Program-made: the position numbers and the translations under genes
NCBI GenBank assembly: GCA_965219955.1
Contig: OZ244799.1
Span: 2,688,001-2,752,000 of the forward strand
Direction of reading: 5' to 3'
Length of the DNA stretch: 64,000 nt
From: a bacterium
GTDB taxonomy: Bacteria > UBA8248
In this document: piece after piece, positions 1-64,000 of the stretch
Position numbering within the stretch: the first letter of the stretch is position 1
Layout: each line of letters starts with the position of its first letter
The notes under the pieces: generated by a model
The model's input: only the letters and a program-made list of their open reading frames with translations
Database searches by the model: none
Told to the model about the DNA's origin: nothing

Positions 1-621
1 GTTCAACCTTTGAACCGCCTGCCAAGACCGCGGGCCAGCGAGTTGGTACCACATGAGCGCCAACACATAATCCTGGGGAACGCCTTGCCCTTTCTCATAC
101 ATCATGCCCAGATGAAACTGCGCTCTTTTTAAGTTCTGTTCCGCCGCTTGTCGGAGCAATAGCGCCGCTTCTCTATAATCTATGGAAACTCCGCGCCCTT
201 CTTTATACATCATGCCCAAATTATACTGCGCGCGTACGAAGTTCCTCTCCGCAGCTTTTCGGTACCATCGCGTCGCTTCCTTATAGTTTTGGGTAACTCC
301 TTCTCCCTTCTCATACATTACACCCAGATTATACTGCGCTTGTTTCACGTTATTCTCTGCCGCTTTTCGATACCATTGCGCCGCCTCTCCAAAGTCCCGA
401 GGAACACCCTCTCCTGAGTCATACATTGCGCCCAGGTAAAACTGCGCCGTTGCGTCTCCCGCCTTCGCAAGCAATCTAAACTCTTTCAGTGCCGAAGCGT
501 AATCCTGCCTTTCGTATGCGGCCACCCCTTCCTTTAACCCGCTCTCCGCAAGCTGATACGCACCAGAACAAACGATAAATACGATCAAAAACAATGTTTT
601 GCTCAGGCGATATATTTTCAT
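1..621 (-). CDS. Secreted Sel1-like repeat protein (3' end outside window)
   Basis: Manual translation from ATG 621 (GGAGG RBS): signal-like MKIYRLSKTLFLIVFIVCSGA, then 4 repeats such as AQYNLGVMYEKGEGV..NYKEATRWYRKAAE; no stop before base 1. Not in the ORF track. Confidence 0.9.
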   Translation of the reverse strand, partial: MKIYRLSKTLFLIVFIVCSGAYQLAESGLKEGVAAYERQDYASALKEFRLLAKAGDATAQFYLGAMYDSGEGVPRDFGEAAQWYRKAAENNVKQAQYNLGVMYEKGEGVTQNYKEATRWYRKAAERNFVRAQYNLGMMYKEGRGVSIDYREAALLLRQAAEQNLKRAQFHLGMMYEKGQGVPQDYVLALMWYQLAGPRSWQAVQRLN

Positions 622-888
622 TTCGATTGACCTCCAAACGAGAGTTTTGGGACCAATTTTCCAACAGAAATAAAATATGACGAATCTTGGTAAGCATGCA
701 ACGATAAAAAATCAACCAAACATCCAAACTGCTCAAAAATAATCCAATCTACTTAAATCAATATCCAACACTGCTTCATAAAAATACACAACTTTCTCTA
801 AAAACCGCCAATTTTTCTTGCTAGCTTGAAAACCGCGAATAAAAGTTTAATATATGTATCATTATCTACGTATAGGGGAGACGATTCG

Positions 889-1521
889 ATGGAGCAGAAG
901 ACAGCGTCCAAAATAGAAACGAAAGAAGAGCTTCGCGAGTTCTACGGCCCGGCCAACGAGCGCAGCGTCAAGAAACAGATGGCGAAGCTCGACGAGCACG
1001 CCAGGAACTTCATCGCGCTCTCTCCGTTCATGGTCATTTCCTCCGCCACGGCGGAAGGCGCGGACGCATCACCCAAGGGAGACCCGGCCGGATTCGTCAA
1101 GGTGCTCGACGACAGCACCCTGATCATCCCCGACAGGCCGGGCAACAACCGCGTCGACACCATGAGCAACATCGTGGAGAACAACCACGTCGGCCTCCTC
1201 TTCCTCGTGCCCGGCATGTGCGAGACGCTGCGCGTGAACGGGCGCGCGCGCATCACCACCGACCCCGAAGTCCTCGAACCGCACTCGGTGAAGGGCAGGC
1301 TGCCCCGGTCTGCGATGATCGTCGACGTGGACGACGTGTATCTCCACTGCGGAAAGGCCCTCATCCGCGCGGACCTCTGGAACGCGGAAAAACACATCGA
1401 AAGAAAGTCTTTCCCCTCGATGGGGCAGATGCTCTCCGATCAGATAGCCGAAGACGACTACGGCGACGGAGAGGAACTCAACAAGGGCATCCAGGAGAGG
1501 TACAAGACGGACCTGTATTAG
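889..1521 (+). CDS. Pyridoxamine 5'-phosphate oxidase-like FMN-binding split-barrel protein
   Basis: DASPKGDPAGFV, IPDRPGNNRVDT, ETLRVNG and YLHCGKA motifs; ATG 889 after GGGGGAG. Confidence 0.85.
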   Translation: MEQKTASKIETKEELREFYGPANERSVKKQMAKLDEHARNFIALSPFMVISSATAEGADASPKGDPAGFVKVLDDSTLIIPDRPGNNRVDTMSNIVENNHVGLLFLVPGMCETLRVNGRARITTDPEVLEPHSVKGRLPRSAMIVDVDDVYLHCGKALIRADLWNAEKHIERKSFPSMGQMLSDQIAEDDYGDGEELNKGIQERYKTDLY

Positions 1522-1581
1522 AAACAAACAGGGCGGACAGGCGGGTCCGCCTCTGATAAAATATTGCGTTTTCGTTTCTCC

Positions 1582-1605
1582 GTAGGGGCGCTTCGCGAAG
1601 CGCCC
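1582..1605. repeat. GTAG-type REP-like palindrome
   Basis: gtag-gggcgcttcg-cgaagcgccc. Confidence 0.6.
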
Positions 1606-1619
1606 AACCCCTCCGACAA

Positions 1620-2278
1620 GGGGCTGTTGAAATAGTCCTCCCCGGTTGGTATTCACCACCGTCGTCATTCCGGCATCAGTCCCGACTGATAAAGGAGGGA
1701 TTGACCGGAATCCATTTTCAGGCAGAAAGACAATACACCGGCTTTCCATCTCCCCGTTATCGGTGGGAACCAATCAGAAAATCAAATACAAAGGCAACCC
1801 CCCCCCTACCCCCCTTGTCAGGGCTGTTGAAAAAGTCCCGTGGAGCGATTTTGGTTGAGCGCAAGTTTTTGAATTTCACTCCCCCCTTGAGGGGGAGTCG
1901 AAGAGGCCGAGCGTTTTTTACGAAGGCCGATTCGGTGGGGGGTGAAATGTGTTTATCGCCATCTGAATTATCCCCCCCACCGAATCGCTTTCGGGCTTAC
2001 GCCCTCAGCTCTTCGACTCCCCCTCAAGGGGGGAGTGATTCCTCTCTCCTCGGGGTTTTTCAACAACCCCGACAAGGGGGGTAAAAAAGGCGATGCGCCC
2101 TCGTCGGGCTGAGGGGGGTTTTGCTCTTTCTTGCCCCTCTGACAAGGGGGGGTAGGGGGGGTTGGTTTTCAGGGCGAAAGGAGCATCTCCTCCACCCCTT
2201 GAACAGGGAGCTTTTTCAACGGCCCCGACAAAGGGGGTTGCCTTTATCCCCTGAGGGGGGGACTTTTTGAACAGCCCC
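1620..2278. mobile_element. Nested MITE cluster (nGGGYTGTTGAAAAA TIR family)
   Basis: Left TIRs at 1620 and 1820; right TIRs ending 2070, 2226 and 2278; GACAA flanks; long internal hairpin 1876-2038. Confidence 0.8.
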
Positions 2279-2309
2279 GCCTCGGGCGCGTGCGGGGGTT
2301 CTCCCCCGC

Positions 2310-4226
2310 CTAATGCGTCTCTCTCAGGTAAACGACCGCGAGGGGGGGCAGCGTGATCTCTATCGAATAGGGCTGGTCGTTCAGGGGCGCCGCCGCCGCG
2401 TGGCAGCCGTCGGGATTCCCCACCCCGCCGCCGCCGTAGATCTCCGAATCGCTGTTCAGCACCTCGATCCAATCGCCGTCGGCGGGAACCCCCATCCGGT
2501 AACCCGTCCGGGGCACGGGCGTCAGGTTCGCCGCCACGAGCAGCATGGGTTCATCCTCCGTGGCGATCCGCACGAAGCCCAGCACGCTGTCGTCGGCCGC
2601 ATCCGCCGCCACCCACTTGAACCCACGCGGGTCGTAATCCCTCCGGAACAGGGCGCGCTCCTGATGGTAGAAGGCGTTCAGGTCGCGCACCCACTTCATC
2701 AGCCCCGCTCGTAAAGGCTCCTGGGCGAGGTTCCAGTCGAGCGCGCCGTCGTGGTTCCATTCGCGCCACTGGCCGAATTCCCCGCCCATGAAGAGGAGCT
2801 TCTTGCCGGGCTGGGCGAACATCAGCCCGTAGAGCGCGCGAAGGTTCGCGAATTTCCGCACGCCCTCTCCCGGCATTTTCCCGAGCAGGGAACTCTTGCC
2901 GTGCACCACCTCGTCGTGGGAGAGCGGCAGCACGAAATTCTCGTTGTAGGCGTAGAGCATCCGGAACGTGAGGAGGTTGTGGTGAAATTTGCGGTGAACG
3001 GGGTCTTTTTTCATGTATTCGAGCGAATCGTGCATCCAGCCCATGTCCCACTTCATGCCGAAACCCAGCCCCCCCGTATCCACGGGTCTCGATACCATCG
3101 GCCAGGAAGTGGATTCTTCCGCGATGGTCTGCACGTCGGGAAAGCGGCGATAGACTTCCGTGTTCAGCCGCCTGAGGAAAGAGATGGCCTCGAGGTTCTC
3201 CCGGCCCCCCTCTTCGTTGGGAAGCCACTCGCCCTCTTTTCTCGAATAATCGAGATAGAGCATGGAGGCCACGCCGTCGACGCGCAGCCCGTCGGCGTGG
3301 AAATACTCCAGCCAGTACATGGCGCTGCTTATGAGGAAGGCGGCGACCTCGTTGCGCCCGTAATTGAAGATGTGGCTTTGCCAGTCGGGATGAAACCCCA
3401 GCCTGGGGTCGGCGTGTTCGTAGAGGTGGGTCCCGTCGAAAAAGCCCAGCCCGTGCCCGTCCGTGGGAAAGTGCGAGGGCACCCAGTCGAGTATCACGCC
3501 CAGGCCGCGCTGGTGGAGATAATCGATGAGATACATCAGGTCCTGCGGCGTCCCGAAGCGGCTCGTGGGAGAGAAGAAGCCGGTGATCTGGTATCCCCAC
3601 GAACCGTTGAAGGGGTGCTCCATCACCGGCAGGAATTCCACGTGGGTGAACCCCATGTGGAGCATGTGCTCGGCGAGTTGGGGAGCCAGCTCCCTGTAGG
3701 TGAGGGGCCGGTCCTCCTCATGCGGCGCCCGCCGCCAGGAGCCGATATGAAGCTCATAGATGGAAATGGGCGCTTCGCGGCCGTTGCACGCGCCCCGGCA
3801 CTCCATCCAGTTTCCATCCCCCCATTCGTAATCGAGATTCCAGACGACCGAGCCGCTCTTGGGGGAAACCTCGCTGTAGAACCCGAAAGGATCCGCCTTC
3901 TCGACGCGATAATCCCCGAACGGCGAATGAATCCGGTATTTGTATACCTCACCCGTTCCCACGCCCGGGATGAACCCCGCCCATATGCCCGAGCTTTCCA
4001 CCGGAGCCAGCGGGTGACGCTCCTCGTCCCAGCCGTTGAAATCCCCGATGACGCTCACGGAATCCGCGTTCGGCGCCCATACGGCGAAGTGAACGCCCTC
4101 CTCCCCGTCCACCGTCATGGGGTGCGCGCCCATTTTATCGTACAAGGTGAAGTGGGAGCCCTGGTTGAAGAGGTAGATGTCGTAATCCGTGATGTAGGAA
4201 AGCGCAGGGTAATGGACGATGCTCAC
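2310..4226 (-). CDS. glgB: 1,4-alpha-glucan branching enzyme (GH13)
   Basis: FAVWAPNA, YELHIGSW, DWVPSHFP, DGLRVDGVASMLY, IAEESTSW and LSHDEVVHGK motifs. Confidence 0.97.
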   Translation of the reverse strand: MSIVHYPALSYITDYDIYLFNQGSHFTLYDKMGAHPMTVDGEEGVHFAVWAPNADSVSVIGDFNGWDEERHPLAPVESSGIWAGFIPGVGTGEVYKYRIHSPFGDYRVEKADPFGFYSEVSPKSGSVVWNLDYEWGDGNWMECRGACNGREAPISIYELHIGSWRRAPHEEDRPLTYRELAPQLAEHMLHMGFTHVEFLPVMEHPFNGSWGYQITGFFSPTSRFGTPQDLMYLIDYLHQRGLGVILDWVPSHFPTDGHGLGFFDGTHLYEHADPRLGFHPDWQSHIFNYGRNEVAAFLISSAMYWLEYFHADGLRVDGVASMLYLDYSRKEGEWLPNEEGGRENLEAISFLRRLNTEVYRRFPDVQTIAEESTSWPMVSRPVDTGGLGFGMKWDMGWMHDSLEYMKKDPVHRKFHHNLLTFRMLYAYNENFVLPLSHDEVVHGKSSLLGKMPGEGVRKFANLRALYGLMFAQPGKKLLFMGGEFGQWREWNHDGALDWNLAQEPLRAGLMKWVRDLNAFYHQERALFRRDYDPRGFKWVAADAADDSVLGFVRIATEDEPMLLVAANLTPVPRTGYRMGVPADGDWIEVLNSDSEIYGGGGVGNPDGCHAAAAPLNDQPYSIEITLPPLAVVYLRETH

Positions 4227-6361
4227 AGGATCGGTTCCCCCCGCGCCACGGGCGGTTCGTTGCGGCCCCTCAGCAGGACCAGCGACTCTCCGGCGAGATG
4301 GTAGGAATCGCCCGAGTGGATCCGCCAGGTCCAGCCTTTTTCATCGACCTGGGATGTATCCATCACCACCGTCCACCTCTTCTGTCTGTCTTCATCGAGG
4401 AAAAAGAAGGGTATCGCCTCATGATGCGCGTTCATGAGAACCATGAAAATATCACGATTCCTGGGGCCAAGCCGAGAAAAATGTTCGCCGCCCGGCGCCT
4501 CTCTCAGCCTGAAGCCGAAACACTTCATGAAGTGCACATCCCACTCTTCGGCGCTCATTTCATGGCCCAGGTGGTGAAGCCAGACGATCCCGGGCCTGTC
4601 CGTCCCGTGCAGGCTTCTTTTCGGGAAAATCTCCATCCGCCGAAACGCCGTCTGGGACCCGGTCCAGCGGATCAGGTGTTTGACGAAAGAGAGCAGGTTC
4701 CCGTTTTTTTCCGCCAGTTCCCAGTCCACCCAGGAGGTCTCGTTGTCCTGGCAATAGGCGTTGTTGTTCCCGGACTGCGTGCGTCCGAACTCGTCTCCCG
4801 CCTGGAGCATCGGCACGCCCTGGGCGAGGAACAGGCTCGCGAGCATATTCTTCTGGCGCCGCGCGCGCATGGTCGATACGAAGGGGTCGTCCGTCGGGCC
4901 CTCCACCCCGCCGTTCCAGCTGTGGTCATCATCCGCGCCGTCTTTGTTGCCCTCCCCGTTCGCTTCGTTGTGCTTGTGCTGGAAGCTCACCAGATCCTCG
5001 AGCGTGAGCCCGTCGTGGCAGGCGACGAAGTTCAGGCTCGCCTGGGGTGAACGCTCGCCGGCCTCGAAAACGTCGCTGCTCCCCGTCAGGCGCGTGGCGA
5101 ACTCCGCCGCCTGGTTGAAATCCGCGCGCCAGAACCGGCGCGCCGCGTCCCGGAACGCACCGTTCCACTCCGTCCAGCCCTTCGGGAAATTCCCCAGTTG
5201 ATAGCCCTCCTCGCCCAAATCCCAGGGCTCGGCGATGAGCTTGCGCTTCGAGAGTACCGGGTCGTCCGAAATCGTCTTGAAAAACGCCGATTCGGGGTCG
5301 AAGGCACTCCCGGTCCGCGCGAGGGTGGGAGCGAGATCGAACCGGAAGCCATCGACGTGAAATTCCTCCGCCCAGTAGCGCAGGCTGTCCACGACGAGGC
5401 GCAAGACCATCGGGTGCGAGACGTTCAGCGAATTGCCGCAGCCGGTGGTGTCGACGTAGCGGATTTTATCCTCAGGCTTCACGCGGTAATAGACCCTGTT
5501 GTCGAGCCCGCGAAAAGAGAGGTGCGGCCCCCTGGAATCCCCCTCCCCGGTGTGGTTGTAGGCCACGTCGAGAATCACCTCGATCCCCGCGCGGTGATAC
5601 GCCTTCACCATCTCCTTGAACTCATCGACCTGCCCGCCCCTGTCGCCGCGGCTGGAAAAGCGCGCATCGGGCGCGAAAAAGCCGAGCGTCGCGTACCCCC
5701 AATAATTGGAAAGCCCCAGCATCTGGAGACGCTGCTCCGAGACCCGGTGATGAACGGGCAGAAGCTCGATGGCCGTCACGCCCAGATCTTTCAGGTATTC
5801 GACCACGGCAGGGTGGGCCAGACCCGAATACGTGCCCCGGAGTTCTTCGGGCACGTCGGGATGCCGCATGGTGAAGCCTTTGACGTGCAGCTCGTAGACG
5901 ATGGTGTCAGACCAGGGCGTGCCGGGCGCGGAGACGTCCTCCCAATCGAAGGAAGAATCCACGAGCACGCTCTTGGGCGCCGCGTGGGCGTTGTCCCTTG
6001 CGTCGAAGTGGTGGATGTCGCCATCCCGGTAGGCGTACATCTCCTCGCACCAGTGAACGCCGCCCGCGATCGCCCGCGCATAAGGGTCCAGCAGCACCTT
6101 GTAACCGTTGAAGCGATGTCCATGCGCGGGCGCATAGGGGCCGTGGACGCGGAATCCATAGGGCTGCCCCGCCCCCAGGCCTTCCATCTCCACGCGCCAG
6201 ACGTCGCCATGCCGTTCGAGAGGAGCCCGCGCCGTCTCCCTGCCGGGGTCATCCGCCTCGAACAGGCAAAGCTCGACCCCCTCCGCGTGTTCCGAGAAAA
6301 GGGAAAACCGCACGCCCCCATCCATCCATTCGGCGCCCAGGCGCCCTTCCGGCTGATCCAT
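4223..6361 (-). CDS. glgX: Glycogen debranching enzyme / isoamylase
   Basis: YELHVKGFT, NYWGY, DGFRFDLA, IAEPWD, HDG and GNNNAYCQDN motifs; 4-nt overlap with glgB. Confidence 0.96.
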   Translation of the reverse strand: MDQPEGRLGAEWMDGGVRFSLFSEHAEGVELCLFEADDPGRETARAPLERHGDVWRVEMEGLGAGQPYGFRVHGPYAPAHGHRFNGYKVLLDPYARAIAGGVHWCEEMYAYRDGDIHHFDARDNAHAAPKSVLVDSSFDWEDVSAPGTPWSDTIVYELHVKGFTMRHPDVPEELRGTYSGLAHPAVVEYLKDLGVTAIELLPVHHRVSEQRLQMLGLSNYWGYATLGFFAPDARFSSRGDRGGQVDEFKEMVKAYHRAGIEVILDVAYNHTGEGDSRGPHLSFRGLDNRVYYRVKPEDKIRYVDTTGCGNSLNVSHPMVLRLVVDSLRYWAEEFHVDGFRFDLAPTLARTGSAFDPESAFFKTISDDPVLSKRKLIAEPWDLGEEGYQLGNFPKGWTEWNGAFRDAARRFWRADFNQAAEFATRLTGSSDVFEAGERSPQASLNFVACHDGLTLEDLVSFQHKHNEANGEGNKDGADDDHSWNGGVEGPTDDPFVSTMRARRQKNMLASLFLAQGVPMLQAGDEFGRTQSGNNNAYCQDNETSWVDWELAEKNGNLLSFVKHLIRWTGSQTAFRRMEIFPKRSLHGTDRPGIVWLHHLGHEMSAEEWDVHFMKCFGFRLREAPGGEHFSRLGPRNRDIFMVLMNAHHEAIPFFFLDEDRQKRWTVVMDTSQVDEKGWTWRIHSGDSYHLAGESLVLLRGRNEPPVARGEPIL

Positions 6362-6620
6362 CTTTCCCTCACCTGAAAAATTTCATCCCCCGCGATGCGC
6401 AAAATCGCGAGCCGTCAAACGTAACCACCATGCCAGGGAGCATCATACCCGATTTTTGTTGTGGTTTTATTACACGGGCCTTCAAAAACCGGGTTGAATC
6501 GCCCTTCGCCTGTTTCAAGGCTTTCGCGGCGCCCGGCTCCGCTTCACCTTTGCCCCGGACAGGCTGTAGAATCCCCGCGTTCACGAGAAGCGCAACGCCA
6601 AATCGAAACGGGAGAGAATC

Positions 6621-7790
6621 TTGAAGATCATCGACATCCGCGAGACGGTGGTTCCCATTCAATCGGACCTGAGAAACGCGTTCATCGATTTTTCCCTGAT
6701 GACGGTGAGCGTCGCCGCCCTCGTCACGGACGTGGTGCGCGACGGCAAGCGCGTCGTCGGCTTCGGCTTCAACTCGAACGGGCGCTACGCCCAGCAGGGG
6801 CTTTTGCGCGAGCGCTTCATCCCCAGGCTCCGGGAAGCGGAGCCCGAGTCGCTGCTGAACGAGGAAGGCTCGAACTTCGAGCCATCTAAAATCTGGGACT
6901 GCATGATGAAGAATGAAAAGCCCGGCGGGCACGGCGACCGCTCCGTCGCCGTGGGCATTATCGACATGGCGGTCTGGGACATGGTGGCCAAGATCGAGGA
7001 GAAACCGCTCTACCGCCACCTCGCGGACACCTATCGCGGCGGAGCGTGCGATGAGAAGGTATCCGTCTACGCCGCCGGGGGCTATTACTACCCGGGCAAG
7101 GACCTGAAAGCCCTCCAGAACGAGATGAGGAGCTATCTCGATCGCGGCTACACCACCGTCAAGATGAAGATCGGCGGTGAGGCGCTCGACGACGACCTGA
7201 GGAGAATCGAGGCGGTGCTCGAGGTCGTGGGCGAGGGGCGGAACCTCGCGGTGGACGCCAACGGGAAATTCGATCTGGAAACCGCTATCGCCTACGCGGA
7301 GGCGCTCGCGCCCTACGACCTCCACTGGTACGAGGAGGCGGGCGACCCGCTCGATTACGCGCTTCAGGCCGAACTCGCCCGGCATTACGACAAGCCCATG
7401 GCGACGGGCGAGAACCTCTTCTCCACCCAGGACGCGAGAAACCTGATCCGCTACGGGGGGATGCGCCCGGGCGTGGACATCCTGCAGTTCGACTGCGCGC
7501 TGAGCTACGGCCTGGTGGAATACCTGAGAACGCTGGATATGGCGGAGGAGCACGGCTGGTCGGCCCGCTCGTTCATCCCCCACGGCGGACACCAGCTCTC
7601 GCTCAACATCGCGGGCGGGCTGGGCCTGGGAGGCAGCGAGTCCTACCCCGACGTGTTCAAGCCCTTCAACGGCTTCGCCGACTCCGTGGCGGTGGAAGAC
7701 GGCTGCGTGGGCTTTCCCGACCTGCCCGGTCTCGGCATCGAGGACAAGGCGGCGCTGAAAGACGTGCTGAAGGAACTCTCTGAAACCTAG
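6621..7790 (+). CDS. Mandelate racemase/enolase-superfamily dehydratase (D-tartrate dehydratase-like)
   Basis: KMKIG, VDANG, WYEE, ATGEN and PHGGH motifs; TTG start with GGAG RBS. Confidence 0.88.
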   Translation: MKIIDIRETVVPIQSDLRNAFIDFSLMTVSVAALVTDVVRDGKRVVGFGFNSNGRYAQQGLLRERFIPRLREAEPESLLNEEGSNFEPSKIWDCMMKNEKPGGHGDRSVAVGIIDMAVWDMVAKIEEKPLYRHLADTYRGGACDEKVSVYAAGGYYYPGKDLKALQNEMRSYLDRGYTTVKMKIGGEALDDDLRRIEAVLEVVGEGRNLAVDANGKFDLETAIAYAEALAPYDLHWYEEAGDPLDYALQAELARHYDKPMATGENLFSTQDARNLIRYGGMRPGVDILQFDCALSYGLVEYLRTLDMAEEHGWSARSFIPHGGHQLSLNIAGGLGLGGSESYPDVFKPFNGFADSVAVEDGCVGFPDLPGLGIEDKAALKDVLKELSET

Positions 7791-7811
7791 ACGAACGCGG
7801 GCATCACCTCT

Positions 7812-9116
7812 TCACGACACCCGAAGCGCGACCCGGTGCATCGTGTTGTTGAGGTATCCCTTCGGGTTCCAGTCGATGGCGTGGGGCTGCATCACTCCCG
7901 CGCTGTCGGTCGCCCGCGCCCAGATCTCGTAGTACCCGGCCTCGGGAAGTTTTACGTCGGCGCGGAAGTTCTGCCAGGCGCCGTCGTTCACGGGGGCGTC
8001 CAGCGCAGCCGGCTCCCAGGTCGCGCCGAAGTCATGGGAGAGCTCGACCGAGGCGACCGTCCGGTCTCCCGACCAGGCATGGCCGCGCACCTCCACGGCG
8101 CGCCCCGCCGCCGCCCCGTTCGCGGGGTGGGTGATCAGCGATTTGACGGGCATCCGCTCGATGATGACGAAATCTTTCTCCTCCACCTTCTCGCCCGGTT
8201 CGATCCTGTATCGCGGCACGCGGTAGGAGGCGCCGGTCATCCTGGGGCCGTCATGCACGACGTCGCGGAGGTAGATGCGGCGCAGCCATTTCTGGGAGCA
8301 CGACCCCGGCCAGCCGGGGACGACGAGCCGCAGCGGCGCCCCGTTCATCGGATGAATCGGGCCGCCGTTCTGGCCGAAGGCGATGAGCACGCCCTCCGTC
8401 ATCGCCTTGGCGATCGGCACGCCGCGCGAGATGGGCAGCCTGCCGGGCTCACCGGAGAGGTCCCCGTCAGCGCCGACGTGGGCGGTGTAGACGACGCCGG
8501 GCCGCACGCCGGCCGCCGCCAGCACGTCCTTGAGCCGCACCCCCGTCCACTCCGAACAGGCGACCGCGCCGTGGGTCCACTGGGTGCCCTTCACCGGCGG
8601 TTTGAAGAAGGCCCGTCCGTTGCCCCCGCATTCGATGACGAGGGCCTTCGTGACGACTTCGAACCTCGAGCGCAACTCGGCGATCGACAAGGTCACGGGG
8701 CGTTCCACGAGGCCATCGACGGTGAGGGTCCAGGCGTCCGCTGACGCTTCAGCGGGCGGAACGCCGTTGTTGCGAATGAAGTGCCGGGATGTCGGGGTGA
8801 TCGGGTCATCGAGCAGATGCGGCGGGGTTTCGGCATTGAGCGGCCGCTCGTTCAGCAGCGTCAGGCCGTCCTTCCCGACCAGCACGCTCTCGCCGGCGAA
8901 TGCCGCCGGAATGAGGCCCGCCGGCATGTTGCGGTGAAACGGGATCGCCGCCCCCACCATCGCCGTCATGGCGGCAAGCCCCGCGCCCCGCAGAAAGCCG
9001 CGCCGGTCGAGACAGGATTCCCGTCCGAAAAAGGCGCGGTCCGCCGCCGCCGGGTCCCCGGCGAAGAATTCGTGCATATCCGGGTTTTCAGAGGATGCGG
9101 ATTCCTCTTTCGGCAT
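7812..9116 (-). CDS. Tat-exported sulfite oxidase-family molybdoenzyme
   Basis: RRGFL twin-arginine motif; ECGGNGR Mo-ligand Cys; GAPLRLVVPGWPG..SQKWL; C-terminal dimerisation domain. Confidence 0.9.
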   Translation of the reverse strand: MPKEESASSENPDMHEFFAGDPAAADRAFFGRESCLDRRGFLRGAGLAAMTAMVGAAIPFHRNMPAGLIPAAFAGESVLVGKDGLTLLNERPLNAETPPHLLDDPITPTSRHFIRNNGVPPAEASADAWTLTVDGLVERPVTLSIAELRSRFEVVTKALVIECGGNGRAFFKPPVKGTQWTHGAVACSEWTGVRLKDVLAAAGVRPGVVYTAHVGADGDLSGEPGRLPISRGVPIAKAMTEGVLIAFGQNGGPIHPMNGAPLRLVVPGWPGSCSQKWLRRIYLRDVVHDGPRMTGASYRVPRYRIEPGEKVEEKDFVIIERMPVKSLITHPANGAAAGRAVEVRGHAWSGDRTVASVELSHDFGATWEPAALDAPVNDGAWQNFRADVKLPEAGYYEIWARATDSAGVMQPHAIDWNPKGYLNNTMHRVALRVS

Positions 9117-9164
9117 GGCGTCCTCCTCTTGCGGACTACCGCTCGGAGAAAATCGCACTGAATC

Positions 9165-10169
9165 CTAGACGAACGCGGGCATCACCTCTTTGGCGAAGCG
9201 CTCGAGCGTCCTCAGGACGAGTTCCTGCGGCATCCCCGGCCACTGCACCCGGAACGCCATGTGGTCCACGCCCAGTTCTTCGCGGTGGCGCGCGATATCC
9301 TCGGCCACGTCTTCCGCCGAACCGATGAGGAACCTGTCGGAGCGAAGCTCGTCGAGCGGCATCCGGAGCGTGTCGCTGCTCGGCAGCGCCTCGCTCTGGC
9401 CCCACTTCACATAAACGTCGTATTTCACCGCCAGGTAATCCGCGCATTCGCGAAAGGCGCTCTCCCTGTCCGCGCCGATGAACATCTCCTTGATCACCGG
9501 CGTCGCATCGGGCGCGCCCTTGCCGTGGGCCTCGCGCTCTTCGTGGAACATCTCCATCTGGCGCTTCAGGGTGTCGAAGCGCGCGTGGGGGTTCAGGAAC
9601 CACGCCTCTCCCATCCTGGCCGCGCGCTTCACCGCGCCGTCGCCGTTCGCCGCTATCCAGATGGGCGGCCTGGGCTTCTGGATGGGCCGCATGGTGAGAT
9701 TGACGTCCTCGAGCTTTACCACCTCGCCCTCATAATCGAGCGTTCCCTCCTCCAGCAGGCGGGTGACGGCTTCGAGTTTCTCCTCGAACGCCTTCACGCG
9801 GTAAGGCTTCGTGAGGCCGAACGCGCGGTATTCGGGTTCGCGGTAGCCCAGCCCCACGCCGAGCACGAAGCGGCCCTTCGTCATGGCGTCGAGCGTGGCG
9901 ACCTGCTCCGCCACGTCCACCGGATTGTGAAGCGCGAGTAGCAGGATGCCCGTGCCGACGGTCATATCGCCCGCGTGGGCGGCCACCTGTGCGACGCTCG
10001 GCCAGGTCTGCATCATCCACACGCCCTCGGTGAGGTAGTGCTGGCCGCACCACACGCTGTGAAAGCCCAGGTCCCTGATGAGGCGCACCTGCTCCAGATG
10101 CTCCTCCCAGCGCTGCGCGGGGTCGTCCCCCAAGGCGTGCTGGTTCATGACGAACATGCCGAATTTCAT
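9165..10169 (-). CDS. Luciferase-like monooxygenase (LLM) family oxidoreductase
   Basis: MKFGMF start; VAEQVATLD..GRFVLGVGLGYR; PRPPIWIAA. Confidence 0.9.
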   Translation of the reverse strand: MKFGMFVMNQHALGDDPAQRWEEHLEQVRLIRDLGFHSVWCGQHYLTEGVWMMQTWPSVAQVAAHAGDMTVGTGILLLALHNPVDVAEQVATLDAMTKGRFVLGVGLGYREPEYRAFGLTKPYRVKAFEEKLEAVTRLLEEGTLDYEGEVVKLEDVNLTMRPIQKPRPPIWIAANGDGAVKRAARMGEAWFLNPHARFDTLKRQMEMFHEEREAHGKGAPDATPVIKEMFIGADRESAFRECADYLAVKYDVYVKWGQSEALPSSDTLRMPLDELRSDRFLIGSAEDVAEDIARHREELGVDHMAFRVQWPGMPQELVLRTLERFAKEVMPAFV

Positions 10170-10191
10170 GTCATCCCCTCGTTTTGTCGCG

Positions 10192-11097
10192 TCAATCCTT
10201 GGTTCCGAAATCACCGGCCAGGGCGATGACTTTTTCCGCCGCCTCGACCACGGGATAGTCGATCATGCGCCCGCCGACGGAGACGCTCGCCTCCCCGCGC
10301 GCCGCCGCTTCTGCAAAAGCGACGACCACCTCGCGCGCCTTTTCGACCTCTTCTTTCGTCGGCGTGAAGGCGTGGTTCACGATCTCCACCTGCTTGGGAT
10401 GGATGCAGAACTTGCCGAACATGCCGAGCGCGCGGCACCGCACGGCGCTCGCCGCGAGGCCTTCCTGATCGTCCAGCGCAATCCATACCGTGTCGAGCGG
10501 CTTCTCGAGTCCCGCGGATCGTGAGGCCACCGCGATGCGCGAGCGCGGGTAGTCGAAGGTGAACTCATCGCGCGGCCATTCGGTATCCAGATCGTTAGTG
10601 TAATCCCCCGCCCCGAAGGCGAGCTGGAAACGACGCTCCCCCGTATCGGCGGAGGCGATGGAGAAGGCGTCCTCCACACCTTTGGCGTTTTCGAGGATGG
10701 CGAGCAGATGAACGCTCCCCGCCTCACAGCCCGCCGCTCTCTCCGCATCGCGAAGCAGCCTGTCCGCCGCGAGTATCTGGCCGGCGTTCTCCGCCTTGGG
10801 CAGCACGATTCCCCGCAGCGCAGGCCCCACCACCGCCGCGATGTCCTCAGGCCCGCAGGCGATGGAAAAACCCGTGACGTCGTCCAGCGGATTCACCCTC
10901 ACGAAAACGTCCGCCCCGTCTTCTTCGGCTATCGTCTTGACCGCCGCGTCGAGCGCGGCGCGCGTCGAATCCTTCTCATCGGCGGGAACCGCGTCTTCCA
11001 GGTCCAGAACGACGGCGTCGGCCCCGGCCTTGCCGACTTTCGCGAGCATTCTCTCCCTGTTGCCGGGAGCGAAGAGAATCGTCCGGTAGAGTTTCAT
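10192..11097 (-). CDS. HpcH/CitE family CoA-ester lyase (citryl/malyl-CoA lyase-like)
   Basis: LFAPG, LDLEDAV, VRVN, LPK, FGAGD, CIHP.Q and GRMIDYP motifs. Confidence 0.9.
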   Translation of the reverse strand: MKLYRTILFAPGNRERMLAKVGKAGADAVVLDLEDAVPADEKDSTRAALDAAVKTIAEEDGADVFVRVNPLDDVTGFSIACGPEDIAAVVGPALRGIVLPKAENAGQILAADRLLRDAERAAGCEAGSVHLLAILENAKGVEDAFSIASADTGERRFQLAFGAGDYTNDLDTEWPRDEFTFDYPRSRIAVASRSAGLEKPLDTVWIALDDQEGLAASAVRCRALGMFGKFCIHPKQVEIVNHAFTPTKEEVEKAREVVVAFAEAAARGEASVSVGGRMIDYPVVEAAEKVIALAGDFGTKD

Positions 11098-11202
11098 GAA
11101 AATCTCCTTTGCTTTCATCGTCTCAGGTGATGTGCTTTTACCCCTGATGGCGGCGCTTGCCAAGCGGGGGAGGCTTCCCCTGGTGACCTGACAGGTGCAT
11201 CA

Positions 11203-11648
11203 TGGGTTGTTGAAAAAGCCCCGTATGCGTCCACCGGAAACCGCCAACGCCTCTTTCCTCGCCCTGAGTAGACGCCGAAGGTCAAACGCGACTGAGAAAG
11301 GAGCGTTTGTATCGAAGGGCGAGGAACTCGCACCGGGCGGCGCAATCACTTCCGAATTGGGTGCGATTGACATTCGATATCCGGCTTCGCCGCTACTCAG
11401 GATGAGGCGGTGCGGTTTTGCTCGTCATTCCGGCAATCAATGCCGACCGAGGAGGGAGGGATTGCCCGGAATCCATTTACGGATGTGGGTGAATACACAG
11501 CGGTGTTTCATTCCCCGCCGATGCGCGGGAACCCGGACGAGAGGCGAAAGGCGTAAAAAATGGATTCCGGCTTTCGCCGGAATGACGGTGAACATTCTCG
11601 ATTGGGGGGGAATCAGCAACTCCTTGGGGAAACTTTTTCAACAACCCC
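11203..11648. mobile_element. MITE with 15-bp TIRs and perfect 5-bp TSD CATCA
   Basis: catca|tgggttgttgaaaaa ... tttttcaacaacccc|catca; contains a ctgagta/tactcag module and an RPE4-like gtcattccggc...gccggaatgac module. Confidence 0.85.
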
Positions 11649-11757
11649 CATCAGGGGGGTCATCGCAATTTGGGATGAGTGCGCGACTTCGTTTCTGCTC
11701 CTCCGTCACCTGGAATATAATCGCCCGAAACCAACGAAACCCCTTTGGAGAGTTTTC

Positions 11758-13434
11758 ATGAAACCCGACGAACTGCTGCACCGCCCCATCACGGAACTGG
11801 CCTCATTGATCCAAAACGGCGAAGCGAAGCCGAGCGAGGTGCTCGAAAGCCACGTCGCCAGAATCGAGGCCGCCGACCCGACCATCAACGCATTTATAAA
11901 GACCACATTCGATCTCGCCAGGGAACAGGCAGGGCGGCTGGATTCAGAAATCGCCGGGGGAAACTACCGGGGGCCACTCCACGGGATTCCCATAGCACTC
12001 AAGGACCTGTTCGACCTGGAGGGCCACCCGACCACGGCGGGCAGCCGGATTCTCGGAAAAACCGCGGCGCTCGAGACGGCGGACTGCGTGCGCAGACTTA
12101 TAGATGCCGGGGCGGTGATCGTCGGGAAGACGAACCTGCAGGAATTCGCGCGCGGCGGCACCGGGGCGAACAGCGCGTTCGGCCCGGCGCGAAACCCCTG
12201 GAGCCTCGAACACACGCCCGGGGGAAGCAGCAGCGGCTCGGCCGCCTGCGTGGCGGCGGGGATGGCGGCTGCCGCGCTCGGCTCCGACACGGGCGGCTCG
12301 GTGCGCCTGCCCGCTTCGTTCTGCAATCTGGTGGGTATCCGCTCCACCTATGGCCGGGTGAGCCGGGCGGGGGCCGTGCCGCTGGGTCTGAGCTTCGACA
12401 ACGTGGGTCCCCTCGCGCGCACGGTGGAGGACGCCGCCCTCATCCTGGGAGCCATCGCAGGTCCCGACCCCAAAGACCCGACGACGGGAACCAGGCCCGC
12501 GCCTGATTTTTTGGGAAATATGAACGAGGGCGTGCGCGGCATGACGCTGGGCGTTCCGACGAACCACTTCTGGCCGGGCGAGGACGCAGAAGCCGAAGCG
12601 GTCGTCCGCGAGAGCATCGCCCGGTTCGAGAAGCTGGGGGCGGAAATCATAGAGGTGGAAATCCCCTGGGCGAGGCTCGGCCAGGTGGCCTACGCCGCAA
12701 CCGTGGGGCCCGAGGGTGCGGAATACCACCGCAAATTCCTCGAAAACCACCGGGACGGGTACGTCTCCCCCGGGGCGGATTTCTTCGAGTACAGTCTCTT
12801 CATTCCGGGCTGGCGCTACGTGCAGGCGCAAAAGGCGCGAACTTTCTTCATCCGGCAGGCGGCGGAGGTTTTCAGACGTGTGGACGCCGTGCTCACGCCC
12901 ACCGTCGCAATCGCGCCGCCCACCATCGCGGATTGTCTCGACGGCATGAAGATGTGGCCGATAGTGAGCGACAACACGGCCGCCTTCAGCACCATCGGCA
13001 ACCCCGTCCTCCAGGTCCCCTGCGGGTTCACGAAAGCGGGCCTGCCCGTCGGCCTCCAGATAGCGGGAAGATGGGGGGATGAGGCGCGTCTGTTCCGCAT
13101 CGGCAAGGCGCTGGAAGACGACAATCCGCTGTGGAAGATGCGCCCGCCCGAAGTCGACGAGCAGCCGCCTCCCGAACCATTCCTGGACGAAGGCTCCGCT
13201 TCCTCATCCCAGGAAGCATCGGAAACAGAAGCCGCCGCCCACACCCTCGCCATGGCGAAGACCATGGGCTATGCGATCGACAGGGATAAGATCTCGCCGG
13301 AGGGACTCGCACAGGGCGTCTCGAACATGCTCGCGGGACTGGAAAAACTCGACGACCTCGACCTTGATGACTGCGAGCGCGCCGAGACGCTCAACCTGCT
13401 CGAAATGGATTTTGACTCCATCCCGCCTCCGTGA
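11758..13434 (+). CDS. Amidase signature family protein (GatA-like) with C-terminal extension
   Basis: GIPIALKDL, GKTNLQEFA, GGSSSGSAA and GSDTGGSVRLPAS catalytic motifs. The ORF track's longer N-terminus lies inside the MITE. Confidence 0.92.
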   Translation: MKPDELLHRPITELASLIQNGEAKPSEVLESHVARIEAADPTINAFIKTTFDLAREQAGRLDSEIAGGNYRGPLHGIPIALKDLFDLEGHPTTAGSRILGKTAALETADCVRRLIDAGAVIVGKTNLQEFARGGTGANSAFGPARNPWSLEHTPGGSSSGSAACVAAGMAAAALGSDTGGSVRLPASFCNLVGIRSTYGRVSRAGAVPLGLSFDNVGPLARTVEDAALILGAIAGPDPKDPTTGTRPAPDFLGNMNEGVRGMTLGVPTNHFWPGEDAEAEAVVRESIARFEKLGAEIIEVEIPWARLGQVAYAATVGPEGAEYHRKFLENHRDGYVSPGADFFEYSLFIPGWRYVQAQKARTFFIRQAAEVFRRVDAVLTPTVAIAPPTIADCLDGMKMWPIVSDNTAAFSTIGNPVLQVPCGFTKAGLPVGLQIAGRWGDEARLFRIGKALEDDNPLWKMRPPEVDEQPPPEPFLDEGSASSSQEASETEAAAHTLAMAKTMGYAIDRDKISPEGLAQGVSNMLAGLEKLDDLDLDDCERAETLNLLEMDFDSIPPP

Positions 13435-13723
13435 TGGGTTGTTGAAATAGTCCGGAACTCTGGATTTGTCGTATGTAACCGACCGACGAGAGAGAAAAAT
13501 CACTCCCCCCTTGAGGGGGAGTCGATGAAGCCGAGCGGTTTGTGCGAAGGCTGAATCGGTGGGGGGTGAATCGCGTTTTATCGGCACTCCGAATTATACC
13601 CCCCACCGAATCGCTTGCGGGCTTACGCCCTTAGCTCTTCGACTCCCCCTCAAGGGGGGAGTGAATCTTGCTCTTTCATTGGACGAGTCAAATCCTCGTT
13701 AATCGGGGTTTCTCAACAGCCCC
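13435..13723. mobile_element. MITE, TSD CGTGA/CGTAA
   Basis: tgggttgttgaaata ... tttctcaacagcccc; internal hairpin 13500-13664 homologous to 1876-2038. Confidence 0.8.
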
Positions 13724-13735
13724 CGTAAGAAAGGC

Positions 13736-14860
13736 CTAATCCGGCTTGAGCAGGACTTTCAGGCACTCCCCCGTTCCGGTGACCTCGATGCCCGCCTGCA
13801 CCTGGGAGAGGGGCAGGCGGTGGGTGAAGATGTCGTCAATCGGCAGGTCCGTTCTCAGGAGCATGTCCATCGCCGGCTCGAACTGCACCTGGGGATAGGC
13901 CCATGAGCCGCAGATGTCCACGTCCTTGTTGCACACCTGGTGGGGCCTGATCTCCACCCCGCCCGGGTCGCCGTAGTGCCCGACCTCCACCAGCTTCCCG
14001 CCCCGGCGGACGATGTCCAGCCCCTCGGCGAAGGCCGCGGGAACGCCCGCCGCCTCGACGACCACGTCGGGCCCCACGCCGTCCGTCCAGGAGAGGATCT
14101 GCTCTTTTCTCTCTTCCGGCGTGAGCGCCGCCAGGCTCACCGTCTTCGTGGCGCCGAATTTTTTCGAGAACGCGAGCCTTTCCTCGGTCATGTCCACCGC
14201 GATGATCTCGCCCGCCCCCATCGTCTTGAGAGCGGCCACCACCAGCAGCCCGATGGGGCCGACGCCCATGACGGCGCAGCGCGCGCCCACGCCGAACCCC
14301 TCCCCCGCGTAGGGGATGCCCGGCGAGAGCGAGCGCCCCGCCGCCCTCTGGGCCACGGCCAGGGGTTCGCAGAGCGTGGCCCGCTCGAGCGAGAGGCCCT
14401 CGGGCAGCTTCAGGACGAAGGAATTTCCGGGAATATACATGTATTCGGAAAACGCCCCGAAAAGGTGCGGCGCCTCGGCGGAGGAGCGGAAGCCGAAGAC
14501 CGTGCGGTTCGGGCACAACTGGGGCCGGTGCGGCGTGTGAATGCAGAACCAGCATTTTCCGCACGCCTGGCTGCCCGGCGCCACGGTGATGGCGTCGCCC
14601 TCCTCGATGGGGCCGCCCACGATCTTCATGTTCGCATTCGCCTGCGGCCCCAATTTCTCGACGACCCCGCTGAACTCATGGCCCGGGATCACCGGCCACG
14701 CTAGATCCAGGTTCCCCCCGTACATGTGCTTGTCCGAACCGCAGACGCCGACGGCGGCCACCCGCATCAAAAGGGCGTCGTCCTCAATCTCGGGCATGGG
14801 GTATTCGCGCAGGGCGATTTCGCCCGGCTGTAGAATCGTGGCGGCCTGAACGGTGGACAT
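13736..14860 (-). CDS. Zn-dependent medium-chain alcohol dehydrogenase
   Basis: CGSD, GHEFSG, C-x2-C-x2-C-x9-C structural Zn site, GVGPIG. Confidence 0.92.
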   Translation of the reverse strand: MSTVQAATILQPGEIALREYPMPEIEDDALLMRVAAVGVCGSDKHMYGGNLDLAWPVIPGHEFSGVVEKLGPQANANMKIVGGPIEEGDAITVAPGSQACGKCWFCIHTPHRPQLCPNRTVFGFRSSAEAPHLFGAFSEYMYIPGNSFVLKLPEGLSLERATLCEPLAVAQRAAGRSLSPGIPYAGEGFGVGARCAVMGVGPIGLLVVAALKTMGAGEIIAVDMTEERLAFSKKFGATKTVSLAALTPEERKEQILSWTDGVGPDVVVEAAGVPAAFAEGLDIVRRGGKLVEVGHYGDPGGVEIRPHQVCNKDVDICGSWAYPQVQFEPAMDMLLRTDLPIDDIFTHRLPLSQVQAGIEVTGTGECLKVLLKPD

Positions 14861-15010
14861 CGAATCCGTCTCCTCGAATAATGACTTTACACTTAAGAAA
14901 AACGGGCGCTAAGCGTCTCGGGATGTTGTGATGCGCGCTACTTTAGCGTATCTCTGATTCGCGCCACAACGAACGCAGTGGAAGCGAACCCCGAATCTCT
15001 TGAGGAACCC

Positions 15011-15874
15011 ATGCCGCTCGAGAAGACGCTCGCCATCTTCGGCTACCCCCTGGGGCATACGCTCTCGCCCGTCATGCACAACGCGGCGGCGCAGGCGCTG
15101 GGCCTGCCCTACCGCTTCCAGGCCTACGAGGTTCACCCGGACCGCTACGAAGAAGCGGTGCGCGGGGCGGCGGCGATGGGTTTCGCGGGCTTTTGCGTCA
15201 CCATCCCCCACAAGGTGGCCACCTTCCGGCTGGTGGACGAGTTGAGTGAGGATGCGAGGCTCATGGGCGCGGTGAACATGGTGACCTTCGAGGAGGGCGG
15301 CAAACTCAAGGGCCACAACACCGACGGCGCGGGCTGGCTGCGCTCCCTGGAAGAGGAAACGGGGGTATCTCCTGAAGGGAAAAGATGCCTGCTCCTCGGT
15401 GCTGGCGGCGCCGCGCGGGCCATCGCCATCAAGCTCGCGCAAACAGGCGCCGCGCACGTCGAGATTCGCAACCGCACGGCGGAAAAAGCCGCCTCGCTGG
15501 CAAGCGAGGTGAAATCGCACTTTCCGGGCGTCGAAATCGGCGGAGGCGGTCTGGATGAGCTTGAAACCGCCGCCCGGGGGCGGGATATTATCGTCAACAC
15601 GACGAGCCTGGGGATGACCGGCGATAAGGAGAGAGAGGCGGCCTGCCCCCTGCCCGAGGAATACATACCGCCTGAGAGCATCTGCGCCGATGCGGTCTAC
15701 AACCCGCTCGACACCCCGTTCCTGAAGGCCGCCCGCCGGAGAGGCGCGCGCGCCGTCTCGGGGGTCGGCTGGCTTTTGCACCAGGGGGCGCTTGGCTGGG
15801 AGCTTTGGACCGGCACGCAGATGCCGGTCGAGCACGTGCTGGAGAAGATGCTCGAAGCGCTTGGGAACCGATAA
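15011..15874 (+). CDS. aroE: Shikimate dehydrogenase
   Basis: GYPLGHTLSP, VTIPHK, GAVN, NTDG, GAGGAARA, NRT and D.VYNP motifs. Confidence 0.92.
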   Translation: MPLEKTLAIFGYPLGHTLSPVMHNAAAQALGLPYRFQAYEVHPDRYEEAVRGAAAMGFAGFCVTIPHKVATFRLVDELSEDARLMGAVNMVTFEEGGKLKGHNTDGAGWLRSLEEETGVSPEGKRCLLLGAGGAARAIAIKLAQTGAAHVEIRNRTAEKAASLASEVKSHFPGVEIGGGGLDELETAARGRDIIVNTTSLGMTGDKEREAACPLPEEYIPPESICADAVYNPLDTPFLKAARRRGARAVSGVGWLLHQGALGWELWTGTQMPVEHVLEKMLEALGNR

Positions 15875-15905
15875 CACTCACTGAACAAGGAGCCTGAGAG
15901 ATTCC

Positions 15906-17096
15906 ATGAGTATGCCGCTTGAGGGGATTCGCGTCCTCGATCTTTCCAGAATACTGGCGGGGCCGTTCTGCACCATGATGCTCGGCGACATGGGCGCCGA
16001 AGTCATCAAGGTCGAAAACCCCGTCGGCGGAGACGACACGCGCGGCTGGCCGCCTTTTTACGAGGGGGGCGAGAGCAGCTATTTCCAGTCCGTGAACAGG
16101 AACAAGAAAAGCCTGACGCTCAACCTGAAGGCCGAAGAGGGAAAGTCAATCTTAAGGGGGCTCGTCGAGAAGTCGGACATCCTCATCCAGAACTTCCGGC
16201 CCGGCGCCATCGAGCGGCTCGGCTTCGACTGGGATACCTGCCACGCCCTCAACCCCCGGCTCATCTACGCCAGCGTCTCGGGCTACGGCCAGAGCGGCCC
16301 CTCGAAAGAGAGACCCGCCTACGACATCCTCTTACAAGGCGAGGGCGGACTCATGAGCATCACGGGCGCCGAGGGGGGCGGGGGCTTCAAGACGGGCATC
16401 GCCATCGCCGACCTCACCACCGCCATGTTCGCGACCCAGGGGATTCTGCTGGCCATCATCGCCCGCGAGAAGACGGGGGAGGGCCAGTACGTCGACACGG
16501 CCATCCAGGATGGACAGGCCGCGCTGATGAGCCACGCCGCGGGGAACTATTTCGCCACGGGCACACCGCCCGGTCGGCTGGGGAACCGCCACCCGAGCAT
16601 CGCGCCGTACCGCGATTTTCCCTGCTCGGACGGGGAACTCATCGTCGCGGCGGCCAACGACTCCTTGTGGCAGCGCTTCGCCCGCGCCATCGGCAGGGCC
16701 GATCTGGCGGACGACTCCAAATGGGATACGAACGCGGCGCGCGTCTCGGGGCGCGATGAACTCGAAGCCGAGATCGAGGAGACCATGCGGGCCAGGACAC
16801 GCGCGGAGTGGGCCGAAATCGTATCGGACGCGGGCGTGCCCTGCGGGCCGGTGCGGACGATAGAGGAGTTGTGCGCGGACCCGCAGATCCATCACCGCGA
16901 GATGGTCGTCGAGATGGAGCACGCGAGAACCGGCGTCCTGAAGGTGATGGGAAACCCCATGAAGCTCTCGGACACGCCCGGCGAACTCCGCATGCCCCCT
17001 CCCCTGCTGGGCGAGCATACGGAAGAGGTCCTCGGCGGCCTGCTCGGCAAGTCGGACGGGGAAATCGCCGCGTTAAAGGAAAAGGGCGTCGCCTAG
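15906..17096 (+). CDS. CaiB/BaiF class III CoA-transferase
   Basis: LEGIRVLDLSRILAGPF, NRNKKS, NFRPG and PPLLGEHT motifs. Confidence 0.94.
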   Translation: MSMPLEGIRVLDLSRILAGPFCTMMLGDMGAEVIKVENPVGGDDTRGWPPFYEGGESSYFQSVNRNKKSLTLNLKAEEGKSILRGLVEKSDILIQNFRPGAIERLGFDWDTCHALNPRLIYASVSGYGQSGPSKERPAYDILLQGEGGLMSITGAEGGGGFKTGIAIADLTTAMFATQGILLAIIAREKTGEGQYVDTAIQDGQAALMSHAAGNYFATGTPPGRLGNRHPSIAPYRDFPCSDGELIVAAANDSLWQRFARAIGRADLADDSKWDTNAARVSGRDELEAEIEETMRARTRAEWAEIVSDAGVPCGPVRTIEELCADPQIHHREMVVEMEHARTGVLKVMGNPMKLSDTPGELRMPPPLLGEHTEEVLGGLLGKSDGEIAALKEKGVA

Positions 17097-17190
17097 CGTT
17101 CATGGGGAGCCAAGCCTTGTCAGACGCGGCCCTCGCCGATAGGATGCGGGAGAAATTGCGGACTTGACTCGATAAAAACGGAGAAACGCC

Positions 17191-18192
17191 CTGAGAACGG
17201 TCACGTATTCATTCAACTTCACCCTGCCCATCACGAACTGGTGCGTGAACCACTGCGGCTATTGCAGCTTCCGCAGCAATGTTCCGCTCCTGCTCTCCAT
17301 GGAGGAGTGCGAGCGGCTCGCGCGGCAGGCCTACGCGCAGGGCGTGGTCGAGGCGCTCGTCATGACGGGCGAGGGGATCGACCGCCACAAGGGCCTCAAG
17401 AACCAGCTCAAGGAATGGGGGTATGACTCCTACGCCGCCTATACGGCCGAGGTGTGCCGGATGTGCCTCGAAGTCGGCCTGCTGCCCCACGCCAACATCG
17501 GCACGCTGGAGGAGTGGGAGTACGAGATTCTCAAACCCTACAACGTCTCGATGGGCATGATGATGGAGACCGTCAGCGCCGAAGCCACGCGTATCGCCCA
17601 CCGGGCGGCGCCGACGAAAACGCCCGAGGTCCGGCTCGCCTCCCTGGAAGCGGCGGGCAAGCTCGGAGTCGCGTTCACGACGGGAATCCTCGTCGGCATC
17701 GGGGAATCGCCCGAAGAGCGGGTCGAGACGCTGGAGGCCATCGCCGAGGTGCACGGGCGCTACGGGCATATCCAGGAGATTATTTTGCAGCCCCTGAACC
17801 CCCAGCCTTTAACCCCCATGGCCAGGTGGACCCGCCCGCCGGATGAGGATATCGCGGCGCTTATCCCGGAAGTCAAAAAGCTCATGCCGGGCGTACACAT
17901 ACAGGTTCCGCCGAACCTGGTGGACGACCTGCTCGGCCTCATCATGGCGGGTGCGGACGACATCGGCGGCATCGCGCCGGAGCCCGATCACATCAACCCG
18001 AACCGCGGCTGGCCCAAGCTGGGGAATCTGGACCAGTCCCTCCATCAGGAGGACATCGCCCTGCGCCTCAGGATGCCGGTGTATGACGAATTCATCGAGG
18101 CGGGCTGGTGCCCGCCCGAAACCATGCCCGCGCTCCGACGGATGCTGGAGCGTCGCGAAGCGCAGGAAGCCCTGCCCGTGGAGATCGCATGA
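17191..18192 (+). CDS. cofG: FO synthase subunit CofG (radical SAM), probable CTG start
   Basis: TVTYS..FTLPITNWCVNHCGYCSF (CxxxCxxC), FTTGILVGIGE, YGHIQE and IQVPPNL motifs; first gene of the F420 cluster. Confidence 0.9.
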   Translation: MRTVTYSFNFTLPITNWCVNHCGYCSFRSNVPLLLSMEECERLARQAYAQGVVEALVMTGEGIDRHKGLKNQLKEWGYDSYAAYTAEVCRMCLEVGLLPHANIGTLEEWEYEILKPYNVSMGMMMETVSAEATRIAHRAAPTKTPEVRLASLEAAGKLGVAFTTGILVGIGESPEERVETLEAIAEVHGRYGHIQEIILQPLNPQPLTPMARWTRPPDEDIAALIPEVKKLMPGVHIQVPPNLVDDLLGLIMAGADDIGGIAPEPDHINPNRGWPKLGNLDQSLHQEDIALRLRMPVYDEFIEAGWCPPETMPALRRMLERREAQEALPVEIA

Positions 18193-19442
18193 ACGCCCTT
18201 TTCGCCCATGAAATTCTGGACGCCTTCGAGGCGGGAGAGGAAATCTCGCGCGAGGGCGCGACCGCCCTGCTCGCCGAGCGGGATGAGGAGCTCACCGAGC
18301 GCCTTTACGAGACGGCGGACGCGGAGAGGAAGAAGACCGTCGGCGACGAGGTGAGCTACGTCATCAACGCGAACGTGAATTTCACGAACGTGTGCTACAC
18401 CGACTGCAAGTACTGCGGCTTCTGGCGTCGGCCGAACGCGCCGGACGCCTATACGCACGACGACGACGTGCTGCGCGAGAAATTCGAGCGCGCCAGGGAC
18501 TTCGGCGTGCGCGAAATCTGCATGCAGGGGGGCTTGAACCCCCAGATATCCATCGACCGCTACGAGGAAGTGCTCAGGCTCGCGCGCGAAGTCATCCCCG
18601 GCGTCCACATGCACGCCTATTCGCCCGCGGAAGTCGACCACATCCAGCGGAAAACCCGGCTGCCCCTCGAAGTGGTGCTCACGCGTCTCAAGGAAGCGGG
18701 CCTCGGCTCCGTCCCCGGAACGGCGGCAGAGATACTCGTGGAGAGGGTGAAGAAGCTCATCAGTCCGGGAAGAATCCCCGTCGAGAGGTGGTGCGAGATC
18801 ATCCGCACCGCCCACGCCGTGGGCATCCCGACGACTTCCACCGTCATGTACGGCCACATCGAGAGCAGCGCCGACCTGGCCGAGCACATGGATATCCTCC
18901 GAAAGATGCAAAAAGACTCGCTCCAGACGGACGGGGAGGGTCGGTTCACGGAGTTCGTTCCCCTCCCCTTCATCCCGTACGACAACAAGATGGGCGAGGA
19001 GTTCGGCATCGAGGAGATGGCGGATCTGGAAACCATTTTCAGGCTCCATGCCGTGGCGCGGCTCTTCTTCCGGGGGACCATCGCCAACATCCAGGTGGCG
19101 TGGCCCAAGATCGGTATCGACGCCGCGCAGAAGGCGCTCTCCCTCGGGGTGAACGACCTGGGCGGAACGCTGATCGAGGAGAACATCTCGCGCGAGTCGG
19201 GTTCCGAATACGGGCAAAGCCTGAGCCCCAGGCAGTTCAACGACGCCATCCTGGGGGCGGGGCGCACTCCCGTTCAGCGCACAACCACCTACGACATCAT
19301 CCGCGAAGACGACCCGAGATACCGCCACCCCCGCCTGGATGACGAGACGCTGCTCGGCGCCGGCTTCTCCGGTGGGCAAAAGTCGGGCGACTTCATCCCG
19401 GAAACCCACCTGGGCGTCTCGAATACCGAACGCCCCCGCTAA
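18189..19442 (+). CDS. cofH: FO synthase subunit CofH (radical SAM)
   Basis: NVNFTNVCYTDCKYCGF, MQGG, PGTAAEIL, MYGHIE, FVPLPF and NDLGGTL motifs; ATGA overlap with cofG. Confidence 0.9.
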   Translation: MNALFAHEILDAFEAGEEISREGATALLAERDEELTERLYETADAERKKTVGDEVSYVINANVNFTNVCYTDCKYCGFWRRPNAPDAYTHDDDVLREKFERARDFGVREICMQGGLNPQISIDRYEEVLRLAREVIPGVHMHAYSPAEVDHIQRKTRLPLEVVLTRLKEAGLGSVPGTAAEILVERVKKLISPGRIPVERWCEIIRTAHAVGIPTTSTVMYGHIESSADLAEHMDILRKMQKDSLQTDGEGRFTEFVPLPFIPYDNKMGEEFGIEEMADLETIFRLHAVARLFFRGTIANIQVAWPKIGIDAAQKALSLGVNDLGGTLIEENISRESGSEYGQSLSPRQFNDAILGAGRTPVQRTTTYDIIREDDPRYRHPRLDDETLLGAGFSGGQKSGDFIPETHLGVSNTERPR

Positions 19443-19461
19443 CAGGCCGGAGAAAGAATCC

Positions 19462-20904
19462 TTGAGCGAACTTCACCACCATTCCTTCAAAGACATGATG
19501 AACGACGTGGTGGACGCGGGCAGTTGCTGCGAGTGCGGCAGCTGCGTCCTCGTCTGCCCGCACAACGTCATCGAATACATCGACGCCAAGCCCAAGCAGA
19601 CGGCCAAGGCGAAGGCCGACTTCGATTTCTGCGGCATCAGCGTGGGGGTGGGCTGCGACGTATGCGCGTCTGTGTGCCCGAGGCTCTGGCCGAGGGAGAA
19701 CCACCTGAAAGACGCCACCTTCGGTGAGACGAGAAGCGAGACGTACGAGGGCATCTTCGGCCCATACCAGCACATCTTCATGGCGAGGACCAAGCGCGAC
19801 GACGTGATGGAGCGCGCCCAGGACGGCGGCATCGTCACGGCGCTGCTCGCTTGGGCGCTCGAGGCGGGCGTCATCGACGGGGCGGTGGTCTCCGCCGTCG
19901 GGGAAGACGACCCGCCGTGCGACCCGAGCCCCAAGGTCGCCACGACGTACGAGGAGATTCGCGCGAGCGCGGGGAGCTGGTACACATACTGCGCGAACAA
20001 CCTGGCGCTCGAAGAGGTGAAAGAAAGGGATTTGAAAAAAGTGGGCTTCGTGGGCGTCCCCTGCCAGATCACCCCGCTTCGCAAGATGGAGCTCATCGAC
20101 CCCGCTTTTCTGGTCTCCCACAAGAAAAGGCCCCAGCACATCGAGAAACAGCGCGGCTTCCTGAGAGGCTTCTCGGAGCGCGTGGCGTTTCAGATCGGCC
20201 TGTTCTGCACGGAGGTGTTCACCTTCGACCTCATGACAGAGAAAATCGAAAAGGACCTCGGCATCCCCCTCACGGACGTGGCGAAATTCAACGTGAAGGG
20301 CGAGGTGCTCGTGCACAAGAAAGACGGGGAACTCGTCACCTTCTCGCTCCAGGAGGCGATGGAAAACTACCAGCGCCCCGAATGCCAGCACTGCGCGGAT
20401 TTCTCCGCCGAACTCGCGGACATCGCCTGCGGCGGCGTGGGAACGCGGGGCTGGACCATCGTGGTCCTGCGCACTGAAAAGGGCAAGGAGATCTGGAGCG
20501 AATTCGAAAAAGAGGGCCTCGTGGAGATCCAGCCGATACAGGAGAACCGGCGGGCCTGGAACATCCTGCACATTCTGGCAAGAAGACAGCGCAACCGCGT
20601 GCCGACGATGGGACCCAGGAGCGGCACGCCGGAGGGCCTCCCCCAATACGACCCCTTCGACGGCGCCGGTTTCGCCGCGCAAAGAATGGTCGACAGCCCC
20701 AAGACGCCCGAGGAACTGGAAGAATGCCTCGACACGGCCTACGGGGAGGAGGCGCGCCCGGAGGGCGTGCGCGGCTTCCTGGCGGGCCAGCCGATACCGG
20801 ACGACCCGGGAGACCCGCCTCCCGGGGAGAAGCGCAAACTTCCCCCGCCCCCGAGCCCGGCCCAGGGCGGCGCGCCGCCGGGCTGGGAGGTCCAAGAGTC
20901 ATAA
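19462..20904 (+). CDS. FrhB/FpoF-family F420-dependent oxidoreductase subunit with N-terminal ferredoxin domain
   Basis: CCECGSCVLVCP, CDVCASVCP, AQDGGIVT, VGVPCQ, IGLFC and C.HC.DF.AE.ADI motifs; TTG start with GGAGA. Confidence 0.85.
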   Translation: MSELHHHSFKDMMNDVVDAGSCCECGSCVLVCPHNVIEYIDAKPKQTAKAKADFDFCGISVGVGCDVCASVCPRLWPRENHLKDATFGETRSETYEGIFGPYQHIFMARTKRDDVMERAQDGGIVTALLAWALEAGVIDGAVVSAVGEDDPPCDPSPKVATTYEEIRASAGSWYTYCANNLALEEVKERDLKKVGFVGVPCQITPLRKMELIDPAFLVSHKKRPQHIEKQRGFLRGFSERVAFQIGLFCTEVFTFDLMTEKIEKDLGIPLTDVAKFNVKGEVLVHKKDGELVTFSLQEAMENYQRPECQHCADFSAELADIACGGVGTRGWTIVVLRTEKGKEIWSEFEKEGLVEIQPIQENRRAWNILHILARRQRNRVPTMGPRSGTPEGLPQYDPFDGAGFAAQRMVDSPKTPEELEECLDTAYGEEARPEGVRGFLAGQPIPDDPGDPPPGEKRKLPPPPSPAQGGAPPGWEVQES

Positions 20905-20905
20905 G

Positions 20906-21541
20906 TTGGATACCCCCGGACTCACAGACAAAAAACCGGCGCTGAGCATTCCTCTCGATGAGGCGCTGCGCAAAAGACGCTCCATCCGGCATTTCACGGC
21001 TAAACCCGTACCGATGGAGATACTGGAAACCGCCCTCGCCGCCGCGTGTCTGGCTCCCAGCCCGCACGGGACGAGTCCCTGGCGGTTTTGCATCCTCGAT
21101 TCCAAAGAGGCGAAGGAGACCCTGGCCGCCGAGATGGGCAAGGATTTTCTGCGCGACATGGAGGCGGAGGGCGTTCCCGAAGAAGAACGAATGCGCAGGC
21201 ACCGGGGGAGCATCCGCCTGCTGACGGGCGCGCCCGCGCTCATCATGGCGGCGCTCTCCTTCGCGGATCTGGACGATTACGAAGAACCCGATAAACAGGC
21301 CAATGAATACATGATGGCCGAACACAGCCTGGGCGGCGCTCTCCAGAACCTGATGCTGGCCTTAGCAGCCCAAGGGGTGGGTTCGGTGTGGCGCTGCGCT
21401 CCCCTGTTCTGTCCCGAAACGGCCAGAGGGGCCCTGGACCTGCCCGCCGACTGGGTGCCCAGGGCGCTCATCGTCGCGGGCTACCCCTCGCAGCAGCCCG
21501 CTCCCAAAGAAACGCCCGAGCCGGTGCTGATCGTCCGATGA
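20906..21541 (+). CDS. Nitroreductase-family protein (FbiB C-terminal domain-like)
   Basis: RRSIRHF, APSPHG.SPWRF, QNLMLAL..QGVGSVW and PLFCPE motifs; located in the F420 operon. Confidence 0.82.
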   Translation: MDTPGLTDKKPALSIPLDEALRKRRSIRHFTAKPVPMEILETALAAACLAPSPHGTSPWRFCILDSKEAKETLAAEMGKDFLRDMEAEGVPEEERMRRHRGSIRLLTGAPALIMAALSFADLDDYEEPDKQANEYMMAEHSLGGALQNLMLALAAQGVGSVWRCAPLFCPETARGALDLPADWVPRALIVAGYPSQQPAPKETPEPVLIVR

Positions 21542-22494
21542 GCTCTTCCGGCCCGGTCGTCGCGCTCGCAGGCGGAGTGGGAGGCGCCAAGCTCGCCGTC
21601 GGCCTCGCCCACGCGCTGCCCGAGGGGGCGCTCACCGTCGTCGTGAACACGGCGGACGACCTGGTGCTGCACGGCCTGCACATCAGCCCCGACATCGACA
21701 CCGTGATGTACAACCTCGCCGGCATGTCGAACCCCGAGACGGGCTGGGGCATCGACGGCGACCGGACAAGCGCGCTCGACCTCCTGGGACGCTACGGGGG
21801 GCCGACCTGGTTCCGGCTGGGCGATCAGGACCTGGCGACCCACATCCGCCGGACCCAGCGCCTCGCCGAGGGCGCGCGCTTAACAGAAGTGACGCGCGAA
21901 CTCGCCGCCTCCTTAGGGCTAAAGGCGAACATCCTGCCCATGACGGATTCATCCATCGCCACGCGCGTGAAGACGCCCGAGGGCGAACTCGAGTTTCAGG
22001 ATTACTTCGTGGCCAGGGGAACGCGGCCGAGCGTATGCGGGGTGCGTTTTCAGGGGGCGGATGAGGCGCGCGCCACGCCGGAGGTCATGCGCGCGTTCGA
22101 TGAGGCGGGCGCCATCGTTTTCTGTCCGTCGAACCCGATCGTGAGTATCGGCCCCATTCTCGCGATCTCGGACATCCACGAACTCCTGCGCAGTGCGTCC
22201 GCGCCGCGCGTGGGGGTGAGCCCTATCATCGGGGGCGCCGCCCTGAGAGGCCCCGCCGCCGAGATGCTCAAGAGCCTGGGGCATGAGGTGTCGGCTCTGG
22301 GCGTCGCCCGGATTCTCGAAGACGTGCTCGACGGGTTCGTCGTGGACGCCGAGGATGAGGCCCTGGTCACGTCCATCGAAGAGCTGGGGCTTCGGAGCAC
22401 CGCGCTGCCCAGCATCATGACCGACGTTGATTCCAAGAAAAAACTCGCGCAGGGCGTTTTGGCGTTCGCCTCATCGGTGCGAAAGATGGCATAA
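21538..22494 (+). CDS. cofD: 2-phospho-L-lactate/EPPG:FO transferase
   Basis: LAGGVGGAKL, NTADD, ISPDIDT, WFRLGD.D and PSNP.VSIGPIL motifs. Confidence 0.95.
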   Translation: MSSSGPVVALAGGVGGAKLAVGLAHALPEGALTVVVNTADDLVLHGLHISPDIDTVMYNLAGMSNPETGWGIDGDRTSALDLLGRYGGPTWFRLGDQDLATHIRRTQRLAEGARLTEVTRELAASLGLKANILPMTDSSIATRVKTPEGELEFQDYFVARGTRPSVCGVRFQGADEARATPEVMRAFDEAGAIVFCPSNPIVSIGPILAISDIHELLRSASAPRVGVSPIIGGAALRGPAAEMLKSLGHEVSALGVARILEDVLDGFVVDAEDEALVTSIEELGLRSTALPSIMTDVDSKKKLAQGVLAFASSVRKMA

Positions 22495-22545
22495 GAGGTT
22501 TCAGGTATACTCGAAAACACGTTTTCTCTTACACCTCCGGGATGG

Positions 22546-23202
22546 ATGATGAGTCTTTCAAGCCATTGCGTCGCCCTGATACCGGTTCGCGATTTCAGGA
22601 CCGGAAAATCGAGGCTCGCGCAGACGCTGGACGAGAACGCCAGAAACGAATTGGGCCGCTGGATGCTCGAGCGCGTCCTGAAGGCCGTCGGCTCTGCTCA
22701 GCGTATCGACGAGATCGCGGTGCTGAGCGATTCCCCGGAAGTCCTGACCCTCGCCGGTGAACACGGCGCGGTCGGTTTGCTCCAGGAATCAGGCGGCCTG
22801 AACCACGATCTGGAAATCGGCCGCGCCTGGGCGAGGGGGAGAAACGCCCGTTCCTTGTTGATCGTCCACGGAGATTTGCCGTTTCTGACGACTGAAGAAG
22901 TGAATGAGCTTCTCCAGGGACTCGAACCATCAAAGAATTCCGGGCGCGAGGTACGCATCGCCCGCTCGAAGGACGGCGGCACGACCGCGCTGCTCACCCG
23001 GCCAATTGACGCGATTCCCTTCTCGTTCGGCGAGCAGAGCTTCGAGAAGCACCGCGCCGCAGCGAGGAGATACGGCTGCGAGGCCCAGTCCTGTGAATCG
23101 TTCGGCTTCGCGCACGACATCGACTCGCCCGAGGACCTCGAATTCCTGCTCTCCCGCGAAAAAGAAGCCCCCGCGTGGCTCGCTTCCGCTCCCATGAGAT
23201 GA
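22546..23202 (+). CDS. cofC: 2-phospho-L-lactate/PEP guanylyltransferase
   Basis: LIPV..F..GKSRL, GDLP, DGGT, SF..H and DID.PEDL motifs. Confidence 0.9.
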   Translation: MMSLSSHCVALIPVRDFRTGKSRLAQTLDENARNELGRWMLERVLKAVGSAQRIDEIAVLSDSPEVLTLAGEHGAVGLLQESGGLNHDLEIGRAWARGRNARSLLIVHGDLPFLTTEEVNELLQGLEPSKNSGREVRIARSKDGGTTALLTRPIDAIPFSFGEQSFEKHRAAARRYGCEAQSCESFGFAHDIDSPEDLEFLLSREKEAPAWLASAPMR

Positions 23203-23960
23203 ACAACGTCGAAATCATCCCCGTCACCGGGTTGCCGGAAATCAAGGAGGGCGACGCGCTCGCGCCCATGATTCTGGAAGCGCTCGAGGCGGGCGGCGTG
23301 GACATCCGGGATCGGGACGTGCTCGTCCTCGCGCAAAAGATCGTCAGCAAGGCCGAAGGCAGGATTCTGGACTTGAGAAATATAGAGCCATCGCGCGATG
23401 CGATCGATATCGCGAACCGCGACGGGCGCGACCCCAGGCTCGTGGAGGCGGTGCTGAGGGAATCGAACGAGATCGTCGTAGCGTCTGAGCGCGCGCTCAT
23501 CGTGGAGCACCACACCGGCGCGGTGTGCGCCCATGCGGGGATAGACCGCTCAAACGTCGGAGGGGATGAAGATCAGGTGCTGCTTCTGCCCCGCGACGCC
23601 GACGCTTCCGCCCGGAAACTCCACGAAGAGATCAAGAGCGCGGCGGGCGCATTCGTTCCCGTCCTCATCGCCGACACGCAGGGACGCGCCTTTCGCCGGG
23701 GCGTCGTCGGCGTGGCGATAGGGTGCGCCGGCCTGGAGCCCCTGGTGGACTTGAGAGGCGAGAAAGACCGCAGCGGCCGCGCGCTCGAAATCACCATCCT
23801 CGCCCATGCGGATGAAATCGCGGCGGCGGCGAGCCTCGTGATGGGACAGGACAAGCAGGGCGTTCCCGCCGTCCTGATTCGCGGGCTCGGGTATCACGAG
23901 GGAGACGCTCCCGCCCGCGCGCTCTACCGCACGAAAGAAGAAGACTTGTTTCGCCCATGA
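23199..23960 (+). CDS. cofE: F420-0:L-glutamate ligase
   Basis: GLPEI..GD, KIVSKAEG, AGIDRSN, DT.GRAFRRG and ADEIAAAA motifs. Confidence 0.95.
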   Translation: MNNVEIIPVTGLPEIKEGDALAPMILEALEAGGVDIRDRDVLVLAQKIVSKAEGRILDLRNIEPSRDAIDIANRDGRDPRLVEAVLRESNEIVVASERALIVEHHTGAVCAHAGIDRSNVGGDEDQVLLLPRDADASARKLHEEIKSAAGAFVPVLIADTQGRAFRRGVVGVAIGCAGLEPLVDLRGEKDRSGRALEITILAHADEIAAAASLVMGQDKQGVPAVLIRGLGYHEGDAPARALYRTKEEDLFRP

Positions 23961-23990
23961 AACCACAACCTTTCATATAAGGATGCGCCC

Positions 23991-24323
23991 ATGGCCATAC
24001 TGCATTGGAACGACGTCGAGGAAAGGCAACTGAACAACATCATCCGGGGCAGAATCGTCAAGACGGACAACGTGATGGCGTGCCGGATCACGGCCAAGAC
24101 CGGAAGCCCCATCAAGACCCACACCCACGAGTTCGACCAGATAACGCACATGATCCGCGGAAAACTGAAGTTCCACTCGGGAGACGAGGAGCATAAAGTC
24201 GTTCAGGCGGGAGACGTCATGATCTTTCCGGCGGGGACTCCCCACGGAGGCGAGGTCCTCGAAGAAGCGGAGTACATCGACATGTTCTCGCCGCCGAACC
24301 CGGATTTCCAGTGGGATAAATAA
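23991..24323 (+). CDS. Cupin domain protein
   Basis: H.HEFDQ and GD...FPAGTPHGG..DMFSPP cupin motifs. Confidence 0.88.
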   Translation: MAILHWNDVEERQLNNIIRGRIVKTDNVMACRITAKTGSPIKTHTHEFDQITHMIRGKLKFHSGDEEHKVVQAGDVMIFPAGTPHGGEVLEEAEYIDMFSPPNPDFQWDK

Positions 24324-24600
24324 TAGACGGGCTGGAATATCTCTCTTAACTGGGAAAATATCGACCGCCCGGCAAGAAGAGTCGGCCCTTCTCATATCGG
24401 GAAAGCCGGTTCTCTAGCTCTTGAATCGCCTGAGATTGGTACTTTTCCCCGGCTCCCGACGGCTCATCCGCTCCAGGGCCAGGCCGGCTTCGAGCACCTC
24501 CTGGTTGAAGCGAAACTCCTCCCAGGAGCAACGCGCCAGCAGGTGCGGGGGGAGGCCATAGGTCTTCGCCTGGAAATGAATGACCGCCAGCAGCTCCTTT

Positions 24601-24993
24601 CTACGCCTGCGGAAACGCGTCGCCTTCCGGCGCGCCCTCCCCGGGGACAGGGGCCGCCGCCTCGTTCTGAAGCGCCGTGACGGCGGTGAAGATGGCGTCG
24701 GCATCCGCCGGGGCGAGTTCATGGATGCTCAGTTCATCCGGCAGGCATCGGCCCGGTTCCTTATCCGTCATCGAGCCGCGCTCGGGAACGAAGCAGCGCC
24801 TCAGGATGCAGTGCACCCACTCCCCGGTAAGCGCGTATTGCTCCTCCTCGCCCGCGGCGCCATTCGAGACGCCCGCGAACAGCTTGGGATACGCCGCCAT
24901 GTCCAGGAGATTCGGCGCGCGCACGAAACCCTTGAGCCCCGAGGGCAGGGTGATGGGCTTGCGGCCATGATTTCTGTATTCCGATATTTCCAC
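24601..24993 (-). CDS. Putative tail assembly chaperone (G-type); probable frameshifted extension to 24414
   Basis: Directly downstream of the tail tube gene; GTG 24993 with GGAGG RBS; an overlapping +1-frame ORF continues to stop 24414. Confidence 0.6.
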   Translation of the reverse strand: MEISEYRNHGRKPITLPSGLKGFVRAPNLLDMAAYPKLFAGVSNGAAGEEEQYALTGEWVHCILRRCFVPERGSMTDKEPGRCLPDELSIHELAPADADAIFTAVTALQNEAAAPVPGEGAPEGDAFPQA

Positions 24994-25059
24994 GATTCCT
25001 CCCGTTCGTTTTCGCTGGATCAAGACTTGACCAGGATGAAGAAGAATCCGCCTTTATTG

Positions 25060-25415
25060 GCGGCTGTTGAAAAACCCCTCGCCGGGGGCTCCGCCTTTAC
25101 CCCCCTGTTAAGGGGGGTAGGGGGGGTTGCCTTGCAGGGCGAGAGCCTGCGCCGCCGCTTAACCCCCCAACCCCCCTTGTCGAGGTTGTTGAAAAAGTCC
25201 TCTCAAGCGGTGGGGGGTACGATGGTTTTGTAGCAGGACAACCCAAAAGGGTTGTCCTGGCCTCCGTGCCTGTCCTGCCCTCCGTGGTTCTCCTTCGTCA
25301 GGACAGGCACGGAGGCCTGTCCCTACGGTAAACAATTCGATGATCGGGATTCCCTCCCTTCCTCGGGAGGGGTTTTTCAACAAACCCTTGTCAGGGAGGC
25401 TTTTTCAACCACCCT
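25060..25415. mobile_element. Nested MITEs between tail tube and tail chaperone genes
   Basis: Outer TIRs 25060-74 and 25401-15 (TSD tattg/tatgg); inner element 25182-25387 with perfect TSD TTGTC. Confidence 0.85.
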
Positions 25416-25426
25416 TATGGCGGAGG

Positions 25427-26566
25427 CTAGGTGAAGACGATGGCAATCTCGTCATCGCCCGCATCGCGGGCCAGGCGGAAGGGGGCGTCGTAGGTCAGCA
25501 AACCGTCGCGATCCGAAAAGCCCATATCCGCATACTGGCATTTGGGCGCGGTGATGGTGCAGATGTTCCCGGCCCTGTGGCCGACCTGCACTTTCAGGGG
25601 GAGCCTCGCGCCGTCTTCCCAATCGGCGAACACGTCGTCGGTGGCCTTGAGCACGGCCTCGGGGTCGAAGGAACCCGAGGGCGCGCGGCCCGTCACCATG
25701 GCGTTCAAGTGCCCGCCCGATATATTGGCGCTTTGGCGCAAGACCACCTCGTTGTTCATGGCGAAGCGGATGTTCGCCGCGTCGAAATGGAAGCCTCCGA
25801 ACGAAAAGCCGCTCATGAGAACGGGTTCGGGCGCCTGCGCGTCGTAGGACGCGCCGTCAGGGAGGGCTGCGTCGCTCACTTCGAAATCGGCCGCCTCGAA
25901 CTCCCAATCCACCGTGGGAACGCCGTCCAGGGGACAGTTGATGGAAAAACTCCCCATGCAGCCCAGATACATGACTTGTAAACCGTCGATGAACGCCGTC
26001 AGGCAGATCCTCGTATAGCCCGATTTATCGGAGACGGGCGCATAGGCGACGGAGGCGTCCTCGACGACGGTTTCCTTCATCGCGCACGCCTTGAACAGCA
26101 ATCCGTAATCCGGCGCGACGCCCGCTGCGCCCGAACCGCGCAACTCGGTGGTAAAGGAGATCTGCGCGGAGCGCTTTCCGGGAATCGAGGGAAATGGCGA
26201 GAGGCTCGCATCCTTCACCGCGCGCTCCAGCTGCTCCACGCTGATCTCGTGGGCGAAGTTGCCCGCCCGGAACAGTTCAGAAGCCCCGGCGGGCCTGTCC
26301 AGCAGATAGGCCGTGCCCGCAGCGGGGGCGGCGTCCCAGGCGTCGTCCACCGTGAGCGTCTCCGAGGCCGCGTCGAAACCGCTCACCTTTCTTCTTTGAC
26401 CGACGCCCATCCCCCGAATCGTGCGCAGCACCGAGCCGTTCCAGAAACCATCATCCTCTGAGAGCGCGGCGTCCACCAGGGTGGAAGCGTCTGCGGAGTC
26501 CGCCGCCAGTTCCTTTTCTTCCGTCGCGCCGATAGTCTGCCGATCCATCAAAATCGTATCGCCCAT
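25427..26566 (-). CDS. Phage major tail tube protein (siphovirus-type)
   Basis: ISFTTELRGSG..G.APDYG.LFKACA, GCMGSFSI, RAPSGSFDPEA and DRDGLLTYD patterns; follows the connector genes. Confidence 0.75.
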   Translation of the reverse strand: MGDTILMDRQTIGATEEKELAADSADASTLVDAALSEDDGFWNGSVLRTIRGMGVGQRRKVSGFDAASETLTVDDAWDAAPAAGTAYLLDRPAGASELFRAGNFAHEISVEQLERAVKDASLSPFPSIPGKRSAQISFTTELRGSGAAGVAPDYGLLFKACAMKETVVEDASVAYAPVSDKSGYTRICLTAFIDGLQVMYLGCMGSFSINCPLDGVPTVDWEFEAADFEVSDAALPDGASYDAQAPEPVLMSGFSFGGFHFDAANIRFAMNNEVVLRQSANISGGHLNAMVTGRAPSGSFDPEAVLKATDDVFADWEDGARLPLKVQVGHRAGNICTITAPKCQYADMGFSDRDGLLTYDAPFRLARDAGDDEIAIVFT

Positions 26567-26638
26567 ACCTGGTTCTCCTCCGTCTGTTTTTAGGGGCGAA
26601 GGCGCATCCTTCGCCGGATATTATTCTCTGCTCCCGAA

Positions 26639-27172
26639 TCAATCCCGCCGAATCCGCTCTATCGCCCGGAGCCTGATCTCGGCGTAATGGCAAAGCACGT
26701 TCCCGAACGTCCTCAGTTCAATCAGGTCCACCTGCGGAGGCTGAAGACGCTCCAGGGAGCGGACGCGCGGGGCGCCTGATTCATCGAGGAGGCGAAGGGC
26801 TTTATCGTCCCGGAAGCGGTCGCAAATCTCCTCGATCAGCTCCTGAAAGGCCGCCTCGCTGCCCGCCGCGTCCTCGGCGCTCATGATGCCGAACAGCAGG
26901 AACGTGTGGGTTCGCCTAGCGATGCCGGCGGGCGTGAAGCCGCCGGACGCATTCGAGCCGAGCGACGCGGCCTCCTCCCCTGCTCTCTCGCGCGTCAGCA
27001 CCCAGCCCCTGATCTGGGCGAGGCCGCCGCCCGCCTCCCACCGGAACAGGTCCAGGTATTTCCCCAGATCGGCCGACCAGCGCTGATAGGCGTGCACCCG
27101 CCCCGCCTCCGGCACGCTCGATATTTCCGCCAAAACGGCGTCGCCGATTTCCCTGTATCGTGATTTAGCCAC
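26639..27172 (-). CDS. Phage tail terminator / head-tail joining-like protein
   Basis: 177 aa, immediately upstream of the tail tube gene; overlaps the preceding gene. Assignment mainly positional. Confidence 0.55.
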   Translation of the reverse strand: MAKSRYREIGDAVLAEISSVPEAGRVHAYQRWSADLGKYLDLFRWEAGGGLAQIRGWVLTRERAGEEAASLGSNASGGFTPAGIARRTHTFLLFGIMSAEDAAGSEAAFQELIEEICDRFRDDKALRLLDESGAPRVRSLERLQPPQVDLIELRTFGNVLCHYAEIRLRAIERIRRD

Positions 27173-27674
27173 CGACTCTCCTCGCTATCTCGTCAAGCAG
27201 TTCACGAATGCGCTTATCGACTCGACCCTGGTTTTCCTCCAAGGCGCGCGCGAACATGCGGCGTCCCGGTATTCCGCGCCGGGCGATCGCGCGGGCGACG
27301 AGGAAGGACACCCTCTCGACAGACTCATCGGGCGGCCCCGGTTTGTAGGCAACCCACCGGTACAGCGGCGTACCCTCCCTCCAGGGCGGCATTCCGCCGC
27401 CCGGCCGGCGTCCGAATTCCACGTACCCGGCGTATGGAACGCGCGAGGCGACCACGCCGCGCAACACGCCTGGGTTCTCTCCCTTGATTTCGGTGTAAAT
27501 ACCGCCCCTGAGGTTCCCGCTCACGCCGGCGGGCGTTCGCGTCATGACCTCGCGCCTGAGCATTCCGGTGATCCCGGCCATCGCCTCGCGCGCGAGGCGG
27601 AAAACCTCCGCTTGCTCCCGCGCGATCGGCGGCGCCTCCACAAGGGTTTCCAGCGTTGTATATCGACGACGCAC
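27165..27674 (-). CDS. HK97 gp10-like tail-completion/neck protein
   Basis: TPAGVSGNLRGGI, YAGYVEFG and AIARRG..GRRMF motifs. Confidence 0.75.
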   Translation of the reverse strand: MRRRYTTLETLVEAPPIAREQAEVFRLAREAMAGITGMLRREVMTRTPAGVSGNLRGGIYTEIKGENPGVLRGVVASRVPYAGYVEFGRRPGGGMPPWREGTPLYRWVAYKPGPPDESVERVSFLVARAIARRGIPGRRMFARALEENQGRVDKRIRELLDEIARRVGG

Positions 27675-27692
27675 CTTGACTCCCCTCCCGGC

Positions 27693-28403
27693 CTAGCGGT
27701 CTTTGGACGCGCCGTGCGTGAAGTACTCGCCGCGCGCCATGGAGAGGAGCGCGTCCCAATCGAGAGACGCGCCCGCCGGACCCGCCACTTCGCCCTCCTT
27801 GCGTCCGAGATGGTTCTGGTATTTGCGCTCGAGTTCCCGGCCCAGGCGCGTGTATTCTCCAGACTTGCTCTGGTAGTCCGCAGAATCCGCGGCGAGGGTC
27901 GGGGTCGAGGACTGGGCGAAGCGGCGGGCCAGGAGGTGACATCCCTCCGCGGCGGCCAGCCACGCCACGGCGGTCAGATCGTTTTCAGGAACGCTCGTGC
28001 GCGCATCGTCGGCCGTGTGCTTTCGCGTATAGAACAGGCGTAGCGTCCGGCCCATTTGAGGGACGAAATACACGAGTCGGAACTTCGCCGCCGGGGTCCC
28101 TTTCGCATAGATGATCCAGGCGCTCCTCCGTAAATAAGAGGGCTTTCTCTCCCCCTGGGGATATTCCACCTCCCGGATGAAGGAGAGGGAATCGTCCCAG
28201 TCTTCGGGCAGGGGAAAATCGAAGGTCTCGCTGTCACCCGCATAATCGGCGAACGAGACGAGCGGCCTGTCCCTGCTGTAGCGCGTGAGCGCGGCGTTAA
28301 CCAGATCGGCGTAGTCCGCCTCCTCGACACCGAACTCCCGGGGCAGCGCGCCCGCCTTCAACAAGACCTTCACTTCCTTGATGATCGTCTGCCTGCCGGC
28401 CAT
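27693..28403 (-). CDS. Phage head-tail adaptor/connector-like protein
   Basis: ATG 28403 with GAGGAG RBS; 236 aa; located between capsid and gp10-like genes. Confidence 0.55.
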   Translation of the reverse strand: MAGRQTIIKEVKVLLKAGALPREFGVEEADYADLVNAALTRYSRDRPLVSFADYAGDSETFDFPLPEDWDDSLSFIREVEYPQGERKPSYLRRSAWIIYAKGTPAAKFRLVYFVPQMGRTLRLFYTRKHTADDARTSVPENDLTAVAWLAAAEGCHLLARRFAQSSTPTLAADSADYQSKSGEYTRLGRELERKYQNHLGRKEGEVAGPAGASLDWDALLSMARGEYFTHGASKDR

Positions 28404-28444
28404 TTCTGCATTTCTCCTCTGTCTTACCGACTGATGCGGCGGCT

Positions 28445-28786
28445 CTAAGTCTTCAGCGTGAGCTTGGCCTCGAACGTGAACGAAGACTCCTCCCCGCCGA
28501 CGGCCCACACAAGCCTGAGCCAGGGGCCGATGTTCGCGAGCTTGACGAGGGTTTTCCCGGTCGAGGTGATTTCCGCGGATTCGGTATGGACGAAAACCGC
28601 TTCATCGTCCGCCGGCCCGGTCTGCACCTCGAAATCGAGCACCGGCGCGACGCCCGAGACCGCCGTCACGTCGATGAACAAGAGCGCCTCGGTGAAGCGG
28701 CTCACCTCGAACGCCGTGCTGCCTCCCTCGGCGACGCGGGCCGCGGGAGGAGCGAGGACTATGGTGTGGGTTCGCCTGTCGGACAT
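28445..28786 (-). CDS. Small all-beta virion protein (head decoration/cement-like)
   Basis: ATG 28786 with GAGGAG RBS; IDVTAVSG..PVLDFEVQ...WLRLVWAVGG..SFTF; directly after the capsid gene. Confidence 0.55.
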   Translation of the reverse strand: MSDRRTHTIVLAPPAARVAEGGSTAFEVSRFTEALLFIDVTAVSGVAPVLDFEVQTGPADDEAVFVHTESAEITSTGKTLVKLANIGPWLRLVWAVGGEESSFTFEAKLTLKT

Positions 28787-28818
28787 GGCTTCTCCTCTGA
28801 AGGGCAAACGCCGCGCGA

Positions 28819-30897
28819 CTACTCGGGCGCGCCGCGGTAGAAGCCGCGGAAATCCAGGACGGCGCCGCCGTAGACGTGCCTGATCTTGTAGCGAATCTTG
28901 TCCGCGCTGAACCCGCTGCCGGCCGAGGGGTTGTCCTCGATGAACAGTTCGGGCTCGCGCATGTCGTCCATGAAGCCGATCTCGATGGTGTCCATGAGGC
29001 TCGGGTCGGCGATCATGTACCAGTCGTTCGCTTCGGTGAGTTCCGGCACCCACAAGGGCTCGACCCCCAGGCGGCTGATGAAGCTCGGCTGGTTGGAGTT
29101 TCCGCCCTCGACGACCTTGACGGGCGACTGGGTGACGTCGAACGCCTCTTCGAGCAATTCGGTCGGGTGAATGAGATATTTGGGCCGCGCCTGCGCCGCC
29201 ACCTCGACGCCGTCTTCCCCGTAAAACGTCTGCTGGCCCATCGTCTTGACGCCGGCAATGACGTTGTCGTACGTGAGCTCGTTCGTGGAGGTGTTGTTGT
29301 GGTCGGCGTGGAACAGCGCGTCCCCGTCGTAGATGTCCGCGTTGGACGCCAGGAAATCGAACACGAAGCCGTTCAGGGTGCGCTGGGCCGCGCGGGCGAG
29401 GCGCTGGGGAATCATGCGGATCGCGCCCATGTCGTCGTTCTGGATCATCTCCCAGGTGAGGTCTTCCACGCCGCCGCGCTTGGCCACGGCGTACGTCACC
29501 TCCTCATCCGTCGGGGAGGCAAGCGCCGGGTAGGTGGCCTGTTCGGCGACCGTTTGCAGATCGCCGTAACCGCCGACGCGCACCCGGCGGTTGGTGCGGA
29601 AATCCTTGACGGGAACCACGGCCGAGACGATCTTCTTCCACTGGTGGAACCGCTCGTCCCTGAAATCGCCCAGCATGGCGCGGCGGATGGAATCCCCGAA
29701 CGCCTCGCCCCACGTGCTCGTCTGCAAGGAGGCGGAGAGTCGGCGCACCCCGTTCCAGTCCTCGGCGGCGCGGTGATAGTGGAACGTCTCGGCGAAGAAC
29801 TGGCGCGGGGTGAGGCGGTGGCCCGTGAAATCCTGAAACGCCTCGCTCATGAAGCGGTAGGGCCGCTCTCCGTCTACCGCCTCGTCGCGCGAACTCCAAA
29901 GCCCGTCCAGAGCCGCCCGCTTGCGGTCCGCCTCGTCGCGCATCACCTCGGCACTCGCGCCGAAACCACGGAGCGCTCCGCTCGCCGTGAGTTTTTCCAG
30001 CGTGGCCGCCTCGACCCGGATCGCCTCCTCGATTTCCTCCTCCGTGAAGCTCCCGTCCCTGAACCGGTCGCGGACCTTCTCCTGAACGGCTTCGGGAAGT
30101 GCCGAGGCCGCGAGTTTCCGGGCGAGCATTCCGCGCGCAGCAGCCCCGGCTTCCGTTCCATCCTCCACGGATTCTTCTCCTTTTTTCTTCAGGTCCAGCT
30201 CGAGGCCTGCATCCTCACAGGCAGCGAGGAACTGTTGCGGCGTCCACGCGTCGCCGAGCTTCTTGCCCGATTCGGGCGCCACGCTTTTGAGTTTTTTCCC
30301 GAGTTTTTCGAACATCTTCACCTCCGATTGAATGGAATGAGTGGCGGCGAGACCCAGAATCCCGCCCCCGAGCTTGCCTTTGTGCACGACGTCGACGGAG
30401 TGAACCGCCAGAATCTTTTCGAAATGCAATACGAGCCCGTCGGCCTCTTCGCGGAACTCCGCCTGCGCGAGCACGTCGAAGGAAAAGCCGAAAGGCTCAT
30501 CGAGGCCCCGGGCCAGCGCATCGTGCGCCAGCGCCTGGAACCAGGCCGCTGAGCGCGAAACCGCAAACGTGCTCAAAAGCCCCTCCTCGCCCATGCGGAC
30601 CTCGCGGTGCCAGCCGACCAGGTTCCTGATGTCGGGGCCGCTCGAGGCGGCGTGGTTCGCAAACGCCTGCGCGCCCTCGAACAGGGGAGCGGCCTCGCGC
30701 AGCACGTCGCGGGGCAGGAACCACTCCCCGTCCCTCGAGTAGCCGGCCTTTGCGATCAGCACGTCGAAATCCCAGGCTTCGTCCGGCGGCTGCGCCTCTT
30801 TCGCCACCGCGCGGATGAGGTGGCCATGCAGCCTGAGAGGGTGAGAATCCTTCTGCGCCTCCGCGCGCGCCCAAATGCGGTTCATCCATTTTTTCAA
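28819..30897 (-). CDS. Fused prohead protease/scaffold and Mu gpT-like major capsid protein
   Basis: N-terminus AFANH...GFSFD...SVDVV; C-terminus VKDFR, EMIQNDDMGAI, LFHADHNN, PKYLI.P, WYMIADP and YKIRH.YGGAVLDFRGFY; TTG with AAGGAG RBS. Confidence 0.85.
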   Translation of the reverse strand: MKKWMNRIWARAEAQKDSHPLRLHGHLIRAVAKEAQPPDEAWDFDVLIAKAGYSRDGEWFLPRDVLREAAPLFEGAQAFANHAASSGPDIRNLVGWHREVRMGEEGLLSTFAVSRSAAWFQALAHDALARGLDEPFGFSFDVLAQAEFREEADGLVLHFEKILAVHSVDVVHKGKLGGGILGLAATHSIQSEVKMFEKLGKKLKSVAPESGKKLGDAWTPQQFLAACEDAGLELDLKKKGEESVEDGTEAGAAARGMLARKLAASALPEAVQEKVRDRFRDGSFTEEEIEEAIRVEAATLEKLTASGALRGFGASAEVMRDEADRKRAALDGLWSSRDEAVDGERPYRFMSEAFQDFTGHRLTPRQFFAETFHYHRAAEDWNGVRRLSASLQTSTWGEAFGDSIRRAMLGDFRDERFHQWKKIVSAVVPVKDFRTNRRVRVGGYGDLQTVAEQATYPALASPTDEEVTYAVAKRGGVEDLTWEMIQNDDMGAIRMIPQRLARAAQRTLNGFVFDFLASNADIYDGDALFHADHNNTSTNELTYDNVIAGVKTMGQQTFYGEDGVEVAAQARPKYLIHPTELLEEAFDVTQSPVKVVEGGNSNQPSFISRLGVEPLWVPELTEANDWYMIADPSLMDTIEIGFMDDMREPELFIEDNPSAGSGFSADKIRYKIRHVYGGAVLDFRGFYRGAPE

Positions 30898-30993
30898 GGG
30901 AAACTCCTTTCTCGCTGGCCTTCCAGAAATCCGGCTTCCGGCGATGCGCCGGAGACCGCCGCCCGGAAAAAAAGTAGCGGGCGCAACGGCGAC

Positions 30994-31046
30994 AAACTAG
31001 CGCAAGGAGTCTCGAAGGCGGGCCGCGCAAATGCGGGGAAATGCGC
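30994..31046 (-). promoter_or_regulatory. Putative activator-dependent promoter of the head/tail cluster
   Basis: 23-bp box cgcgcaaatgcggggaaatgcgc at 31024-31046; 24-nt spacer; TAGTTT at 30999-30994 (minus strand). Same layout upstream of the terminase. Confidence 0.75.
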
Positions 31047-31255
31047 ATTTGAAGCCTTTTTTTGCGGAATTTTGAATTTGCTAATTGAAAAATTTAAGAA
31101 AATGCGGTAAATTACGGAAAATTCTGGAGTTGCGGACAATGTGGGTGGTCCCGGCGTCTACCAATTCTGGATACTTCGCCCGCCACTCAGGAATTACCAG
31201 GATTCGCCGAGCAGCCAAGACCGCCCCTTGAACAAGACGGACGAGGTTTGATCTC

Positions 31256-32551
31256 ATGTGGGGCGTCGCTCAACCGGCCTTGAATTTCTTCCAGAAACTC
31301 TCCTGGAACCATATGCTCGACATCGGGATCATGTGGTTCCTGCTCTATCAGGTCTACATACGCTTCAGGGGCACCCAGGCGATGCGCCTCCTCGTGCGCG
31401 TGTTCGCGGTGTGGCTCATCTATCTCGCCTCCCAGGCCGCGGGTCTGCACCTGACTTCTTTCCTGCTATGGGCCATCTGGATAGCCGTGCTCATCCTGTT
31501 TCTCATCAATTTCCACGGCGAGATCCAGAAGATATTCTTCCAGCTCAACCCGGTGCGCAGAATCTCCATCCTGCTGCGCCGGGCGATGCGCATCCGCCTG
31601 CCGGACGAGAGCGTCGCCACCATCGCCGGCGCCGCCTTTTCGCTCGCGGCGAAGCACATGGGCGCCATCATCGTCGTGGAGCACCGGGATGTGACCGATT
31701 CACTGCTGAGAAGTCCGGGCGAAGAGATCGAGGCGGACATTCAGCCGGCGCTGCTGGAAACCATCTTCTTCAAGGGGTCGCCCTACCATGACGGCGCCGC
31801 CGTGGTTCGCGAGAACAAGGTCTCGCGCGCGGGATGCGTTTTGCCCCTTTCCGAGAACCACGCTCTGCCGCCCGAGTTCGGCACGCGCCACAGGGCGGCG
31901 GTCGGCATCACGGAGCGCTGCGACGCCCTGGCAATCGTCATCTCCGAGGAACGCGGAGAGATCACCTGCGTGGAAGGCGGCAACGCAAAGGCGATCCAGG
32001 ACGAAGATGAACTCGCCTCCTGGCTCACGGCGCGGCTGCGCGCGGCCCGCGAGGCGGGACAGACGAAAGGGCGCATCTCGCTCCGCCACGTTTTCCAGAA
32101 CTGGCGGCCCAAGCTCGCCGCGCTGGCGGCCGTCATTTTCCTCTGGTCGCTCGGCGGTCAGGAGAGCCAGAATCCGCAGAATTTCTTCCCGCAGCTCGAA
32201 AGCAAGGTGGAGGAGGAATTCCGCGTCCAGGTCCACTATTACAACGTTCCGAGCGGCGTTACCCTGCCGGCGGATGCGGCGAAAGAAGTCAGAATCCGTC
32301 TCAGAGGCAGGCGCGATCTGCTCAATTATATCGACGCCACCCGCCTGCGCGTGAACGTGAACCTCGCCAAAATGACGCCCGGCGCGCATACGCGCACGCT
32401 CTCGGGCCGCGACATCGACCTGCCGAACGGTCTCGAATTCCTGAGCGCGGAACCAAAGACCCTCGACTTGAATCTCGCGGGCGAACCGGCTCCTGAGAAA
32501 ATGACGAAATCGAGCGCCTCCACCGAAACGCCCGAGTCCTCGAATTTTTAA
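31256..32551 (+). CDS. cdaA: Diadenylate cyclase CdaA/DacA fused to a C-terminal TM and YbbR-like domain
   Basis: 3 N-terminal TM helices; HDGA, GTRHRAA and SEERG motifs; NWRPKLAAL..V.FLW followed by a beta-rich YbbR-type domain. Confidence 0.88.
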   Translation: MWGVAQPALNFFQKLSWNHMLDIGIMWFLLYQVYIRFRGTQAMRLLVRVFAVWLIYLASQAAGLHLTSFLLWAIWIAVLILFLINFHGEIQKIFFQLNPVRRISILLRRAMRIRLPDESVATIAGAAFSLAAKHMGAIIVVEHRDVTDSLLRSPGEEIEADIQPALLETIFFKGSPYHDGAAVVRENKVSRAGCVLPLSENHALPPEFGTRHRAAVGITERCDALAIVISEERGEITCVEGGNAKAIQDEDELASWLTARLRAAREAGQTKGRISLRHVFQNWRPKLAALAAVIFLWSLGGQESQNPQNFFPQLESKVEEEFRVQVHYYNVPSGVTLPADAAKEVRIRLRGRRDLLNYIDATRLRVNVNLAKMTPGAHTRTLSGRDIDLPNGLEFLSAEPKTLDLNLAGEPAPEKMTKSSASTETPESSNF

Positions 32552-32950
32552 CTAAGGCCCCTCATTTCAGGTACTTGCGTTTTCAGCCACGCGAAAATTT
32601 GCTTTTTCAGAACAAAATACCGATATTGAAAGAACCGGGCCATCGCCGCCGAGACGTCCCAGGCGCTCAGACGAGCGAGGCGGGCGAACCATCTCAGGTG
32701 GTTCTCGGCGCAGGCCGGGTGAGGCGGTGAGGAGCCGAGGCGGAAAGCGGCTCCGGTCCGGTTTCGGGGAACCCCTCAAGAGAAGGAGGATGCGATGATA
32801 TCAACGATAAATCGCTTCAGCCGTGCGGAAACGCCGCCCTCCCCGGCCCCATCGCGTCAGCCGGGCGGGGAGGAAGACAAAGGCTGATGCGCAAATAAAG
32901 GCGTCACGACGCCTTTGTAAGGTGAGACGAGTTCTCACCCCGGAAAAAGA

Positions 32951-32990
32951 AAAAAAGAGAGCGGGATGCAACGTCCCGCTCTTCTTTTTT
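32951..32990. terminator. Bidirectional intrinsic terminator
   Basis: A-tract, agagcgggat/gtcccgctct stem, T-tract. Confidence 0.8.
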
Positions 32991-32991
32991 G

Positions 32992-33186
32992 CTAGCTTTT
33001 GCCCTCGAGTCTTCTCATCTCGATTTCGATTTGCTGGAGCCTGTTCTTGATCATGTTGAAGTCGTACTCGAATCCCTCGGCGAGCAGCGTGAGACCCTGG
33101 TAGAGCTGGTGCTTTTCCGGTTCTTCTTCCGCGTTCACGGAACCCAGCATCTCGGCGAAAACCTCTCTGGCGTGATGAAAGCTCAA
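32992..33186 (-). CDS. Small hypothetical coiled-coil protein (64 aa)
   Basis: Purine-rich RBS, host-like codons, ends at the terminator. Confidence 0.6.
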   Translation of the reverse strand: MSFHHAREVFAEMLGSVNAEEEPEKHQLYQGLTLLAEGFEYDFNMIKNRLQQIEIEMRRLEGKS

Positions 33187-33321
33187 AACCCCTTCCCCCT
33201 TTTTGAATGAGAACGCGCACTGCGAAGCAATATATCTTTTGCGGGAAGAATCCCGCTTGCATCTTTGCTAGAATCCACCGCACCGACAAATAAACCACAA
33301 CGTAATCGAGGAGTCATCTTC

Positions 33322-33819
33322 ATGCCGGAAAGACCGAACACGCCGCAAGTCATCCTCCGCCACATTCAGGGCACGCAGCTTCAGATGTTCACCACCACGG
33401 GCAAGCATTCCTACGTGCTCGACGAGCCCGAAACTCGGGGCGGCACGGACCTCGCCGCCACGCCGTTCGAGTTCTTCATCGCAGGGCACGCGGGCTGAGG
33501 CCTCTACACGCTGCTGGGAGCAGCGAAGGCCAAGGGCATCCAGATCGACGACGTGGAAGTCCACGCGGAGTTCAAGCGGAACATAACGCCTAAATTTCAT
33601 TCGGATTATCACGCGGACCCCGAGCGGCGGAAACTCTCCATCGGCGTCATTCGCACGAGCTACTACATCCACGGCGACGTAACGGAAGAGCAAAAGGCGG
33701 AACTGCTCGATGAACTCGAAAACTGCCCCATCCACAACACGCTGATGACGCCGCCGAAGCTTGAGGAGCGGATCGTCGTTCTCGAAAAAGACGAAACCGC
33801 GCCCAAGGAAATTTCATAA
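33322..33819 (+). CDS. OsmC/Ohr-family selenoprotein (Sec at TGA 33496-33498)
   Basis: LDEP..GG.D...TP.E....HAG-U...CPIHNTL; two in-frame ORFs joined by one TGA at the catalytic Cys position; SECIS-like hairpin follows. Confidence 0.88.
33499..33531 (+). promoter_or_regulatory. Bacterial SECIS-like hairpin
   Basis: ggcct-ctaca-cgctgct-GGG-agcagcg-a-aggcc immediately 3' of the UGA. Confidence 0.75.
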
Positions 33820-33848
33820 GGGCGGGGAAAGAGCCGCTTGCGAAATCA

Positions 33849-34327
33849 GGGGGTGTTGAAAAAGTTCTCCTCGCTCGGTCGATTCCTCCCTCATCGGGGC
33901 TGTTGAAAAAGTCCCCCGACGAGGGAAAATTTGTTTGTGTGTAGGGGTCGCATACATGCGACCCTGCTTTTTTTCACCTACTGCAAGGGCCGCATGTATG
34001 CGGCCCCTACACTCCCTTCGACAAGTCGGAATCGACCACTGCCGTCATTCCGGCGAAAGCCGGAATCCATTTTCACGTAGAATGACAATACGCTGGCTTT
34101 TCATTTCCCAGCCATTCGTGGGAACTAATCGGAAAATAAAAAACCAAGGCAAAACAAATGGATTCCGGCTTTCGCCGGAATGACGAACAAAATCGGAAGA
34201 GTTGTAGGGACAGGCCTCCGTGCCTGTCCGATGCCCTGCTCTACAAAGGACAACCACAGAGGGTTGTCCCTACAAACGACCAGCTCCATACGCCGAATCG
34301 CGAAAACGAGACTTTTTCAACAACCCC
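33849..34327. mobile_element. MITE composite (two left TIRs, one right TIR)
   Basis: TIRs at 33849, 33896 and 34313-34327; modules: GTAG-REP pair 33941-34010, RPE4-like 34044-34184, gtagggacaggc-type 34204-34274. Confidence 0.8.
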
Positions 34328-34414
34328 CATAATAGGAGCCTTGAACAACAGAGAAGCTATTTTCGAAGAAGCCTGGAATTCGGCAGGAAAGAAAGAGGCC
34401 CTTCAAAATGAGTC

Positions 34415-34888
34415 CTAGTAGGAAATCCTGTCCTCCATCTGCGCCCACAGATTGAAGGATTCGAGCGCTTCATCTTTCAGGAGCCGCGTTGCATCCAGTT
34501 TTCTTTCATCCATCGACAGGGCGATTTCCCTGTAGAGAAATTCATCGGAAAACCCGATCGCATCGGCTTCGACGATGGTGTTCCCGTAAAACATGCGATC
34601 GAGTTTCGCCCAGTAGATGGCGCTCAGGCACATCGGGCAAGGCTCGCAACTCGTATAAATCTCACAGCCGGACAAGTCGAATTGCTTCAGTTTCGCACTC
34701 GCCGCCCGTATGGCGAGCATCTCGGCGTGCGCGGTGGGATCGCAAGAAGACGCCACCCGGTTCACGCCCTCGCCGATAATCTCCCCGTCCCTGACGACGA
34801 CGGACCCGAAAGGCCCGCCGAGCCCATCCCGCACGTTTTGAGAAGCGAGCGATATCGCCCTTCTCATAAATGATTCCTGCGTCGCCAT
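34415..34888 (-). CDS. guaD: Cytidine-deaminase-fold nucleobase deaminase (GuaD-type guanine deaminase)
   Basis: GGPFG, DPTAHAE, SCEPCPMC, IGFSD motifs and C-terminal Tyr. Confidence 0.85.
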   Translation of the reverse strand: MATQESFMRRAISLASQNVRDGLGGPFGSVVVRDGEIIGEGVNRVASSCDPTAHAEMLAIRAASAKLKQFDLSGCEIYTSCEPCPMCLSAIYWAKLDRMFYGNTIVEADAIGFSDEFLYREIALSMDERKLDATRLLKDEALESFNLWAQMEDRISY

Positions 34889-35091
34889 TTCCTCATCTCC
34901 CGTTTGGTTCCACTTTTCCGCGGCTGTTTCTCTTCACTGCGTCTCTGTTTTCTCCAGATTCCCTTCATCTTAACTTGTTTTTGAAATGGTTTGCATTCAT
35001 TTTACAGGTTCTTCTTTACCGCACTCCAAAAACAGGAGCCTGGAACGAGAGAGAACCCACGCTCTGAAATTCGCAACCCGAAAAGGAATTG

Positions 35092-36015
35092 ATGATGAAA
35101 ATCGGATTCATCGGACTCGGAAACATGGGGGCCGGCATGGCGGCCAACCTCCAGAAGGCGGGCTACGAACTCGTCGTCCACGACATCGTGCGCGAGGCCG
35201 CGGCGGATCATATCGAGCGAGGCGCGCTCTGGGCGGATTCCCCGGAGGAGGTCGCCAAGGTTTGCGAGATCGTCTTCACTTCCCTGCCCGGACCCAAAGA
35301 GGTCGAGAGCGTCGCCACGGGGCCGAACGGCATCCTCGCGGGGGTCAGCGCGGGGAAAGTCTACGTCGACCTGAGCACGGGATACCCTGCCATCGTGCGC
35401 CGCATCCATGAAAAGTTTGCGGAAGCAGGCGCGCACATGCTCGACGCGCCCGTGAGCGGCTCCACCATCGGCGCGAACACGGGCCGCCTCGCCGTCATGG
35501 TGGGGGGAGACGAGGAAATATATGAGCGCTGCAAGCCCCTGTTCGACGCCATGGGGGACCGCCCCACCTACACCGGCCCGATCGGCACGGGCACCGTGTG
35601 CAAGCTCGCGCATAATTGTATGAGCTACGGCATTCAGACCCTGGCGGCGGAATGCTACTCCCTGGGCGTCAAGGCGGGCGCCTCGCCCGATGTCCTGGCC
35701 GAGACGATTCGAAACGGCGCGGTGGGCCGGGGGGTGCACTTCCACTTCATCTTCCCCGAGACGTTCTTCAAGGGAAAATTCGACGAGCCCCACTTTCCCA
35801 TGAAGGGCGCGGTGAAAGACGTAGGCCTGGCGCTCAGGCTCGCCCGCGAGCACGACGTGCCCATGGCGATAGGCAACATCGCCTACGGGGAACTCATCTC
35901 AGGCTTGAACCGAGGATGGGGGGAAGATGACGCGAGGCGCGCCATGACGCTTCAGGAAGAGCGAGCGGGCGGCGCCCGGATGAGAGTTTCAGAACAGGAG
36001 ATTGACCCAAAATGA
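35092..36015 (+). CDS. Beta-hydroxyacid dehydrogenase (3-hydroxyisobutyrate dehydrogenase family)
   Basis: IGFIGLGNMG, DAPVSG, KL.HN and KD motifs. Confidence 0.92.
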   Translation: MMKIGFIGLGNMGAGMAANLQKAGYELVVHDIVREAAADHIERGALWADSPEEVAKVCEIVFTSLPGPKEVESVATGPNGILAGVSAGKVYVDLSTGYPAIVRRIHEKFAEAGAHMLDAPVSGSTIGANTGRLAVMVGGDEEIYERCKPLFDAMGDRPTYTGPIGTGTVCKLAHNCMSYGIQTLAAECYSLGVKAGASPDVLAETIRNGAVGRGVHFHFIFPETFFKGKFDEPHFPMKGAVKDVGLALRLAREHDVPMAIGNIAYGELISGLNRGWGEDDARRAMTLQEERAGGARMRVSEQEIDPK

Positions 36016-37016
36016 AACACGGAATCGCCATGCTGCCCCCCGCCCCCGACACCTACGCGCACTGGTGCCGGCTCTCCGAAGAGGCGGGCTTCGACGTCAT
36101 CTGGGTGCCGGACTCGCAATCCCTCTACCGGGAGCTTTACGTCTCGTGCGCCATCTGCGCGGCGAACACCTCGCGCGTCCTGCTGGGCCCCAACGTCACC
36201 AACCCGCTCACGCGCCACCCCGCGACGGCGGCGAGCGCCATCGCCACGGTGGATGAGTTCTCGGGCGGCCGCGCGTTGTTCGGGATCGCCACGGGCGACA
36301 GCGCCGTCCTGAACCTGGGATTGCGCCCAAGCCGCGTGGACGAGGTGCGCGATTACGTTCTCGCCATGCGCGGGATGTTAGAGGAGGGCGCGGCGCACTA
36401 CCGGGGAAAACCCTGCACGCTCAACTGGCACAAAAAGCGGGTCCCCCTTTACATCGCCGCAGAGGGGCCGCGCACCATCCGTCTGGCCGGCGAGATAGCG
36501 GACGGCGTCACCATCGGGTGCGGCCTCACGCCGGAAGTGGTGGCCGATTCCCTCACCTGGCTGGAAGAAGGCGCGAAAAAATCGGGCCGAAAGGTGGACG
36601 ATCTGGACGTCTGGTGGCTGGCGAAGGTGAACGTGCGCGAAGACGGCGAGCAAGCGCGCGAGGAGATCCGCATGGCGCTCGCCGCGAGCGCGCACCACGC
36701 CTTTCGCTTCACGACGGAGGGCAAGCGGATTCCCAAGGAACTCCTCTCCGCCGTCGAGACCCTGAAGCGAGGATACGCGTTCCACGAACACGAGATGGTG
36801 GACAAGCAGACGAACGCCGAACTCGTGGACAGGCTCGGGCTGCGCGAGTACCTGCTCGACCGCTTCGCCATCGCGGGCAACCCCGCAGAATGCAGGAAGC
36901 AGATCGAATCCATGAAGGCGACCGGCGTCGAAGGTTTAAGAATCGCCGCCCACGTTCACGACAAGCCCGCCTTCATCCGGGCATGGGGCCGCGAGATAAT
37001 CGGCAAGATCGAGTAA
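36012..37016 (+). CDS. LLM family (Mer-like, probably F420-dependent) oxidoreductase
   Basis: DSQ, VTNPLTRHP, GIATGDSA and AAEGP motifs. Confidence 0.88.
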   Translation: MKHGIAMLPPAPDTYAHWCRLSEEAGFDVIWVPDSQSLYRELYVSCAICAANTSRVLLGPNVTNPLTRHPATAASAIATVDEFSGGRALFGIATGDSAVLNLGLRPSRVDEVRDYVLAMRGMLEEGAAHYRGKPCTLNWHKKRVPLYIAAEGPRTIRLAGEIADGVTIGCGLTPEVVADSLTWLEEGAKKSGRKVDDLDVWWLAKVNVREDGEQAREEIRMALAASAHHAFRFTTEGKRIPKELLSAVETLKRGYAFHEHEMVDKQTNAELVDRLGLREYLLDRFAIAGNPAECRKQIESMKATGVEGLRIAAHVHDKPAFIRAWGREIIGKIE

Positions 37017-37033
37017 CCGGAAAGGATATCTTC

Positions 37034-38035
37034 ATGAGACATGGCATTTCATTCAGACCGCCCGATACGGATTCGTTCGCCCGCTGGTGCAGGTGCGCGG
37101 AAGAACTCGGCTTCGACGCGGTATTCATCCCCGATACGCAATCCCTTTACCGGGAGGTCTACGTCTCGTGCGCGATTTGCGCGATGGAGACGAGCGAGAT
37201 CATCTTCGGCCCTTGCGTCACGAATCCCGTCACGCGCCACCCGGCGGTGGCCGCGAGCGCCATCGGCACCATCAGCGAACTCTCCGGCGGGCGCGCCTTC
37301 TGGGGGATCGCCACGGGCGACAGCGCGGTGCTGAATCTGGGCCTCAGGCCCGCGAAGCTCGCCGAGATGCGCGAATACGTCCTCGCCGTGCGGGGCATGC
37401 TCGAAGAAGGGAGCGCGCTTTACAAGGGGAACAACGCCCGGCTGAGCTGGCACAAATCCCGCGTGCCCATCCACATCGCCGCCGAAGGCCCGAAAACGCT
37501 GCGCCTCGCGGGCGAGGTGGCCGACGGCGTCATCATCGGAACGGGCCTCATCCCCGAGGTCATCGCGGACACGCTCTCCTTCATCGACGAGGGCGCCAGG
37601 AAATCAGGCCGCAGGGTGGAAGATCTCGACCTCTGGTGGCTGGTGGACGCCCACGTGGACGCGGACGGCGAGCGCGCCCGCGAGGACATCCGCACCGCCC
37701 TGGCCGCGAGCGCGCATCATTCCTTCGCCTTCACGCTGGAGAACAAGCGCATCCCCAAAGAACTCGAATCCGGCATCCGCGCGCTGAGGGACGGCTACCA
37801 GACTTCGGAGCACGGCTTCATGGATAAATCCAACAACGCCGCGCTCGTCGATGAGTACGGGCTCAGGGACTACCTGGTCGACAGATTCGCCATCGTCGGC
37901 ACGCCCGAAGAATGCCGGAAGAGGCTGGAAGACCTCGAAAACCTGGGCGTCAAGGGACTTCGCATCAACAACAACCTGCCCGACAGGACGGTCTTCATGA
38001 ACGCCTGGGCGAAGGACGTGCGGGGGATCGCCTAG
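37034..38035 (+). CDS. LLM family (Mer-like) oxidoreductase, tandem paralog
   Basis: ATG 37034; visibly similar to the preceding gene throughout. Confidence 0.88.
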   Translation: MRHGISFRPPDTDSFARWCRCAEELGFDAVFIPDTQSLYREVYVSCAICAMETSEIIFGPCVTNPVTRHPAVAASAIGTISELSGGRAFWGIATGDSAVLNLGLRPAKLAEMREYVLAVRGMLEEGSALYKGNNARLSWHKSRVPIHIAAEGPKTLRLAGEVADGVIIGTGLIPEVIADTLSFIDEGARKSGRRVEDLDLWWLVDAHVDADGERAREDIRTALAASAHHSFAFTLENKRIPKELESGIRALRDGYQTSEHGFMDKSNNAALVDEYGLRDYLVDRFAIVGTPEECRKRLEDLENLGVKGLRINNNLPDRTVFMNAWAKDVRGIA

Positions 38036-38181
38036 ACTTCCCGCGAATAAAGCGCTTGATTCCCACCGCCTAGATGCAAACGGGGAGTTCCCCTCTCCCT
38101 GCCGCTTCGGTTAGAATGGCTGGAAATTATCGAAAAAGATGGTTTCGACCTCCCCGAAAAACCTCGCACTGGAGGGTGGAC

Positions 38182-38730
38182 ATGAGCGAAATGACGAAGG
38201 AAAAGATTCTCGTCTACGAACCCGTGGCGGAGGCTCCGGGCGCGAGCGCCGTCATGGCCGCGCGGCCCGAGAGTTTGAACGGCAAGAGCGTGGGCCTCAT
38301 CAACAACACCAAGGATTTTACGGATGAGATTTTCGACGTGATGGGCGCCGCGCTCGAGGAACAGTTCCCCGGCGTGCGCGTCGTGCGCTACCGGAAGGAA
38401 TCCGTGAGCGGCGCATCGCCCGCCTTGATGGAGCAGGTGGAAGGAGAGTGCGACGCCGTCGTTTCCGGGCTCGGCGACTGAGGCTCTTGCACGTCGTGGA
38501 GTATCCACGACAGCGTCGCTTTAGAGAAACGAGGGCTGGCCACGGTCACGGTCGTCACCGACGCCTTCGAGGCTTATGCGAAGCAGCTCACCAAGCTGCA
38601 CAAGATGAGCGAGCTTCCCCTCGTCACGCTGCCCCACCCCATCGCGGGCAGAAAGCGCGAGGAGGTGGACGAGATGTCGGCGAGAGCGAGCGCGCATCTG
38701 GCGTCCGCCCTCACGCAGGCGAGCGCTTGA
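38182..38730 (+). CDS. UGSC-motif selenoprotein (Sec at TGA 38479-38481)
   Basis: ...SGLGD-U-GSCTSWSIHD..LEKRG.. read-through to TGA 38728-30; UxxC motif; SECIS-like stem 11 nt downstream. Confidence 0.88.
38493..38511 (+). promoter_or_regulatory. Bacterial SECIS-like hairpin
   Basis: gtcgtgga-GTA-tccacgac starting 11 nt after the UGA. Confidence 0.72.
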
Positions 38731-38737
38731 TATCGGC

Positions 38738-39838
38738 ATGGACGCGCCGGAGCCCGCCCGCCAGATAGCGCTCGATGAGGACGCGGGCGCGATATACGAG
38801 CACTTCTACGAGGAGGGCTGGACGGACGGGCTGCCCGTCATCCCGCCGACCGAGGAGCGCGTCGCCGAAACCTTACGCTTCACGGATTATGCTCCCCAAG
38901 ACGTCATCGCCCACGTTCCCCCGAGAAACGCGCCCGCCACGGTGGAGATCATCGCCATCAACGCCGTGATGGCGGGCTGCAGGCCGGAATACCTGCCCGT
39001 ACTCATCGCCGCCGTTCAGGCCATGACGGAACCCGCCTACAACCTCTACGGCCGCCAGACGACCACCCACCCCGGCGCGCACCTGATGATCGTCCACGGG
39101 CCGGTTCGGAACGAACTCGAGGTCAACTGCCGCCAGAACGTGTTCGGCCAGGGCTGGCGCGCCAACGCGACGCTGGGACGCGCGGTGAGGCTCCTGATGA
39201 TGAACGCAGGCGGCGGCATCCCCGGCGTGACGGACATGGCCACCCACGGGCATCCGGGAAAATACGCCTACACCATCGGCGAGGACGAGGAGGGCAGCCC
39301 CTGGCCCGCCTTTCACGTGGACAGAGGCCTCGCGCCAGATACTTCCGCCGTCACCATGCTCTGCGCCGAGTCGCCCCACAACGTGAACGACCTGGTGAGC
39401 AAGACGCCCCACAAATACCTGGGCACGGCGGCTTCGGCCATGAGCCATTTAGGTGCGAACGGCGTATACCGGAGCGGGCTTCCGAGCGAGCAGATGCTGG
39501 TGCTGACCGCGGAGGCCGCTACGTGGCTTTCGGATCAGGGGTGGTCGAAGGCCGACGTTTCCCGGTTCATCTTCGAGAACGCGCGTCAGCCGATTCGCCT
39601 GATGCGAGACCGCGGCGGCTTCGACATGACGCCGCTCGCCCCTTTCGTGAACTTAGAAGAAGACGAGGACATGGCCCCCATCGTCCCGAGGCCCGAAGAC
39701 ATCCTCATCGTGGTCGCCGGCGGCCACGGCCGCCACATGCAGGCTGTCCTCACGGCGAGCTACAACCTGAGCGTCACCAGGGCCATCACGAGAAAGGACG
39801 GAACGCCGATTGGATCGGTAAGGGAGTTTGTGGAGTAG
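38738..39838 (+). CDS. Conserved hypothetical protein typically adjacent to UGSC proteins
   Basis: GWTDGLPVIPPT.ERV, AVMAGC.PEY and RANATLGRA motifs; 7 nt after the UGSC gene. Confidence 0.8.
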   Translation: MDAPEPARQIALDEDAGAIYEHFYEEGWTDGLPVIPPTEERVAETLRFTDYAPQDVIAHVPPRNAPATVEIIAINAVMAGCRPEYLPVLIAAVQAMTEPAYNLYGRQTTTHPGAHLMIVHGPVRNELEVNCRQNVFGQGWRANATLGRAVRLLMMNAGGGIPGVTDMATHGHPGKYAYTIGEDEEGSPWPAFHVDRGLAPDTSAVTMLCAESPHNVNDLVSKTPHKYLGTAASAMSHLGANGVYRSGLPSEQMLVLTAEAATWLSDQGWSKADVSRFIFENARQPIRLMRDRGGFDMTPLAPFVNLEEDEDMAPIVPRPEDILIVVAGGHGRHMQAVLTASYNLSVTRAITRKDGTPIGSVREFVE

Positions 39839-39873
39839 GGGGGTAATACTTGAAAAAGAAGAATTGCAAATAA

Positions 39874-40380
39874 CTACGAGTCTCGGCCTGACTTCCTTCC
39901 GAACCCATAACCACCGGCGAACCCGGCGCCCAATCCTCCTAAACCCGTCAAAACCGGCGTAATGAGTTCTTTCGCACCGAATGTTAAAAACAACCAGGAC
40001 AAACCACCGCAAGCCAGCAAAACGACTACTAAAACACCCAAACCAAACCATTGGCTTCTTTTCTGGGCTTCTGTTTGAAAGGCTAATTTCTGTTGTGCGA
40101 AATGAAACTCGTTCTCATCCCTTTTGCGCGCGCTTTCCAGACCGCTTTTCATAAGATCGTGCCGAGCTTCCGGACTCAAATCTTTCAATATCTCAGGATT
40201 CGCCCATGGAGGACCTGAATGTTCGGTTAAACGCAATCCGAGAATGTTCTGAGTGCTTGGGTTATCTGGTACAGGCGTTACATTGGAGGGTGCCAAAACT
40301 TCGGGGTCTTTGGGGGAGTCATCAGTTTTCTCGGCATCCAAGTTTTCAGAGCCCGAATCGGTCACGTACTTCCCTTTCAT
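39874..40380 (-). CDS. Low-GC membrane protein with two C-terminal TM helices (DUF2335-like); start uncertain
   Basis: SGPP...PEIL motif, helical region, then two hydrophobic segments. Confidence 0.6.
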   Translation of the reverse strand: MKGKYVTDSGSENLDAEKTDDSPKDPEVLAPSNVTPVPDNPSTQNILGLRLTEHSGPPWANPEILKDLSPEARHDLMKSGLESARKRDENEFHFAQQKLAFQTEAQKRSQWFGLGVLVVVLLACGGLSWLFLTFGAKELITPVLTGLGGLGAGFAGGYGFGRKSGRDS

Positions 40381-40684
40381 ATTTCGTCGCTTCATCGAAA
40401 GCATACGCATCGAACTCGGACTCTAAATCAAAAACGGATCCGCTCGCCTGCATGGATTCCGAAAAAGCCGCCCAAAGATGGTAAAGAGCAAATGCGTACG
40501 CCTCGTTTTGAACGGGGTCGCTATCATCCAGCTTGCCTTCGTTCTCATCCAACCTTTTTTCGAATTCCGATTGTAATCTTTTCAATCTATTCAGGGATTC
40601 TTCCATCTCGCTCAGCGAAGGCCGCCTTGACAATGGATAAAAACCACCACCATACATTTCATTACTCCCGGATATTTTTCTCAT
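40346..40684 (-). CDS. Low-GC hypothetical protein
   Basis: 112-aa helical ORF overlapping the downstream membrane protein gene. Confidence 0.5.
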   Translation of the reverse strand: MRKISGSNEMYGGGFYPLSRRPSLSEMEESLNRLKRLQSEFEKRLDENEGKLDDSDPVQNEAYAFALYHLWAAFSESMQASGSVFDLESEFDAYAFDEATKYEREVRDRFGL

Positions 40685-40777
40685 TCGATGAACTATACCT
40701 TACTTCTTAAACGGAACATCATCAAGATCATATGAAAAATCAAGATAATTTCAACCGGAAAACAAACTAATCCCCCC

Positions 40778-42133
40778 CTACCCCTCCAGGTCCATGCCGA
40801 ACTGGCCGGCGAGGTGGGTGATGAGCTTGCCGGCGGCGTCATCGCTCATCCAGCCGCGCGCGGTGGCCGTCTCGAGCGCCGTGCTCACGCGCAGGAGCGC
40901 CTCGGACATCTTCTCGGTGTCGCGCACGGAGATATCCGGCAGAACGGGCGAGACGCCCGAGCGCAGCGCCTCATCAGAAAGCGCGCCCGCGCGCCGGGCT
41001 TCTTCGAGTTGTTTATCCGCCATGGCTTGCAGGATATGGCGCACGGTGCGCTGGCGGCGCGTCATCTTCTTCAAGGTGGGCTGATCCATCGACTCCGCCG
41101 AAGCGCGGTTCACGTCCTCTCCCTGGGCGAACCAGTGGGAGGGAACGCCCACGCCGCCCAGGAGCAGGCCCCGCATCATCTTGGCGATGCCCTGCGCGCC
41201 GGATTCGCCTCCCTTCAAGTCGGGCGAGACGGCCTGCCACTCCTCTTTTTCGTTGTGCACGCGCACGCTCGAGGGCTTGGGCGCGACGCCGTTCTCGGCG
41301 AGCCACTCGGCTATCTTCTCGGGGCCTGCGCCCTTCAAGGTCACGTCGTAGATGAAGCTGTTCTGCAGGCGCGCACGCTCGACGGCGTCGAAGATGAAGC
41401 GCTCATAGGTGTCTATCCAGTCGATGGCGGCGAGCAGGTCCGAAGCGCCCCGCGCGGCGTCGCTCGCCTTGTTGATCTGGAACAGGAACGCCTCCCCGTC
41501 CGTGAAGCGCGCACGCTCCCGCCGGGCGGAGGCGCTCAGATAGCCGCGCGGGTCGCCGCCCAGGACCGTTCTGACCCGCTTGCCCTTGCGCGCCGCGCCA
41601 CCCGGCCCCTGGGCGCGCAGGACGACTCCGATCGGTAGAGCGCAGTTGTCCGGGTCCGTCACCACCTCTTCTATCAGGCGCGGGCTGACGTAGCCCAGGC
41701 GGACGCGCCCCTCAAAGCGCGAGACGGCGACGGGCAGGAGAAGTTCCCCGAAGATGCCGAGTTCGGAGACCAGCCGCTCGAAGCGGATGTCCATCTGGTT
41801 CACGGGGTCGCTCCAGAACGCCCTGACTGCCTGCAGGGCGCGCTCATCCTCGGAATGCCAGCTCACTCCCTCGCCCACGACGTGATCCGTCACGATCTCG
41901 ATGAGGCGCTGGCCCATGAGGTTCGTGAGCCATAATTCATACGCCAGCGCCTGCATGCGGGTGTGGGTGTAGGGCGAAACCCCGCCGCGCCCCTCGCCGA
42001 GGGGCCGCCAGATTCTCTCGTCCGGATCGATCGCCGCGCTCATCCGCCCTGAACGCTGCGCGGCCTCCCCTTTTCTCTTGAGTCGCGACTTCCGCCCGGG
42101 GGCCTTCACCCTCTTTGCACTTTCCATCTTCAT
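40778..42133 (-). CDS. Phage portal protein
   Basis: 451 aa directly after the terminase; IFGEL, RG.SDL...IDWID, VRVHN, GVP.HWF and NRASAE patterns; ATGA overlap. Confidence 0.8.
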   Translation of the reverse strand: MKMESAKRVKAPGRKSRLKRKGEAAQRSGRMSAAIDPDERIWRPLGEGRGGVSPYTHTRMQALAYELWLTNLMGQRLIEIVTDHVVGEGVSWHSEDERALQAVRAFWSDPVNQMDIRFERLVSELGIFGELLLPVAVSRFEGRVRLGYVSPRLIEEVVTDPDNCALPIGVVLRAQGPGGAARKGKRVRTVLGGDPRGYLSASARRERARFTDGEAFLFQINKASDAARGASDLLAAIDWIDTYERFIFDAVERARLQNSFIYDVTLKGAGPEKIAEWLAENGVAPKPSSVRVHNEKEEWQAVSPDLKGGESGAQGIAKMMRGLLLGGVGVPSHWFAQGEDVNRASAESMDQPTLKKMTRRQRTVRHILQAMADKQLEEARRAGALSDEALRSGVSPVLPDISVRDTEKMSEALLRVSTALETATARGWMSDDAAGKLITHLAGQFGMDLEG

Positions 42134-42777
42134 CTCCTCTTGAGAATCCGCTTGTTCAGAGCCTGCGGCATCACCGTTCCCCCGGCGAGGGGGACCAGTA
42201 TTCCCTCGCTCTGCGCCAGGGATTCGGCCAGCCGCGCATAGGCGCAGGCGAAGCCGAAGTGGTTCTCGTTCCGCTCATACGCCAGCACCGTCTCACCGGA
42301 GGAGCGGATGCGCGGTTTTTTCCTCAAATTCATCAGGTGACGCTCCACCTCGGCGAGGAGCGCCTCCTCCCCGGTGTCCCCGGGACTCGGCAGCAGGACC
42401 CGCCCGGCCCCTTCGTGAAACTCCTCGACCAGGTGATCCAAAAGGTCTTCGCGGTCCATCCGCACGTGGCGGCGCTCGACGCCCAGAAACGAGACGTCCC
42501 TGGTCTGCATCTCCCCCTCGGTGTGCCGCCAGATGAAGCCGCCCTCGGGGTTCAGGTCGTACACCGCGCGCGCGGACTGGGTGTGGGGTCCGCCGTCTAT
42601 GACGAACGCTTCCACCCCGAGACCCGAGAACACGGCGCGGCACCGCTCGACGAGCCGCTCGATGGGAGGCGCTTCGAAATAAATCCACCGGGCGGGCCGG
42701 CCCTCCTCGCGCTCGCGCACCGCGACCGCGCATACGTCCCCCGTATCGATTCCGCAGAAACGATAGCCCGCGCTCAT
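42130..42777 (-). CDS. Large terminase nuclease domain encoded as a separate gene
   Basis: RNase H-like CGIDTG, FVIDG.P and NHF..A..YA motifs; ATGA overlaps on both sides. Confidence 0.7.
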   Translation of the reverse strand: MSAGYRFCGIDTGDVCAVAVREREEGRPARWIYFEAPPIERLVERCRAVFSGLGVEAFVIDGGPHTQSARAVYDLNPEGGFIWRHTEGEMQTRDVSFLGVERRHVRMDREDLLDHLVEEFHEGAGRVLLPSPGDTGEEALLAEVERHLMNLRKKPRIRSSGETVLAYERNENHFGFACAYARLAESLAQSEGILVPLAGGTVMPQALNKRILKRR

Positions 42778-43832
42778 GCGGGCGCCTCCGCCAGGTGGTA
42801 GGGTGCGGCGTTGCGCAGACTTCTAAGCAGTTCATGCGAAATCGGCTGGGTGTCACCCGCATCAGGGATGGCGAGCGACGAGCAGCGAAAGCGCGCCTTT
42901 TCGCTCGGAAGAGAGGCGGCGGCCCATTTCGCCGCGACCCGGTCCAGACGCACCGCGCCGACCGCAAGCTGGGAGAGGCGATAGCTCCTGTGCTGGGGTC
43001 TCACGCGCGCGGCTTTCCACCGTCCCGCCCCCCTGTCGAGCGCGCCGCCGCAGTCCGGGCAGACGAGGCCATTTGCACACAGGATCCCCGGCCAGTGCTC
43101 CTCCGGAACGCTCTCGGCGCGGCATGTCGGACACCTCACGCGCCAGCGTCTTTGATCCCCACCCTCGTACATGGCGTGAATGCCGGCGCCCGGGGTTCTC
43201 CCCACGGCCAGGTTGAACGTCAGGGCGAGAGGGGAGGCGTCGATGCGGTCGTTCGACCACTTGAGGTTGTCCGGCGGAAGATCGTCCACCTCGTCGCGGA
43301 CAAGCACGTCGAGCGGGATGGATATGGCGTTGCCGATGTCCCTGAGACCCAGGATGTACAGAAAACGCGAACCCCCGCGGCCGGGGAACTCCTTCAAGCC
43401 CTTGGGGGATGCGCCCTTGTATTTTCCCTCGCGCATGATCGAGGCGATACTTTCGTTTCGAATCACCGGGCGCACGCGCGTCTGATCGAAGCGGTCCGCG
43501 AAATCCTGATCCGGCAGAAAATAGCCCACGTTCAGGCGGTGGACGATGACGCAGTAGAGCGCGAAACCGATGGCGAGGGTGGTCATGCCCACCTGCGCGC
43601 CCTTCAGGACGCTGATGGTCCGATCGGGCGTGCGTTTTCCGAGAACCTCGTCGAGCGCGGCGGCGGGCTCCAACAGCGCCTCTCTGCCTTTGAAGGTGAA
43701 AGCGCCGTTATCGGTCGACACCTCGCTCGTCAGAAACCGGGCCAGCCCCTGCATCCCGCCCGAAAAACGCGACGCGCCGTCCGCCGCGAGGTCCATGCCG
43801 GGCGTCCGAATGATTTTCAGGGACTTTCGCAC
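42774..43832 (-). CDS. Large terminase ATPase domain (lambda GpA-like)
   Basis: KGAQVGMT (GpA-type Walker A), LVRDEVD (Walker B), GDQRRW.V.CP.C...CPDCG; GTG with GGAGGAG RBS. Confidence 0.85.
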   Translation of the reverse strand: MRKSLKIIRTPGMDLAADGASRFSGGMQGLARFLTSEVSTDNGAFTFKGREALLEPAAALDEVLGKRTPDRTISVLKGAQVGMTTLAIGFALYCVIVHRLNVGYFLPDQDFADRFDQTRVRPVIRNESIASIMREGKYKGASPKGLKEFPGRGGSRFLYILGLRDIGNAISIPLDVLVRDEVDDLPPDNLKWSNDRIDASPLALTFNLAVGRTPGAGIHAMYEGGDQRRWRVRCPTCRAESVPEEHWPGILCANGLVCPDCGGALDRGAGRWKAARVRPQHRSYRLSQLAVGAVRLDRVAAKWAAASLPSEKARFRCSSLAIPDAGDTQPISHELLRSLRNAAPYHLAEAPA

Positions 43833-43880
43833 GGGGACTCCTCCAGTCCAGGGATGCCGCGCGCATCCTCACGGGGGAGG

Positions 43881-43933
43881 AATATAGGGGATGGGGCCTG
43901 TAAGCCCTGACGCGCAAATGCGGGGAAATGCGC
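43881..43933 (-). promoter_or_regulatory. Putative activator-dependent promoter of the terminase-portal cluster
   Basis: Identical 23-bp box at 43911-43933; 24-nt spacer; TATATT at 43886-43881 (minus strand). Confidence 0.75.
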
Positions 43934-44070
43934 GCTTCGGCGCTCCTTGCACCGCGAATCCGCCTGAGTCTGAAATCGTCTTCGGCCCGCTCGGTGATGA
44001 GCTCGTCTTTTTGATCAAGCGCGTATCCGGAACCTTTGAAACCGAAACGCCGGGCAACCTCTTGCCGTAA

Positions 44071-44449
44071 GCGGCTGTTGAAAAACCTCGTTTTGTGCGG
44101 CCGGTATTGGGTGTTACGCGACGGCCCTCCTTCCTGCCGCGCAGGCGGCAACGAAACCTCATCCTGAGTAGGCGCGATAGCGCCGTATCGAAGGTTTGAC
44201 CCGACCGAAGAGGAAGGGTCAAAAGGCGCCTCCCGGCGTGCGGAGCAATCGCTTCCGCATTGGGCGCGATTGACCTTCGATACAAACACTCCTTTCTCAG
44301 TCGCGTTTGACCTTCAGCGGCTACTCAGGGTGAGGGGTGTCGGGGGTCGGCGGAGCCTGTCCCCAGCGAAGTCGAGGGAGCCTGTCCTGAGCCTGTCGAA
44401 GGGCCGCTACTCAGGATGAGAGAGATGTGAGGACTTTTTCAACAACCTC
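44071..44449. mobile_element. MITE with perfect TSD CGTAA
   Basis: cgtaa|gcggctgttgaaaaa ... tttttcaacaacctc|cgtaa; the internal module is an inverted homolog of 11257-11408. Confidence 0.87.
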
Positions 44450-44889
44450 CGTAAGCCGTTGATCGCGCCCCCGACTTCCTGTAAATCCCTCCTTGAAACG
44501 ATGTCGAATGAAAGGGCAGGGCTCGCCGTGCCCTTCTTGTAACCGGGCGCGTGCTACACAGGCGGCGCTCCTGATGGTATAGTGGGGGCTACACTCATCC
44601 ATCGCCCAGGAATGTTCTGGAGACGATTGGGGGCTTCCCCCGCGAGGAATCCCTATTTTCCTTGACTGAACGGCCGGCTTCGACACCCTTCGGGGCGCGA
44701 AACCATCTCAAGGAGATTGGTGTATGCGTCGCGCCACGATGAGGATCAAGCCCGGAGGCGTCGGGAAAACACCGACCGGGTGAAGTGGGGGCCGCATCTA
44801 CGCGGCGGAAGGCGGGTGGAACCGCCGCTTCAAGCCCGAACAAAAATTTTATGGATTATTGTTTCAATTTCTAAAGGAGGTTCAAAAAG

Positions 44890-46173
<1,284 letters not shown>

Positions 46174-46187
46174 GCCGTTCAGGAAAA

Positions 46188-46212
46188 GACCCCGGGGCGC
46201 GTCCCCGGGGTC
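46188..46212 (+). terminator. Hairpin after amtB
   Basis: gaccccgggg-cgcgt-ccccggggtc. Confidence 0.55.
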
Positions 46213-46246
46213 GCGCGTTCCCGCGAAAGCACAGCCTCCCCTATTC

Positions 46247-46686
46247 GGGATTGTTGGAAAAGTCCTTGCGGGCCGTGGTGGTTCTGTAGGGGTCGCATAC
46301 ATGCGACCCGTGTTCCAACGGCAAAAAGCAGGGACGCATGTATGCGTCCCCTACGGAGGGCTGTTTAAAAAATCTCGATCTGCGAGGTTCCGACTCGTCA
46401 GATGAAAGAGCGAGAAACACTCCCCCCTTGAGGGGGCCGTTGAAAAAACCCCTCGATGCAGGAAAACCACCGTCATTCCGGCGAAAGCCGGAATCCATTT
46501 TATGATTTTTGCTTTCGTTTTCGCATTTGATTCCGACTCGCGGGAGGGAGCGTCGCGCCCGAATCCGGAACGGATGAGGCAAATATATATGGCGGCGTCC
46601 GTATCTTCTCCGGTCGGGAGAGAGGACGTCCGGGCGAAAGGCCGAAGACAAAGGCGAAAATGGATTCCGGCTTTCGCCGGAATGAC
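46247..46686. mobile_element. MITE composite with three left TIRs and no visible right TIR
   Basis: TIR variants at 46247, 46357 and 46433; GTAG-REP pair 46286-46354; RPE4-like 46472-46686. Confidence 0.7.
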
Positions 46687-46888
46687 GAACAAACATATAA
46701 ATCAAATCACCCGGCATGTCAATCGTTCGACTGGCCACGCCCGGATGGCATAACCGACTGATAATACTTGATTAAATAACATATCTTTCGAATTTCCCCT
46801 CTTGCGTTTTCGTCATATTTATGCTTGAATACGCTCTCGTTTGACGTCGCTTGTATGCGATTTGATTACATATTTGTCCGGAGGACAC

Positions 46889-48068
46889 ATGCCGAGAAGA
46901 AGCGAATTCAGGCTCACCAAGCGCGCGGTCGACGCGCTCTCCGTCAAGGAGAAGGACGCCGTTTTCTGGGACCGGGACCTGGCAGGCTTCGGGGTGCGGG
47001 TGCACGCAACGGGGCGTAAGGTCTACGTGGTGCAGTCGAGAGGACCCAGGGGTCCCGTGCGCGTGACGCTCGGCCGCCACGGGGCGCTCTCGTGCGATGA
47101 GGCCAGGAAACGCGCCGCGCCCGTAATCGACCGGATCAGGCGGGGCGAGGAGCCCCTCTCCGGAGAGGCGGAACCCGCTCCCACGGTGGCGGACCTGGCC
47201 GAACGCTTCATGCGCGAGTACGTCGCGAGGCGCTGCAAGCCGTCCACGGCGCCCAAGTACCGCTCCGTGCTCGACAACCATATCCTGCCGGCGCTGGGTC
47301 CGATGAGCGTGGCAGACGTGGGCAGGGCGGAGGCCGCGGCGCTCCACCACGCCCTTCGTGCGACGCCGGGGACGGCGAACGCGGCGATAGACGTGCTCAA
47401 GCGGATGTTCGCGCTTGCCGAGGCGTGGGAACTGGCGCCGCCCGGCCGGAACCCGTGCCGGAGGCTTCGCCGCTACAGGACGCGCAAGCGGGAGCGGTTC
47501 CTGACGCAAGAGGAATACCGGCGCCTGGGCCGTGTGCTCGCAGAGGCGCAAGGCGAGTTCTGGCCGCCCGCGCTCGGGGCGATCAGGGTTCTCCTCCTGA
47601 CGGGATGCCGGAGGGACGAGGTGCTGAACTTGCACTGGGACGACGTGGACCGCGCGGCAGGGGAACTGAGACTCAAGGACACGAAGACGGGACCGCGGAT
47701 GGTGCCGCTGACGGGGCCTGTGCTCGAAGTGCTGGACGGGGTTCCACGAAAGCCTGAAAATCCCTGGGTGTTCCGCGCCCAGCGGGGGGAGAATCGAATT
47801 TCGAACCTCTACCACTACTGGAAACCCCTGCGGGCGCGGGCGGGGGCTCGGGGAGGTGAGGCTTCACGACCTGCGCCACTCGTATGCGAGCCGGGCGCTC
47901 GCGCTGGGTGAGGGGCTGCCCGTGATCGGGGCGCTGCTCGGACACGGCGAGGTAGCGGCGACGGCGCGCTACGCGCACCTGATGCGAGACGCCGAGCGGG
48001 CGGCGGCCGCCCGTGTGGGGGAGAGCATCGGCGTCCACGTCGCGAACGGGAGGACGGGCGCCTCATGA
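46889..48068 (+). pseudogene. Tyrosine integrase (arm-binding N-terminal domain), frameshifted near 47845
   Basis: FWDRDLAGFGVRV and TGCR..E in one frame; HDLRHSYAS...LGH....TARY in the +1 frame; one extra G in gcgggggctc. Confidence 0.85.
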
Positions 48069-49225
48069 GTACGATCTCGAACCGGATGGTGGGGAAACTG
48101 AAAGTGGCGAAAGACACTGTCTTCTGGGATAAGGAGCTCACCGGCTTCGGGGTCAGGGTCTATCCCACGGGGAGCAAGGTCTATATCGCGCAGGCGCGGG
48201 GGCCTGCGGGACCGAGACGGGTGACGGTCGGCCGCCACGGCGTAATCAACGCCGAGGAGGCGAGAAGGCGCGCGGCTCTCCTCATCGCGCAGATCAAGGC
48301 GGGCAGCGAGGCTGTTCCCAAGCCGCTCAGTCCCAGGGCCGGGCCCACCGTGGCCGAACTCGCCGGGCGCTACATGGCGGAACACGTCGAGGTAAGGTGC
48401 AAGCCGCGCACGGCCGCCGCGGTCCAGGTGGCGCTCAGGGCGCACGTGTTGCCCGCCCTGGGGAAGATGCCGCTCGCATCGCTCGAACGCTCGCGGGTGG
48501 CGGCGCTCCACCGGGGACTCCACGAGACGCCGGCGGCGGCGAACGCGGCGCTGCGGGTACTCTCCTCGATGTTCGAGGCGGCAGGCGACTGGGGGCTCGT
48601 TGCCGAGGGGACGAACCCGTGCCGCGGGGTCGCGCAATACCCCCGCCGCAGGCGGGAGCGGTTCCTCACGGAGGCGGAGTTCGAACGGCTGGGATGCGCG
48701 CTCGACGCGCTGGAGGCGGAGGGCGGCGCGTCCGCCTGCGCCGTGGCCGCCGTCAGGCTCCTGATGCTGACCGGGTGCCGGAAGTCCGAGGTCCTCTCGC
48801 TTCGCTGGGAGGACGTGGCGCTCGAAGAAGCGGAACTGAGGCTCGCGGACTCCAAGACGGGCGCGCGCGTGGTCCCGCTGCCACCGGCGGCTGTCGAACT
48901 GCTCGCCGCCCTCCCGCGTCTTCCCGGAAATCCCTGGGTCATCCCGGGCGCGAAGCCGGGCGCGCGCCTGAGCGGGCTCGATCACGCCTGGCGAAAGGTC
49001 CGGGCGCGGGCGGGTCTGGAGGACGTGCGGGTCCACGACCTGCGCCACTCCTACGCCTCGAGGGCCCTGGCGCTGGGCGAGAATCTGGCCATGATCGGGA
49101 AGCTGCTGGGCCACTCCCACATACAGACCACGGCGCGCTACGCGCATCTCGCGCGCGACACGGTGCGCGAGGCCGCGGAGCGGATAGCGCGGAGCATCGC
49201 GGCCGACCTGCCGGACGGGCGCTAG
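48065..49225 (+). CDS. Tyrosine integrase (intact tandem paralog)
   Basis: [29 protein letters not shown] and LGHS...TTARYAH motifs. Confidence 0.93.
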
Positions 49226-49509
49226 CGCATCGCGTCCCGCAGGGCCTTGCCCGCCTTGAAGGACGGCGTCTTCGAGGCGGCGATGGCGATGGACTCCCCC
49301 GTGGCGGGGTTTCGTCCCTGACGCGCCGGAGGGGCCGGGCGGCGCCCGCCGTCCCCGCCCCGGAACGCGCAGCGCAAGGGATAAGCCCGAGCCCGCGGCT
49401 CGTGAGCTTCGCCCGCGTCCCGGCCCGGCGAGGTCGAGGGAGAGCGTCTCACGGCTCCCCTCGCGCCGGACCACCCGGCCCCCGTTCCCGTTTTCCGAAG
49501 GGCGCCACC
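49222..49509 (-). pseudogene. HU gene 3' remnant fused to its upstream region (deletion copy of 59663-60255)
   Basis: [33 protein letters not shown]; joined at GCCG microhomology to the sequence homologous to 60081-60255. Confidence 0.8.
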
Positions 49510-49559
49510 ATGGCGCGATCGGGTTGCACGGCCTGATCCGCGCATCTGACGGCGAGGTG

Positions 49560-49961
49560 CTATTCGTCGAAGTGGTAGTCGATCTGGTCGAAGCGGTCCC
49601 GCGCGAACGAGAATACCAGGATGAGCGATTCTGTGCCGGTGCAGTGCAGCGTGTGCCTGGCATTGGGCGGAATATAGGCGGCGCATCCGGGGCCGACGTC
49701 GGCCGCGCGGTCGTCGATTTCCATGCGCCCGCGCCCCTGCACGATGTAATAGGTCTCTTCCGGTCCGTGGTGATGCAGCAGGAGCCGCTCGCCCGGCGGG
49801 ATCTCCGCGATGCCGGTGACGAGCCCGGCGCTCTCGGTGCGTTCGCCCGCGGTCAGGAGTTTCCAGCGGATGGCGCTGCGCGCGGCGACATCGGCATCCT
49901 CCCACCCTTCCCAGGGCAAATCCGCCTGGTCGATGATGACGGGCCGCGTCTGTGTTCTCAT
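49560..49961 (-). CDS. Cupin domain protein
   Basis: [15 protein letters not shown] and YIPPNARH motifs. Confidence 0.82.
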
Positions 49962-50509
49962 CGTTACTCGCCCTTTCTTCGGCGTTTTGCACAACGGCGG
50001 CTGGAAGTCCTGCCGAACCCGAAGCGGCCGTTGCGAAGACGTCCTTCGCGCATTTACCGTCCCGCCGAAGCGGCGCAGGCGGACGAAACAAATGTGGGTC
50101 GGGATGACAAGGATTGCAACTGATTTTTTTGGAAATCCCCTGATTTTCCAGGCAATTTGTGATTATTTTATCTCGATTTGCATATTTTTCTCTCCGAAGC
50201 CATCGTCACCGGCCGGGAGGTAGAGGGTGCGGGGGCGAGGCCGATATCAGGGGTTTCGGTTCCCAGGGGACTTGCGAACTCCCTCACCGGAAACTCCTCC
50301 GGCTCTCCTCCCGTGTCGTTCGCCGGGAAAAGAAAAGATATTGAAAAGTCACAAAATATTTGCCTCGGCTACTCTAAAAGTGCTAAACTGCAGGCAGCAT
50401 TAAGTGACTGCCGGGAAAATTCCCTTGGTCCTAAAAGACACCGCTCCACGTATTGTATTCTCGGTTGGCGTCCATGACGCCTTTCAGACCTGCCACGAGG
50501 GGGTGAACG

Positions 50510-51820
50510 ATGAAAAATCGGACAAATCGTTTCGGTTTGGCGCTTCTTGGATGTGTAACAGCCCTGGCGTTGTTTGTCGCACCGGCCGCCGGGGGTGAAA
50601 TCGACGATCTCAAGGCGCAGATCAAGGCGCTCATGAATCGGCTCGAAGCTCTCGAATCCCGGGAGAAGAAGATGAAGGCCGATATGATGGCCGCCCAGGA
50701 TGCCGCCCGGAAAAAGGCTGTGGCTACCGGCGACTTCCCGGGCTCCTGGAAGATGCCGGGATCGAACACTTCCGTCTCCTTCAGCGGCTACGTCAAGCTC
50801 GACGCTATTTATGATTTAGACCAGGACCTGGGCGATTCCTTTTTCGGCTATGACTGGGCAGGCGGCGCGAGCGGCATACTCCTGGAAGGCGATGACAGTG
50901 GTCAACGCAAAGCCTCCCTGCACGCCAGGCAGACGCGCCTGCGCTTCGACAGCCTGACGCCGACAAAAACGGGTGACCTCAAGACCCGGATCGAAACCGA
51001 TTTCTACGGTGGCGGCAACGCCCTGCGCCTGCGTCACGCCTACGCCTCTCTGGGCGGGGTGCTGGCGGGACAGACCTGGACGACGTTGATGGATGCGAAC
51101 ACCTACGCCGACACGGTGGACTTCGAAGGTCCTGTGGGCGTGGTGGCAACGCGCCGGCCTCAAGTCCGCTACAGCCAGGCGGTGGGGAAGAATCTCACGA
51201 TGCAGGTGGCGCTCGAGGATCCAAGCGCCCCGACTATCCTGATGGGCGGCGGAAAAACGTCCTCCCAGGAGCGGATTCCGAACCTTGTGGCGGCTCTGCG
51301 AATGAAAACGAGTTGGGGCGCCATCAACGTGTCCGGGTTGCTGGGGCAGGTTCTCTACGAGGAAGGCGCGACGGAAGAAAGTGTCACAATGAGCGCTCTC
51401 CACCTCGGCGCGAACATCGGCCTGGGCAAGGCCACCCGCCTTTGGGGCACGTTCAACGTCGGCCAGGGCGGATTGGACCAGTCCATGCTGGGAGCGCCCG
51501 CCGCCGCTGTCTTGAGCGCAAACAACGAACTGGAAGCGCTGGATTCCATGGGCGGTTTCGTCGGCCTCACGCATAACTGGACCGGCGCTGTGAGTTCGGG
51601 CCTGTATTACGGCTGGGTGGAGAACGATTTTGACGATGCCGCCAAGGCGGCGTATCCGGCCCTCAGCCAGTCGCTCCAGACGGTGCACGCCACCATCTGG
51701 TGGTCACCCGCGCCCAAGACGAGGATTGGTGCGGAGATCATTCAGGGATGGCGCGAGACGAACGGCGGCGAGGAGGGCGACGCGACGCGCCTGCAGTTGG
51801 GTTTCGTGTACAGCTTCTAG
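50510..51820 (+). CDS. DcaP-family trimeric outer-membrane porin
   Basis: Signal peptide, coiled coil, FSGYVKLD, ARQTR, IETDFYG, RLRHAY, LAGQTW motifs and C-terminal YSF. Confidence 0.85.
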   Translation: MKNRTNRFGLALLGCVTALALFVAPAAGGEIDDLKAQIKALMNRLEALESREKKMKADMMAAQDAARKKAVATGDFPGSWKMPGSNTSVSFSGYVKLDAIYDLDQDLGDSFFGYDWAGGASGILLEGDDSGQRKASLHARQTRLRFDSLTPTKTGDLKTRIETDFYGGGNALRLRHAYASLGGVLAGQTWTTLMDANTYADTVDFEGPVGVVATRRPQVRYSQAVGKNLTMQVALEDPSAPTILMGGGKTSSQERIPNLVAALRMKTSWGAINVSGLLGQVLYEEGATEESVTMSALHLGANIGLGKATRLWGTFNVGQGGLDQSMLGAPAAAVLSANNELEALDSMGGFVGLTHNWTGAVSSGLYYGWVENDFDDAAKAAYPALSQSLQTVHATIWWSPAPKTRIGAEIIQGWRETNGGEEGDATRLQLGFVYSF

Positions 51821-52016
51821 GATTTCACTGCGGGGGCTGCAGGGTCCGGTCGGGCCAGGAGAGCCGCGTCGTTCGGCGCGTGGGCGCCGACCGGCGAAAA
51901 GGTTGCTCCCGGTTACGGGCTCCTTCGCGTTTCCGCATCGCCTTTGTCGTGGCGAAAACCCGCCTCCGGTCAGCAAGGGGCGCAACACGCTCCATCGCTC
52001 GTTCATTTCGTGCGGC

Positions 52017-53054
52017 TCAAGCCGAATCGAGCGCCGCCTCGACCTTTTTCGCCACATCGGCCGGAACCCACTTCTTCCAGACCTTGCTGGTCTTCAGGAA
52101 ATGGATTGCGGTGGCCTTGGCGTCGCCGCCGGCCTTGCTCTCGAGATAGGCCAGCATCTTCGAGACGTCTTTGGATGGAAGCGTGTATTTCTCGATGAAG
52201 GCGACGATCTTCGCATGCCTGGCCGCGAACTTCGTGGTGACCGACTTCGGCAGTTCCGCCGTCCGGTAGGCGGTCGCCTTCCTGGGATTCCCCATGGCCT
52301 CCACCCCGCCCTTCTTGAGCGCGTTCACGTGCTTCAGCATCTCGCTCCAGTCGGCCTCGTTCCACTTGGGCTCTTCGAGCTGAACGAGGTCGAGCTGTCC
52401 CAGGAGCGGCGTCGGCGCCCAGTAATAGGCGAGCACGGGTTTTTTCTTGAGATACGCGCCCTTGATGGCCGCCGCGAGCGCTCCGCCCGAACCCGGCCGG
52501 AAATTGGTGAAGTGTTTTTCCAGCCCGTAGGCGCGCAGCTTCACCGTGTTGATGACCTCGCACGACCAGCCGGGAATGCAGTTCACGAACCGTCCCTTGG
52601 AGGGCTCTTCGGGGTCCTTGAAGAGATGCTTGTACTTCGGCAGGTCGAAGACCGACTTGAGTCCCGGGTTCGCCTTCTGGACGAAGCGCGGGATGAACCA
52701 GCCCTGTATGCTGTCGGGCGTGTTGACCCCCACCTGCTTGACCTTGCCGCTCTTCATGGCGGGGTCGTACTGCGCCTTCACGTTGTCGTACCAGAGCTCC
52801 ATGACAATGTCGTTCTTGCCCTCGTAGTGGGCCGTCATGATCGGCAGCGTGCCGCCGTAGATGAGCCGCACCCGGCAGCCGTAGCCGTGCTCCAGGATGA
52901 AGGCGGTCACCTGATCGTGAAAGTTCGCGCTGTCCCAGTTCAGGTCGCCGATGCGGACGCTGCAGGCGGCGTCCGCCCGGCTCGGGAGGGATACGAGCGC
53001 CGCAGCTCCTAGTGCGATGGTCAAAACGAAGATAAGAAGAACTCTGGATTTCAT
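52017..53054 (-). CDS. Glycine betaine/proline-type ABC substrate-binding protein (orphan)
   Basis: LNWDSA, ELW, FKDPEEPSKGRF.NC..GW.C and YYW.P motifs. Confidence 0.87.
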   Translation of the reverse strand: MKSRVLLIFVLTIALGAAALVSLPSRADAACSVRIGDLNWDSANFHDQVTAFILEHGYGCRVRLIYGGTLPIMTAHYEGKNDIVMELWYDNVKAQYDPAMKSGKVKQVGVNTPDSIQGWFIPRFVQKANPGLKSVFDLPKYKHLFKDPEEPSKGRFVNCIPGWSCEVINTVKLRAYGLEKHFTNFRPGSGGALAAAIKGAYLKKKPVLAYYWAPTPLLGQLDLVQLEEPKWNEADWSEMLKHVNALKKGGVEAMGNPRKATAYRTAELPKSVTTKFAARHAKIVAFIEKYTLPSKDVSKMLAYLESKAGGDAKATAIHFLKTSKVWKKWVPADVAKKVEAALDSA

Positions 53055-53557
53055 GGCTGGCCCCCCTGTTCTCGTTGTGCGTGCCGGTCGATTCGGAAAA
53101 AGCGCCGGAGCCTCCTCCCGGGAGAGAGTCAAACCCCACCCGGAACGGCCGGCGGTTTCCGCGCTTTCAGTCATCATGCATATCCTTGCAGGTAGCCGCA
53201 GGATTCATTATACAGAAACATCCTATCCATTCGGTATCTGTCTGCTTCGCCTTCATGCCTTTATTGTGTATTCATGCATTTTTCGCCCTGCCTCCAGGTC
53301 CACAGAGGCAAGAACGATGAGGGGATACGACGAGCCGGCGCGCGCAGGTGCGGGATCCTCCTGAGAGGCTCGAAGCGCTGGCAAACGGCCCGAATCACCG
53401 ATGACGCGAAGCGCCGCCGGCTCCGCCCGGCCCGCGCCTTCCCCATCCTTGCGTCGGCATCGTGTCGTGAACGGCCGGGGGCCCTGGATGAAGCCCGGTG
53501 TCGGGTCGCGGGGTGATGAGCATCAAGAATTCGCCGCCACGAACCGGACACGCCGCT

Positions 53558-54040
53558 TCAGCGAAGAGGGCTTTTCAGGTACTTGAAGACCCCGTACCCC
53601 GCCCTGTCATGCGCCTCGTCCACCACGTATTCTATGGGAACGATCTGCAGGCCCTCCCATTTCGTGTGTTCGGCGAAACCAAGGGTCTGCGTCAGATAAA
53701 TGCCGACGGATACCTCATGCGCCTCCCCATGTCCGGCCCCCGTCCGAAACCGGCAGCGATACCCCGCCGTGAACCTCGAACCCGGCGGCTGGAAGGCATT
53801 GGAAATCCACATCCACGCGTCCGATTCCTTTTCCGTTCGCGCGGAATCCTTCCGGTAGGCGACCCCGTTGTTTTCGGCGTATTTCATGGCGAAATCCACG
53901 CAATATCCCGACACGGCGAGGGCGCCTCGCGAACGCGGGACGGCGGTGCTCCTATCCCCGGCCCGCCCGGCTTCCCCGTTGACGGCGCCGGCACAGCCTG
54001 TGAGCATGAAAACGAGAACGAAAACGGATGTTTTTCTCAT
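53558..54040 (-). CDS. Hypothetical lipoprotein
   Basis: Lipobox MLTGC; paralog remnant at 59195-59640. Confidence 0.7.
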   Translation of the reverse strand: MRKTSVFVLVFMLTGCAGAVNGEAGRAGDRSTAVPRSRGALAVSGYCVDFAMKYAENNGVAYRKDSARTEKESDAWMWISNAFQPPGSRFTAGYRCRFRTGAGHGEAHEVSVGIYLTQTLGFAEHTKWEGLQIVPIEYVVDEAHDRAGYGVFKYLKSPLR

Positions 54041-54086
54041 TCTTGCCTCCACCGCCGCGCCGGACGGCGCCGGTCCCGGGCGAGCT

Positions 54087-54929
54087 TCACTGCTTGAGAT
54101 CGACCCGCTCCACCCAGTCCCTGCCCTTGAACCAGTAGCGGTGCCGCCCGGCCAGCCAGCCGTTCGCCCTGTTGACCAGAATCCAGTTCGAGAAGAAGCG
54201 CAGCGCGTCCGGATCGCCCTTGCGCAGACCGAACGCCTCGTCGCTCTGGGAGAGGTTCTCCGTGGTCGGCAGGAATATCCGAGCCGGGTGGGCGGCGGCC
54301 CATACCACCGGCTGCGGGCAGGAGGAGAGGACCGCGTGCGCGTTGCCGCTCAGGACTTCGCGCAACGCCCCGGCGTCGTCGTCGAACCTGCGAACCACCG
54401 CCTTCGGGAACAGCCGCTCGATGTCGCTGCACGAGGTGGCGCCGCGGCGGCACGTGAAGGTCACCCCTGCGCTGTCGTAGTCGTCCGGCCACTTCATCTC
54501 CGCGGCCATCGCCCTGCTGGCCGCGATCCCCATGCCGGAGTGCGCGTAGGGAACGGTGAAGTCGATGGCGAGCCTGCGGCGGGGGCGCACGCTCATGCCC
54601 GCGATGATCACGTCGAACTCGCCCGCGATCAGGGCGGGGATGAGCCTCTCCCAGGGTGTCGGGACGAACTCGATACCCACGCCCATGTCCCTCGCGACCT
54701 TCCTCGCGACGTCGATCTCGAACCCGACCAGTTCTCCGCTCCTCGTCCGCATCGCCCAGGGGACGAAGATCGACATGCCGGCCCTGAGCACCCCGCGTTT
54801 CCTGATCGTCTCGACAACGCTCCCGGACAAGGGCTGTTTCGGTTCGATCTGCGCGGCCGCCCCGGTAGCGATCGCCATGACGAGCGCGGCGGCCATGACC
54901 GGTTTCCATGCCGCTTCGGGCCATCTCAT
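54087..54929 (-). CDS. Polar amino acid ABC substrate-binding protein
   Basis: RGVLRAG, GFEIDVA, LIPAL.AGEFDVIIAGMS and IDFT.PY motifs. Confidence 0.9.
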   Translation of the reverse strand: MRWPEAAWKPVMAAALVMAIATGAAAQIEPKQPLSGSVVETIRKRGVLRAGMSIFVPWAMRTRSGELVGFEIDVARKVARDMGVGIEFVPTPWERLIPALIAGEFDVIIAGMSVRPRRRLAIDFTVPYAHSGMGIAASRAMAAEMKWPDDYDSAGVTFTCRRGATSCSDIERLFPKAVVRRFDDDAGALREVLSGNAHAVLSSCPQPVVWAAAHPARIFLPTTENLSQSDEAFGLRKGDPDALRFFSNWILVNRANGWLAGRHRYWFKGRDWVERVDLKQ

Positions 54930-55286
54930 CGGCTTCTCCCCCTCTCCCGCGGCGCTGCCCGTCATCTTGCCGGGTGCGGCGCACCGTGCCCGTTGAAATC
55001 CCGCCGCCGATACGAACATACCCGCATGAAAACCGCAAGAACGATGCGGGCGCCGGGGCGCTCATGGCCTCATCCGGTGACGCTCCGTCGCGATGGACCG
55101 CCGGGAGGCTGCGGAAGGCGGAGGCGCGGCCGGGCGTCCGGGAGAGGCATTTCCGCTGAACACGTCCACCCTTAGACAGGAGAGCGAACATGCGGAAACC
55201 CGAACCCGGGGCAAGCACTTTCCTCACTCATCTCTTCGGGAAACCTGCGCCTCGAAGCGTTGTTGCCGGAGTTCGAGCGGGGCGGG

Positions 55287-55886
55287 TCAGTCGAGGATCT
55301 GGAAATGCGCTTCGGTCGGCTCGCGCGCCTCGCCGTTGACAGGCAGGATGTCCTGCGGGCAGGCGGAGAAGGCGACGACGACGTCGAGATTGGCCTCGAA
55401 CAGCACGTGGTCACCCGCTTTCGAGACCGGCGCGGCGAATTCGAGGTTGCCGTCCGCCTCCCAGGGGATGTTCATGAACAGGTTGAGCGGCGAGGGCGTC
55501 TCGGGCGGCGTCAGTCCGAACTCGTAGAGGGCTGCGGCCAGATTGTCGGTGCAGTTGTCGTGGTATTCCGTGCAGCCGAGCAGGCCGTAGCGGTAGTCGT
55601 CACATGCGGCGATCAACGTGTCGTGAACGCCGGGCGAGGTGTCCTCGACGAGCGTCAGGATGGGACGGCGGCGGTTGCTGTAGAGCGCATCGCCCACCTC
55701 CGGTCGCATCTTCGTCAGCGTTGCGCGGGTGTGTTCCATCGACATGAACTCGCGCAGGTCGCGCTGCGTGAAGGCCCATGTGTCCACGACCTGCGCGCCG
55801 TGGGTGTTGACGACCTTGATCTTCTGGCCCCTGGCGACCGGAGCGGCCCTGCCGCATCGCGCCGGAATCGTCTGCAGCCCGGACAT
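55287..55886 (-). CDS. DUF1989 / urea-carboxylase-associated family protein
   Basis: G.QVVD, LYSN, HD.LI.ACD, C..NL, NLFMN and SACPQD motifs. Confidence 0.85.
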   Translation of the reverse strand: MSGLQTIPARCGRAAPVARGQKIKVVNTHGAQVVDTWAFTQRDLREFMSMEHTRATLTKMRPEVGDALYSNRRRPILTLVEDTSPGVHDTLIAACDDYRYGLLGCTEYHDNCTDNLAAALYEFGLTPPETPSPLNLFMNIPWEADGNLEFAAPVSKAGDHVLFEANLDVVVAFSACPQDILPVNGEAREPTEAHFQILD

Positions 55887-55975
55887 GGCTTGCCTCCCGT
55901 AGTGGCTGGAGCGGCCAACATAACCCCCGCGTCGCGGCGGCGTCAAGGCGTCGCGACGCCTCCGGGGCTCCGGGT

Positions 55976-56004
55976 TTGACAGGCGTCGGTGAGTTCACTA
56001 GATT
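55976..56004 (+). promoter_or_regulatory. Sigma70-type promoter of the ABC operon
   Basis: TTGACA-N17-TAGATT. Confidence 0.65.
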
Positions 56005-56098
56005 TTGAGGGCGAGGCCGTCATGGGCGCTCGCTGAGGCTTTATTCCATTCCGCGCCGGCGGCGCCGGCGCAGCGCTTGAGAGGGGAGGATCGGGACA

Positions 56099-56953
56099 TT
56101 GACTTCATTCAAACGGGCGTGGGCGGTCGCATTCGCGGTTGCCGTGGCGGCGAGTCTTGGTTTTTCCGGTGGTCCGGCCAGGGCGGATCTCCTCTCCGAT
56201 ATCAAGAAACGAGGCGAATTCATTGTCGGGACCGAGGCCCGGTTCCCGCCCTTCGAGTTTGTCAAGGACGGCAGGATCGTGGGCTACTCGACAGACATCA
56301 TGGCGCACGTCATGAGGGCGTTGCCGGGCGTCAGGCTGACCCGGCTCGATCTTCCCTGGCAGGGGATTCTTCCCGGCCTGTCGGCGGCCAAGTTCGACTA
56401 CGTCGTCACCTCCGTGACCGTCACCAGGGCGCGCTACGAGAAGTACGCGCTGAGCCTGCCGATCGCAGACGCGACCATGGCGCTGGTCAAGCGCAAGGGC
56501 GACGATTCGATCAGGGCGCCTGAGGACATCGCCGGGCACGTGGTGGGCTCACAGGCGGGCTCGGCGCAGCTGCAGGCCCTCCAGGCTTTCGCCGGGAAGC
56601 TCAAGGGCGCAGGCAAGGGGGTCAAGGGGATCAAGACCTACGTCGATTTCAACGAGGCCTTCGCCGATCTGGCGGCAGGAAGGATCAGCGCCGTATGCAA
56701 CAGCCTGCCGAACCTGCTGGATCTCGTCCGCAAGCGGCCGGACAGGTTCGAGCTGGTGCTGCCGACATTCGGTCCCAAGAAGTATTTCAGCTGGGCCGGG
56801 CGCAAGGACGCCAACAGCGCTTCGCTGGTCGCCTTCATGAATGAGCAGCTCGCCAGGCTCAACAGGTCGGGTGTGCTGACCGCGCTGCAGAAGAAGTGGT
56901 TCGGCGGGCCCATGGAGTTGCCGTCCGACAAGCTGCCGGTGCCGCACGACTAG
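56099..56953 (+). CDS. Amino acid ABC substrate-binding protein
   Basis: Signal peptide; GTEARFPPFEF, GILPGL and KWFG motifs. Confidence 0.9.
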   Translation: MTSFKRAWAVAFAVAVAASLGFSGGPARADLLSDIKKRGEFIVGTEARFPPFEFVKDGRIVGYSTDIMAHVMRALPGVRLTRLDLPWQGILPGLSAAKFDYVVTSVTVTRARYEKYALSLPIADATMALVKRKGDDSIRAPEDIAGHVVGSQAGSAQLQALQAFAGKLKGAGKGVKGIKTYVDFNEAFADLAAGRISAVCNSLPNLLDLVRKRPDRFELVLPTFGPKKYFSWAGRKDANSASLVAFMNEQLARLNRSGVLTALQKKWFGGPMELPSDKLPVPHD

Positions 56954-56983
56954 GCGCCGGCCGGCAATCGACGGGTCCCGCCG

Positions 56984-57637
56984 GTGGATTTTTTGGGCGT
57001 CATTTCGAACCACTACGGCGCGTTCCTCGCCGGGGCGGGGATGACCGTCACGGTCTCGGCGGTCTCCATCGCCGCCGGCATGGTCCTGGGTCTCTGGCTC
57101 AGTTTCGGCCTGATCTCCCGGAGACGGGCGATCCGGCGGCCCTCGGCCGCCTACCGGAGCGTCTGGCGAGGGACGCCCATCCTGGTGCAGTTGCTGATCG
57201 TCTTCTACCTGCTGCCGGAGATCGGCCTCGACGTGCCGCCGGTCGCCGCGGCGATGATCGCGCTGGCGATGAACACCGCGGCGTTTCAGGCCGAGATATT
57301 CCGGGGCGGCCTGCTGTCCATCCCGCCGGGCCAGGTCGAGGCCGCGCGCATGCTCGGGATCGGCATGCCGGCCATCCGGGTCAGGATCCTGATTCCGCAG
57401 ATGATGCGCCTGGTCCTGCCGGCGCTCGTCAACGAGACCATCAGCATCCTCAAGAACTCCTCGCTGATCTCGGTGATCGCGGTGACCGAACTCATGCGCA
57501 CCAGCCAGCAGGTGGTGTCCGTCACGTACCGGCCGCTGGAAGCCTACACGATCGCGGCCCTCATATACCTCGCCATGAACCTGGTGCTGGCCCGCGCCGG
57601 GGCCTGGTTCGAGAGGCGCTACGCGGCGGCGCGCTAG
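56984..57637 (+). CDS. Amino acid ABC permease
   Basis: RGTP.LVQL and AEIFRGG...GQ.EAA motifs. Confidence 0.92.
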   Translation: MDFLGVISNHYGAFLAGAGMTVTVSAVSIAAGMVLGLWLSFGLISRRRAIRRPSAAYRSVWRGTPILVQLLIVFYLLPEIGLDVPPVAAAMIALAMNTAAFQAEIFRGGLLSIPPGQVEAARMLGIGMPAIRVRILIPQMMRLVLPALVNETISILKNSSLISVIAVTELMRTSQQVVSVTYRPLEAYTIAALIYLAMNLVLARAGAWFERRYAAAR

Positions 57638-57655
57638 CCGTTCAAGGGGGAAACC

Positions 57656-58312
57656 GTGTCGTTCGACATCGACATCATGTTGCGCTACGGCCCGCTGTTG
57701 CTGTCGGGACTGTGGACGACGGTCCATGTCTGCGCGCTGGCGTCGCTTCTGGCCGTCGCCGCCGGTCTCGGGGTTGCGGTGCTCTACGGCCTGCCGATGC
57801 GCCCCGTGAAGCTCCTGTGCCGGGCCTACATCGAGGTCATGCGCGGGACCCCGATACTGACCCTGCTGTTCATCCTCTACTACGGGGGGCCTTCGTTCGG
57901 CCTGACCCTTGATGCCGAACCGGTCGGGATCATCGGCCTCGGGCTCTACGGCGGGGGGTATTTCGCAGAAATATTCAGGGCCGGGTTCCAGTCCATCCCT
58001 GCGGGGCAGCTCGAAGCCGCGCGCATGCTCGGCATCCCCCGACGGCTGATCGTCGCCCGCATCCAGATCCCCCAGATGCTGACGCTGATCATCCCCCCGT
58101 CCACGAACCAGATCATCATCCTGGTCAAGGAATCGGCCCTGCTGTCGATCATCACCGTCGCCGAGCTGACGAAGAACACGACGCAGATGGTCAACGAGAC
58201 CTTCGCCGTGGTCGAGCCCTACGTGGCGGTCGCCCTGCTCTACTGGCTGATCATCGAGGGCATCGCGCTCACCGGCGGGGCGCTCGAGCGCCGGTTCAGG
58301 TACGCATCATGA
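57656..58312 (+). CDS. Amino acid ABC permease
   Basis: RGTP and AEIFRAG..GQLEAA motifs. Confidence 0.92.
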
Positions 58313-59115
58313 CGGGCGAAGCGCCAGGCGGCGCCATGGAACAAAAACCCGTGGTCCTGGTCGAGGGCCTGCACAAGCGCTTCGGCGCGGCTCACGTCCT
58401 CAAGGGGATCGACCTCGCGGTCGAGAGTTCACGGGTGGTCTGCGTCATCGGCCCGTCGGGTTCGGGAAAGAGCACGCTTCTGCGCTGCATGGCGTTTCTC
58501 GACCGCTACGACGAGGGCCGGGTGTTCATCGAGGGCCGGCTGCTGGGCTACCGCGAGGCCGGCGGGGGGCTCGTGCCCGACAGCGAGCGCAACATCGACA
58601 GCGTGCGCAGCGTCATCGGCATGGTCTTCCAGCACTACAACCTGTGGCCGCACAAGACGGCGCTCGGCAACGTGACCGAGGCGCTGCGCGTGGTGAAGAG
58701 ACTCGGCAGGCGGGAGGCGGAGGCGATCGGCATGGAGACGCTGGCCAAGGTGGGGATGGACGACAGGGCCCACGCCTATCCGGCCCAGCTCTCGGGCGGT
58801 CAGCAGCAGCGCACCGCGATCGCCCGGGCGCTGGCGATGCGGCCGCACGTGATGTATTTCGACGAGCCGACGTCGGCGCTGGACCCCGAACTCGTGGGCG
58901 AGGTGCTTCAGGTGATGCAGGAGCTTGCGGGCGAGGGCATGACCATGGTCGTGGTCACCCACGAGATGGGATTCGCCGCGCACGTGGCCGACGAGGTCGT
59001 GTTCATGGACGAGGGCGAGGTCATCGAGCGGGGTTCCCCGGACGGCATCTTCAAGCAGCCGCGAAGCGAGCGCCTGCGCGAGTTCCTCGATACCTGGCGG
59101 GCGCGCTCGATTTGA
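58309..59115 (+). CDS. Amino acid ABC ATP-binding protein
   Basis: [25 protein letters not shown] and VTHEM motifs. Confidence 0.95.
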
Positions 59116-59194
59116 CGGCCGGGGCCCGTCCCCTCGGCCGGACCCGAACCGGGCGGCTGCGGGTCTCGCAGGCAGGCGCGGGATTCTCCTCGTT

Positions 59195-59640
59195 CTATTC
59201 GGCGGGCTCGTCTCTGAGGTGTTTGAATACCGCATAGCCCGCCGTATCGTCCGATTCATCCACCACATGCCTTATCGGAACGATCTGCAGGTTTCTCCAT
59301 TGCGTGTATAAGGCGAAATCCAGGGTCTCCGCCAGAAACAGGCCGACGGAGACAACGCGCGCGCCCCGGTCCGATCCCTCGCCCGGAACCGGCAGTCGTA
59401 TCCCCCGACAAAGGTGGAGCCTGCGGGGAACACGAGGTTGGACAGGCTGTTCAGAACGCTTTCGAGGAACGATTTCTGCTCCACGCGTACGGAATCCGGC
59501 GACAGCGAATACCCCTTGTTCGCCGTCCATTTCGCGGCGAAACTCCTGCAATGCCCCTGCAGGCTCACGCCCTCTTCAGGGGATGTCCGCCCCCCGTGGC
59601 CTTTCCCGCCGGCGCAGGCAATGGAGCGGCGGAGGACATG
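59195..59640 (-). pseudogene. Frameshifted paralog of the 53558-54040 lipoprotein
   Basis: GHCRSFAAK..GYDCRFR in one frame and VSVGLFLAET..LQIVPI..GYAVFKHL in another; 5' boundary approximate. Confidence 0.65.
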
Positions 59641-59662
59641 CTCCGGGGAAGCCGGCCGAAAG

Positions 59663-59935
59663 CTAGCGCACCGCGTCCCGCAGGGCCTTGCCCGCCTTGA
59701 AGGCGGGCGTCTTCGAGGCGGCGACGGTGATGCGCTCCCCCGTGGCGGGGTTTTGTCCCTGACGCGCCGCCCGGCTCCTGGTCGAGAACGTGCCGAACCC
59801 CGGCAGGGTGACTTTCTCCCCGCTCGCGAGAGCGCCCCGGATGGCCTCCAGGAGCGCATTCACCGCGCGCTCCGCCTCGGCCTTCGACAGCGAGTCCTGC
59901 TCCGCGACGTGAGCCGCGATATCCGATTTCCTCAT
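59663..59935 (-). CDS. HU family DNA-binding protein (90 aa)
   Basis: MRKSDI, GFGTF, G.NPATGE and PAFKAGK motifs; AAGGA RBS. Confidence 0.93.
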   Translation of the reverse strand: MRKSDIAAHVAEQDSLSKAEAERAVNALLEAIRGALASGEKVTLPGFGTFSTRSRAARQGQNPATGERITVAASKTPAFKAGKALRDAVR

Positions 59936-60674
59936 TTGTCGTTCCTTTCCGTACCGATTCGTATGTGATTGGGCGTATGAGCCATGAGTGCGACGGGGCC
60001 GGATTATGCCGCCGCATCGCTCGCCGGGCAAGCTTGCCGGTGTGTCCGGGGGAGAGAGACGGCGGGTACGCGCGGGCCGGGCCGGAGGGGCCGGGCGGCG
60101 CCCGCCGTCCCCGGAACGCGCAGCGCAAGGGAAAGCCCGAGCCCCGCGGCTCGTGGGCTTCGCACGCGTCCCGGCGAGGTCGAGGGAGAGCGTCTCGCGG
60201 CTCCCCTCGCGCCGGACCACCCGGCCCCCGTTCCCGTTTCCCGAAGGACGCCACCCCTCCCTGCAACGGGAGGTAGCCGGGAGGGGCGGTCGGCCGTTTC
60301 AGAGGGGGTGACCCAGGGTCACGAGGAGGCGCTCCGTTTCCCCCCTGAAACGTCCTTCCCTGCAAAAACCGCCACTCCTTCCGGTTGCGCAAGGCATCGG
60401 TGAGCGCAACACGTCCGTCACGAAGCAGGGAACCGGAAGGGGCGGAATCTCCAACTCTTTTTCAACATCGCTTCGGAGTATAAACGAAGCAGTATGAATT
60501 TAGCGTATTCTTCCGGGTTCAACCCATATTTTATTCGTGTAGATGCGCGGCAAAATGCGCTTTTTCGGCGTCGGCAGCCTCCACCATGCTCCGCCGGTGC
60601 GGGTTGCGCCGCCCGGAGGCGCGAACCCGGACGTCCCTTTCCCGCAGAAGGCCGACGTCCGGGCGGGATACAGC

Positions 60675-61547
60675 TCATCCCTTCGGCCTGAAGTAGGCGA
60701 TGTCCCCCTTGATGGCCTCGTTGCGCTTCGTGTAGTAAAGCGGCGTCTTGCCGAATCTGTCCTTCGCGCCCGCGTCGGCCCCCGCCTCGATGAGGGCCCT
60801 GGCGACGGCGGGACTCTTTCCGAACCACGCCGTGAGGTGAAGCGGCGTCCACCTCCCGCGCGTATCGCGCGCGTTCACTTCCGCCTTCGCCTTCACCAGC
60901 GTGCGCACCACGGCGGGGGAACTCCCCTGGGCCGCCAGGTGAAGCGGCGTGCGCCCGAACATGTCGCGCGCGTCCACCTTCGCCCCGAGTTCGATAAGCG
61001 CGTCCGCGGTGACTACCGAGCCCTTCAGGGCGGCGAGGTGGAGCGCCGTGCGCCCGGGCCCCGTCCGCGCGCCCGGTTCCGCGCCCCCCTCGACGAGCGC
61101 GCGCACCACGGCGGGCGACTTGCCGAAGGCGGCCGCCAGATGGAGCGGCGTCCACCCGCGCCGGTCCCTTGCCGCGGTTTTTGCCCCGGCCCCGATGAGC
61201 GCGGCCGTGACGGCGGGATTCCCGTTGAAGTTCACCGCCATGTGCAGCGGCGTCATCCCGTTCGCGTCGCGCGCGTTGAGCGCAGCGCCCGCCTTCGCCA
61301 GCACGGTTATCAGGGCGGGCGTCCTCCCGAACCCCGCCGCGCGGTGCATGGGGGTGAGGCCCGCCGCGTCGCGCGCGTCCGGGGCTTTCCTCCCGAGGCA
61401 ACGCGCGAGGTCCGCCGCATCGGCGCGGATGAAAAAAGAAAGCGTGTTCCAGTACTCGCAAGGCACGGGCGCAGCGCCCGCGGGCGCAGGCGTCATCCAT
61501 GCCGCGAGCGCAAACGCCGCCCCGAGCGTCCCGGTGCGGAATTTCAT
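60675..61547 (-). CDS. Secreted ankyrin repeat protein
   Basis: Signal peptide; about 7 repeats of G.TPLH.AA....V..LL.AGA.V.ARD. Confidence 0.9.
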   Translation of the reverse strand: MKFRTGTLGAAFALAAWMTPAPAGAAPVPCEYWNTLSFFIRADAADLARCLGRKAPDARDAAGLTPMHRAAGFGRTPALITVLAKAGAALNARDANGMTPLHMAVNFNGNPAVTAALIGAGAKTAARDRRGWTPLHLAAAFGKSPAVVRALVEGGAEPGARTGPGRTALHLAALKGSVVTADALIELGAKVDARDMFGRTPLHLAAQGSSPAVVRTLVKAKAEVNARDTRGRWTPLHLTAWFGKSPAVARALIEAGADAGAKDRFGKTPLYYTKRNEAIKGDIAYFRPKG

Positions 61548-61656
61548 TCCCGCTTCCCCCCTTCGCGTCCGAAGTGCAGGGCTGCCAGGCAATTCGCCCC
61601 GCCCGGCAGCACGATGGATCCGATCGCGCCGGTCCTTGCTGTCCCCGGTCCGGGCT

Positions 61657-63999
61657 TCAGAATCTCTTCTGCCACCCGAGCGAGACCCCGTTGCTTCGGC
61701 TTTCGTTCTCGTATTCGAGGCCGAAGGCGAATTGCGTGTTTTCTCCAAAGGGCAGGGAATACCCCAGGGCGTAAGTCGTCGCCGGCCGGCTGCGCAGGCC
61801 GATCTCGATCCGGCGGCGCTCGAGCGACTGCGAGCGCCCGAGATAGAACGCTTCGGCAAAACCGGCCCCGGTCGCGACGACGTGGCTGATCCGGGCCCGT
61901 CCGCCGCGGATGCCCATTCCCTGCCGGGTCGAAAACCGCAGCCTGTCGTTGTCCCGGAATACGCCGCGCCCCTCGATTCCCGCCGAGCGGCCCGCCGCAC
62001 GCAGCCCGGATATGCCGGACAGCATGCCGCCGTCCACGGACACCTTTCCGGCGGCGTGTTCGTAGCCCACGAACACGCGCCAACTCTCGCCCAGCGTCCT
62101 CGACAACAACAACCGGCCCTGGCGGGTCGCGGTCCGGGCGTTTCCCAGCGCGCCGGGGTGCGCCCCCCAGAAGCTGCGGTTCTCATTGATGTGGGAGACC
62201 TCCGCCACGAGGCCGAAACCGCCGCGGCTCACGCGCCACTGCAGGCCGAGCTGCCACCACGGCGTCCGGCTGTGGTCGTTCCCGTCGACCGCGGCGAACG
62301 GCCGCACGCCTGTGCCCTGCCCCTCAAAGGCGAACGAGCCCCCGGGGTCGGCGAAGAAGGGGGCGGCGGCCGACGGGCCGGCGGCGTCGAACGCGTCCCA
62401 TTCCCGCCAGGGGGATTGTTCGCAGCCATCGCACAGGCCGTAGCGGAACCGCACGGCGCCCAGCAAGTCGTCCGAATATACCGAGCCCGCCGAGCGAACC
62501 CCGCCGGTTTCCGGGTCGGTCGTGACGAACGCGCCGTGGGCTTCATGGTAATGGCCCTCCGTCGGCGCGAACATGCCCGCCGCCGCGCGGGTATGCGCCG
62601 GGAATCTCCTGCCGCCTCCCCTGACGTCGACGATGCGCGAGAGCGCCATGTTGTGATACGCCCCGCGGACGCCGCCCACAGCGACCGGGACGGCTTTCAG
62701 CCCGGCGCCCACATGGGCGAGCGCCGGAGACAGGGTGATGCGGGCGTCGCGCAACGCAAGCGACCGCGTCGTTCCGGCGACCGAATACGGCAGGCGGACC
62801 GTCCCCTGCATGGCGATGGCCCTTCCCAGGTTCAGCCGTCCCCAGCCGTAGACCGGGTCCGGCTCGTCGGGGTTGCCCACACGGGTCCCGAGCGGGTCGG
62901 CGGCGTAGAGCAGCACGGCCTGCACCACCTCCATCGGCAGGCCGGGCAGCCGGCTCCTGAGCACGGCCAGCGCCCCGCTCACCATCGGGGCGGCGAAAGA
63001 GGTGCCCGAGATCCCGCCCCCGCCGGGGCGGAGGGTGAGATTCTCCCCCGGCGCGAACAGGCACCAGTTTCTGGCCGCGCCGCACCCGTTGGAGAACCGC
63101 GCGATACGCCCGCTCCTGTCCAGCGCCCCGACCACCAGCCATTTCCCCAGCAGTCCGGGCTCGAACAGCGGCGCCTCCAGCCATTCCCCCGGCGAGTTGT
63201 ATTCCGCGCAGTTGTTGCGCCCGCAGGCCGTCCCCCACATGTCCCTGAAAGAGACCGTACGGGTGGAATCGTCCGGGTCGTAGAGCCAGTTGAAGTTCTC
63301 CATGAAGTCCTGGGCGCTGACGGGCCCCTCGCCCAGCCGGCAGCCGTCCTCGCCCCGGAAGTTCTTGCCGCACATGCGGACTTCGTTGTTGACGGAATTC
63401 CACCCCGAGTTGCCCGCCGCCCATACCGCCACCATGTCCGCGTTCTCGAGCGCCGCGGCGACCTCGGCGAACTCATGCGTCAAGTAACTCGTGCGATCGC
63501 CCAGATCGATGCTGAGAAGGGGCCGGAAGTACGGCAGCGGCAAGGTCAGCCATACCCCGTCCCTGCCGGCGTATTTCCCGTAATAGGACGTCGAAATCCC
63601 GATGCTGAGGTTGATCACCTGCGCCCGGTTGTCGGCCGCGTATCGCAGCGCCTCCACGGGCCGTGCGCCGCCGGCGAGCTGTATCGGCATGATCGAGGCC
63701 CGCGGCGCGACGCCGTGGACGTTGTAGGTGGGGATCGCACCGCCGCCGGCGGCCCTTATCTCGAATGTCCCCGCGGTATTGTCCCTCGCCCCCGCGGCGA
63801 GCAGGGCGACATAGGTGCCGTGCCCCGTTCCAGGCTCCCCCGCCCGGCCCGGCTCGAACACGTTGGCGTTCCGGTTGCGCACGTGGCGCGGCGCCCTGAT
63901 CCGGCCCGCCAGATCGGGGTGCGTGGGGTCCAGGCCGTCGTCCGCCACCGCGATGGTCGCGCCCTGGCCGAAATAACCGCGCTGGTAGGCCCCGTCCGC
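61657..63999 (-). CDS. Subtilase (S8) with C-terminal beta-barrel-like domain; 5' end outside window
   Basis: IAVADDG (Asp), HGT (His), AAGN and GTSFAAP (Ser) motifs; C-terminal W..RF. Confidence 0.85.
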   Translation of the reverse strand, partial: ADGAYQRGYFGQGATIAVADDGLDPTHPDLAGRIRAPRHVRNRNANVFEPGRAGEPGTGHGTYVALLAAGARDNTAGTFEIRAAGGGAIPTYNVHGVAPRASIMPIQLAGGARPVEALRYAADNRAQVINLSIGISTSYYGKYAGRDGVWLTLPLPYFRPLLSIDLGDRTSYLTHEFAEVAAALENADMVAVWAAGNSGWNSVNNEVRMCGKNFRGEDGCRLGEGPVSAQDFMENFNWLYDPDDSTRTVSFRDMWGTACGRNNCAEYNSPGEWLEAPLFEPGLLGKWLVVGALDRSGRIARFSNGCGAARNWCLFAPGENLTLRPGGGGISGTSFAAPMVSGALAVLRSRLPGLPMEVVQAVLLYAADPLGTRVGNPDEPDPVYGWGRLNLGRAIAMQGTVRLPYSVAGTTRSLALRDARITLSPALAHVGAGLKAVPVAVGGVRGAYHNMALSRIVDVRGGGRRFPAHTRAAAGMFAPTEGHYHEAHGAFVTTDPETGGVRSAGSVYSDDLLGAVRFRYGLCDGCEQSPWREWDAFDAAGPSAAAPFFADPGGSFAFEGQGTGVRPFAAVDGNDHSRTPWWQLGLQWRVSRGGFGLVAEVSHINENRSFWGAHPGALGNARTATRQGRLLLSRTLGESWRVFVGYEHAAGKVSVDGGMLSGISGLRAAGRSAGIEGRGVFRDNDRLRFSTRQGMGIRGGRARISHVVATGAGFAEAFYLGRSQSLERRRIEIGLRSRPATTYALGYSLPFGENTQFAFGLEYENESRSNGVSLGWQKRF

Positions 64000-64000
64000 G

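What the first reader, a model, noticed from the sequence alone, without database searches (positions are those of the whole stretch)
24414..43933. Dispersed, co-regulated, host-embedded phage virion gene set: candidate novel gene transfer agent
Seen: two intact minus-strand clusters, terminase ATPase-nuclease-portal (43832-40778) and protease/capsid-decoration-adaptor-gp10-terminator-tail tube-chaperone (30897-24414). They are separated by about 10 kb of mostly host-type genes (cdaA, OsmC-Sec, guaD, LLMs, UGSC) and flanked by the F420 operon and amtB. No repressor, replication, small terminase, tape measure or lysis gene is adjacent. All genes have good RBSs or overlapping stop/start codons, composition looks host-like by eye, MITEs sit only between genes, and both clusters share one promoter box. 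Established: GTAs such as RcGTA are domesticated virion genes spread over several loci under a dedicated activator. Inference: a GTA-like particle with an unusual mix of lambda GpA-type terminase, Mu gpT-type capsid and siphoviral tail, unlike RcGTA.
Basis: partly seen in the sequence, partly recalled or inferred. Interest (0 to 1): 0.92.

Follow-up and report, generated by a model that had tools for sequence, protein, structure and literature searches.

The report
Scattered, host-kept phage particle genes
An uncultivated marine bacterium and most of its relatives keep a full set of phage head, tail, DNA-packaging and cell-lysis genes, scattered among ordinary genes and sharing one promoter, which is the genomic signature of a gene transfer agent of a kind not described before.

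Summary
The window holds two intact minus-strand clusters: a split large terminase plus portal, and a protease-capsid fusion through neck, tail tube and chaperones. About 10 kb of host genes separates them.

The missing parts are elsewhere in the same 4.28 Mb genome:
- A small terminase and an endolysin/holin cassette lie 119 kb away.
- A tail-tip operon ending in a tape-measure-like gene lies 2.4 Mb away.

All five operons carry one promoter module: CGCATTT twice, 29 nt, then TAnnnT.

Each part tested is present in 18 to 21 of 22 species genomes of the genus. It sits at the same host-flanked sites, with dN/dS of 0.15-0.30, like the neighbouring host genes. Two species have lost every module and every copy of the promoter while keeping the interleaved host genes. 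Free-virus relatives are 24-40% identical and contiguous.

No integrase, repressor or replication gene lies next to any locus. The best reading is a domesticated, co-regulated virion and lysis regulon, that is, a candidate new gene transfer agent unrelated to RcGTA. Random DNA packaging and transfer are untested. The activator is unknown, and the promoter also sits in repeat families.

The parts
43881..43933 (-). Promoter module of the terL-portal operon: GCGCATTTCCCCGCATTTGCGCG, 29 nt after the second GCATTT, then TATATT. It lies 49 nt upstream of the GTG start.
   Evidence: Read. The motif is conserved upstream of terL in 6 of 6 relatives examined.
42774..43832 (-). Large terminase, ATPase half (352 aa)
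   Evidence: PF05876 4.6e-18 and phrog_675 1.2e-49. dN/dS 0.23.
42130..42777 (-). Large terminase, nuclease half (215 aa), a separate ORF whose ATG overlaps the ATPase stop (ATGA)
   Evidence: phrog_675 positions 362-550, 1.2e-11. The [A/G]TGA junction and frame change are conserved in 9 of 9 genomes holding both halves, one of them from another genus. dN/dS 0.19.
40778..42133 (-). Portal protein (451 aa)
   Evidence: phrog_10963 2.1e-47. Matched in 21 of 22 genus genomes: 19 intact, one in broken pieces, one a 26-aa remnant. dN/dS 0.18.
31256..39838 (.). Interleaved host block, not part of the particle system: cdaA, deaminase, 6PGDH-like dehydrogenase, two LLMs, UGSC and a 366-aa ORF
   Evidence: Pfam hits. 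The block is retained in G009 and G010 after loss of all phage modules.
30994..31046 (-). Promoter module of the head-to-tube operon: the same 23-mer, 29 nt, then TAGTTT
   Evidence: Read. The motif is present 127-151 nt upstream of the matched capsid start in 19 of 19 genus loci that hold that region.
28819..30897 (-). Fusion of a probable prohead protease (N-terminal ~240 aa) with the major capsid protein (HK97 fold, Mu gpT-like)
   Evidence: PF25209 at residues 391-688, phrog_4523 'major head and protease protein'. The N-terminal part resembles Peptidase_S78/S77 clusters at 0.93, which is a lead only. Present in 20 of 22 genus genomes. dN/dS 0.17.
27693..28508 (-). Conserved 271-aa protein between capsid and gp10; role unknown, connector or decoration by position
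   Evidence: No family hit. It is syntenic next to the capsid in relatives and in viral contigs. dN/dS 0.16.
27165..27674 (-). HK97 gp10-like head-tail connector or tail completion protein
   Evidence: PF04883 3.3e-5 and phrog_5 1.1e-14. dN/dS 0.50, the most relaxed gene of the set.
26639..27172 (-). Conserved 177-aa neck or terminator-position protein
   Evidence: No family hit. It is syntenic in relatives and viral contigs. dN/dS 0.20.
25427..26566 (-). Tail tube protein (379 aa)
   Evidence: PF18906 2.7e-10 and phrog_290 4.9e-19. Present in 20 of 22 genus genomes, interrupted by about 1.8 kb in G012.
25072..25413 (.). High-copy MITE-like repeat inserted between the tube and chaperone genes
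   Evidence: Up to 269 overlapping blastn matches to the rest of the genome. Depth spikes at this place in metagenome contigs.
24601..25023 (-). Tail assembly chaperone, G-like frame (likely start GTG 24993)
   Evidence: By position after the tube gene and overlap with the next frame. No family hit. dN/dS 0.15.
24414..24722 (-). Second chaperone frame (T-like), +1 relative to the G frame and overlapping its end
   Evidence: Read. dN/dS 0.25. No slippery site was identified.

Best explanation
This is an ancient tailed-phage genome that the host lineage has domesticated and broken up. The lineage is an uncultivated sponge-, coral- and marine-associated family whose records are titled Nitrospinota or Candidatus Tectomicrobia. 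Only the virion, DNA-packaging and lysis genes survive.

In this genome they form five operons at four sites (coordinates in G000:C1):
1. A lysis operon at 2852474-2853677: small membrane protein, DUF1508 protein, endolysin, 3TM 'GTA-type' holin.
2. A 110-aa protein of unknown function plus a Mu gp27-like small terminase at 2850485-2851386.
3. TerL ATPase, TerL nuclease and portal, in the window.
4. Protease-capsid, neck, tube and chaperones, in the window.
5. A tail-tip operon ending in a tape-measure-like protein at 302624-309397.

Each operon is preceded by the same promoter module. Two direct CGCATTT repeats sit one helical turn apart, centred near -50. A TAnnnT -10 box follows exactly 29 nt later, and there is no -35 element. 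This is the layout of an activator-dependent promoter.

Mechanism:
- Shown here: the gene inventory, synteny, selection, shared promoter and co-loss.
- Inferred: an unidentified trans-acting activator turns on all operons in a producing cell. Procapsids assemble on the portal, and the fused protease matures them. The small terminase with the two-piece TerL fills heads with DNA. A non-contractile tail is built on the tape measure with the G/GT-type chaperones. Holin and endolysin release the particles.
- Consequence of the layout: the coding set is spread over 2.4 Mb, so a particle cannot carry its own genome. What it packages must be host DNA or other resident DNA. This is the definition of a gene transfer agent.
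For: INVENTORY
- Head, packaging, neck and tube genes.
- Small terminase: PF11985 at 29.9 bits against a 28 cut-off, and phrog_426 2.6e-9.
- Endolysin: PF00959 1.5e-11 and phrog_7 1e-19. Holin: PF11351 'Holin of 3TMs, for gene-transfer release' 3.3e-11 and phrog_3427 4e-24.
- Tail locus: found through homologues that follow the chaperones directly in sister lineages. Its 561-aa protein has weak tape-measure hits (phrog_1535 1.2e-7; distant PF10145 and PF20155 proteins).
- In viral contigs the same genes are contiguous, for example L140: portal, capsid, orf271, gp10, term177, then t381, t177, t403.
- The capsid is single copy in the genome.
- No integrase, repressor or replication family was found among the neighbours scanned at any locus.

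VERTICAL INHERITANCE
- Counts in the 22 other species genomes of the genus: capsid 20, portal 21, tube 20, small terminase 21, tape measure 20, t403 20, holin 18.
- Capsid homologue in 32 of 41 species genomes of the family.
- Gene order with host flanks is the same in 6 of 6 complete genomes and in the genus loci. The tail locus is syntenic in 9 of 9 relatives.
- Concatenated head, tail and host trees agree on the deep splits.

SELECTION
- Median dN/dS is 0.15-0.25 for head, neck, tube, portal and TerL, and 0.18-0.30 for the tail genes.
- Neighbouring host genes range 0.06-0.26, most of them 0.09-0.20.

CO-LOSS
- G009 and G010 keep the host backbone but lack every module. G010 still holds a 41-aa portal remnant and a 44-aa small-terminase remnant.

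PROMOTER
- TAnnnT lies 28-29 nt after the motif at 41 of 74 sites, and at exactly 29 nt for capsid, terL, tail and terS. The lysis operon has the same spacing.
- The motif is conserved upstream of the capsid gene in 19 of 19 genus loci that hold that region, terL in 6 of 6, and the tail operon in 9 of 9.
- The full module occurs 0 times in G009 and 0 in G010, against 4, 8 and 28 in G001, G007 and G002. The reversed-pattern control gives 0 in all five.

TRANSCRIPTION (weak)
- Contigs from two RNA libraries cover parts of the chaperone, neck, capsid, portal and terL genes at depths like the neighbouring genes. DNA carry-over is not excluded.
Against: - No particle, packaged DNA or transfer has been observed, and the organism is uncultivated.
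- The system is dispensable or damaged in several species. It is absent from 2 of 22. The portal is broken in G015, the tube is interrupted in G012, the small terminase is split in G004, and the holin was not found in G015 or G018.
- The promoter module is not exclusive. In G000, 61 of 74 motif sites lie in one repeat family. Some sit about 320-340 nt upstream of ~390-aa ORFs, one of which was scanned and is a tyrosine integrase. Others precede ordinary genes such as a CNNM transporter and an amidohydrolase.
- The exact module was not found in four of five genomes from other genera of the family.
- The activator is unidentified.
- The tape-measure call rests on weak hits and on position.
- Five tail-tip proteins have no family, and AlphaFold models of t403 and of the 110-aa protein were low confidence (pLDDT 43 and 46).
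- TerL is in two ORFs, which could in principle mean loss of function, although the split is conserved and both halves are under selection.
- gp10 has dN/dS 0.50.
- The second chaperone frame is +1, not the usual -1, and no slippery site was seen.
- The tail tree places G000 with G022 and G008 (support 97), while the head and host trees place it with G002.
Confidence: 0.6

Rival explanations
1. The particles are made and selected for, but their job is not general gene transfer. One option is a PBSX-like killer or altruistic-lysis particle. Another is a domesticated 'helper' that mainly moves particular resident elements, such as the integrase-bearing elements and MITE-like repeats that carry the same promoter.
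For: The same evidence for a selected, co-regulated virion and lysis set applies. In addition, the promoter module sits in repeat families and about 320-340 nt upstream of ~390-aa ORFs, one of which was scanned and is a tyrosine integrase. All copies of the module vanish together with the system in G009 and G010.
Against: A complete packaging machine (TerS, TerL, portal) is kept under purifying selection, which a pure killing particle would not need. No pac or cos site linking the repeats to packaging was looked for or found. Known PBSX-type elements are contiguous (recalled, not tested here).
Confidence: 0.2
2. These are inert remnants of an old prophage, fragmented by rearrangements and slowly decaying. 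The conservation would be a by-product of linkage to essential host genes.
For: Some species show damage or loss. There are no replication or lysogeny genes. MITE insertions lie inside the clusters.
Against: About 20 genes remain open in most of 22 species that have diverged to 65-80% protein identity. Their dN/dS is 0.15-0.30, equal to host genes. Linkage cannot keep reading frames open. An unlinked locus 2.4 Mb away shows the same pattern. A shared promoter is conserved at fixed spacing. Where the system is lost, all modules go while the linked host genes stay.
Confidence: 0.05
3. The split layout is an assembly or binning artefact of a metagenome-assembled genome.
For: The genome is a MAG, with CheckM-type completeness 94% and contamination 5%.
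Against: The same interleaved order is found in independent assemblies, including several single-contig genomes. It is also found in contigs of unrelated public runs that bridge phage and host genes; for example, X6 contig 25 spans 25347-33953.
Confidence: 0.01

Closest known systems
RcGTA of Rhodobacter capsulatus and the RcGTA-like elements of Alphaproteobacteria (properties recalled from the literature; reviews such as Lang, Westbye and Beatty 2017 were seen only in a reference list)
   Same: - Virion genes are kept by the host for a long time, inherited vertically and under purifying selection.
- Genes are spread over several loci and switched on in trans.
- The lysis cassette is separate from the head-tail cluster.
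- The holin belongs to the same Pfam family, PF11351.
- No replication or integration genes are present.
   Different: - The structural genes are unrelated. There is no PF04860 portal in the genome. The capsid is PF25209/Mu gpT-like and fused to its protease, TerL is GpA-type, and TerS is Mu gp27-like.
- The head-tail cluster itself is interrupted by host genes.
- TerL is encoded as two ORFs.
- The promoter motif is different, and the host belongs to a different phylum.
Other independently derived GTAs: BaGTA (Bartonella), VSH-1 (Brachyspira), Dd1 (Desulfovibrio), VTA (Methanococcus). Properties recalled, not examined here.
   Same: Each is a separate domestication of a tailed phage into a host-controlled DNA-packaging particle.
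   Different: No homology to any of them was tested here. None is reported from Nitrospinota or Tectomicrobia in my literature searches: one search found one paper, whose GTAs are alphaproteobacterial, and one search found none.
PBSX-type defective prophages of Bacillus (recalled)
   Same: A phage-derived particle that packages host DNA, cannot propagate, and is conserved in the host species.
   Different: PBSX is one contiguous element with its own repressor. Here the genes are in five operons over 2.4 Mb, and no repressor is adjacent.
Free or integrated phages with the same head-neck-tail module (IMG/VR contigs L119-L161; prophage-like loci in G032, G027, Parafrankia and Micromonospora)
   Same: The gene order is the same: portal, protease-capsid, orf271, gp10, term177, then t381, t177, t403.
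   Different: Capsid identity is only 24-42%. The genes are contiguous on contigs that are often 35-45 kb long. Most have no detectable match to this TerL.

Membership tests
Gene transfer agent (functional class) | Virion and packaging genes in the chromosome without the phage's replication, integration or lysogeny modules | tested here: met
   Head, neck, tail, TerS, TerL, portal and lysis genes were found. None of the neighbours scanned at the four sites is an integrase, repressor or replication protein. The neighbour scan was not exhaustive.
Gene transfer agent (functional class) | Long-term vertical inheritance with the host, at fixed chromosomal sites | tested here: met
   Each part tested is in 18 to 21 of 22 genus genomes, and the capsid is in 32 of 41 family genomes. 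Host flanks are conserved. Deep tree splits are shared with host genes.
Gene transfer agent (functional class) | Purifying selection on the structural genes | tested here: met
   Median dN/dS (Nei-Gojobori, my script) is 0.15-0.30 for 18 of 19 genes tested, and 0.50 for gp10. Host neighbours range 0.06-0.26, most of them 0.09-0.20.
Gene transfer agent (functional class) | Particles package more or less random host DNA, in pieces too small to hold the coding set | not testable with these tools
   One indirect argument applies: the coding set spans 2.4 Mb, so it cannot be co-packaged.
Gene transfer agent (functional class) | Delivery of packaged DNA to recipient cells | not testable with these tools
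   No culture exists and no data are available.
Gene transfer agent (functional class) | Production under common, host-integrated control with lytic release | tested here: inconclusive
   One promoter module precedes all five operons and is co-lost with the system. A holin and endolysin are present. The regulator is unknown, and the module also occurs elsewhere.
RcGTA-like elements | Homology to the RcGTA head-tail cluster (HK97-type portal PF04860, capsid, and so on) | tested here: not met
   PF04860 has 0 matches in the genome, while the control rings in Caulobacter. The capsid matches PF25209/PF10124 instead. Only the holin family PF11351 is shared.
Intact or recently defective prophage | Contiguous element with integrase and regulatory genes, variable presence among close relatives | tested here: not met
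   The genes lie in five operons at four sites. The positions are fixed across the genus.
Mu-like head and packaging module | gpT-type capsid and gp27-type small terminase | tested here: inconclusive
   PF10124 scores 19.1 bits against a 20.1 cut-off. PDB GpT-domain capsids match at E 0.014. PF11985 scores 29.9 bits against a 28 cut-off.

The most novel reading that the evidence does not exclude
This is an independently evolved gene transfer agent, family-wide in an uncultivated lineage of sponge, coral and marine symbionts. Its activator-dependent promoter has been copied by resident mobile DNA: MITE-like repeats and integrase-bearing elements. These elements would then fire together with particle production and ride in the particles, acting as satellites of a GTA. 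In species that lose the GTA, every copy of the promoter is purged as well.
Probability: 0.2. Interest if true: 0.92.

Novelty: new variant of a known kind. Interest (0 to 1): 0.8.

Why it matters
Only a handful of independent GTA lineages are known, almost all from cultured Proteobacteria, spirochaetes and one archaeon. This would add one from a phylum with no genetic tools. It lives in dense host-associated communities where gene exchange matters.

It also shows an extreme end state of domestication:
- The head-tail cluster is itself pierced by host genes.
- The large terminase is in two pieces.
- The tail module lies megabases away.
- A single promoter type holds the set together.

The clean natural 'knock-outs' give a ready comparative handle for finding the activator and the selective benefit. 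Two species lost all modules and all promoter copies but kept the interleaved host genes. The system is also directly testable by sequencing DNase-protected particle DNA from sponge samples.

Tried and rejected
- SOS box idea. The motif is not upstream of recA or lexA, so it is not a LexA site.
- Genome scans for a tape measure. PF10145 found nothing. phrog_167 hit only M23-peptidase-like stretches and rings in all 14 control genomes. The tail locus was found through sister-lineage neighbours instead.
- Structure route. AlphaFold models of t403 (pLDDT 43) and of the 110-aa protein upstream of the small terminase (pLDDT 46) were too poor, so no fold search was made. The helix-helix-helix-hairpin order of the 110-aa protein fits a winged helix, but this is not evidence.
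- PDB sequence searches. The capsid profile gave only E 0.014 matches to Mu GpT-domain capsids. The N-terminal 256 aa alone gave nothing.
- Extra promoter sites in the small genomes G007 and G001. They lead to a mixed bag: an MFS transporter, an SNase-like nuclease, a methyltransferase-like ORF in a duplicated element, and unknowns. No regulator was identified.
- The exact module outside the genus. It gave 0 sites in four genomes and 1 in a fifth, so nothing can be said about regulation in other genera.
- RNA evidence. Only assembled contigs of two RNA libraries could be laid. They cover parts of several particle genes, but DNA carry-over cannot be excluded and levels cannot be ranked. Stretches without cover are not interpreted.
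- ORFs set aside. orf140 (23973-24395), o155 and o165 gave dN/dS of about 0.8-1.3, so they are probably not genes in those frames. My 'LLM2' ORF was in the wrong frame, and its value is void. o178 and o112, downstream of the portal, are kept in G010 after loss of the system and are missing in many carriers, so they are not counted as parts.
- Complex prediction, the search of protein representatives and the RNA-model tools were not used.
- Supplementary files of papers were not consulted.

Full report
WHAT IS IN THE WINDOW

The window is G000:C1:2688001-2752000 of a single-contig 4.28 Mb genome.

On the minus strand the first cluster holds:
- a GpA-type large terminase ATPase (42774-43832);
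- a separate ORF for the nuclease half of the same terminase family (42130-42777, phrog_675 positions 362-550);
- a portal (40778-42133).

About 10 kb lower, the second cluster holds:
- a 692-aa protein whose C-terminal 300 aa are an HK97-fold capsid domain (PF25209; Mu gpT just under its cut-off);
- a 271-aa ORF with no family hit;
- an HK97 gp10-like connector;
- a 177-aa ORF with no family hit;
- a tail tube protein;
- two overlapping ORFs in the layout of the G/GT tail chaperone pair.

The N-terminal ~240 aa of the capsid protein resemble prohead serine proteases. This is a lead only (protein-atlas score 0.93).

Between the clusters lie cdaA, a deaminase, a dehydrogenase, two luciferase-like monooxygenases, UGSC and a 366-aa ORF. 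Outside them lie F420 biosynthesis genes and amtB. GC content and GC3 are the same in phage-type and host-type genes.

THE SHARED BOX IS A PROMOTER MODULE

The 23-mer GCGCATTTCCCCGCATTTGCGCG occurs exactly twice in the genome, upstream of the capsid gene and of terL.

The looser pattern GCAWTT-N4-GCAWTT has 74 sites against 1 in the reversed sequence, and 63 of the 74 are intergenic. A TAnnnT hexamer lies 28 or 29 nt after the motif at 41 of the 74 sites. No -35-like element lies at the usual distance.

The two direct repeats therefore sit near -45 and -55 of a -10 box. This is the geometry of an activator-dependent promoter (inference). It is not an SOS box, because neither recA nor lexA has it.

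One caveat matters. 61 of the 74 sites belong to one repeat family by all-against-all blastn. Several lie about 320-340 nt upstream of ~390-aa ORFs, one of which was scanned and is a tyrosine integrase. The sites in front of the particle operons are unique sequence.

THE MISSING PARTS ARE ELSEWHERE IN THE GENOME

In two sister lineages (L059, L062) the chaperone genes are followed directly by further ORFs. Their homologues in G000 lie at 302.6-309.4 kb.

That locus (L081) is one minus-strand operon. It encodes proteins of 381, 177, 403, 331 and 231 aa, two small membrane-protein ORFs, and a 561-aa protein with weak tape-measure matches. The promoter module lies 65 nt upstream of its first gene, with TATAGT at 29 nt.

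A further motif site led to a Mu gp27-like small terminase at G000:2850485-2851117. It matches PF11985 above cut-off and phrog_426 'terminase small subunit' at 2.6e-9. A conserved 110-aa ORF precedes it.

About 1.4 kb beyond the small terminase gene, a third operon with the same promoter spacing (GCAGTT-N4-GCATTT, 29 nt, TAGAAT) encodes:
- a 53-aa membrane protein;
- a DUF1508 protein;
- a phage lysozyme (PF00959);
- a 3TM holin of Pfam family PF11351, 'for gene-transfer release'.

The genome therefore holds a complete virion, packaging and lysis kit in five operons. No integrase, repressor or replication gene was found among the neighbours I scanned.

In G000 the small terminase and lysis operons lie 119 kb from terL, because of a ~91 kb species-specific insert after amtB. 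In relatives the distance is 9-21 kb.

CONSERVATION ACROSS SPECIES

Matches among the 22 other species genomes of the genus:

| Part | Genomes with a match |
|---|---|
| Capsid | 20 |
| Portal | 21 (one a 26-aa remnant, one broken) |
| Tube | 20 (one interrupted) |
| Small terminase | 21 (one a remnant, one split) |
| Tape-measure-like | 20 |
| t403 | 20 |
| Holin | 18 |

In the family, 32 of 41 species genomes have the capsid at about 60% identity or more. Record titles call these MAGs Nitrospinota, Nitrospinaceae or Candidatus Tectomicrobia. Public runs that hold the stretch are labelled sponge, coral and marine metagenomes.

The whole order runs: F420 operon, chaperones, tube, neck, capsid, cdaA through o366, portal, TerL, amtB. 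It is the same in 6 of 6 complete genomes and in the genus loci fetched.

The tail locus is flanked by the same host genes in 9 of 9 relatives. The small terminase and lysis region is syntenic in the five relatives whose fetched stretch held the small terminase gene.

The portal-capsid gap is 7.7-11.9 kb in every genus member. It is only about 1.5-2 kb in class-level relatives. A sister genus (L066) has an intermediate insert of one LLM plus cdaA.

The TerL split, with an [A/G]TGA stop-start overlap and a frame change, is the same in 9 of 9 genomes holding both halves, including L066. It is therefore old and not a sequencing error.

SELECTION AND TREES

Pairwise Nei-Gojobori estimates against G000 (my script) gave these median dN/dS values:
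- Capsid 0.17, portal 0.18, TerL halves 0.19 and 0.23, tube 0.16, orf271 0.16, term177 0.20, chaperone frames 0.15 and 0.25, gp10 0.50.
- Flanking host genes in the window: 0.09-0.21.
- Tail genes: 0.18-0.30. Small terminase: 0.31. Holin: 0.16.
- Host neighbours of the tail and terS loci: 0.06-0.26.

The dS values are probably underestimated in this GC3-rich genome, so only the comparison with neighbours is used.

Maximum-likelihood trees of concatenated head, tail and host proteins from ten genomes share the deep splits, (G019,(G007,G001)) and (G022,G008). The head and host trees both pair G000 with G002. The tail tree puts G000 with G022 and G008 at support 97. This may reflect recombination of that locus.

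CO-LOSS

G009 and G010 lack every part. At the syntenic sites they keep the F420 operon, cdaA through the LLMs (G010 also UGSC and o366), amtB, the peptidase genes, the 220-aa ORF and the outer-membrane protein gene. Each phage module is cut out between them. G010 still has a 41-aa portal remnant and a 44-aa small-terminase remnant.

Their host proteins differ in identity to G000 (about 84-95% against 74-88%). This suggests two separate losses, but I did not place them on a tree.

The full promoter module (motif, 29 nt, TAnnnT) has 0 sites in G009 and 0 in G010. It has 4 in G001, 8 in G007 and 28 in G002, and the reversed pattern gives 0 everywhere. In the small genome G007, 4 of the 8 sites are those of the capsid, terL, tail and tape-measure genes.

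Outside the genus the exact module was not found: 0 sites in four genomes and 1 in a fifth.

ORIGIN

IMG/VR holds 43 loci with a related capsid, at 24-40% identity. Many are on contigs of 35-45 kb.

In these, and in prophage-like loci of distant bacteria, the order is contiguous: portal, capsid, orf271, gp10, term177, then t381, t177, t403. The window's head locus and the distant tail locus therefore descend from one phage type. No viral contig resembles the genus sequences closely.

INTERPRETATION

The data fit a domesticated, co-regulated particle system far better than a decaying prophage. Frames are open in most of 22 species, selection equals that on host genes, a promoter is conserved at fixed spacing in front of each operon, and all parts and all promoter copies are lost together.

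The coding set spans 2.4 Mb, so the particles cannot propagate themselves. Because small terminase, TerL and portal are maintained, the particles presumably package DNA. That is the GTA pattern.

It is not an RcGTA relative. There is no PF04860 portal, and the capsid, terminase and small-terminase families differ. Only the holin family is shared.

My literature searches found no GTA reported for Nitrospinota or Tectomicrobia:
- One search found one paper. The passages I read place its GTAs in Alphaproteobacteria.
- One search found none.
- One search was a listing only.

My knowledge of RcGTA, BaGTA, VSH-1, Dd1, VTA and PBSX is recalled, not checked here.

WHAT IS NOT SHOWN

- Particle production, what DNA is packaged, head size, transfer, and the activator are all unknown.
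- The tape-measure and tail-tip assignments rest on weak hits and gene order.
- Two structure predictions failed.
- RNA-library contigs cover parts of several particle genes at depths like the neighbouring genes. This is weak evidence, because DNA carry-over is possible.
- The presence of the promoter in repeat families and before an integrase gene means it is not strictly 'dedicated'. It may instead point to mobile elements that share the induction signal.

Noticed in passing
G000:C1, 74 sites genome-wide (e.g. 2561025, 3691323, 2464715); window 25072-25413, 33884-34330, 44069-44450: Several repeat families (up to about 280 overlapping copies) populate intergenic DNA. One large group carries the same CGCATTT-x2 plus -10 promoter as the particle operons. 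Some copies lie about 320-340 nt upstream of ~390-aa ORFs, one of which (L086) was scanned and is a P4-type tyrosine integrase. No copy of the module is left in the two species that lost the particle genes.
   Followed up: partly
window 46200-64000 and on to G000:C1:2825929: A block of about 91 kb after amtB has no counterpart at this place in six relatives and includes very large ORFs (1571, 1751 and 1154 aa). It is probably a species-specific island. No tRNA gene was found in the window.
   Followed up: partly
L095:8390-8640 (G000:C1:2851389-2851639), upstream of the 110-aa ORF and the small terminase: Three tandem copies of about 80 nt each carry an RBS, a GTG and the first codons of the 110-aa ORF. 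Only the third copy continues into the gene. It looks like a triplicated 5' end or leader.
   Followed up: no
L095:6214-7018 (G000:C1:2849213-2850017): A low-GC pair lies just downstream of the small terminase operon: a HicA-like ORF (E 1.7e-4, below the Pfam cut-off) and a DUF1902 ORF, possibly a HicAB-type toxin-antitoxin pair. It was not seen at this place in most relatives.
   Followed up: no
window 39874-40684: Two small minus-strand ORFs (178 and 112 aa) lie downstream of the portal. They are present in only some genus members, and the stretch is skipped in a contig of run X5. They survive in G010, which lost the portal, so they are probably not part of the system.
   Followed up: partly
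L081 (G000:C1:302624-309397) compared with relatives: The tail-locus tree groups G000 with G022 and G008 (support 97), whereas the head and host trees group it with G002. This may reflect recombination of the tail module between species.
   Followed up: partly
L081:15695-17179 (G000:C1:309694-311178): An M23 peptidase with a Csd3-like domain is transcribed divergently from the tail operon and shares its intergenic region. It is present there in 6 of 9 relatives. Whether it belongs to the system, for example in cell-wall penetration, is open.
   Followed up: no
window 31256-32551; G000:C1:3686960-3687334: The cdaA embedded between the phage clusters carries a weak YbbR-like C-terminal part and is one of two DAC-domain genes in the genome. 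In G010 its match contains one in-frame TGA.
   Followed up: no
L117:5060-5596 (G001) and G000:C1:2281004-2281453: In the small genome G001, one of only four full promoter modules precedes a staphylococcal-nuclease-like gene. The G000 homologue has no module nearby.
   Followed up: no

Follow-up and report, generated by a model that had tools for sequence, protein, structure and literature searches.

A conserved upstream box as part of a putative promoter without −35 element at three loci of a gene-transfer-agent-like system, and its apparent multiplication in repeats

A 17-bp site, found twice as the core of an identical 23-mer in the 64,000-nucleotide stretch of bacterial DNA analysed here (the window), is probably the upstream half of a conserved −35-less promoter that, judging from sequence comparison, would head three loci of a gene transfer agent (GTA)-like system and would later have been multiplied by repeats. 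The layout proposed for this promoter is CGCATTT-N3-CGCATTT, followed after 29 nt by a TAnnnT hexamer. The three loci would be chromosomal pieces of one domesticated phage-derived particle system, carrying respectively the terminase and portal, the genes from protease/capsid to tail tube, and the distal tail. A sequence-specific activator may dimerize head to tail on the two heptamers, occupying one helix face, and recruit RNA polymerase in place of the −35 contact, by which the dispersed modules would be switched on together. At first, the box would have served the module promoters almost exclusively; in most of the genus, lineage-specific repeats would later have carried box and hexamer to about 40-115 additional intergenic positions.

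To our knowledge, GTAs are known from few lineages, and their promoter logic has been worked out only for the alphaproteobacterial ones. Here, phage-derived head, tail and packaging genes are kept across a genus of uncultured sponge- and coral-associated bacteria in three loci, each beginning with the same putative −35-less promoter, which offers a testable handle for finding the regulator, namely a 17-bp site, three predicted start sites and two genus members in which the searches detected no modules and no box. Independent multiplication of a phage-derived promoter in sister species would also be a case of regulon growth through repeats. In a literature search combining 'gene transfer agent' with names of Nitrospinota/Tectomicrobia-type phyla, the term was absent among the matches listed.

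The box and its hexamer in the window

The 23-mer cgcgcAAATGCGgggAAATGCGc occurs twice in identical form, between unrelated flanks, and at both sites the minus strand shows a gap of 24 nt between the 23-mer and a −10-like hexamer, i.e., 29 nt counted from the 17-mer core. The elements are as follows:

31024..31046, minus strand: box 1, two CGCATTT heptamers 10 bp apart with the 17-mer core at 31029-31045, upstream of the protease/capsid cluster
30994..30999, minus strand: −10-like hexamer TAGTTT (TAGATT in most relatives), 29 nt past the 17-mer core of box 1
31100..31116, minus strand: degenerate third copy, CGTAATT-N3-CGCATTT, two mismatches, lying 54 nt upstream of box 1, with 71 nt between the two starts
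43911..43933, minus strand: box 2, the same 23-mer with the 17-mer core at 43916-43932, upstream of the terminase/portal cluster
43881..43886, minus strand: −10-like hexamer TATATT, 29 nt past the 17-mer core of box 2

An earlier, sequence-only reading of this DNA had described the identical 23-mer with unrelated flanks, a TAnnnT hexamer 24 nt further on without a good −35, heptamers with a 10-bp period and a degenerate copy at 31100-31116, and all of these were found again at both sites or at the place given. Searching the window for AAATGCG-N3-AAATGCG with up to two mismatches returns three matches (two exact, and 31100-31116 with two mismatches) against a shuffle expectation of 0.52, three being reached in 1 of 100 shuffles. 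No TTGACA-like hexamer could be found 17-18 nt upstream of either of the two −10 hexamers in the window, and no −35-like hexamer was seen at the promoter of the third module described below. A −10-like hexamer is present, a −35 is absent and a conserved upstream site lies at a fixed distance, which are the sequence traits of this class of promoter; taking the hexamer as the −10 element would place the box at about −58 to −42. Within the degenerate copy, the proximal heptamer is conserved in close relatives and the distal one is not, a −10-like hexamer is absent at +29, and the copy overlaps a plausible plus-strand promoter of cdaA (TTGAAA-N17-TAAATT, read from sequence).

Genes of the two window clusters

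The genes downstream of the two boxes, and those lying between the clusters, can be listed as follows:

28819..30897, minus strand: head protease/major capsid fusion gene, first of cluster B, with a TTG start and an AAGGAG ribosome site
24601..28786, minus strand: remaining cluster B ORFs of 113, 236, 158 (HK97-gp10/neck-like), 177, 379 (tail-tube-like) and 130 aa
31256..40700, plus strand: host genes between the clusters, namely cdaA, a 6PGDH-like dehydrogenase, two luciferase-like monooxygenases, a UGSC-family gene and others
40778..43832, minus strand: cluster A, with terminase ATPase (42774-43832), terminase nuclease part (42130-42777) and portal (40778-42133)

The protease/capsid gene matches Pfam Phage_capsid_4 (6.7e-44) and the PHROG 'major head and protease' (2.2e-50), the capsid Pfam families being Phage_capsid_4 and Mu-like_gpT, and its start codon and ribosome site are conserved among relatives. 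The other ORFs of cluster B, for which gene calls were made in this analysis, are supported by Pfam Phage_tube_2 and HK97-gp10_like and by PHROG 290 and PHROG 5. Cluster A matches Pfam GpA_ATPase, PHROG 675 and, for the portal, PHROG 10963; its large terminase is split into 352 aa and about 215 aa with a 4-nt overlap, an arrangement found likewise in 15/16 of the relatives' loci. Between the clusters, a cytidine/dCMP-deaminase-like gene lies on the minus strand. Both clusters are flanked by host genes (F420 biosynthesis, cdaA, amtB), and no integrase adjoining them was found. As is typical of GTAs, phage structural and packaging genes are present on the chromosome without replication, lysogeny or integration genes alongside.

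A third locus with distal tail genes

A genome scan with the box, which the sequence-only reading expected to lead to the missing virion genes, did so in the case of the tail:

304469-309358 of this genome (G000): third module under the same box promoter, 2.4 Mb from the window clusters

The third locus also encodes a 561-aa protein. In two distant genomes, homologues of the 368-aa and 403-aa proteins of this module are collinear with portal and capsid, a few kb past the capsid gene, so the third locus can be regarded as the missing tail module. For the 403-aa protein, the nearest ESM-Atlas clusters are viral or Phage-tail_3/TipJ (scores 0.94-0.97). Presence of the third module agrees with presence of the capsid in 39/41 relatives. 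The same box promoter heads the third locus in 20/20 genomes, with flanks that cannot be aligned and spacers that drift. PHROGs and Pfam gave no family and no DNA-binding domain for the third-module proteins and the small ORFs near the modules, and in G027 and G032, where the clusters are contiguous, no internal promoter of the box type turned up with a loose pattern.

Conservation across the genus and in more distant genomes

The expectation that the box would be conserved upstream of orthologues is borne out by the scan of relatives. Box, fixed 29 nt and hexamer are found upstream of the capsid orthologues in 20 of the 21 aligned genomes, box 1 having one changed letter each in L022 and L033, and upstream of the terminase orthologues in 20/20, where the box is altered by one letter in three genomes and the TATATT hexamer is invariant. 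The sequence upstream of box 2 is unalignable among genomes and the 29-nt spacer drifts. With 78-95% identity, the capsid is present in 20 of the 22 other genus genomes, and the third module in the same 20. Vertical inheritance and cross-species conservation, which are further traits of GTAs, can accordingly be seen for capsid, third module and promoters, the latter at orthologous positions down to a capsid identity of 77-78% in the aligned set. In more distant MAGs with capsids 67-73% identical, both clusters show a heptamer-like word at the proximal position, followed after exactly 29 nt by TAsATT. In one of these MAGs, the two promoters share the variant CGAATCT-N3-CGAATTT, suggesting that the site co-varies with a specific binder.

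Wherever the listing gives both capsid and third-module matches for one of the 22 other genus genomes, the two are widely separated or on different contigs; for capsid and terminase, the distance is about 7-13 kb on all three of the shared contigs compared. This separation of modules across the genus backs the earlier view that the clusters are not a prophage cut by an insertion, and a recent insertion is disfavoured.

Three genomes poor in boxes deserve mention. In G019, the pattern GCAYTTGC-N26-28-TANNNT gives three matches, all of which are the three module promoters; since the reversed pattern gave 10 matches, the argument rests on the location of the three and not on their count. Few copies may be inferred as the ancestral state, although the small genome of G019 could have lost repeats instead. 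In G009 and G010, searches gave no capsid and no third module, and the box, at the level of the control, forms no family. The variant CGAATTT was not used genome-wide in these box-poor genomes (three matches in G009, one in G010 and none in G019), and its matches in box-rich genomes come from AT-rich cores.

A genome-wide box family in repeats

With at most one mismatch, 86 copies of the box can be found in the 4.28-Mb genome, vs. 0-1 for the reversed control, and 85 of the 86 are intergenic; a weight matrix gives 157 sites (149 intergenic) vs. none in the control. A NAnnnT hexamer stands at +29 in 50/86 sites and at +28 in 14/86 (64/86 together), the background being 3.6% per position. Most sites lie in repeat families made of box, −10, arm and AT-rich core, or before unrelated host genes, such as those for pyruvate dehydrogenase E1, MnmA and transaldolase. 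Since only a chance-level 78/157 sites have a co-oriented first downstream feature and 87/157 point into an AT-rich repeat core, most copies do not appear to be ordinary gene promoters. Composite elements of about 240 bp carry inverted boxes at both ends of an AT-rich core, e.g., at 4086905-4087158 of G000, a layout with inverted copies at the two termini as in a MITE. G001, G007 and this genome each have repeat families of their own with the same box and spacing, which suggests independent copying. In the 'TATCGT' family, the short downstream ORFs are not called as genes and are unlike as proteins, and they were treated as non-coding arms. Among 20 loci downstream of box promoters, Rfam returned no family, only a tRNA and sub-threshold chance matches, and in the whole window it gave 0 matches at the gathering score.

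A 'dedicated' box, as proposed by the sequence-only reading, is not supported for this genome with its 157 sites, many of them before unrelated genes or in repeats; scatter before unrelated genes or membership of a repeat family had been named there as contrary evidence, and this is what is found. The associated idea of an activator site fared better, in that box and hexamer behave as a conserved −35-less promoter common to the phage clusters, although the box is not phage-exclusive here. Quite unlikely as a whole is a bolder reading, in which the box is the operator of an activator dedicated to an undescribed GTA-like system of an uncultured sponge-associated Nitrospinota/Tectomicrobia-like lineage, with a promoter copied by species-specific repeats more than 100 times, and in which particle induction would fire about 150 extra transcription units. 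About 60 box-to-AT-core elements could then be packaging or replication entry points or hitch-hiking parasites, and large parts of the host chromosome would be tied to the particle cycle.

Leaders, transcripts and search for a regulator

A conserved hairpin can be found in the terminase leader:

43849..43871, minus strand: hairpin with a 9-bp stem and a GCGCG loop

Its consensus structure was derived from 19 sequences, with compensatory changes in 2 of the 13 predicted pairs. By eye, a conserved hairpin is also apparent in the third-module leader. The RNA data comprise four runs, all of them assembled contigs, so that starts and ends are unreadable; contigs from these RNA libraries, which may contain DNA, cover parts of the capsid, portal and terminase genes. 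One X16 RNA contig ends near window position 30965, short of the box, which is a faint hint at most.

Neither the modules nor their immediate surroundings yielded a DNA-binding protein. In several relatives, the gene next to the box on its upstream side has, by eye, a DUF520/YajQ-like beginning, and the window ORF at its place has a weak DUF520 match (E 0.0097); it is a host gene and no obvious regulator. A literature search on the heptamer gave unrelated papers among the matches listed. The rRNA promoter of this organism is canonical (TTGACA-N17-TATATT), and at rRNA P2 a canonical TTGACA-N18-TACTCT is preceded, 5 nt upstream, by a word resembling the box. The idea that this word proves a general use of the box by the host was rejected, with clear box likeness in about 5/16 genomes and the P2 core in 16/16.

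Alternative explanations

UP elements of rRNA promoters occupy −40 to −60 and contain phased T-tracts, and the box could likewise be contacted by the C-terminal domains of RNA polymerase alpha, making strong promoters with no dedicated factor and with regulation through the leader hairpins. Its position fits if the hexamer is the −10, a T-tract is present in each heptamer with a phase of 10 bp, hairpins occur in the terminase leader and apparently in that of the third module, and a box-like word precedes the TTGACA of rRNA P2. We nevertheless regard this explanation as unlikely, as the box is not simply A/T-rich: the heptamers hold invariant CGC triplets, their G and C positions vary no more than the T-tract (1.6-1.7 bits, close to or at the ceiling for G or C), and G or C is the prevailing base at 8 of the 17 core positions, in 72/86 sites or more. 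Such invariance points to base-specific contacts. Moreover, the same letters are changed at both promoters of one distant genome, which is unexpected for the highly conserved alpha, the P2 word is box-like in few of the genomes compared, and G009 and G010 are without any box family.

The composite elements lend themselves to another interpretation, in which the box is the terminal inverted repeat or transposase-binding site of a MITE-like family, the hexamer an inward transposase promoter, as is common in such ends, and the cluster copies old remnants. Apart from the inverted boxes around AT-rich cores, the sites facing such cores and the species-specific repeat families, it can draw on G020, in which 8/20 sites have two flanks mapping to different places in this genome. 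In the same genome, however, 18/20 sites have a box at the orthologous place here, so these copies do not appear to have been recently mobile; the two unshared sites are at rearranged flanks. It is also opposed by the module promoters, which are orthologous over the whole range of capsid identity in the aligned set, persist as proximal word, 29 nt and hexamer down to 67%, and conserve only box and hexamer, as well as by G019 with its box only at the three modules. No empty sites or target-site duplications were seen at box elements in a non-exhaustive search, and no transposase linked to the box family was found, the two integrases with box elements upstream being tyrosine recombinases. This interpretation is considered improbable. 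Least credible, with only a slim chance of being correct, is a role of the box as operator of a repressor or nucleoid protein, or as packaging or replication signal of the particle system. The approximately 61 AT-rich cores of the genome, which are arrays of 10-bp-phased heptamer-like units between boxes, speak for it and presumably resemble terminase-binding or origin regions; yet the fixed distance of the −10-like hexamer in 64/86 sites and the missing −35 agree better with activation than with repression.

Comparison with known systems

The preferred reading, a −35-less promoter with an upstream activator site, has several counterparts. The late promoters of P2/P4 are activated by Ogr/Delta, lack a −35 and have a site centred near −55 that is repeated before each late operon. 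The promoters described here are alike in being −35-less with an upstream site before each operon, but Ogr/Delta sites are dyads for zinc-finger proteins, whereas the heptamers of the box are directly repeated at a 10-bp period, suggesting head-to-tail binding. In Pho boxes and further sites of the OmpR/PhoB family, units of about 7 bp recur in the same direction every 10-11 bp and replace or adjoin the −35; the heptamers and their 10-bp period are similar, but no response regulator is linked to the box here.

The families GpA_ATPase, Phage_capsid_4 and Mu-like_gpT are taken by us to differ from those of the Rhodobacter capsulatus GTA (RcGTA), which also belongs to another phylum; the terminase here is GpA-like and the capsid Phage_capsid_4/Mu gpT-like. 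The head/tail structural cluster is here in three separately promoted pieces, and there are about 150 further box copies, again unlike RcGTA. According to the sections drawn on of the RcGTA study, GafA binds the promoter of the structural cluster, its own promoter and that of the lysis cassette (PMC6363796). Both systems have domesticated phage-derived genes at several loci, under one regulator there (PMC6363796) and with one shared box here. In Caulobacter crescentus, as far as the consulted portion of that report goes, CcGTA is controlled by activation and anti-termination (PMC11150451). Such joint control of promoter and leader would be paralleled by the predicted hairpins in the terminase leader and, apparently, the third-module leader, although lineage and genes are unrelated. 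Highly similar promoter sequences before unrelated genes within a genome have been described, in the excerpted part of that work, as putative mobile promoters (PMC3575422). Unlike these, as there described, the copied unit in the present genus can be traced to a promoter type of domesticated phage and would have been multiplied independently in sister species.

The shared promoter element and the genes behind it

Two copies of the 23-mer cgcgcAAATGCGgggAAATGCGc, in unrelated flanking sequence, lie at 31024-31046 and 43911-43933 of the window, and each is followed on the minus strand by a hexamer at the same distance from its 17-mer core, CGCATTT-N3-CGCATTT. With up to two mismatches allowed, the window matches the box pattern three times (0.52 expected), the third being a degenerate copy at 31100-31116. 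The two identical 23-mers with equally spaced hexamers, reported from the sequence alone, are correct as written. Both boxes are oriented toward minus-strand genes:

30999-30994, minus strand: hexamer TAGTTT, 29 nt past the core of box 1
Past box 1, minus strand: head protease/capsid fusion of 692 aa (Pfam Phage_capsid_4, 6.7e-44), first gene of cluster B
Further in cluster B, minus strand: ORFs of 113, 236, 158 (HK97-gp10 / neck-like), 177, 379 (tail-tube-like) and 130 aa
43886-43881, minus strand: hexamer TATATT, 29 nt past the core of box 2
Past box 2, minus strand: large terminase (GpA-type ATPase of 352 aa and nuclease part of ~215 aa), then portal (cluster A)

The large terminase (42130-43832, minus strand) consists of two ORFs with a 4-nt overlap; as 15 of the 16 relatives' loci examined share the split, it is either a terminase conserved in two pieces or a site of recoding, not an assembly error. 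Host genes (cdaA, dehydrogenases, luciferase-like monooxygenases) separate the clusters, the outer neighbours are F420-biosynthesis genes and amtB, and no integrase, replication or lysis genes adjoin either cluster. In several relatives an ORF with a DUF520/YajQ-like start, recognized by eye, stops ~10 nt before box 2 (e.g., 5402-5887 of locus L062); its place here (43708-44289, minus strand) retains only a weak DUF520 trace (E 0.0097). Several DNA runs containing the stretch are labelled as sponge or coral metagenome.

Conservation upstream of the capsid and terminase genes

Regions upstream of orthologues were aligned. Before the capsid gene, box and hexamer are found at constant spacing in 20 of 21 genomes; the hexamer is TAGATT in most, one letter of the box is changed in two, and the spacer has diverged in the more distant ones. 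The single exception, sequence L018, has other sequence at the box place, with only ~200 nt of flank there. Before the terminase gene, box and TATATT are present in 20/20 genomes, while the region upstream of the box is wholly unalignable. In MAGs at 67-73% capsid identity, a set including two 'Tectomicrobia' records, a proximal heptamer-like word, a distance of exactly 29 nt and TAsATT recur at both clusters, and one of these MAGs has the identical change, CGAATCT-N3-CGAATTT, at both promoters. The expected conservation upstream of orthologues was therefore found at both genes, and the alignments identify the box as a putative conserved promoter part at phage-derived genes. They likewise support the proposal of an activator site common to the phage clusters, as opposed to a simply interrupted prophage, and this proposal now extends to a third locus.

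A third module behind the same box

The prediction that missing virion genes would lie under the same box is borne out by an operon elsewhere in this genome (G000):

G000 309462, minus strand: box, with TATAGT at +29
G000 304469-309358, minus strand: third module, a tight six-gene operon
G000 302624-304309, minus strand: ORF of 561 aa, 160 nt past the third module and on its strand

No significant family was found for the six proteins in Pfam and PHROG; the 561-aa ORF, which matches no Pfam family, may be a further member. Upstream of the first gene, a box, 29 nt and TATATT are present in 20/20 genomes with unalignable flanks, and an orthologue of this gene is among the few box sites of G019, a box-poor genus member. 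The presence of the module matches that of the capsid gene in 39 of 41 relatives. Homologues of two of its proteins (368 and 403 aa) occur in the distant genomes G027 and G032 a few kb past the capsid gene, on the strand that also carries portal, capsid and two cluster-B proteins in line with them. The nearest ESM-Atlas clusters of the 403-aa protein are viral and Phage-tail_3/TipJ (scores 0.94-0.97, which are leads and not proof). Five ties thus link the operon with the capsid genes, so that a head-tail cluster contiguous in the ancestor is split up here over three or more loci, every one headed by a copy of the promoter.

The box family in this genome

With up to one mismatch allowed, the 17-mer is found 86 times across the 4.28-Mb genome (0-1 times for the reversed control), and a weight matrix built from them recovers 157 sites at ≥12 bits (control 0). 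As their number drops only from 171 at 10 bits to 105 at 24 bits, the sites form a discrete family, with the extended word c-CGCATTT-sCC-CGCAWTT-GC. Our own gene predictions cover 79% of the genome and place 85/86 and 149/157 of the two sets between genes. Among the 86 copies, 50 have NAnnnT at +29 and 14 have it at +28 (background 3.6% per position); for TAnnnT the numbers are 32 and 10, respectively (background 0.34%).

The first feature downstream is co-oriented at only 78 of the 157 sites. An AT-rich core lies within 400 nt ahead of 87 sites and directly upstream of 18, with none near the other 52; the ~61 cores in the genome are arrays of 10-bp-phased CGAAATT-like units. Many box elements are ~240-bp composites with a box at either end facing inward, and the arms of the repeats, grouped by hand into 'TATCGT', 'TATGAT', 'GAGAAT' and 'CAGAAT' families, matched no family in Rfam. 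Protein genes within ~500 nt downstream of boxes are unrelated host genes:

Host genes past boxes (1): sulfite-oxidase-like, pyruvate dehydrogenase E1, glyoxalase, SDR, MnmA, acyl-CoA dehydrogenase, CorC
Host genes past boxes (2): amidohydrolase, transaldolase, RidA, cytochrome c', flavin monooxygenase, AAA_21 ATPase, two integrases
G000 2561366-2562544 and 3691664-3692845: paralogous tyrosine integrases of 392 and 393 aa, each 326 nt past a 'CAGAAT'-family box element

The site of a dedicated activator, as the sequence-only reading had it, is thus untenable in this genome, where the motif occurs at 157 sites, belongs to repeat families and is scattered before unrelated genes, the very outcome named there as refuting; 'dedicated' may describe an older state. 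At G000 110246-111015, a 225-aa collagen-repeat protein is preceded, at a distance of 66 nt, by three phased heptamers. It matches phage tail-fibre families (PHROG 6320 at 1.8e-37, a kind of score that repeats inflate) and may supply the particle system with a fourth piece, a fibre.

Distribution and proposed history of the box in the genus

The strict pattern occurs 37-115 times in 18 of the 22 other genomes in the genus, 19 times in G015 and 3-6 times in G009, G010 and G019; beyond the genus its counts are at control level. Neither capsid nor third module was found in G009 and G010 with the queries used, and G019 holds both. There, GCAYTTGC-N26-28-TANNNT has three matches, which are the terminase, capsid and tail module promoters; the reversed control has 10, so the location of the matches is meaningful and their number is not. 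G001 and G007 each have a repeat family of their own, with box and spacing as here, and GCGAGGCG opens the spacer of both the G007 family and the third-module promoter. Orthologous places hold 18 of 20 box sites in a comparison of this genome with G020, so the copies are old and stable, and for 8 of the 20 G020 sites the two flanks fall at separate places here. From these distributions we infer that few, module-only boxes would be the older state and that box and hexamer multiplied independently through repeats, although the low number in G019 may instead reflect loss.

Possible modes of control

The heptamers of the box are direct repeats one helical turn apart, a geometry shared with pho boxes and other sites of the OmpR/PhoB type. 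With the hexamer taken as the -10 element, the box would span roughly -58 to -42; the two window promoters and the third-module promoter all lack a -35-like hexamer 17-18 nt upstream of the -10 hexamer. Repeat phasing, position and the absent -35 element fit a sequence-specific activator binding the heptamers head to tail on a single helix face. No candidate binder was found, the small ORFs in or near the modules being without a DNA-binding family. The same organism has tandem rRNA promoters at its single operon:

G000 3778920-3779125 (320-525 of locus L109): P1, canonical TTGACA-N17-TATATT with an A-rich upstream region; P2, TTGACA-N18-TACTCT

It can also be considered that the alpha C-terminal domains bind the box in the manner of an UP element, a reading that keeps some weight: the box is suitably placed, and P2 carries a box-like word 5 nt ahead of its TTGACA. 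However, this word is clearly box-like in only ~5/16 genomes, while the cores of P2 and P1 are both kept in 16/16, and the CGC triplets of the box are conserved to the same degree as its T-tracts. A further control step in the leader is possible: the terminase leader has a conserved hairpin (compensatory change in 2 of 13 predicted pairs, 19 sequences), and the third-module leader an apparent one, seen by eye in the alignment.

In logic, such an activator would resemble the late activators of P2-type phages and GafA of RcGTA. GafA binds its own promoter as well as those of the structural cluster and of lysis (PMC6363796). Leader control would be comparable to CcGTA anti-termination (PMC11150451). 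In kind, the system resembles the multi-locus GTA regulons already known; what is new is the lineage, the motif, the division of the structural cluster into three and the repeat-driven spread of its promoter.

RNA contigs and further repeats

Capsid, portal, terminase and tail genes are partly covered by short contigs from four metatranscriptomic runs of three studies, in which starts are unreadable and DNA carry-over is possible. Window 32646-32877 has a very high RNA-contig depth (1653 in run X17 and 6705 in run X18, against tens elsewhere), its longest ORF is not protein-like, and no convincing Rfam family was found (best E 0.0017, far under the gathering score); it may be an abundant novel small RNA downstream of cdaA. 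At 33877-34330 and 44100-44250, many RNA contigs join, skip or fit twice, and these are probably dispersed repeats common to other places or organisms. Another repeat of ~200 bp, unrelated to the box (G000 4184540-4184740; 741-939 of locus L106), is present many times, at 91-95% identity, both in this genome and in G002, G011, G012 and G016.
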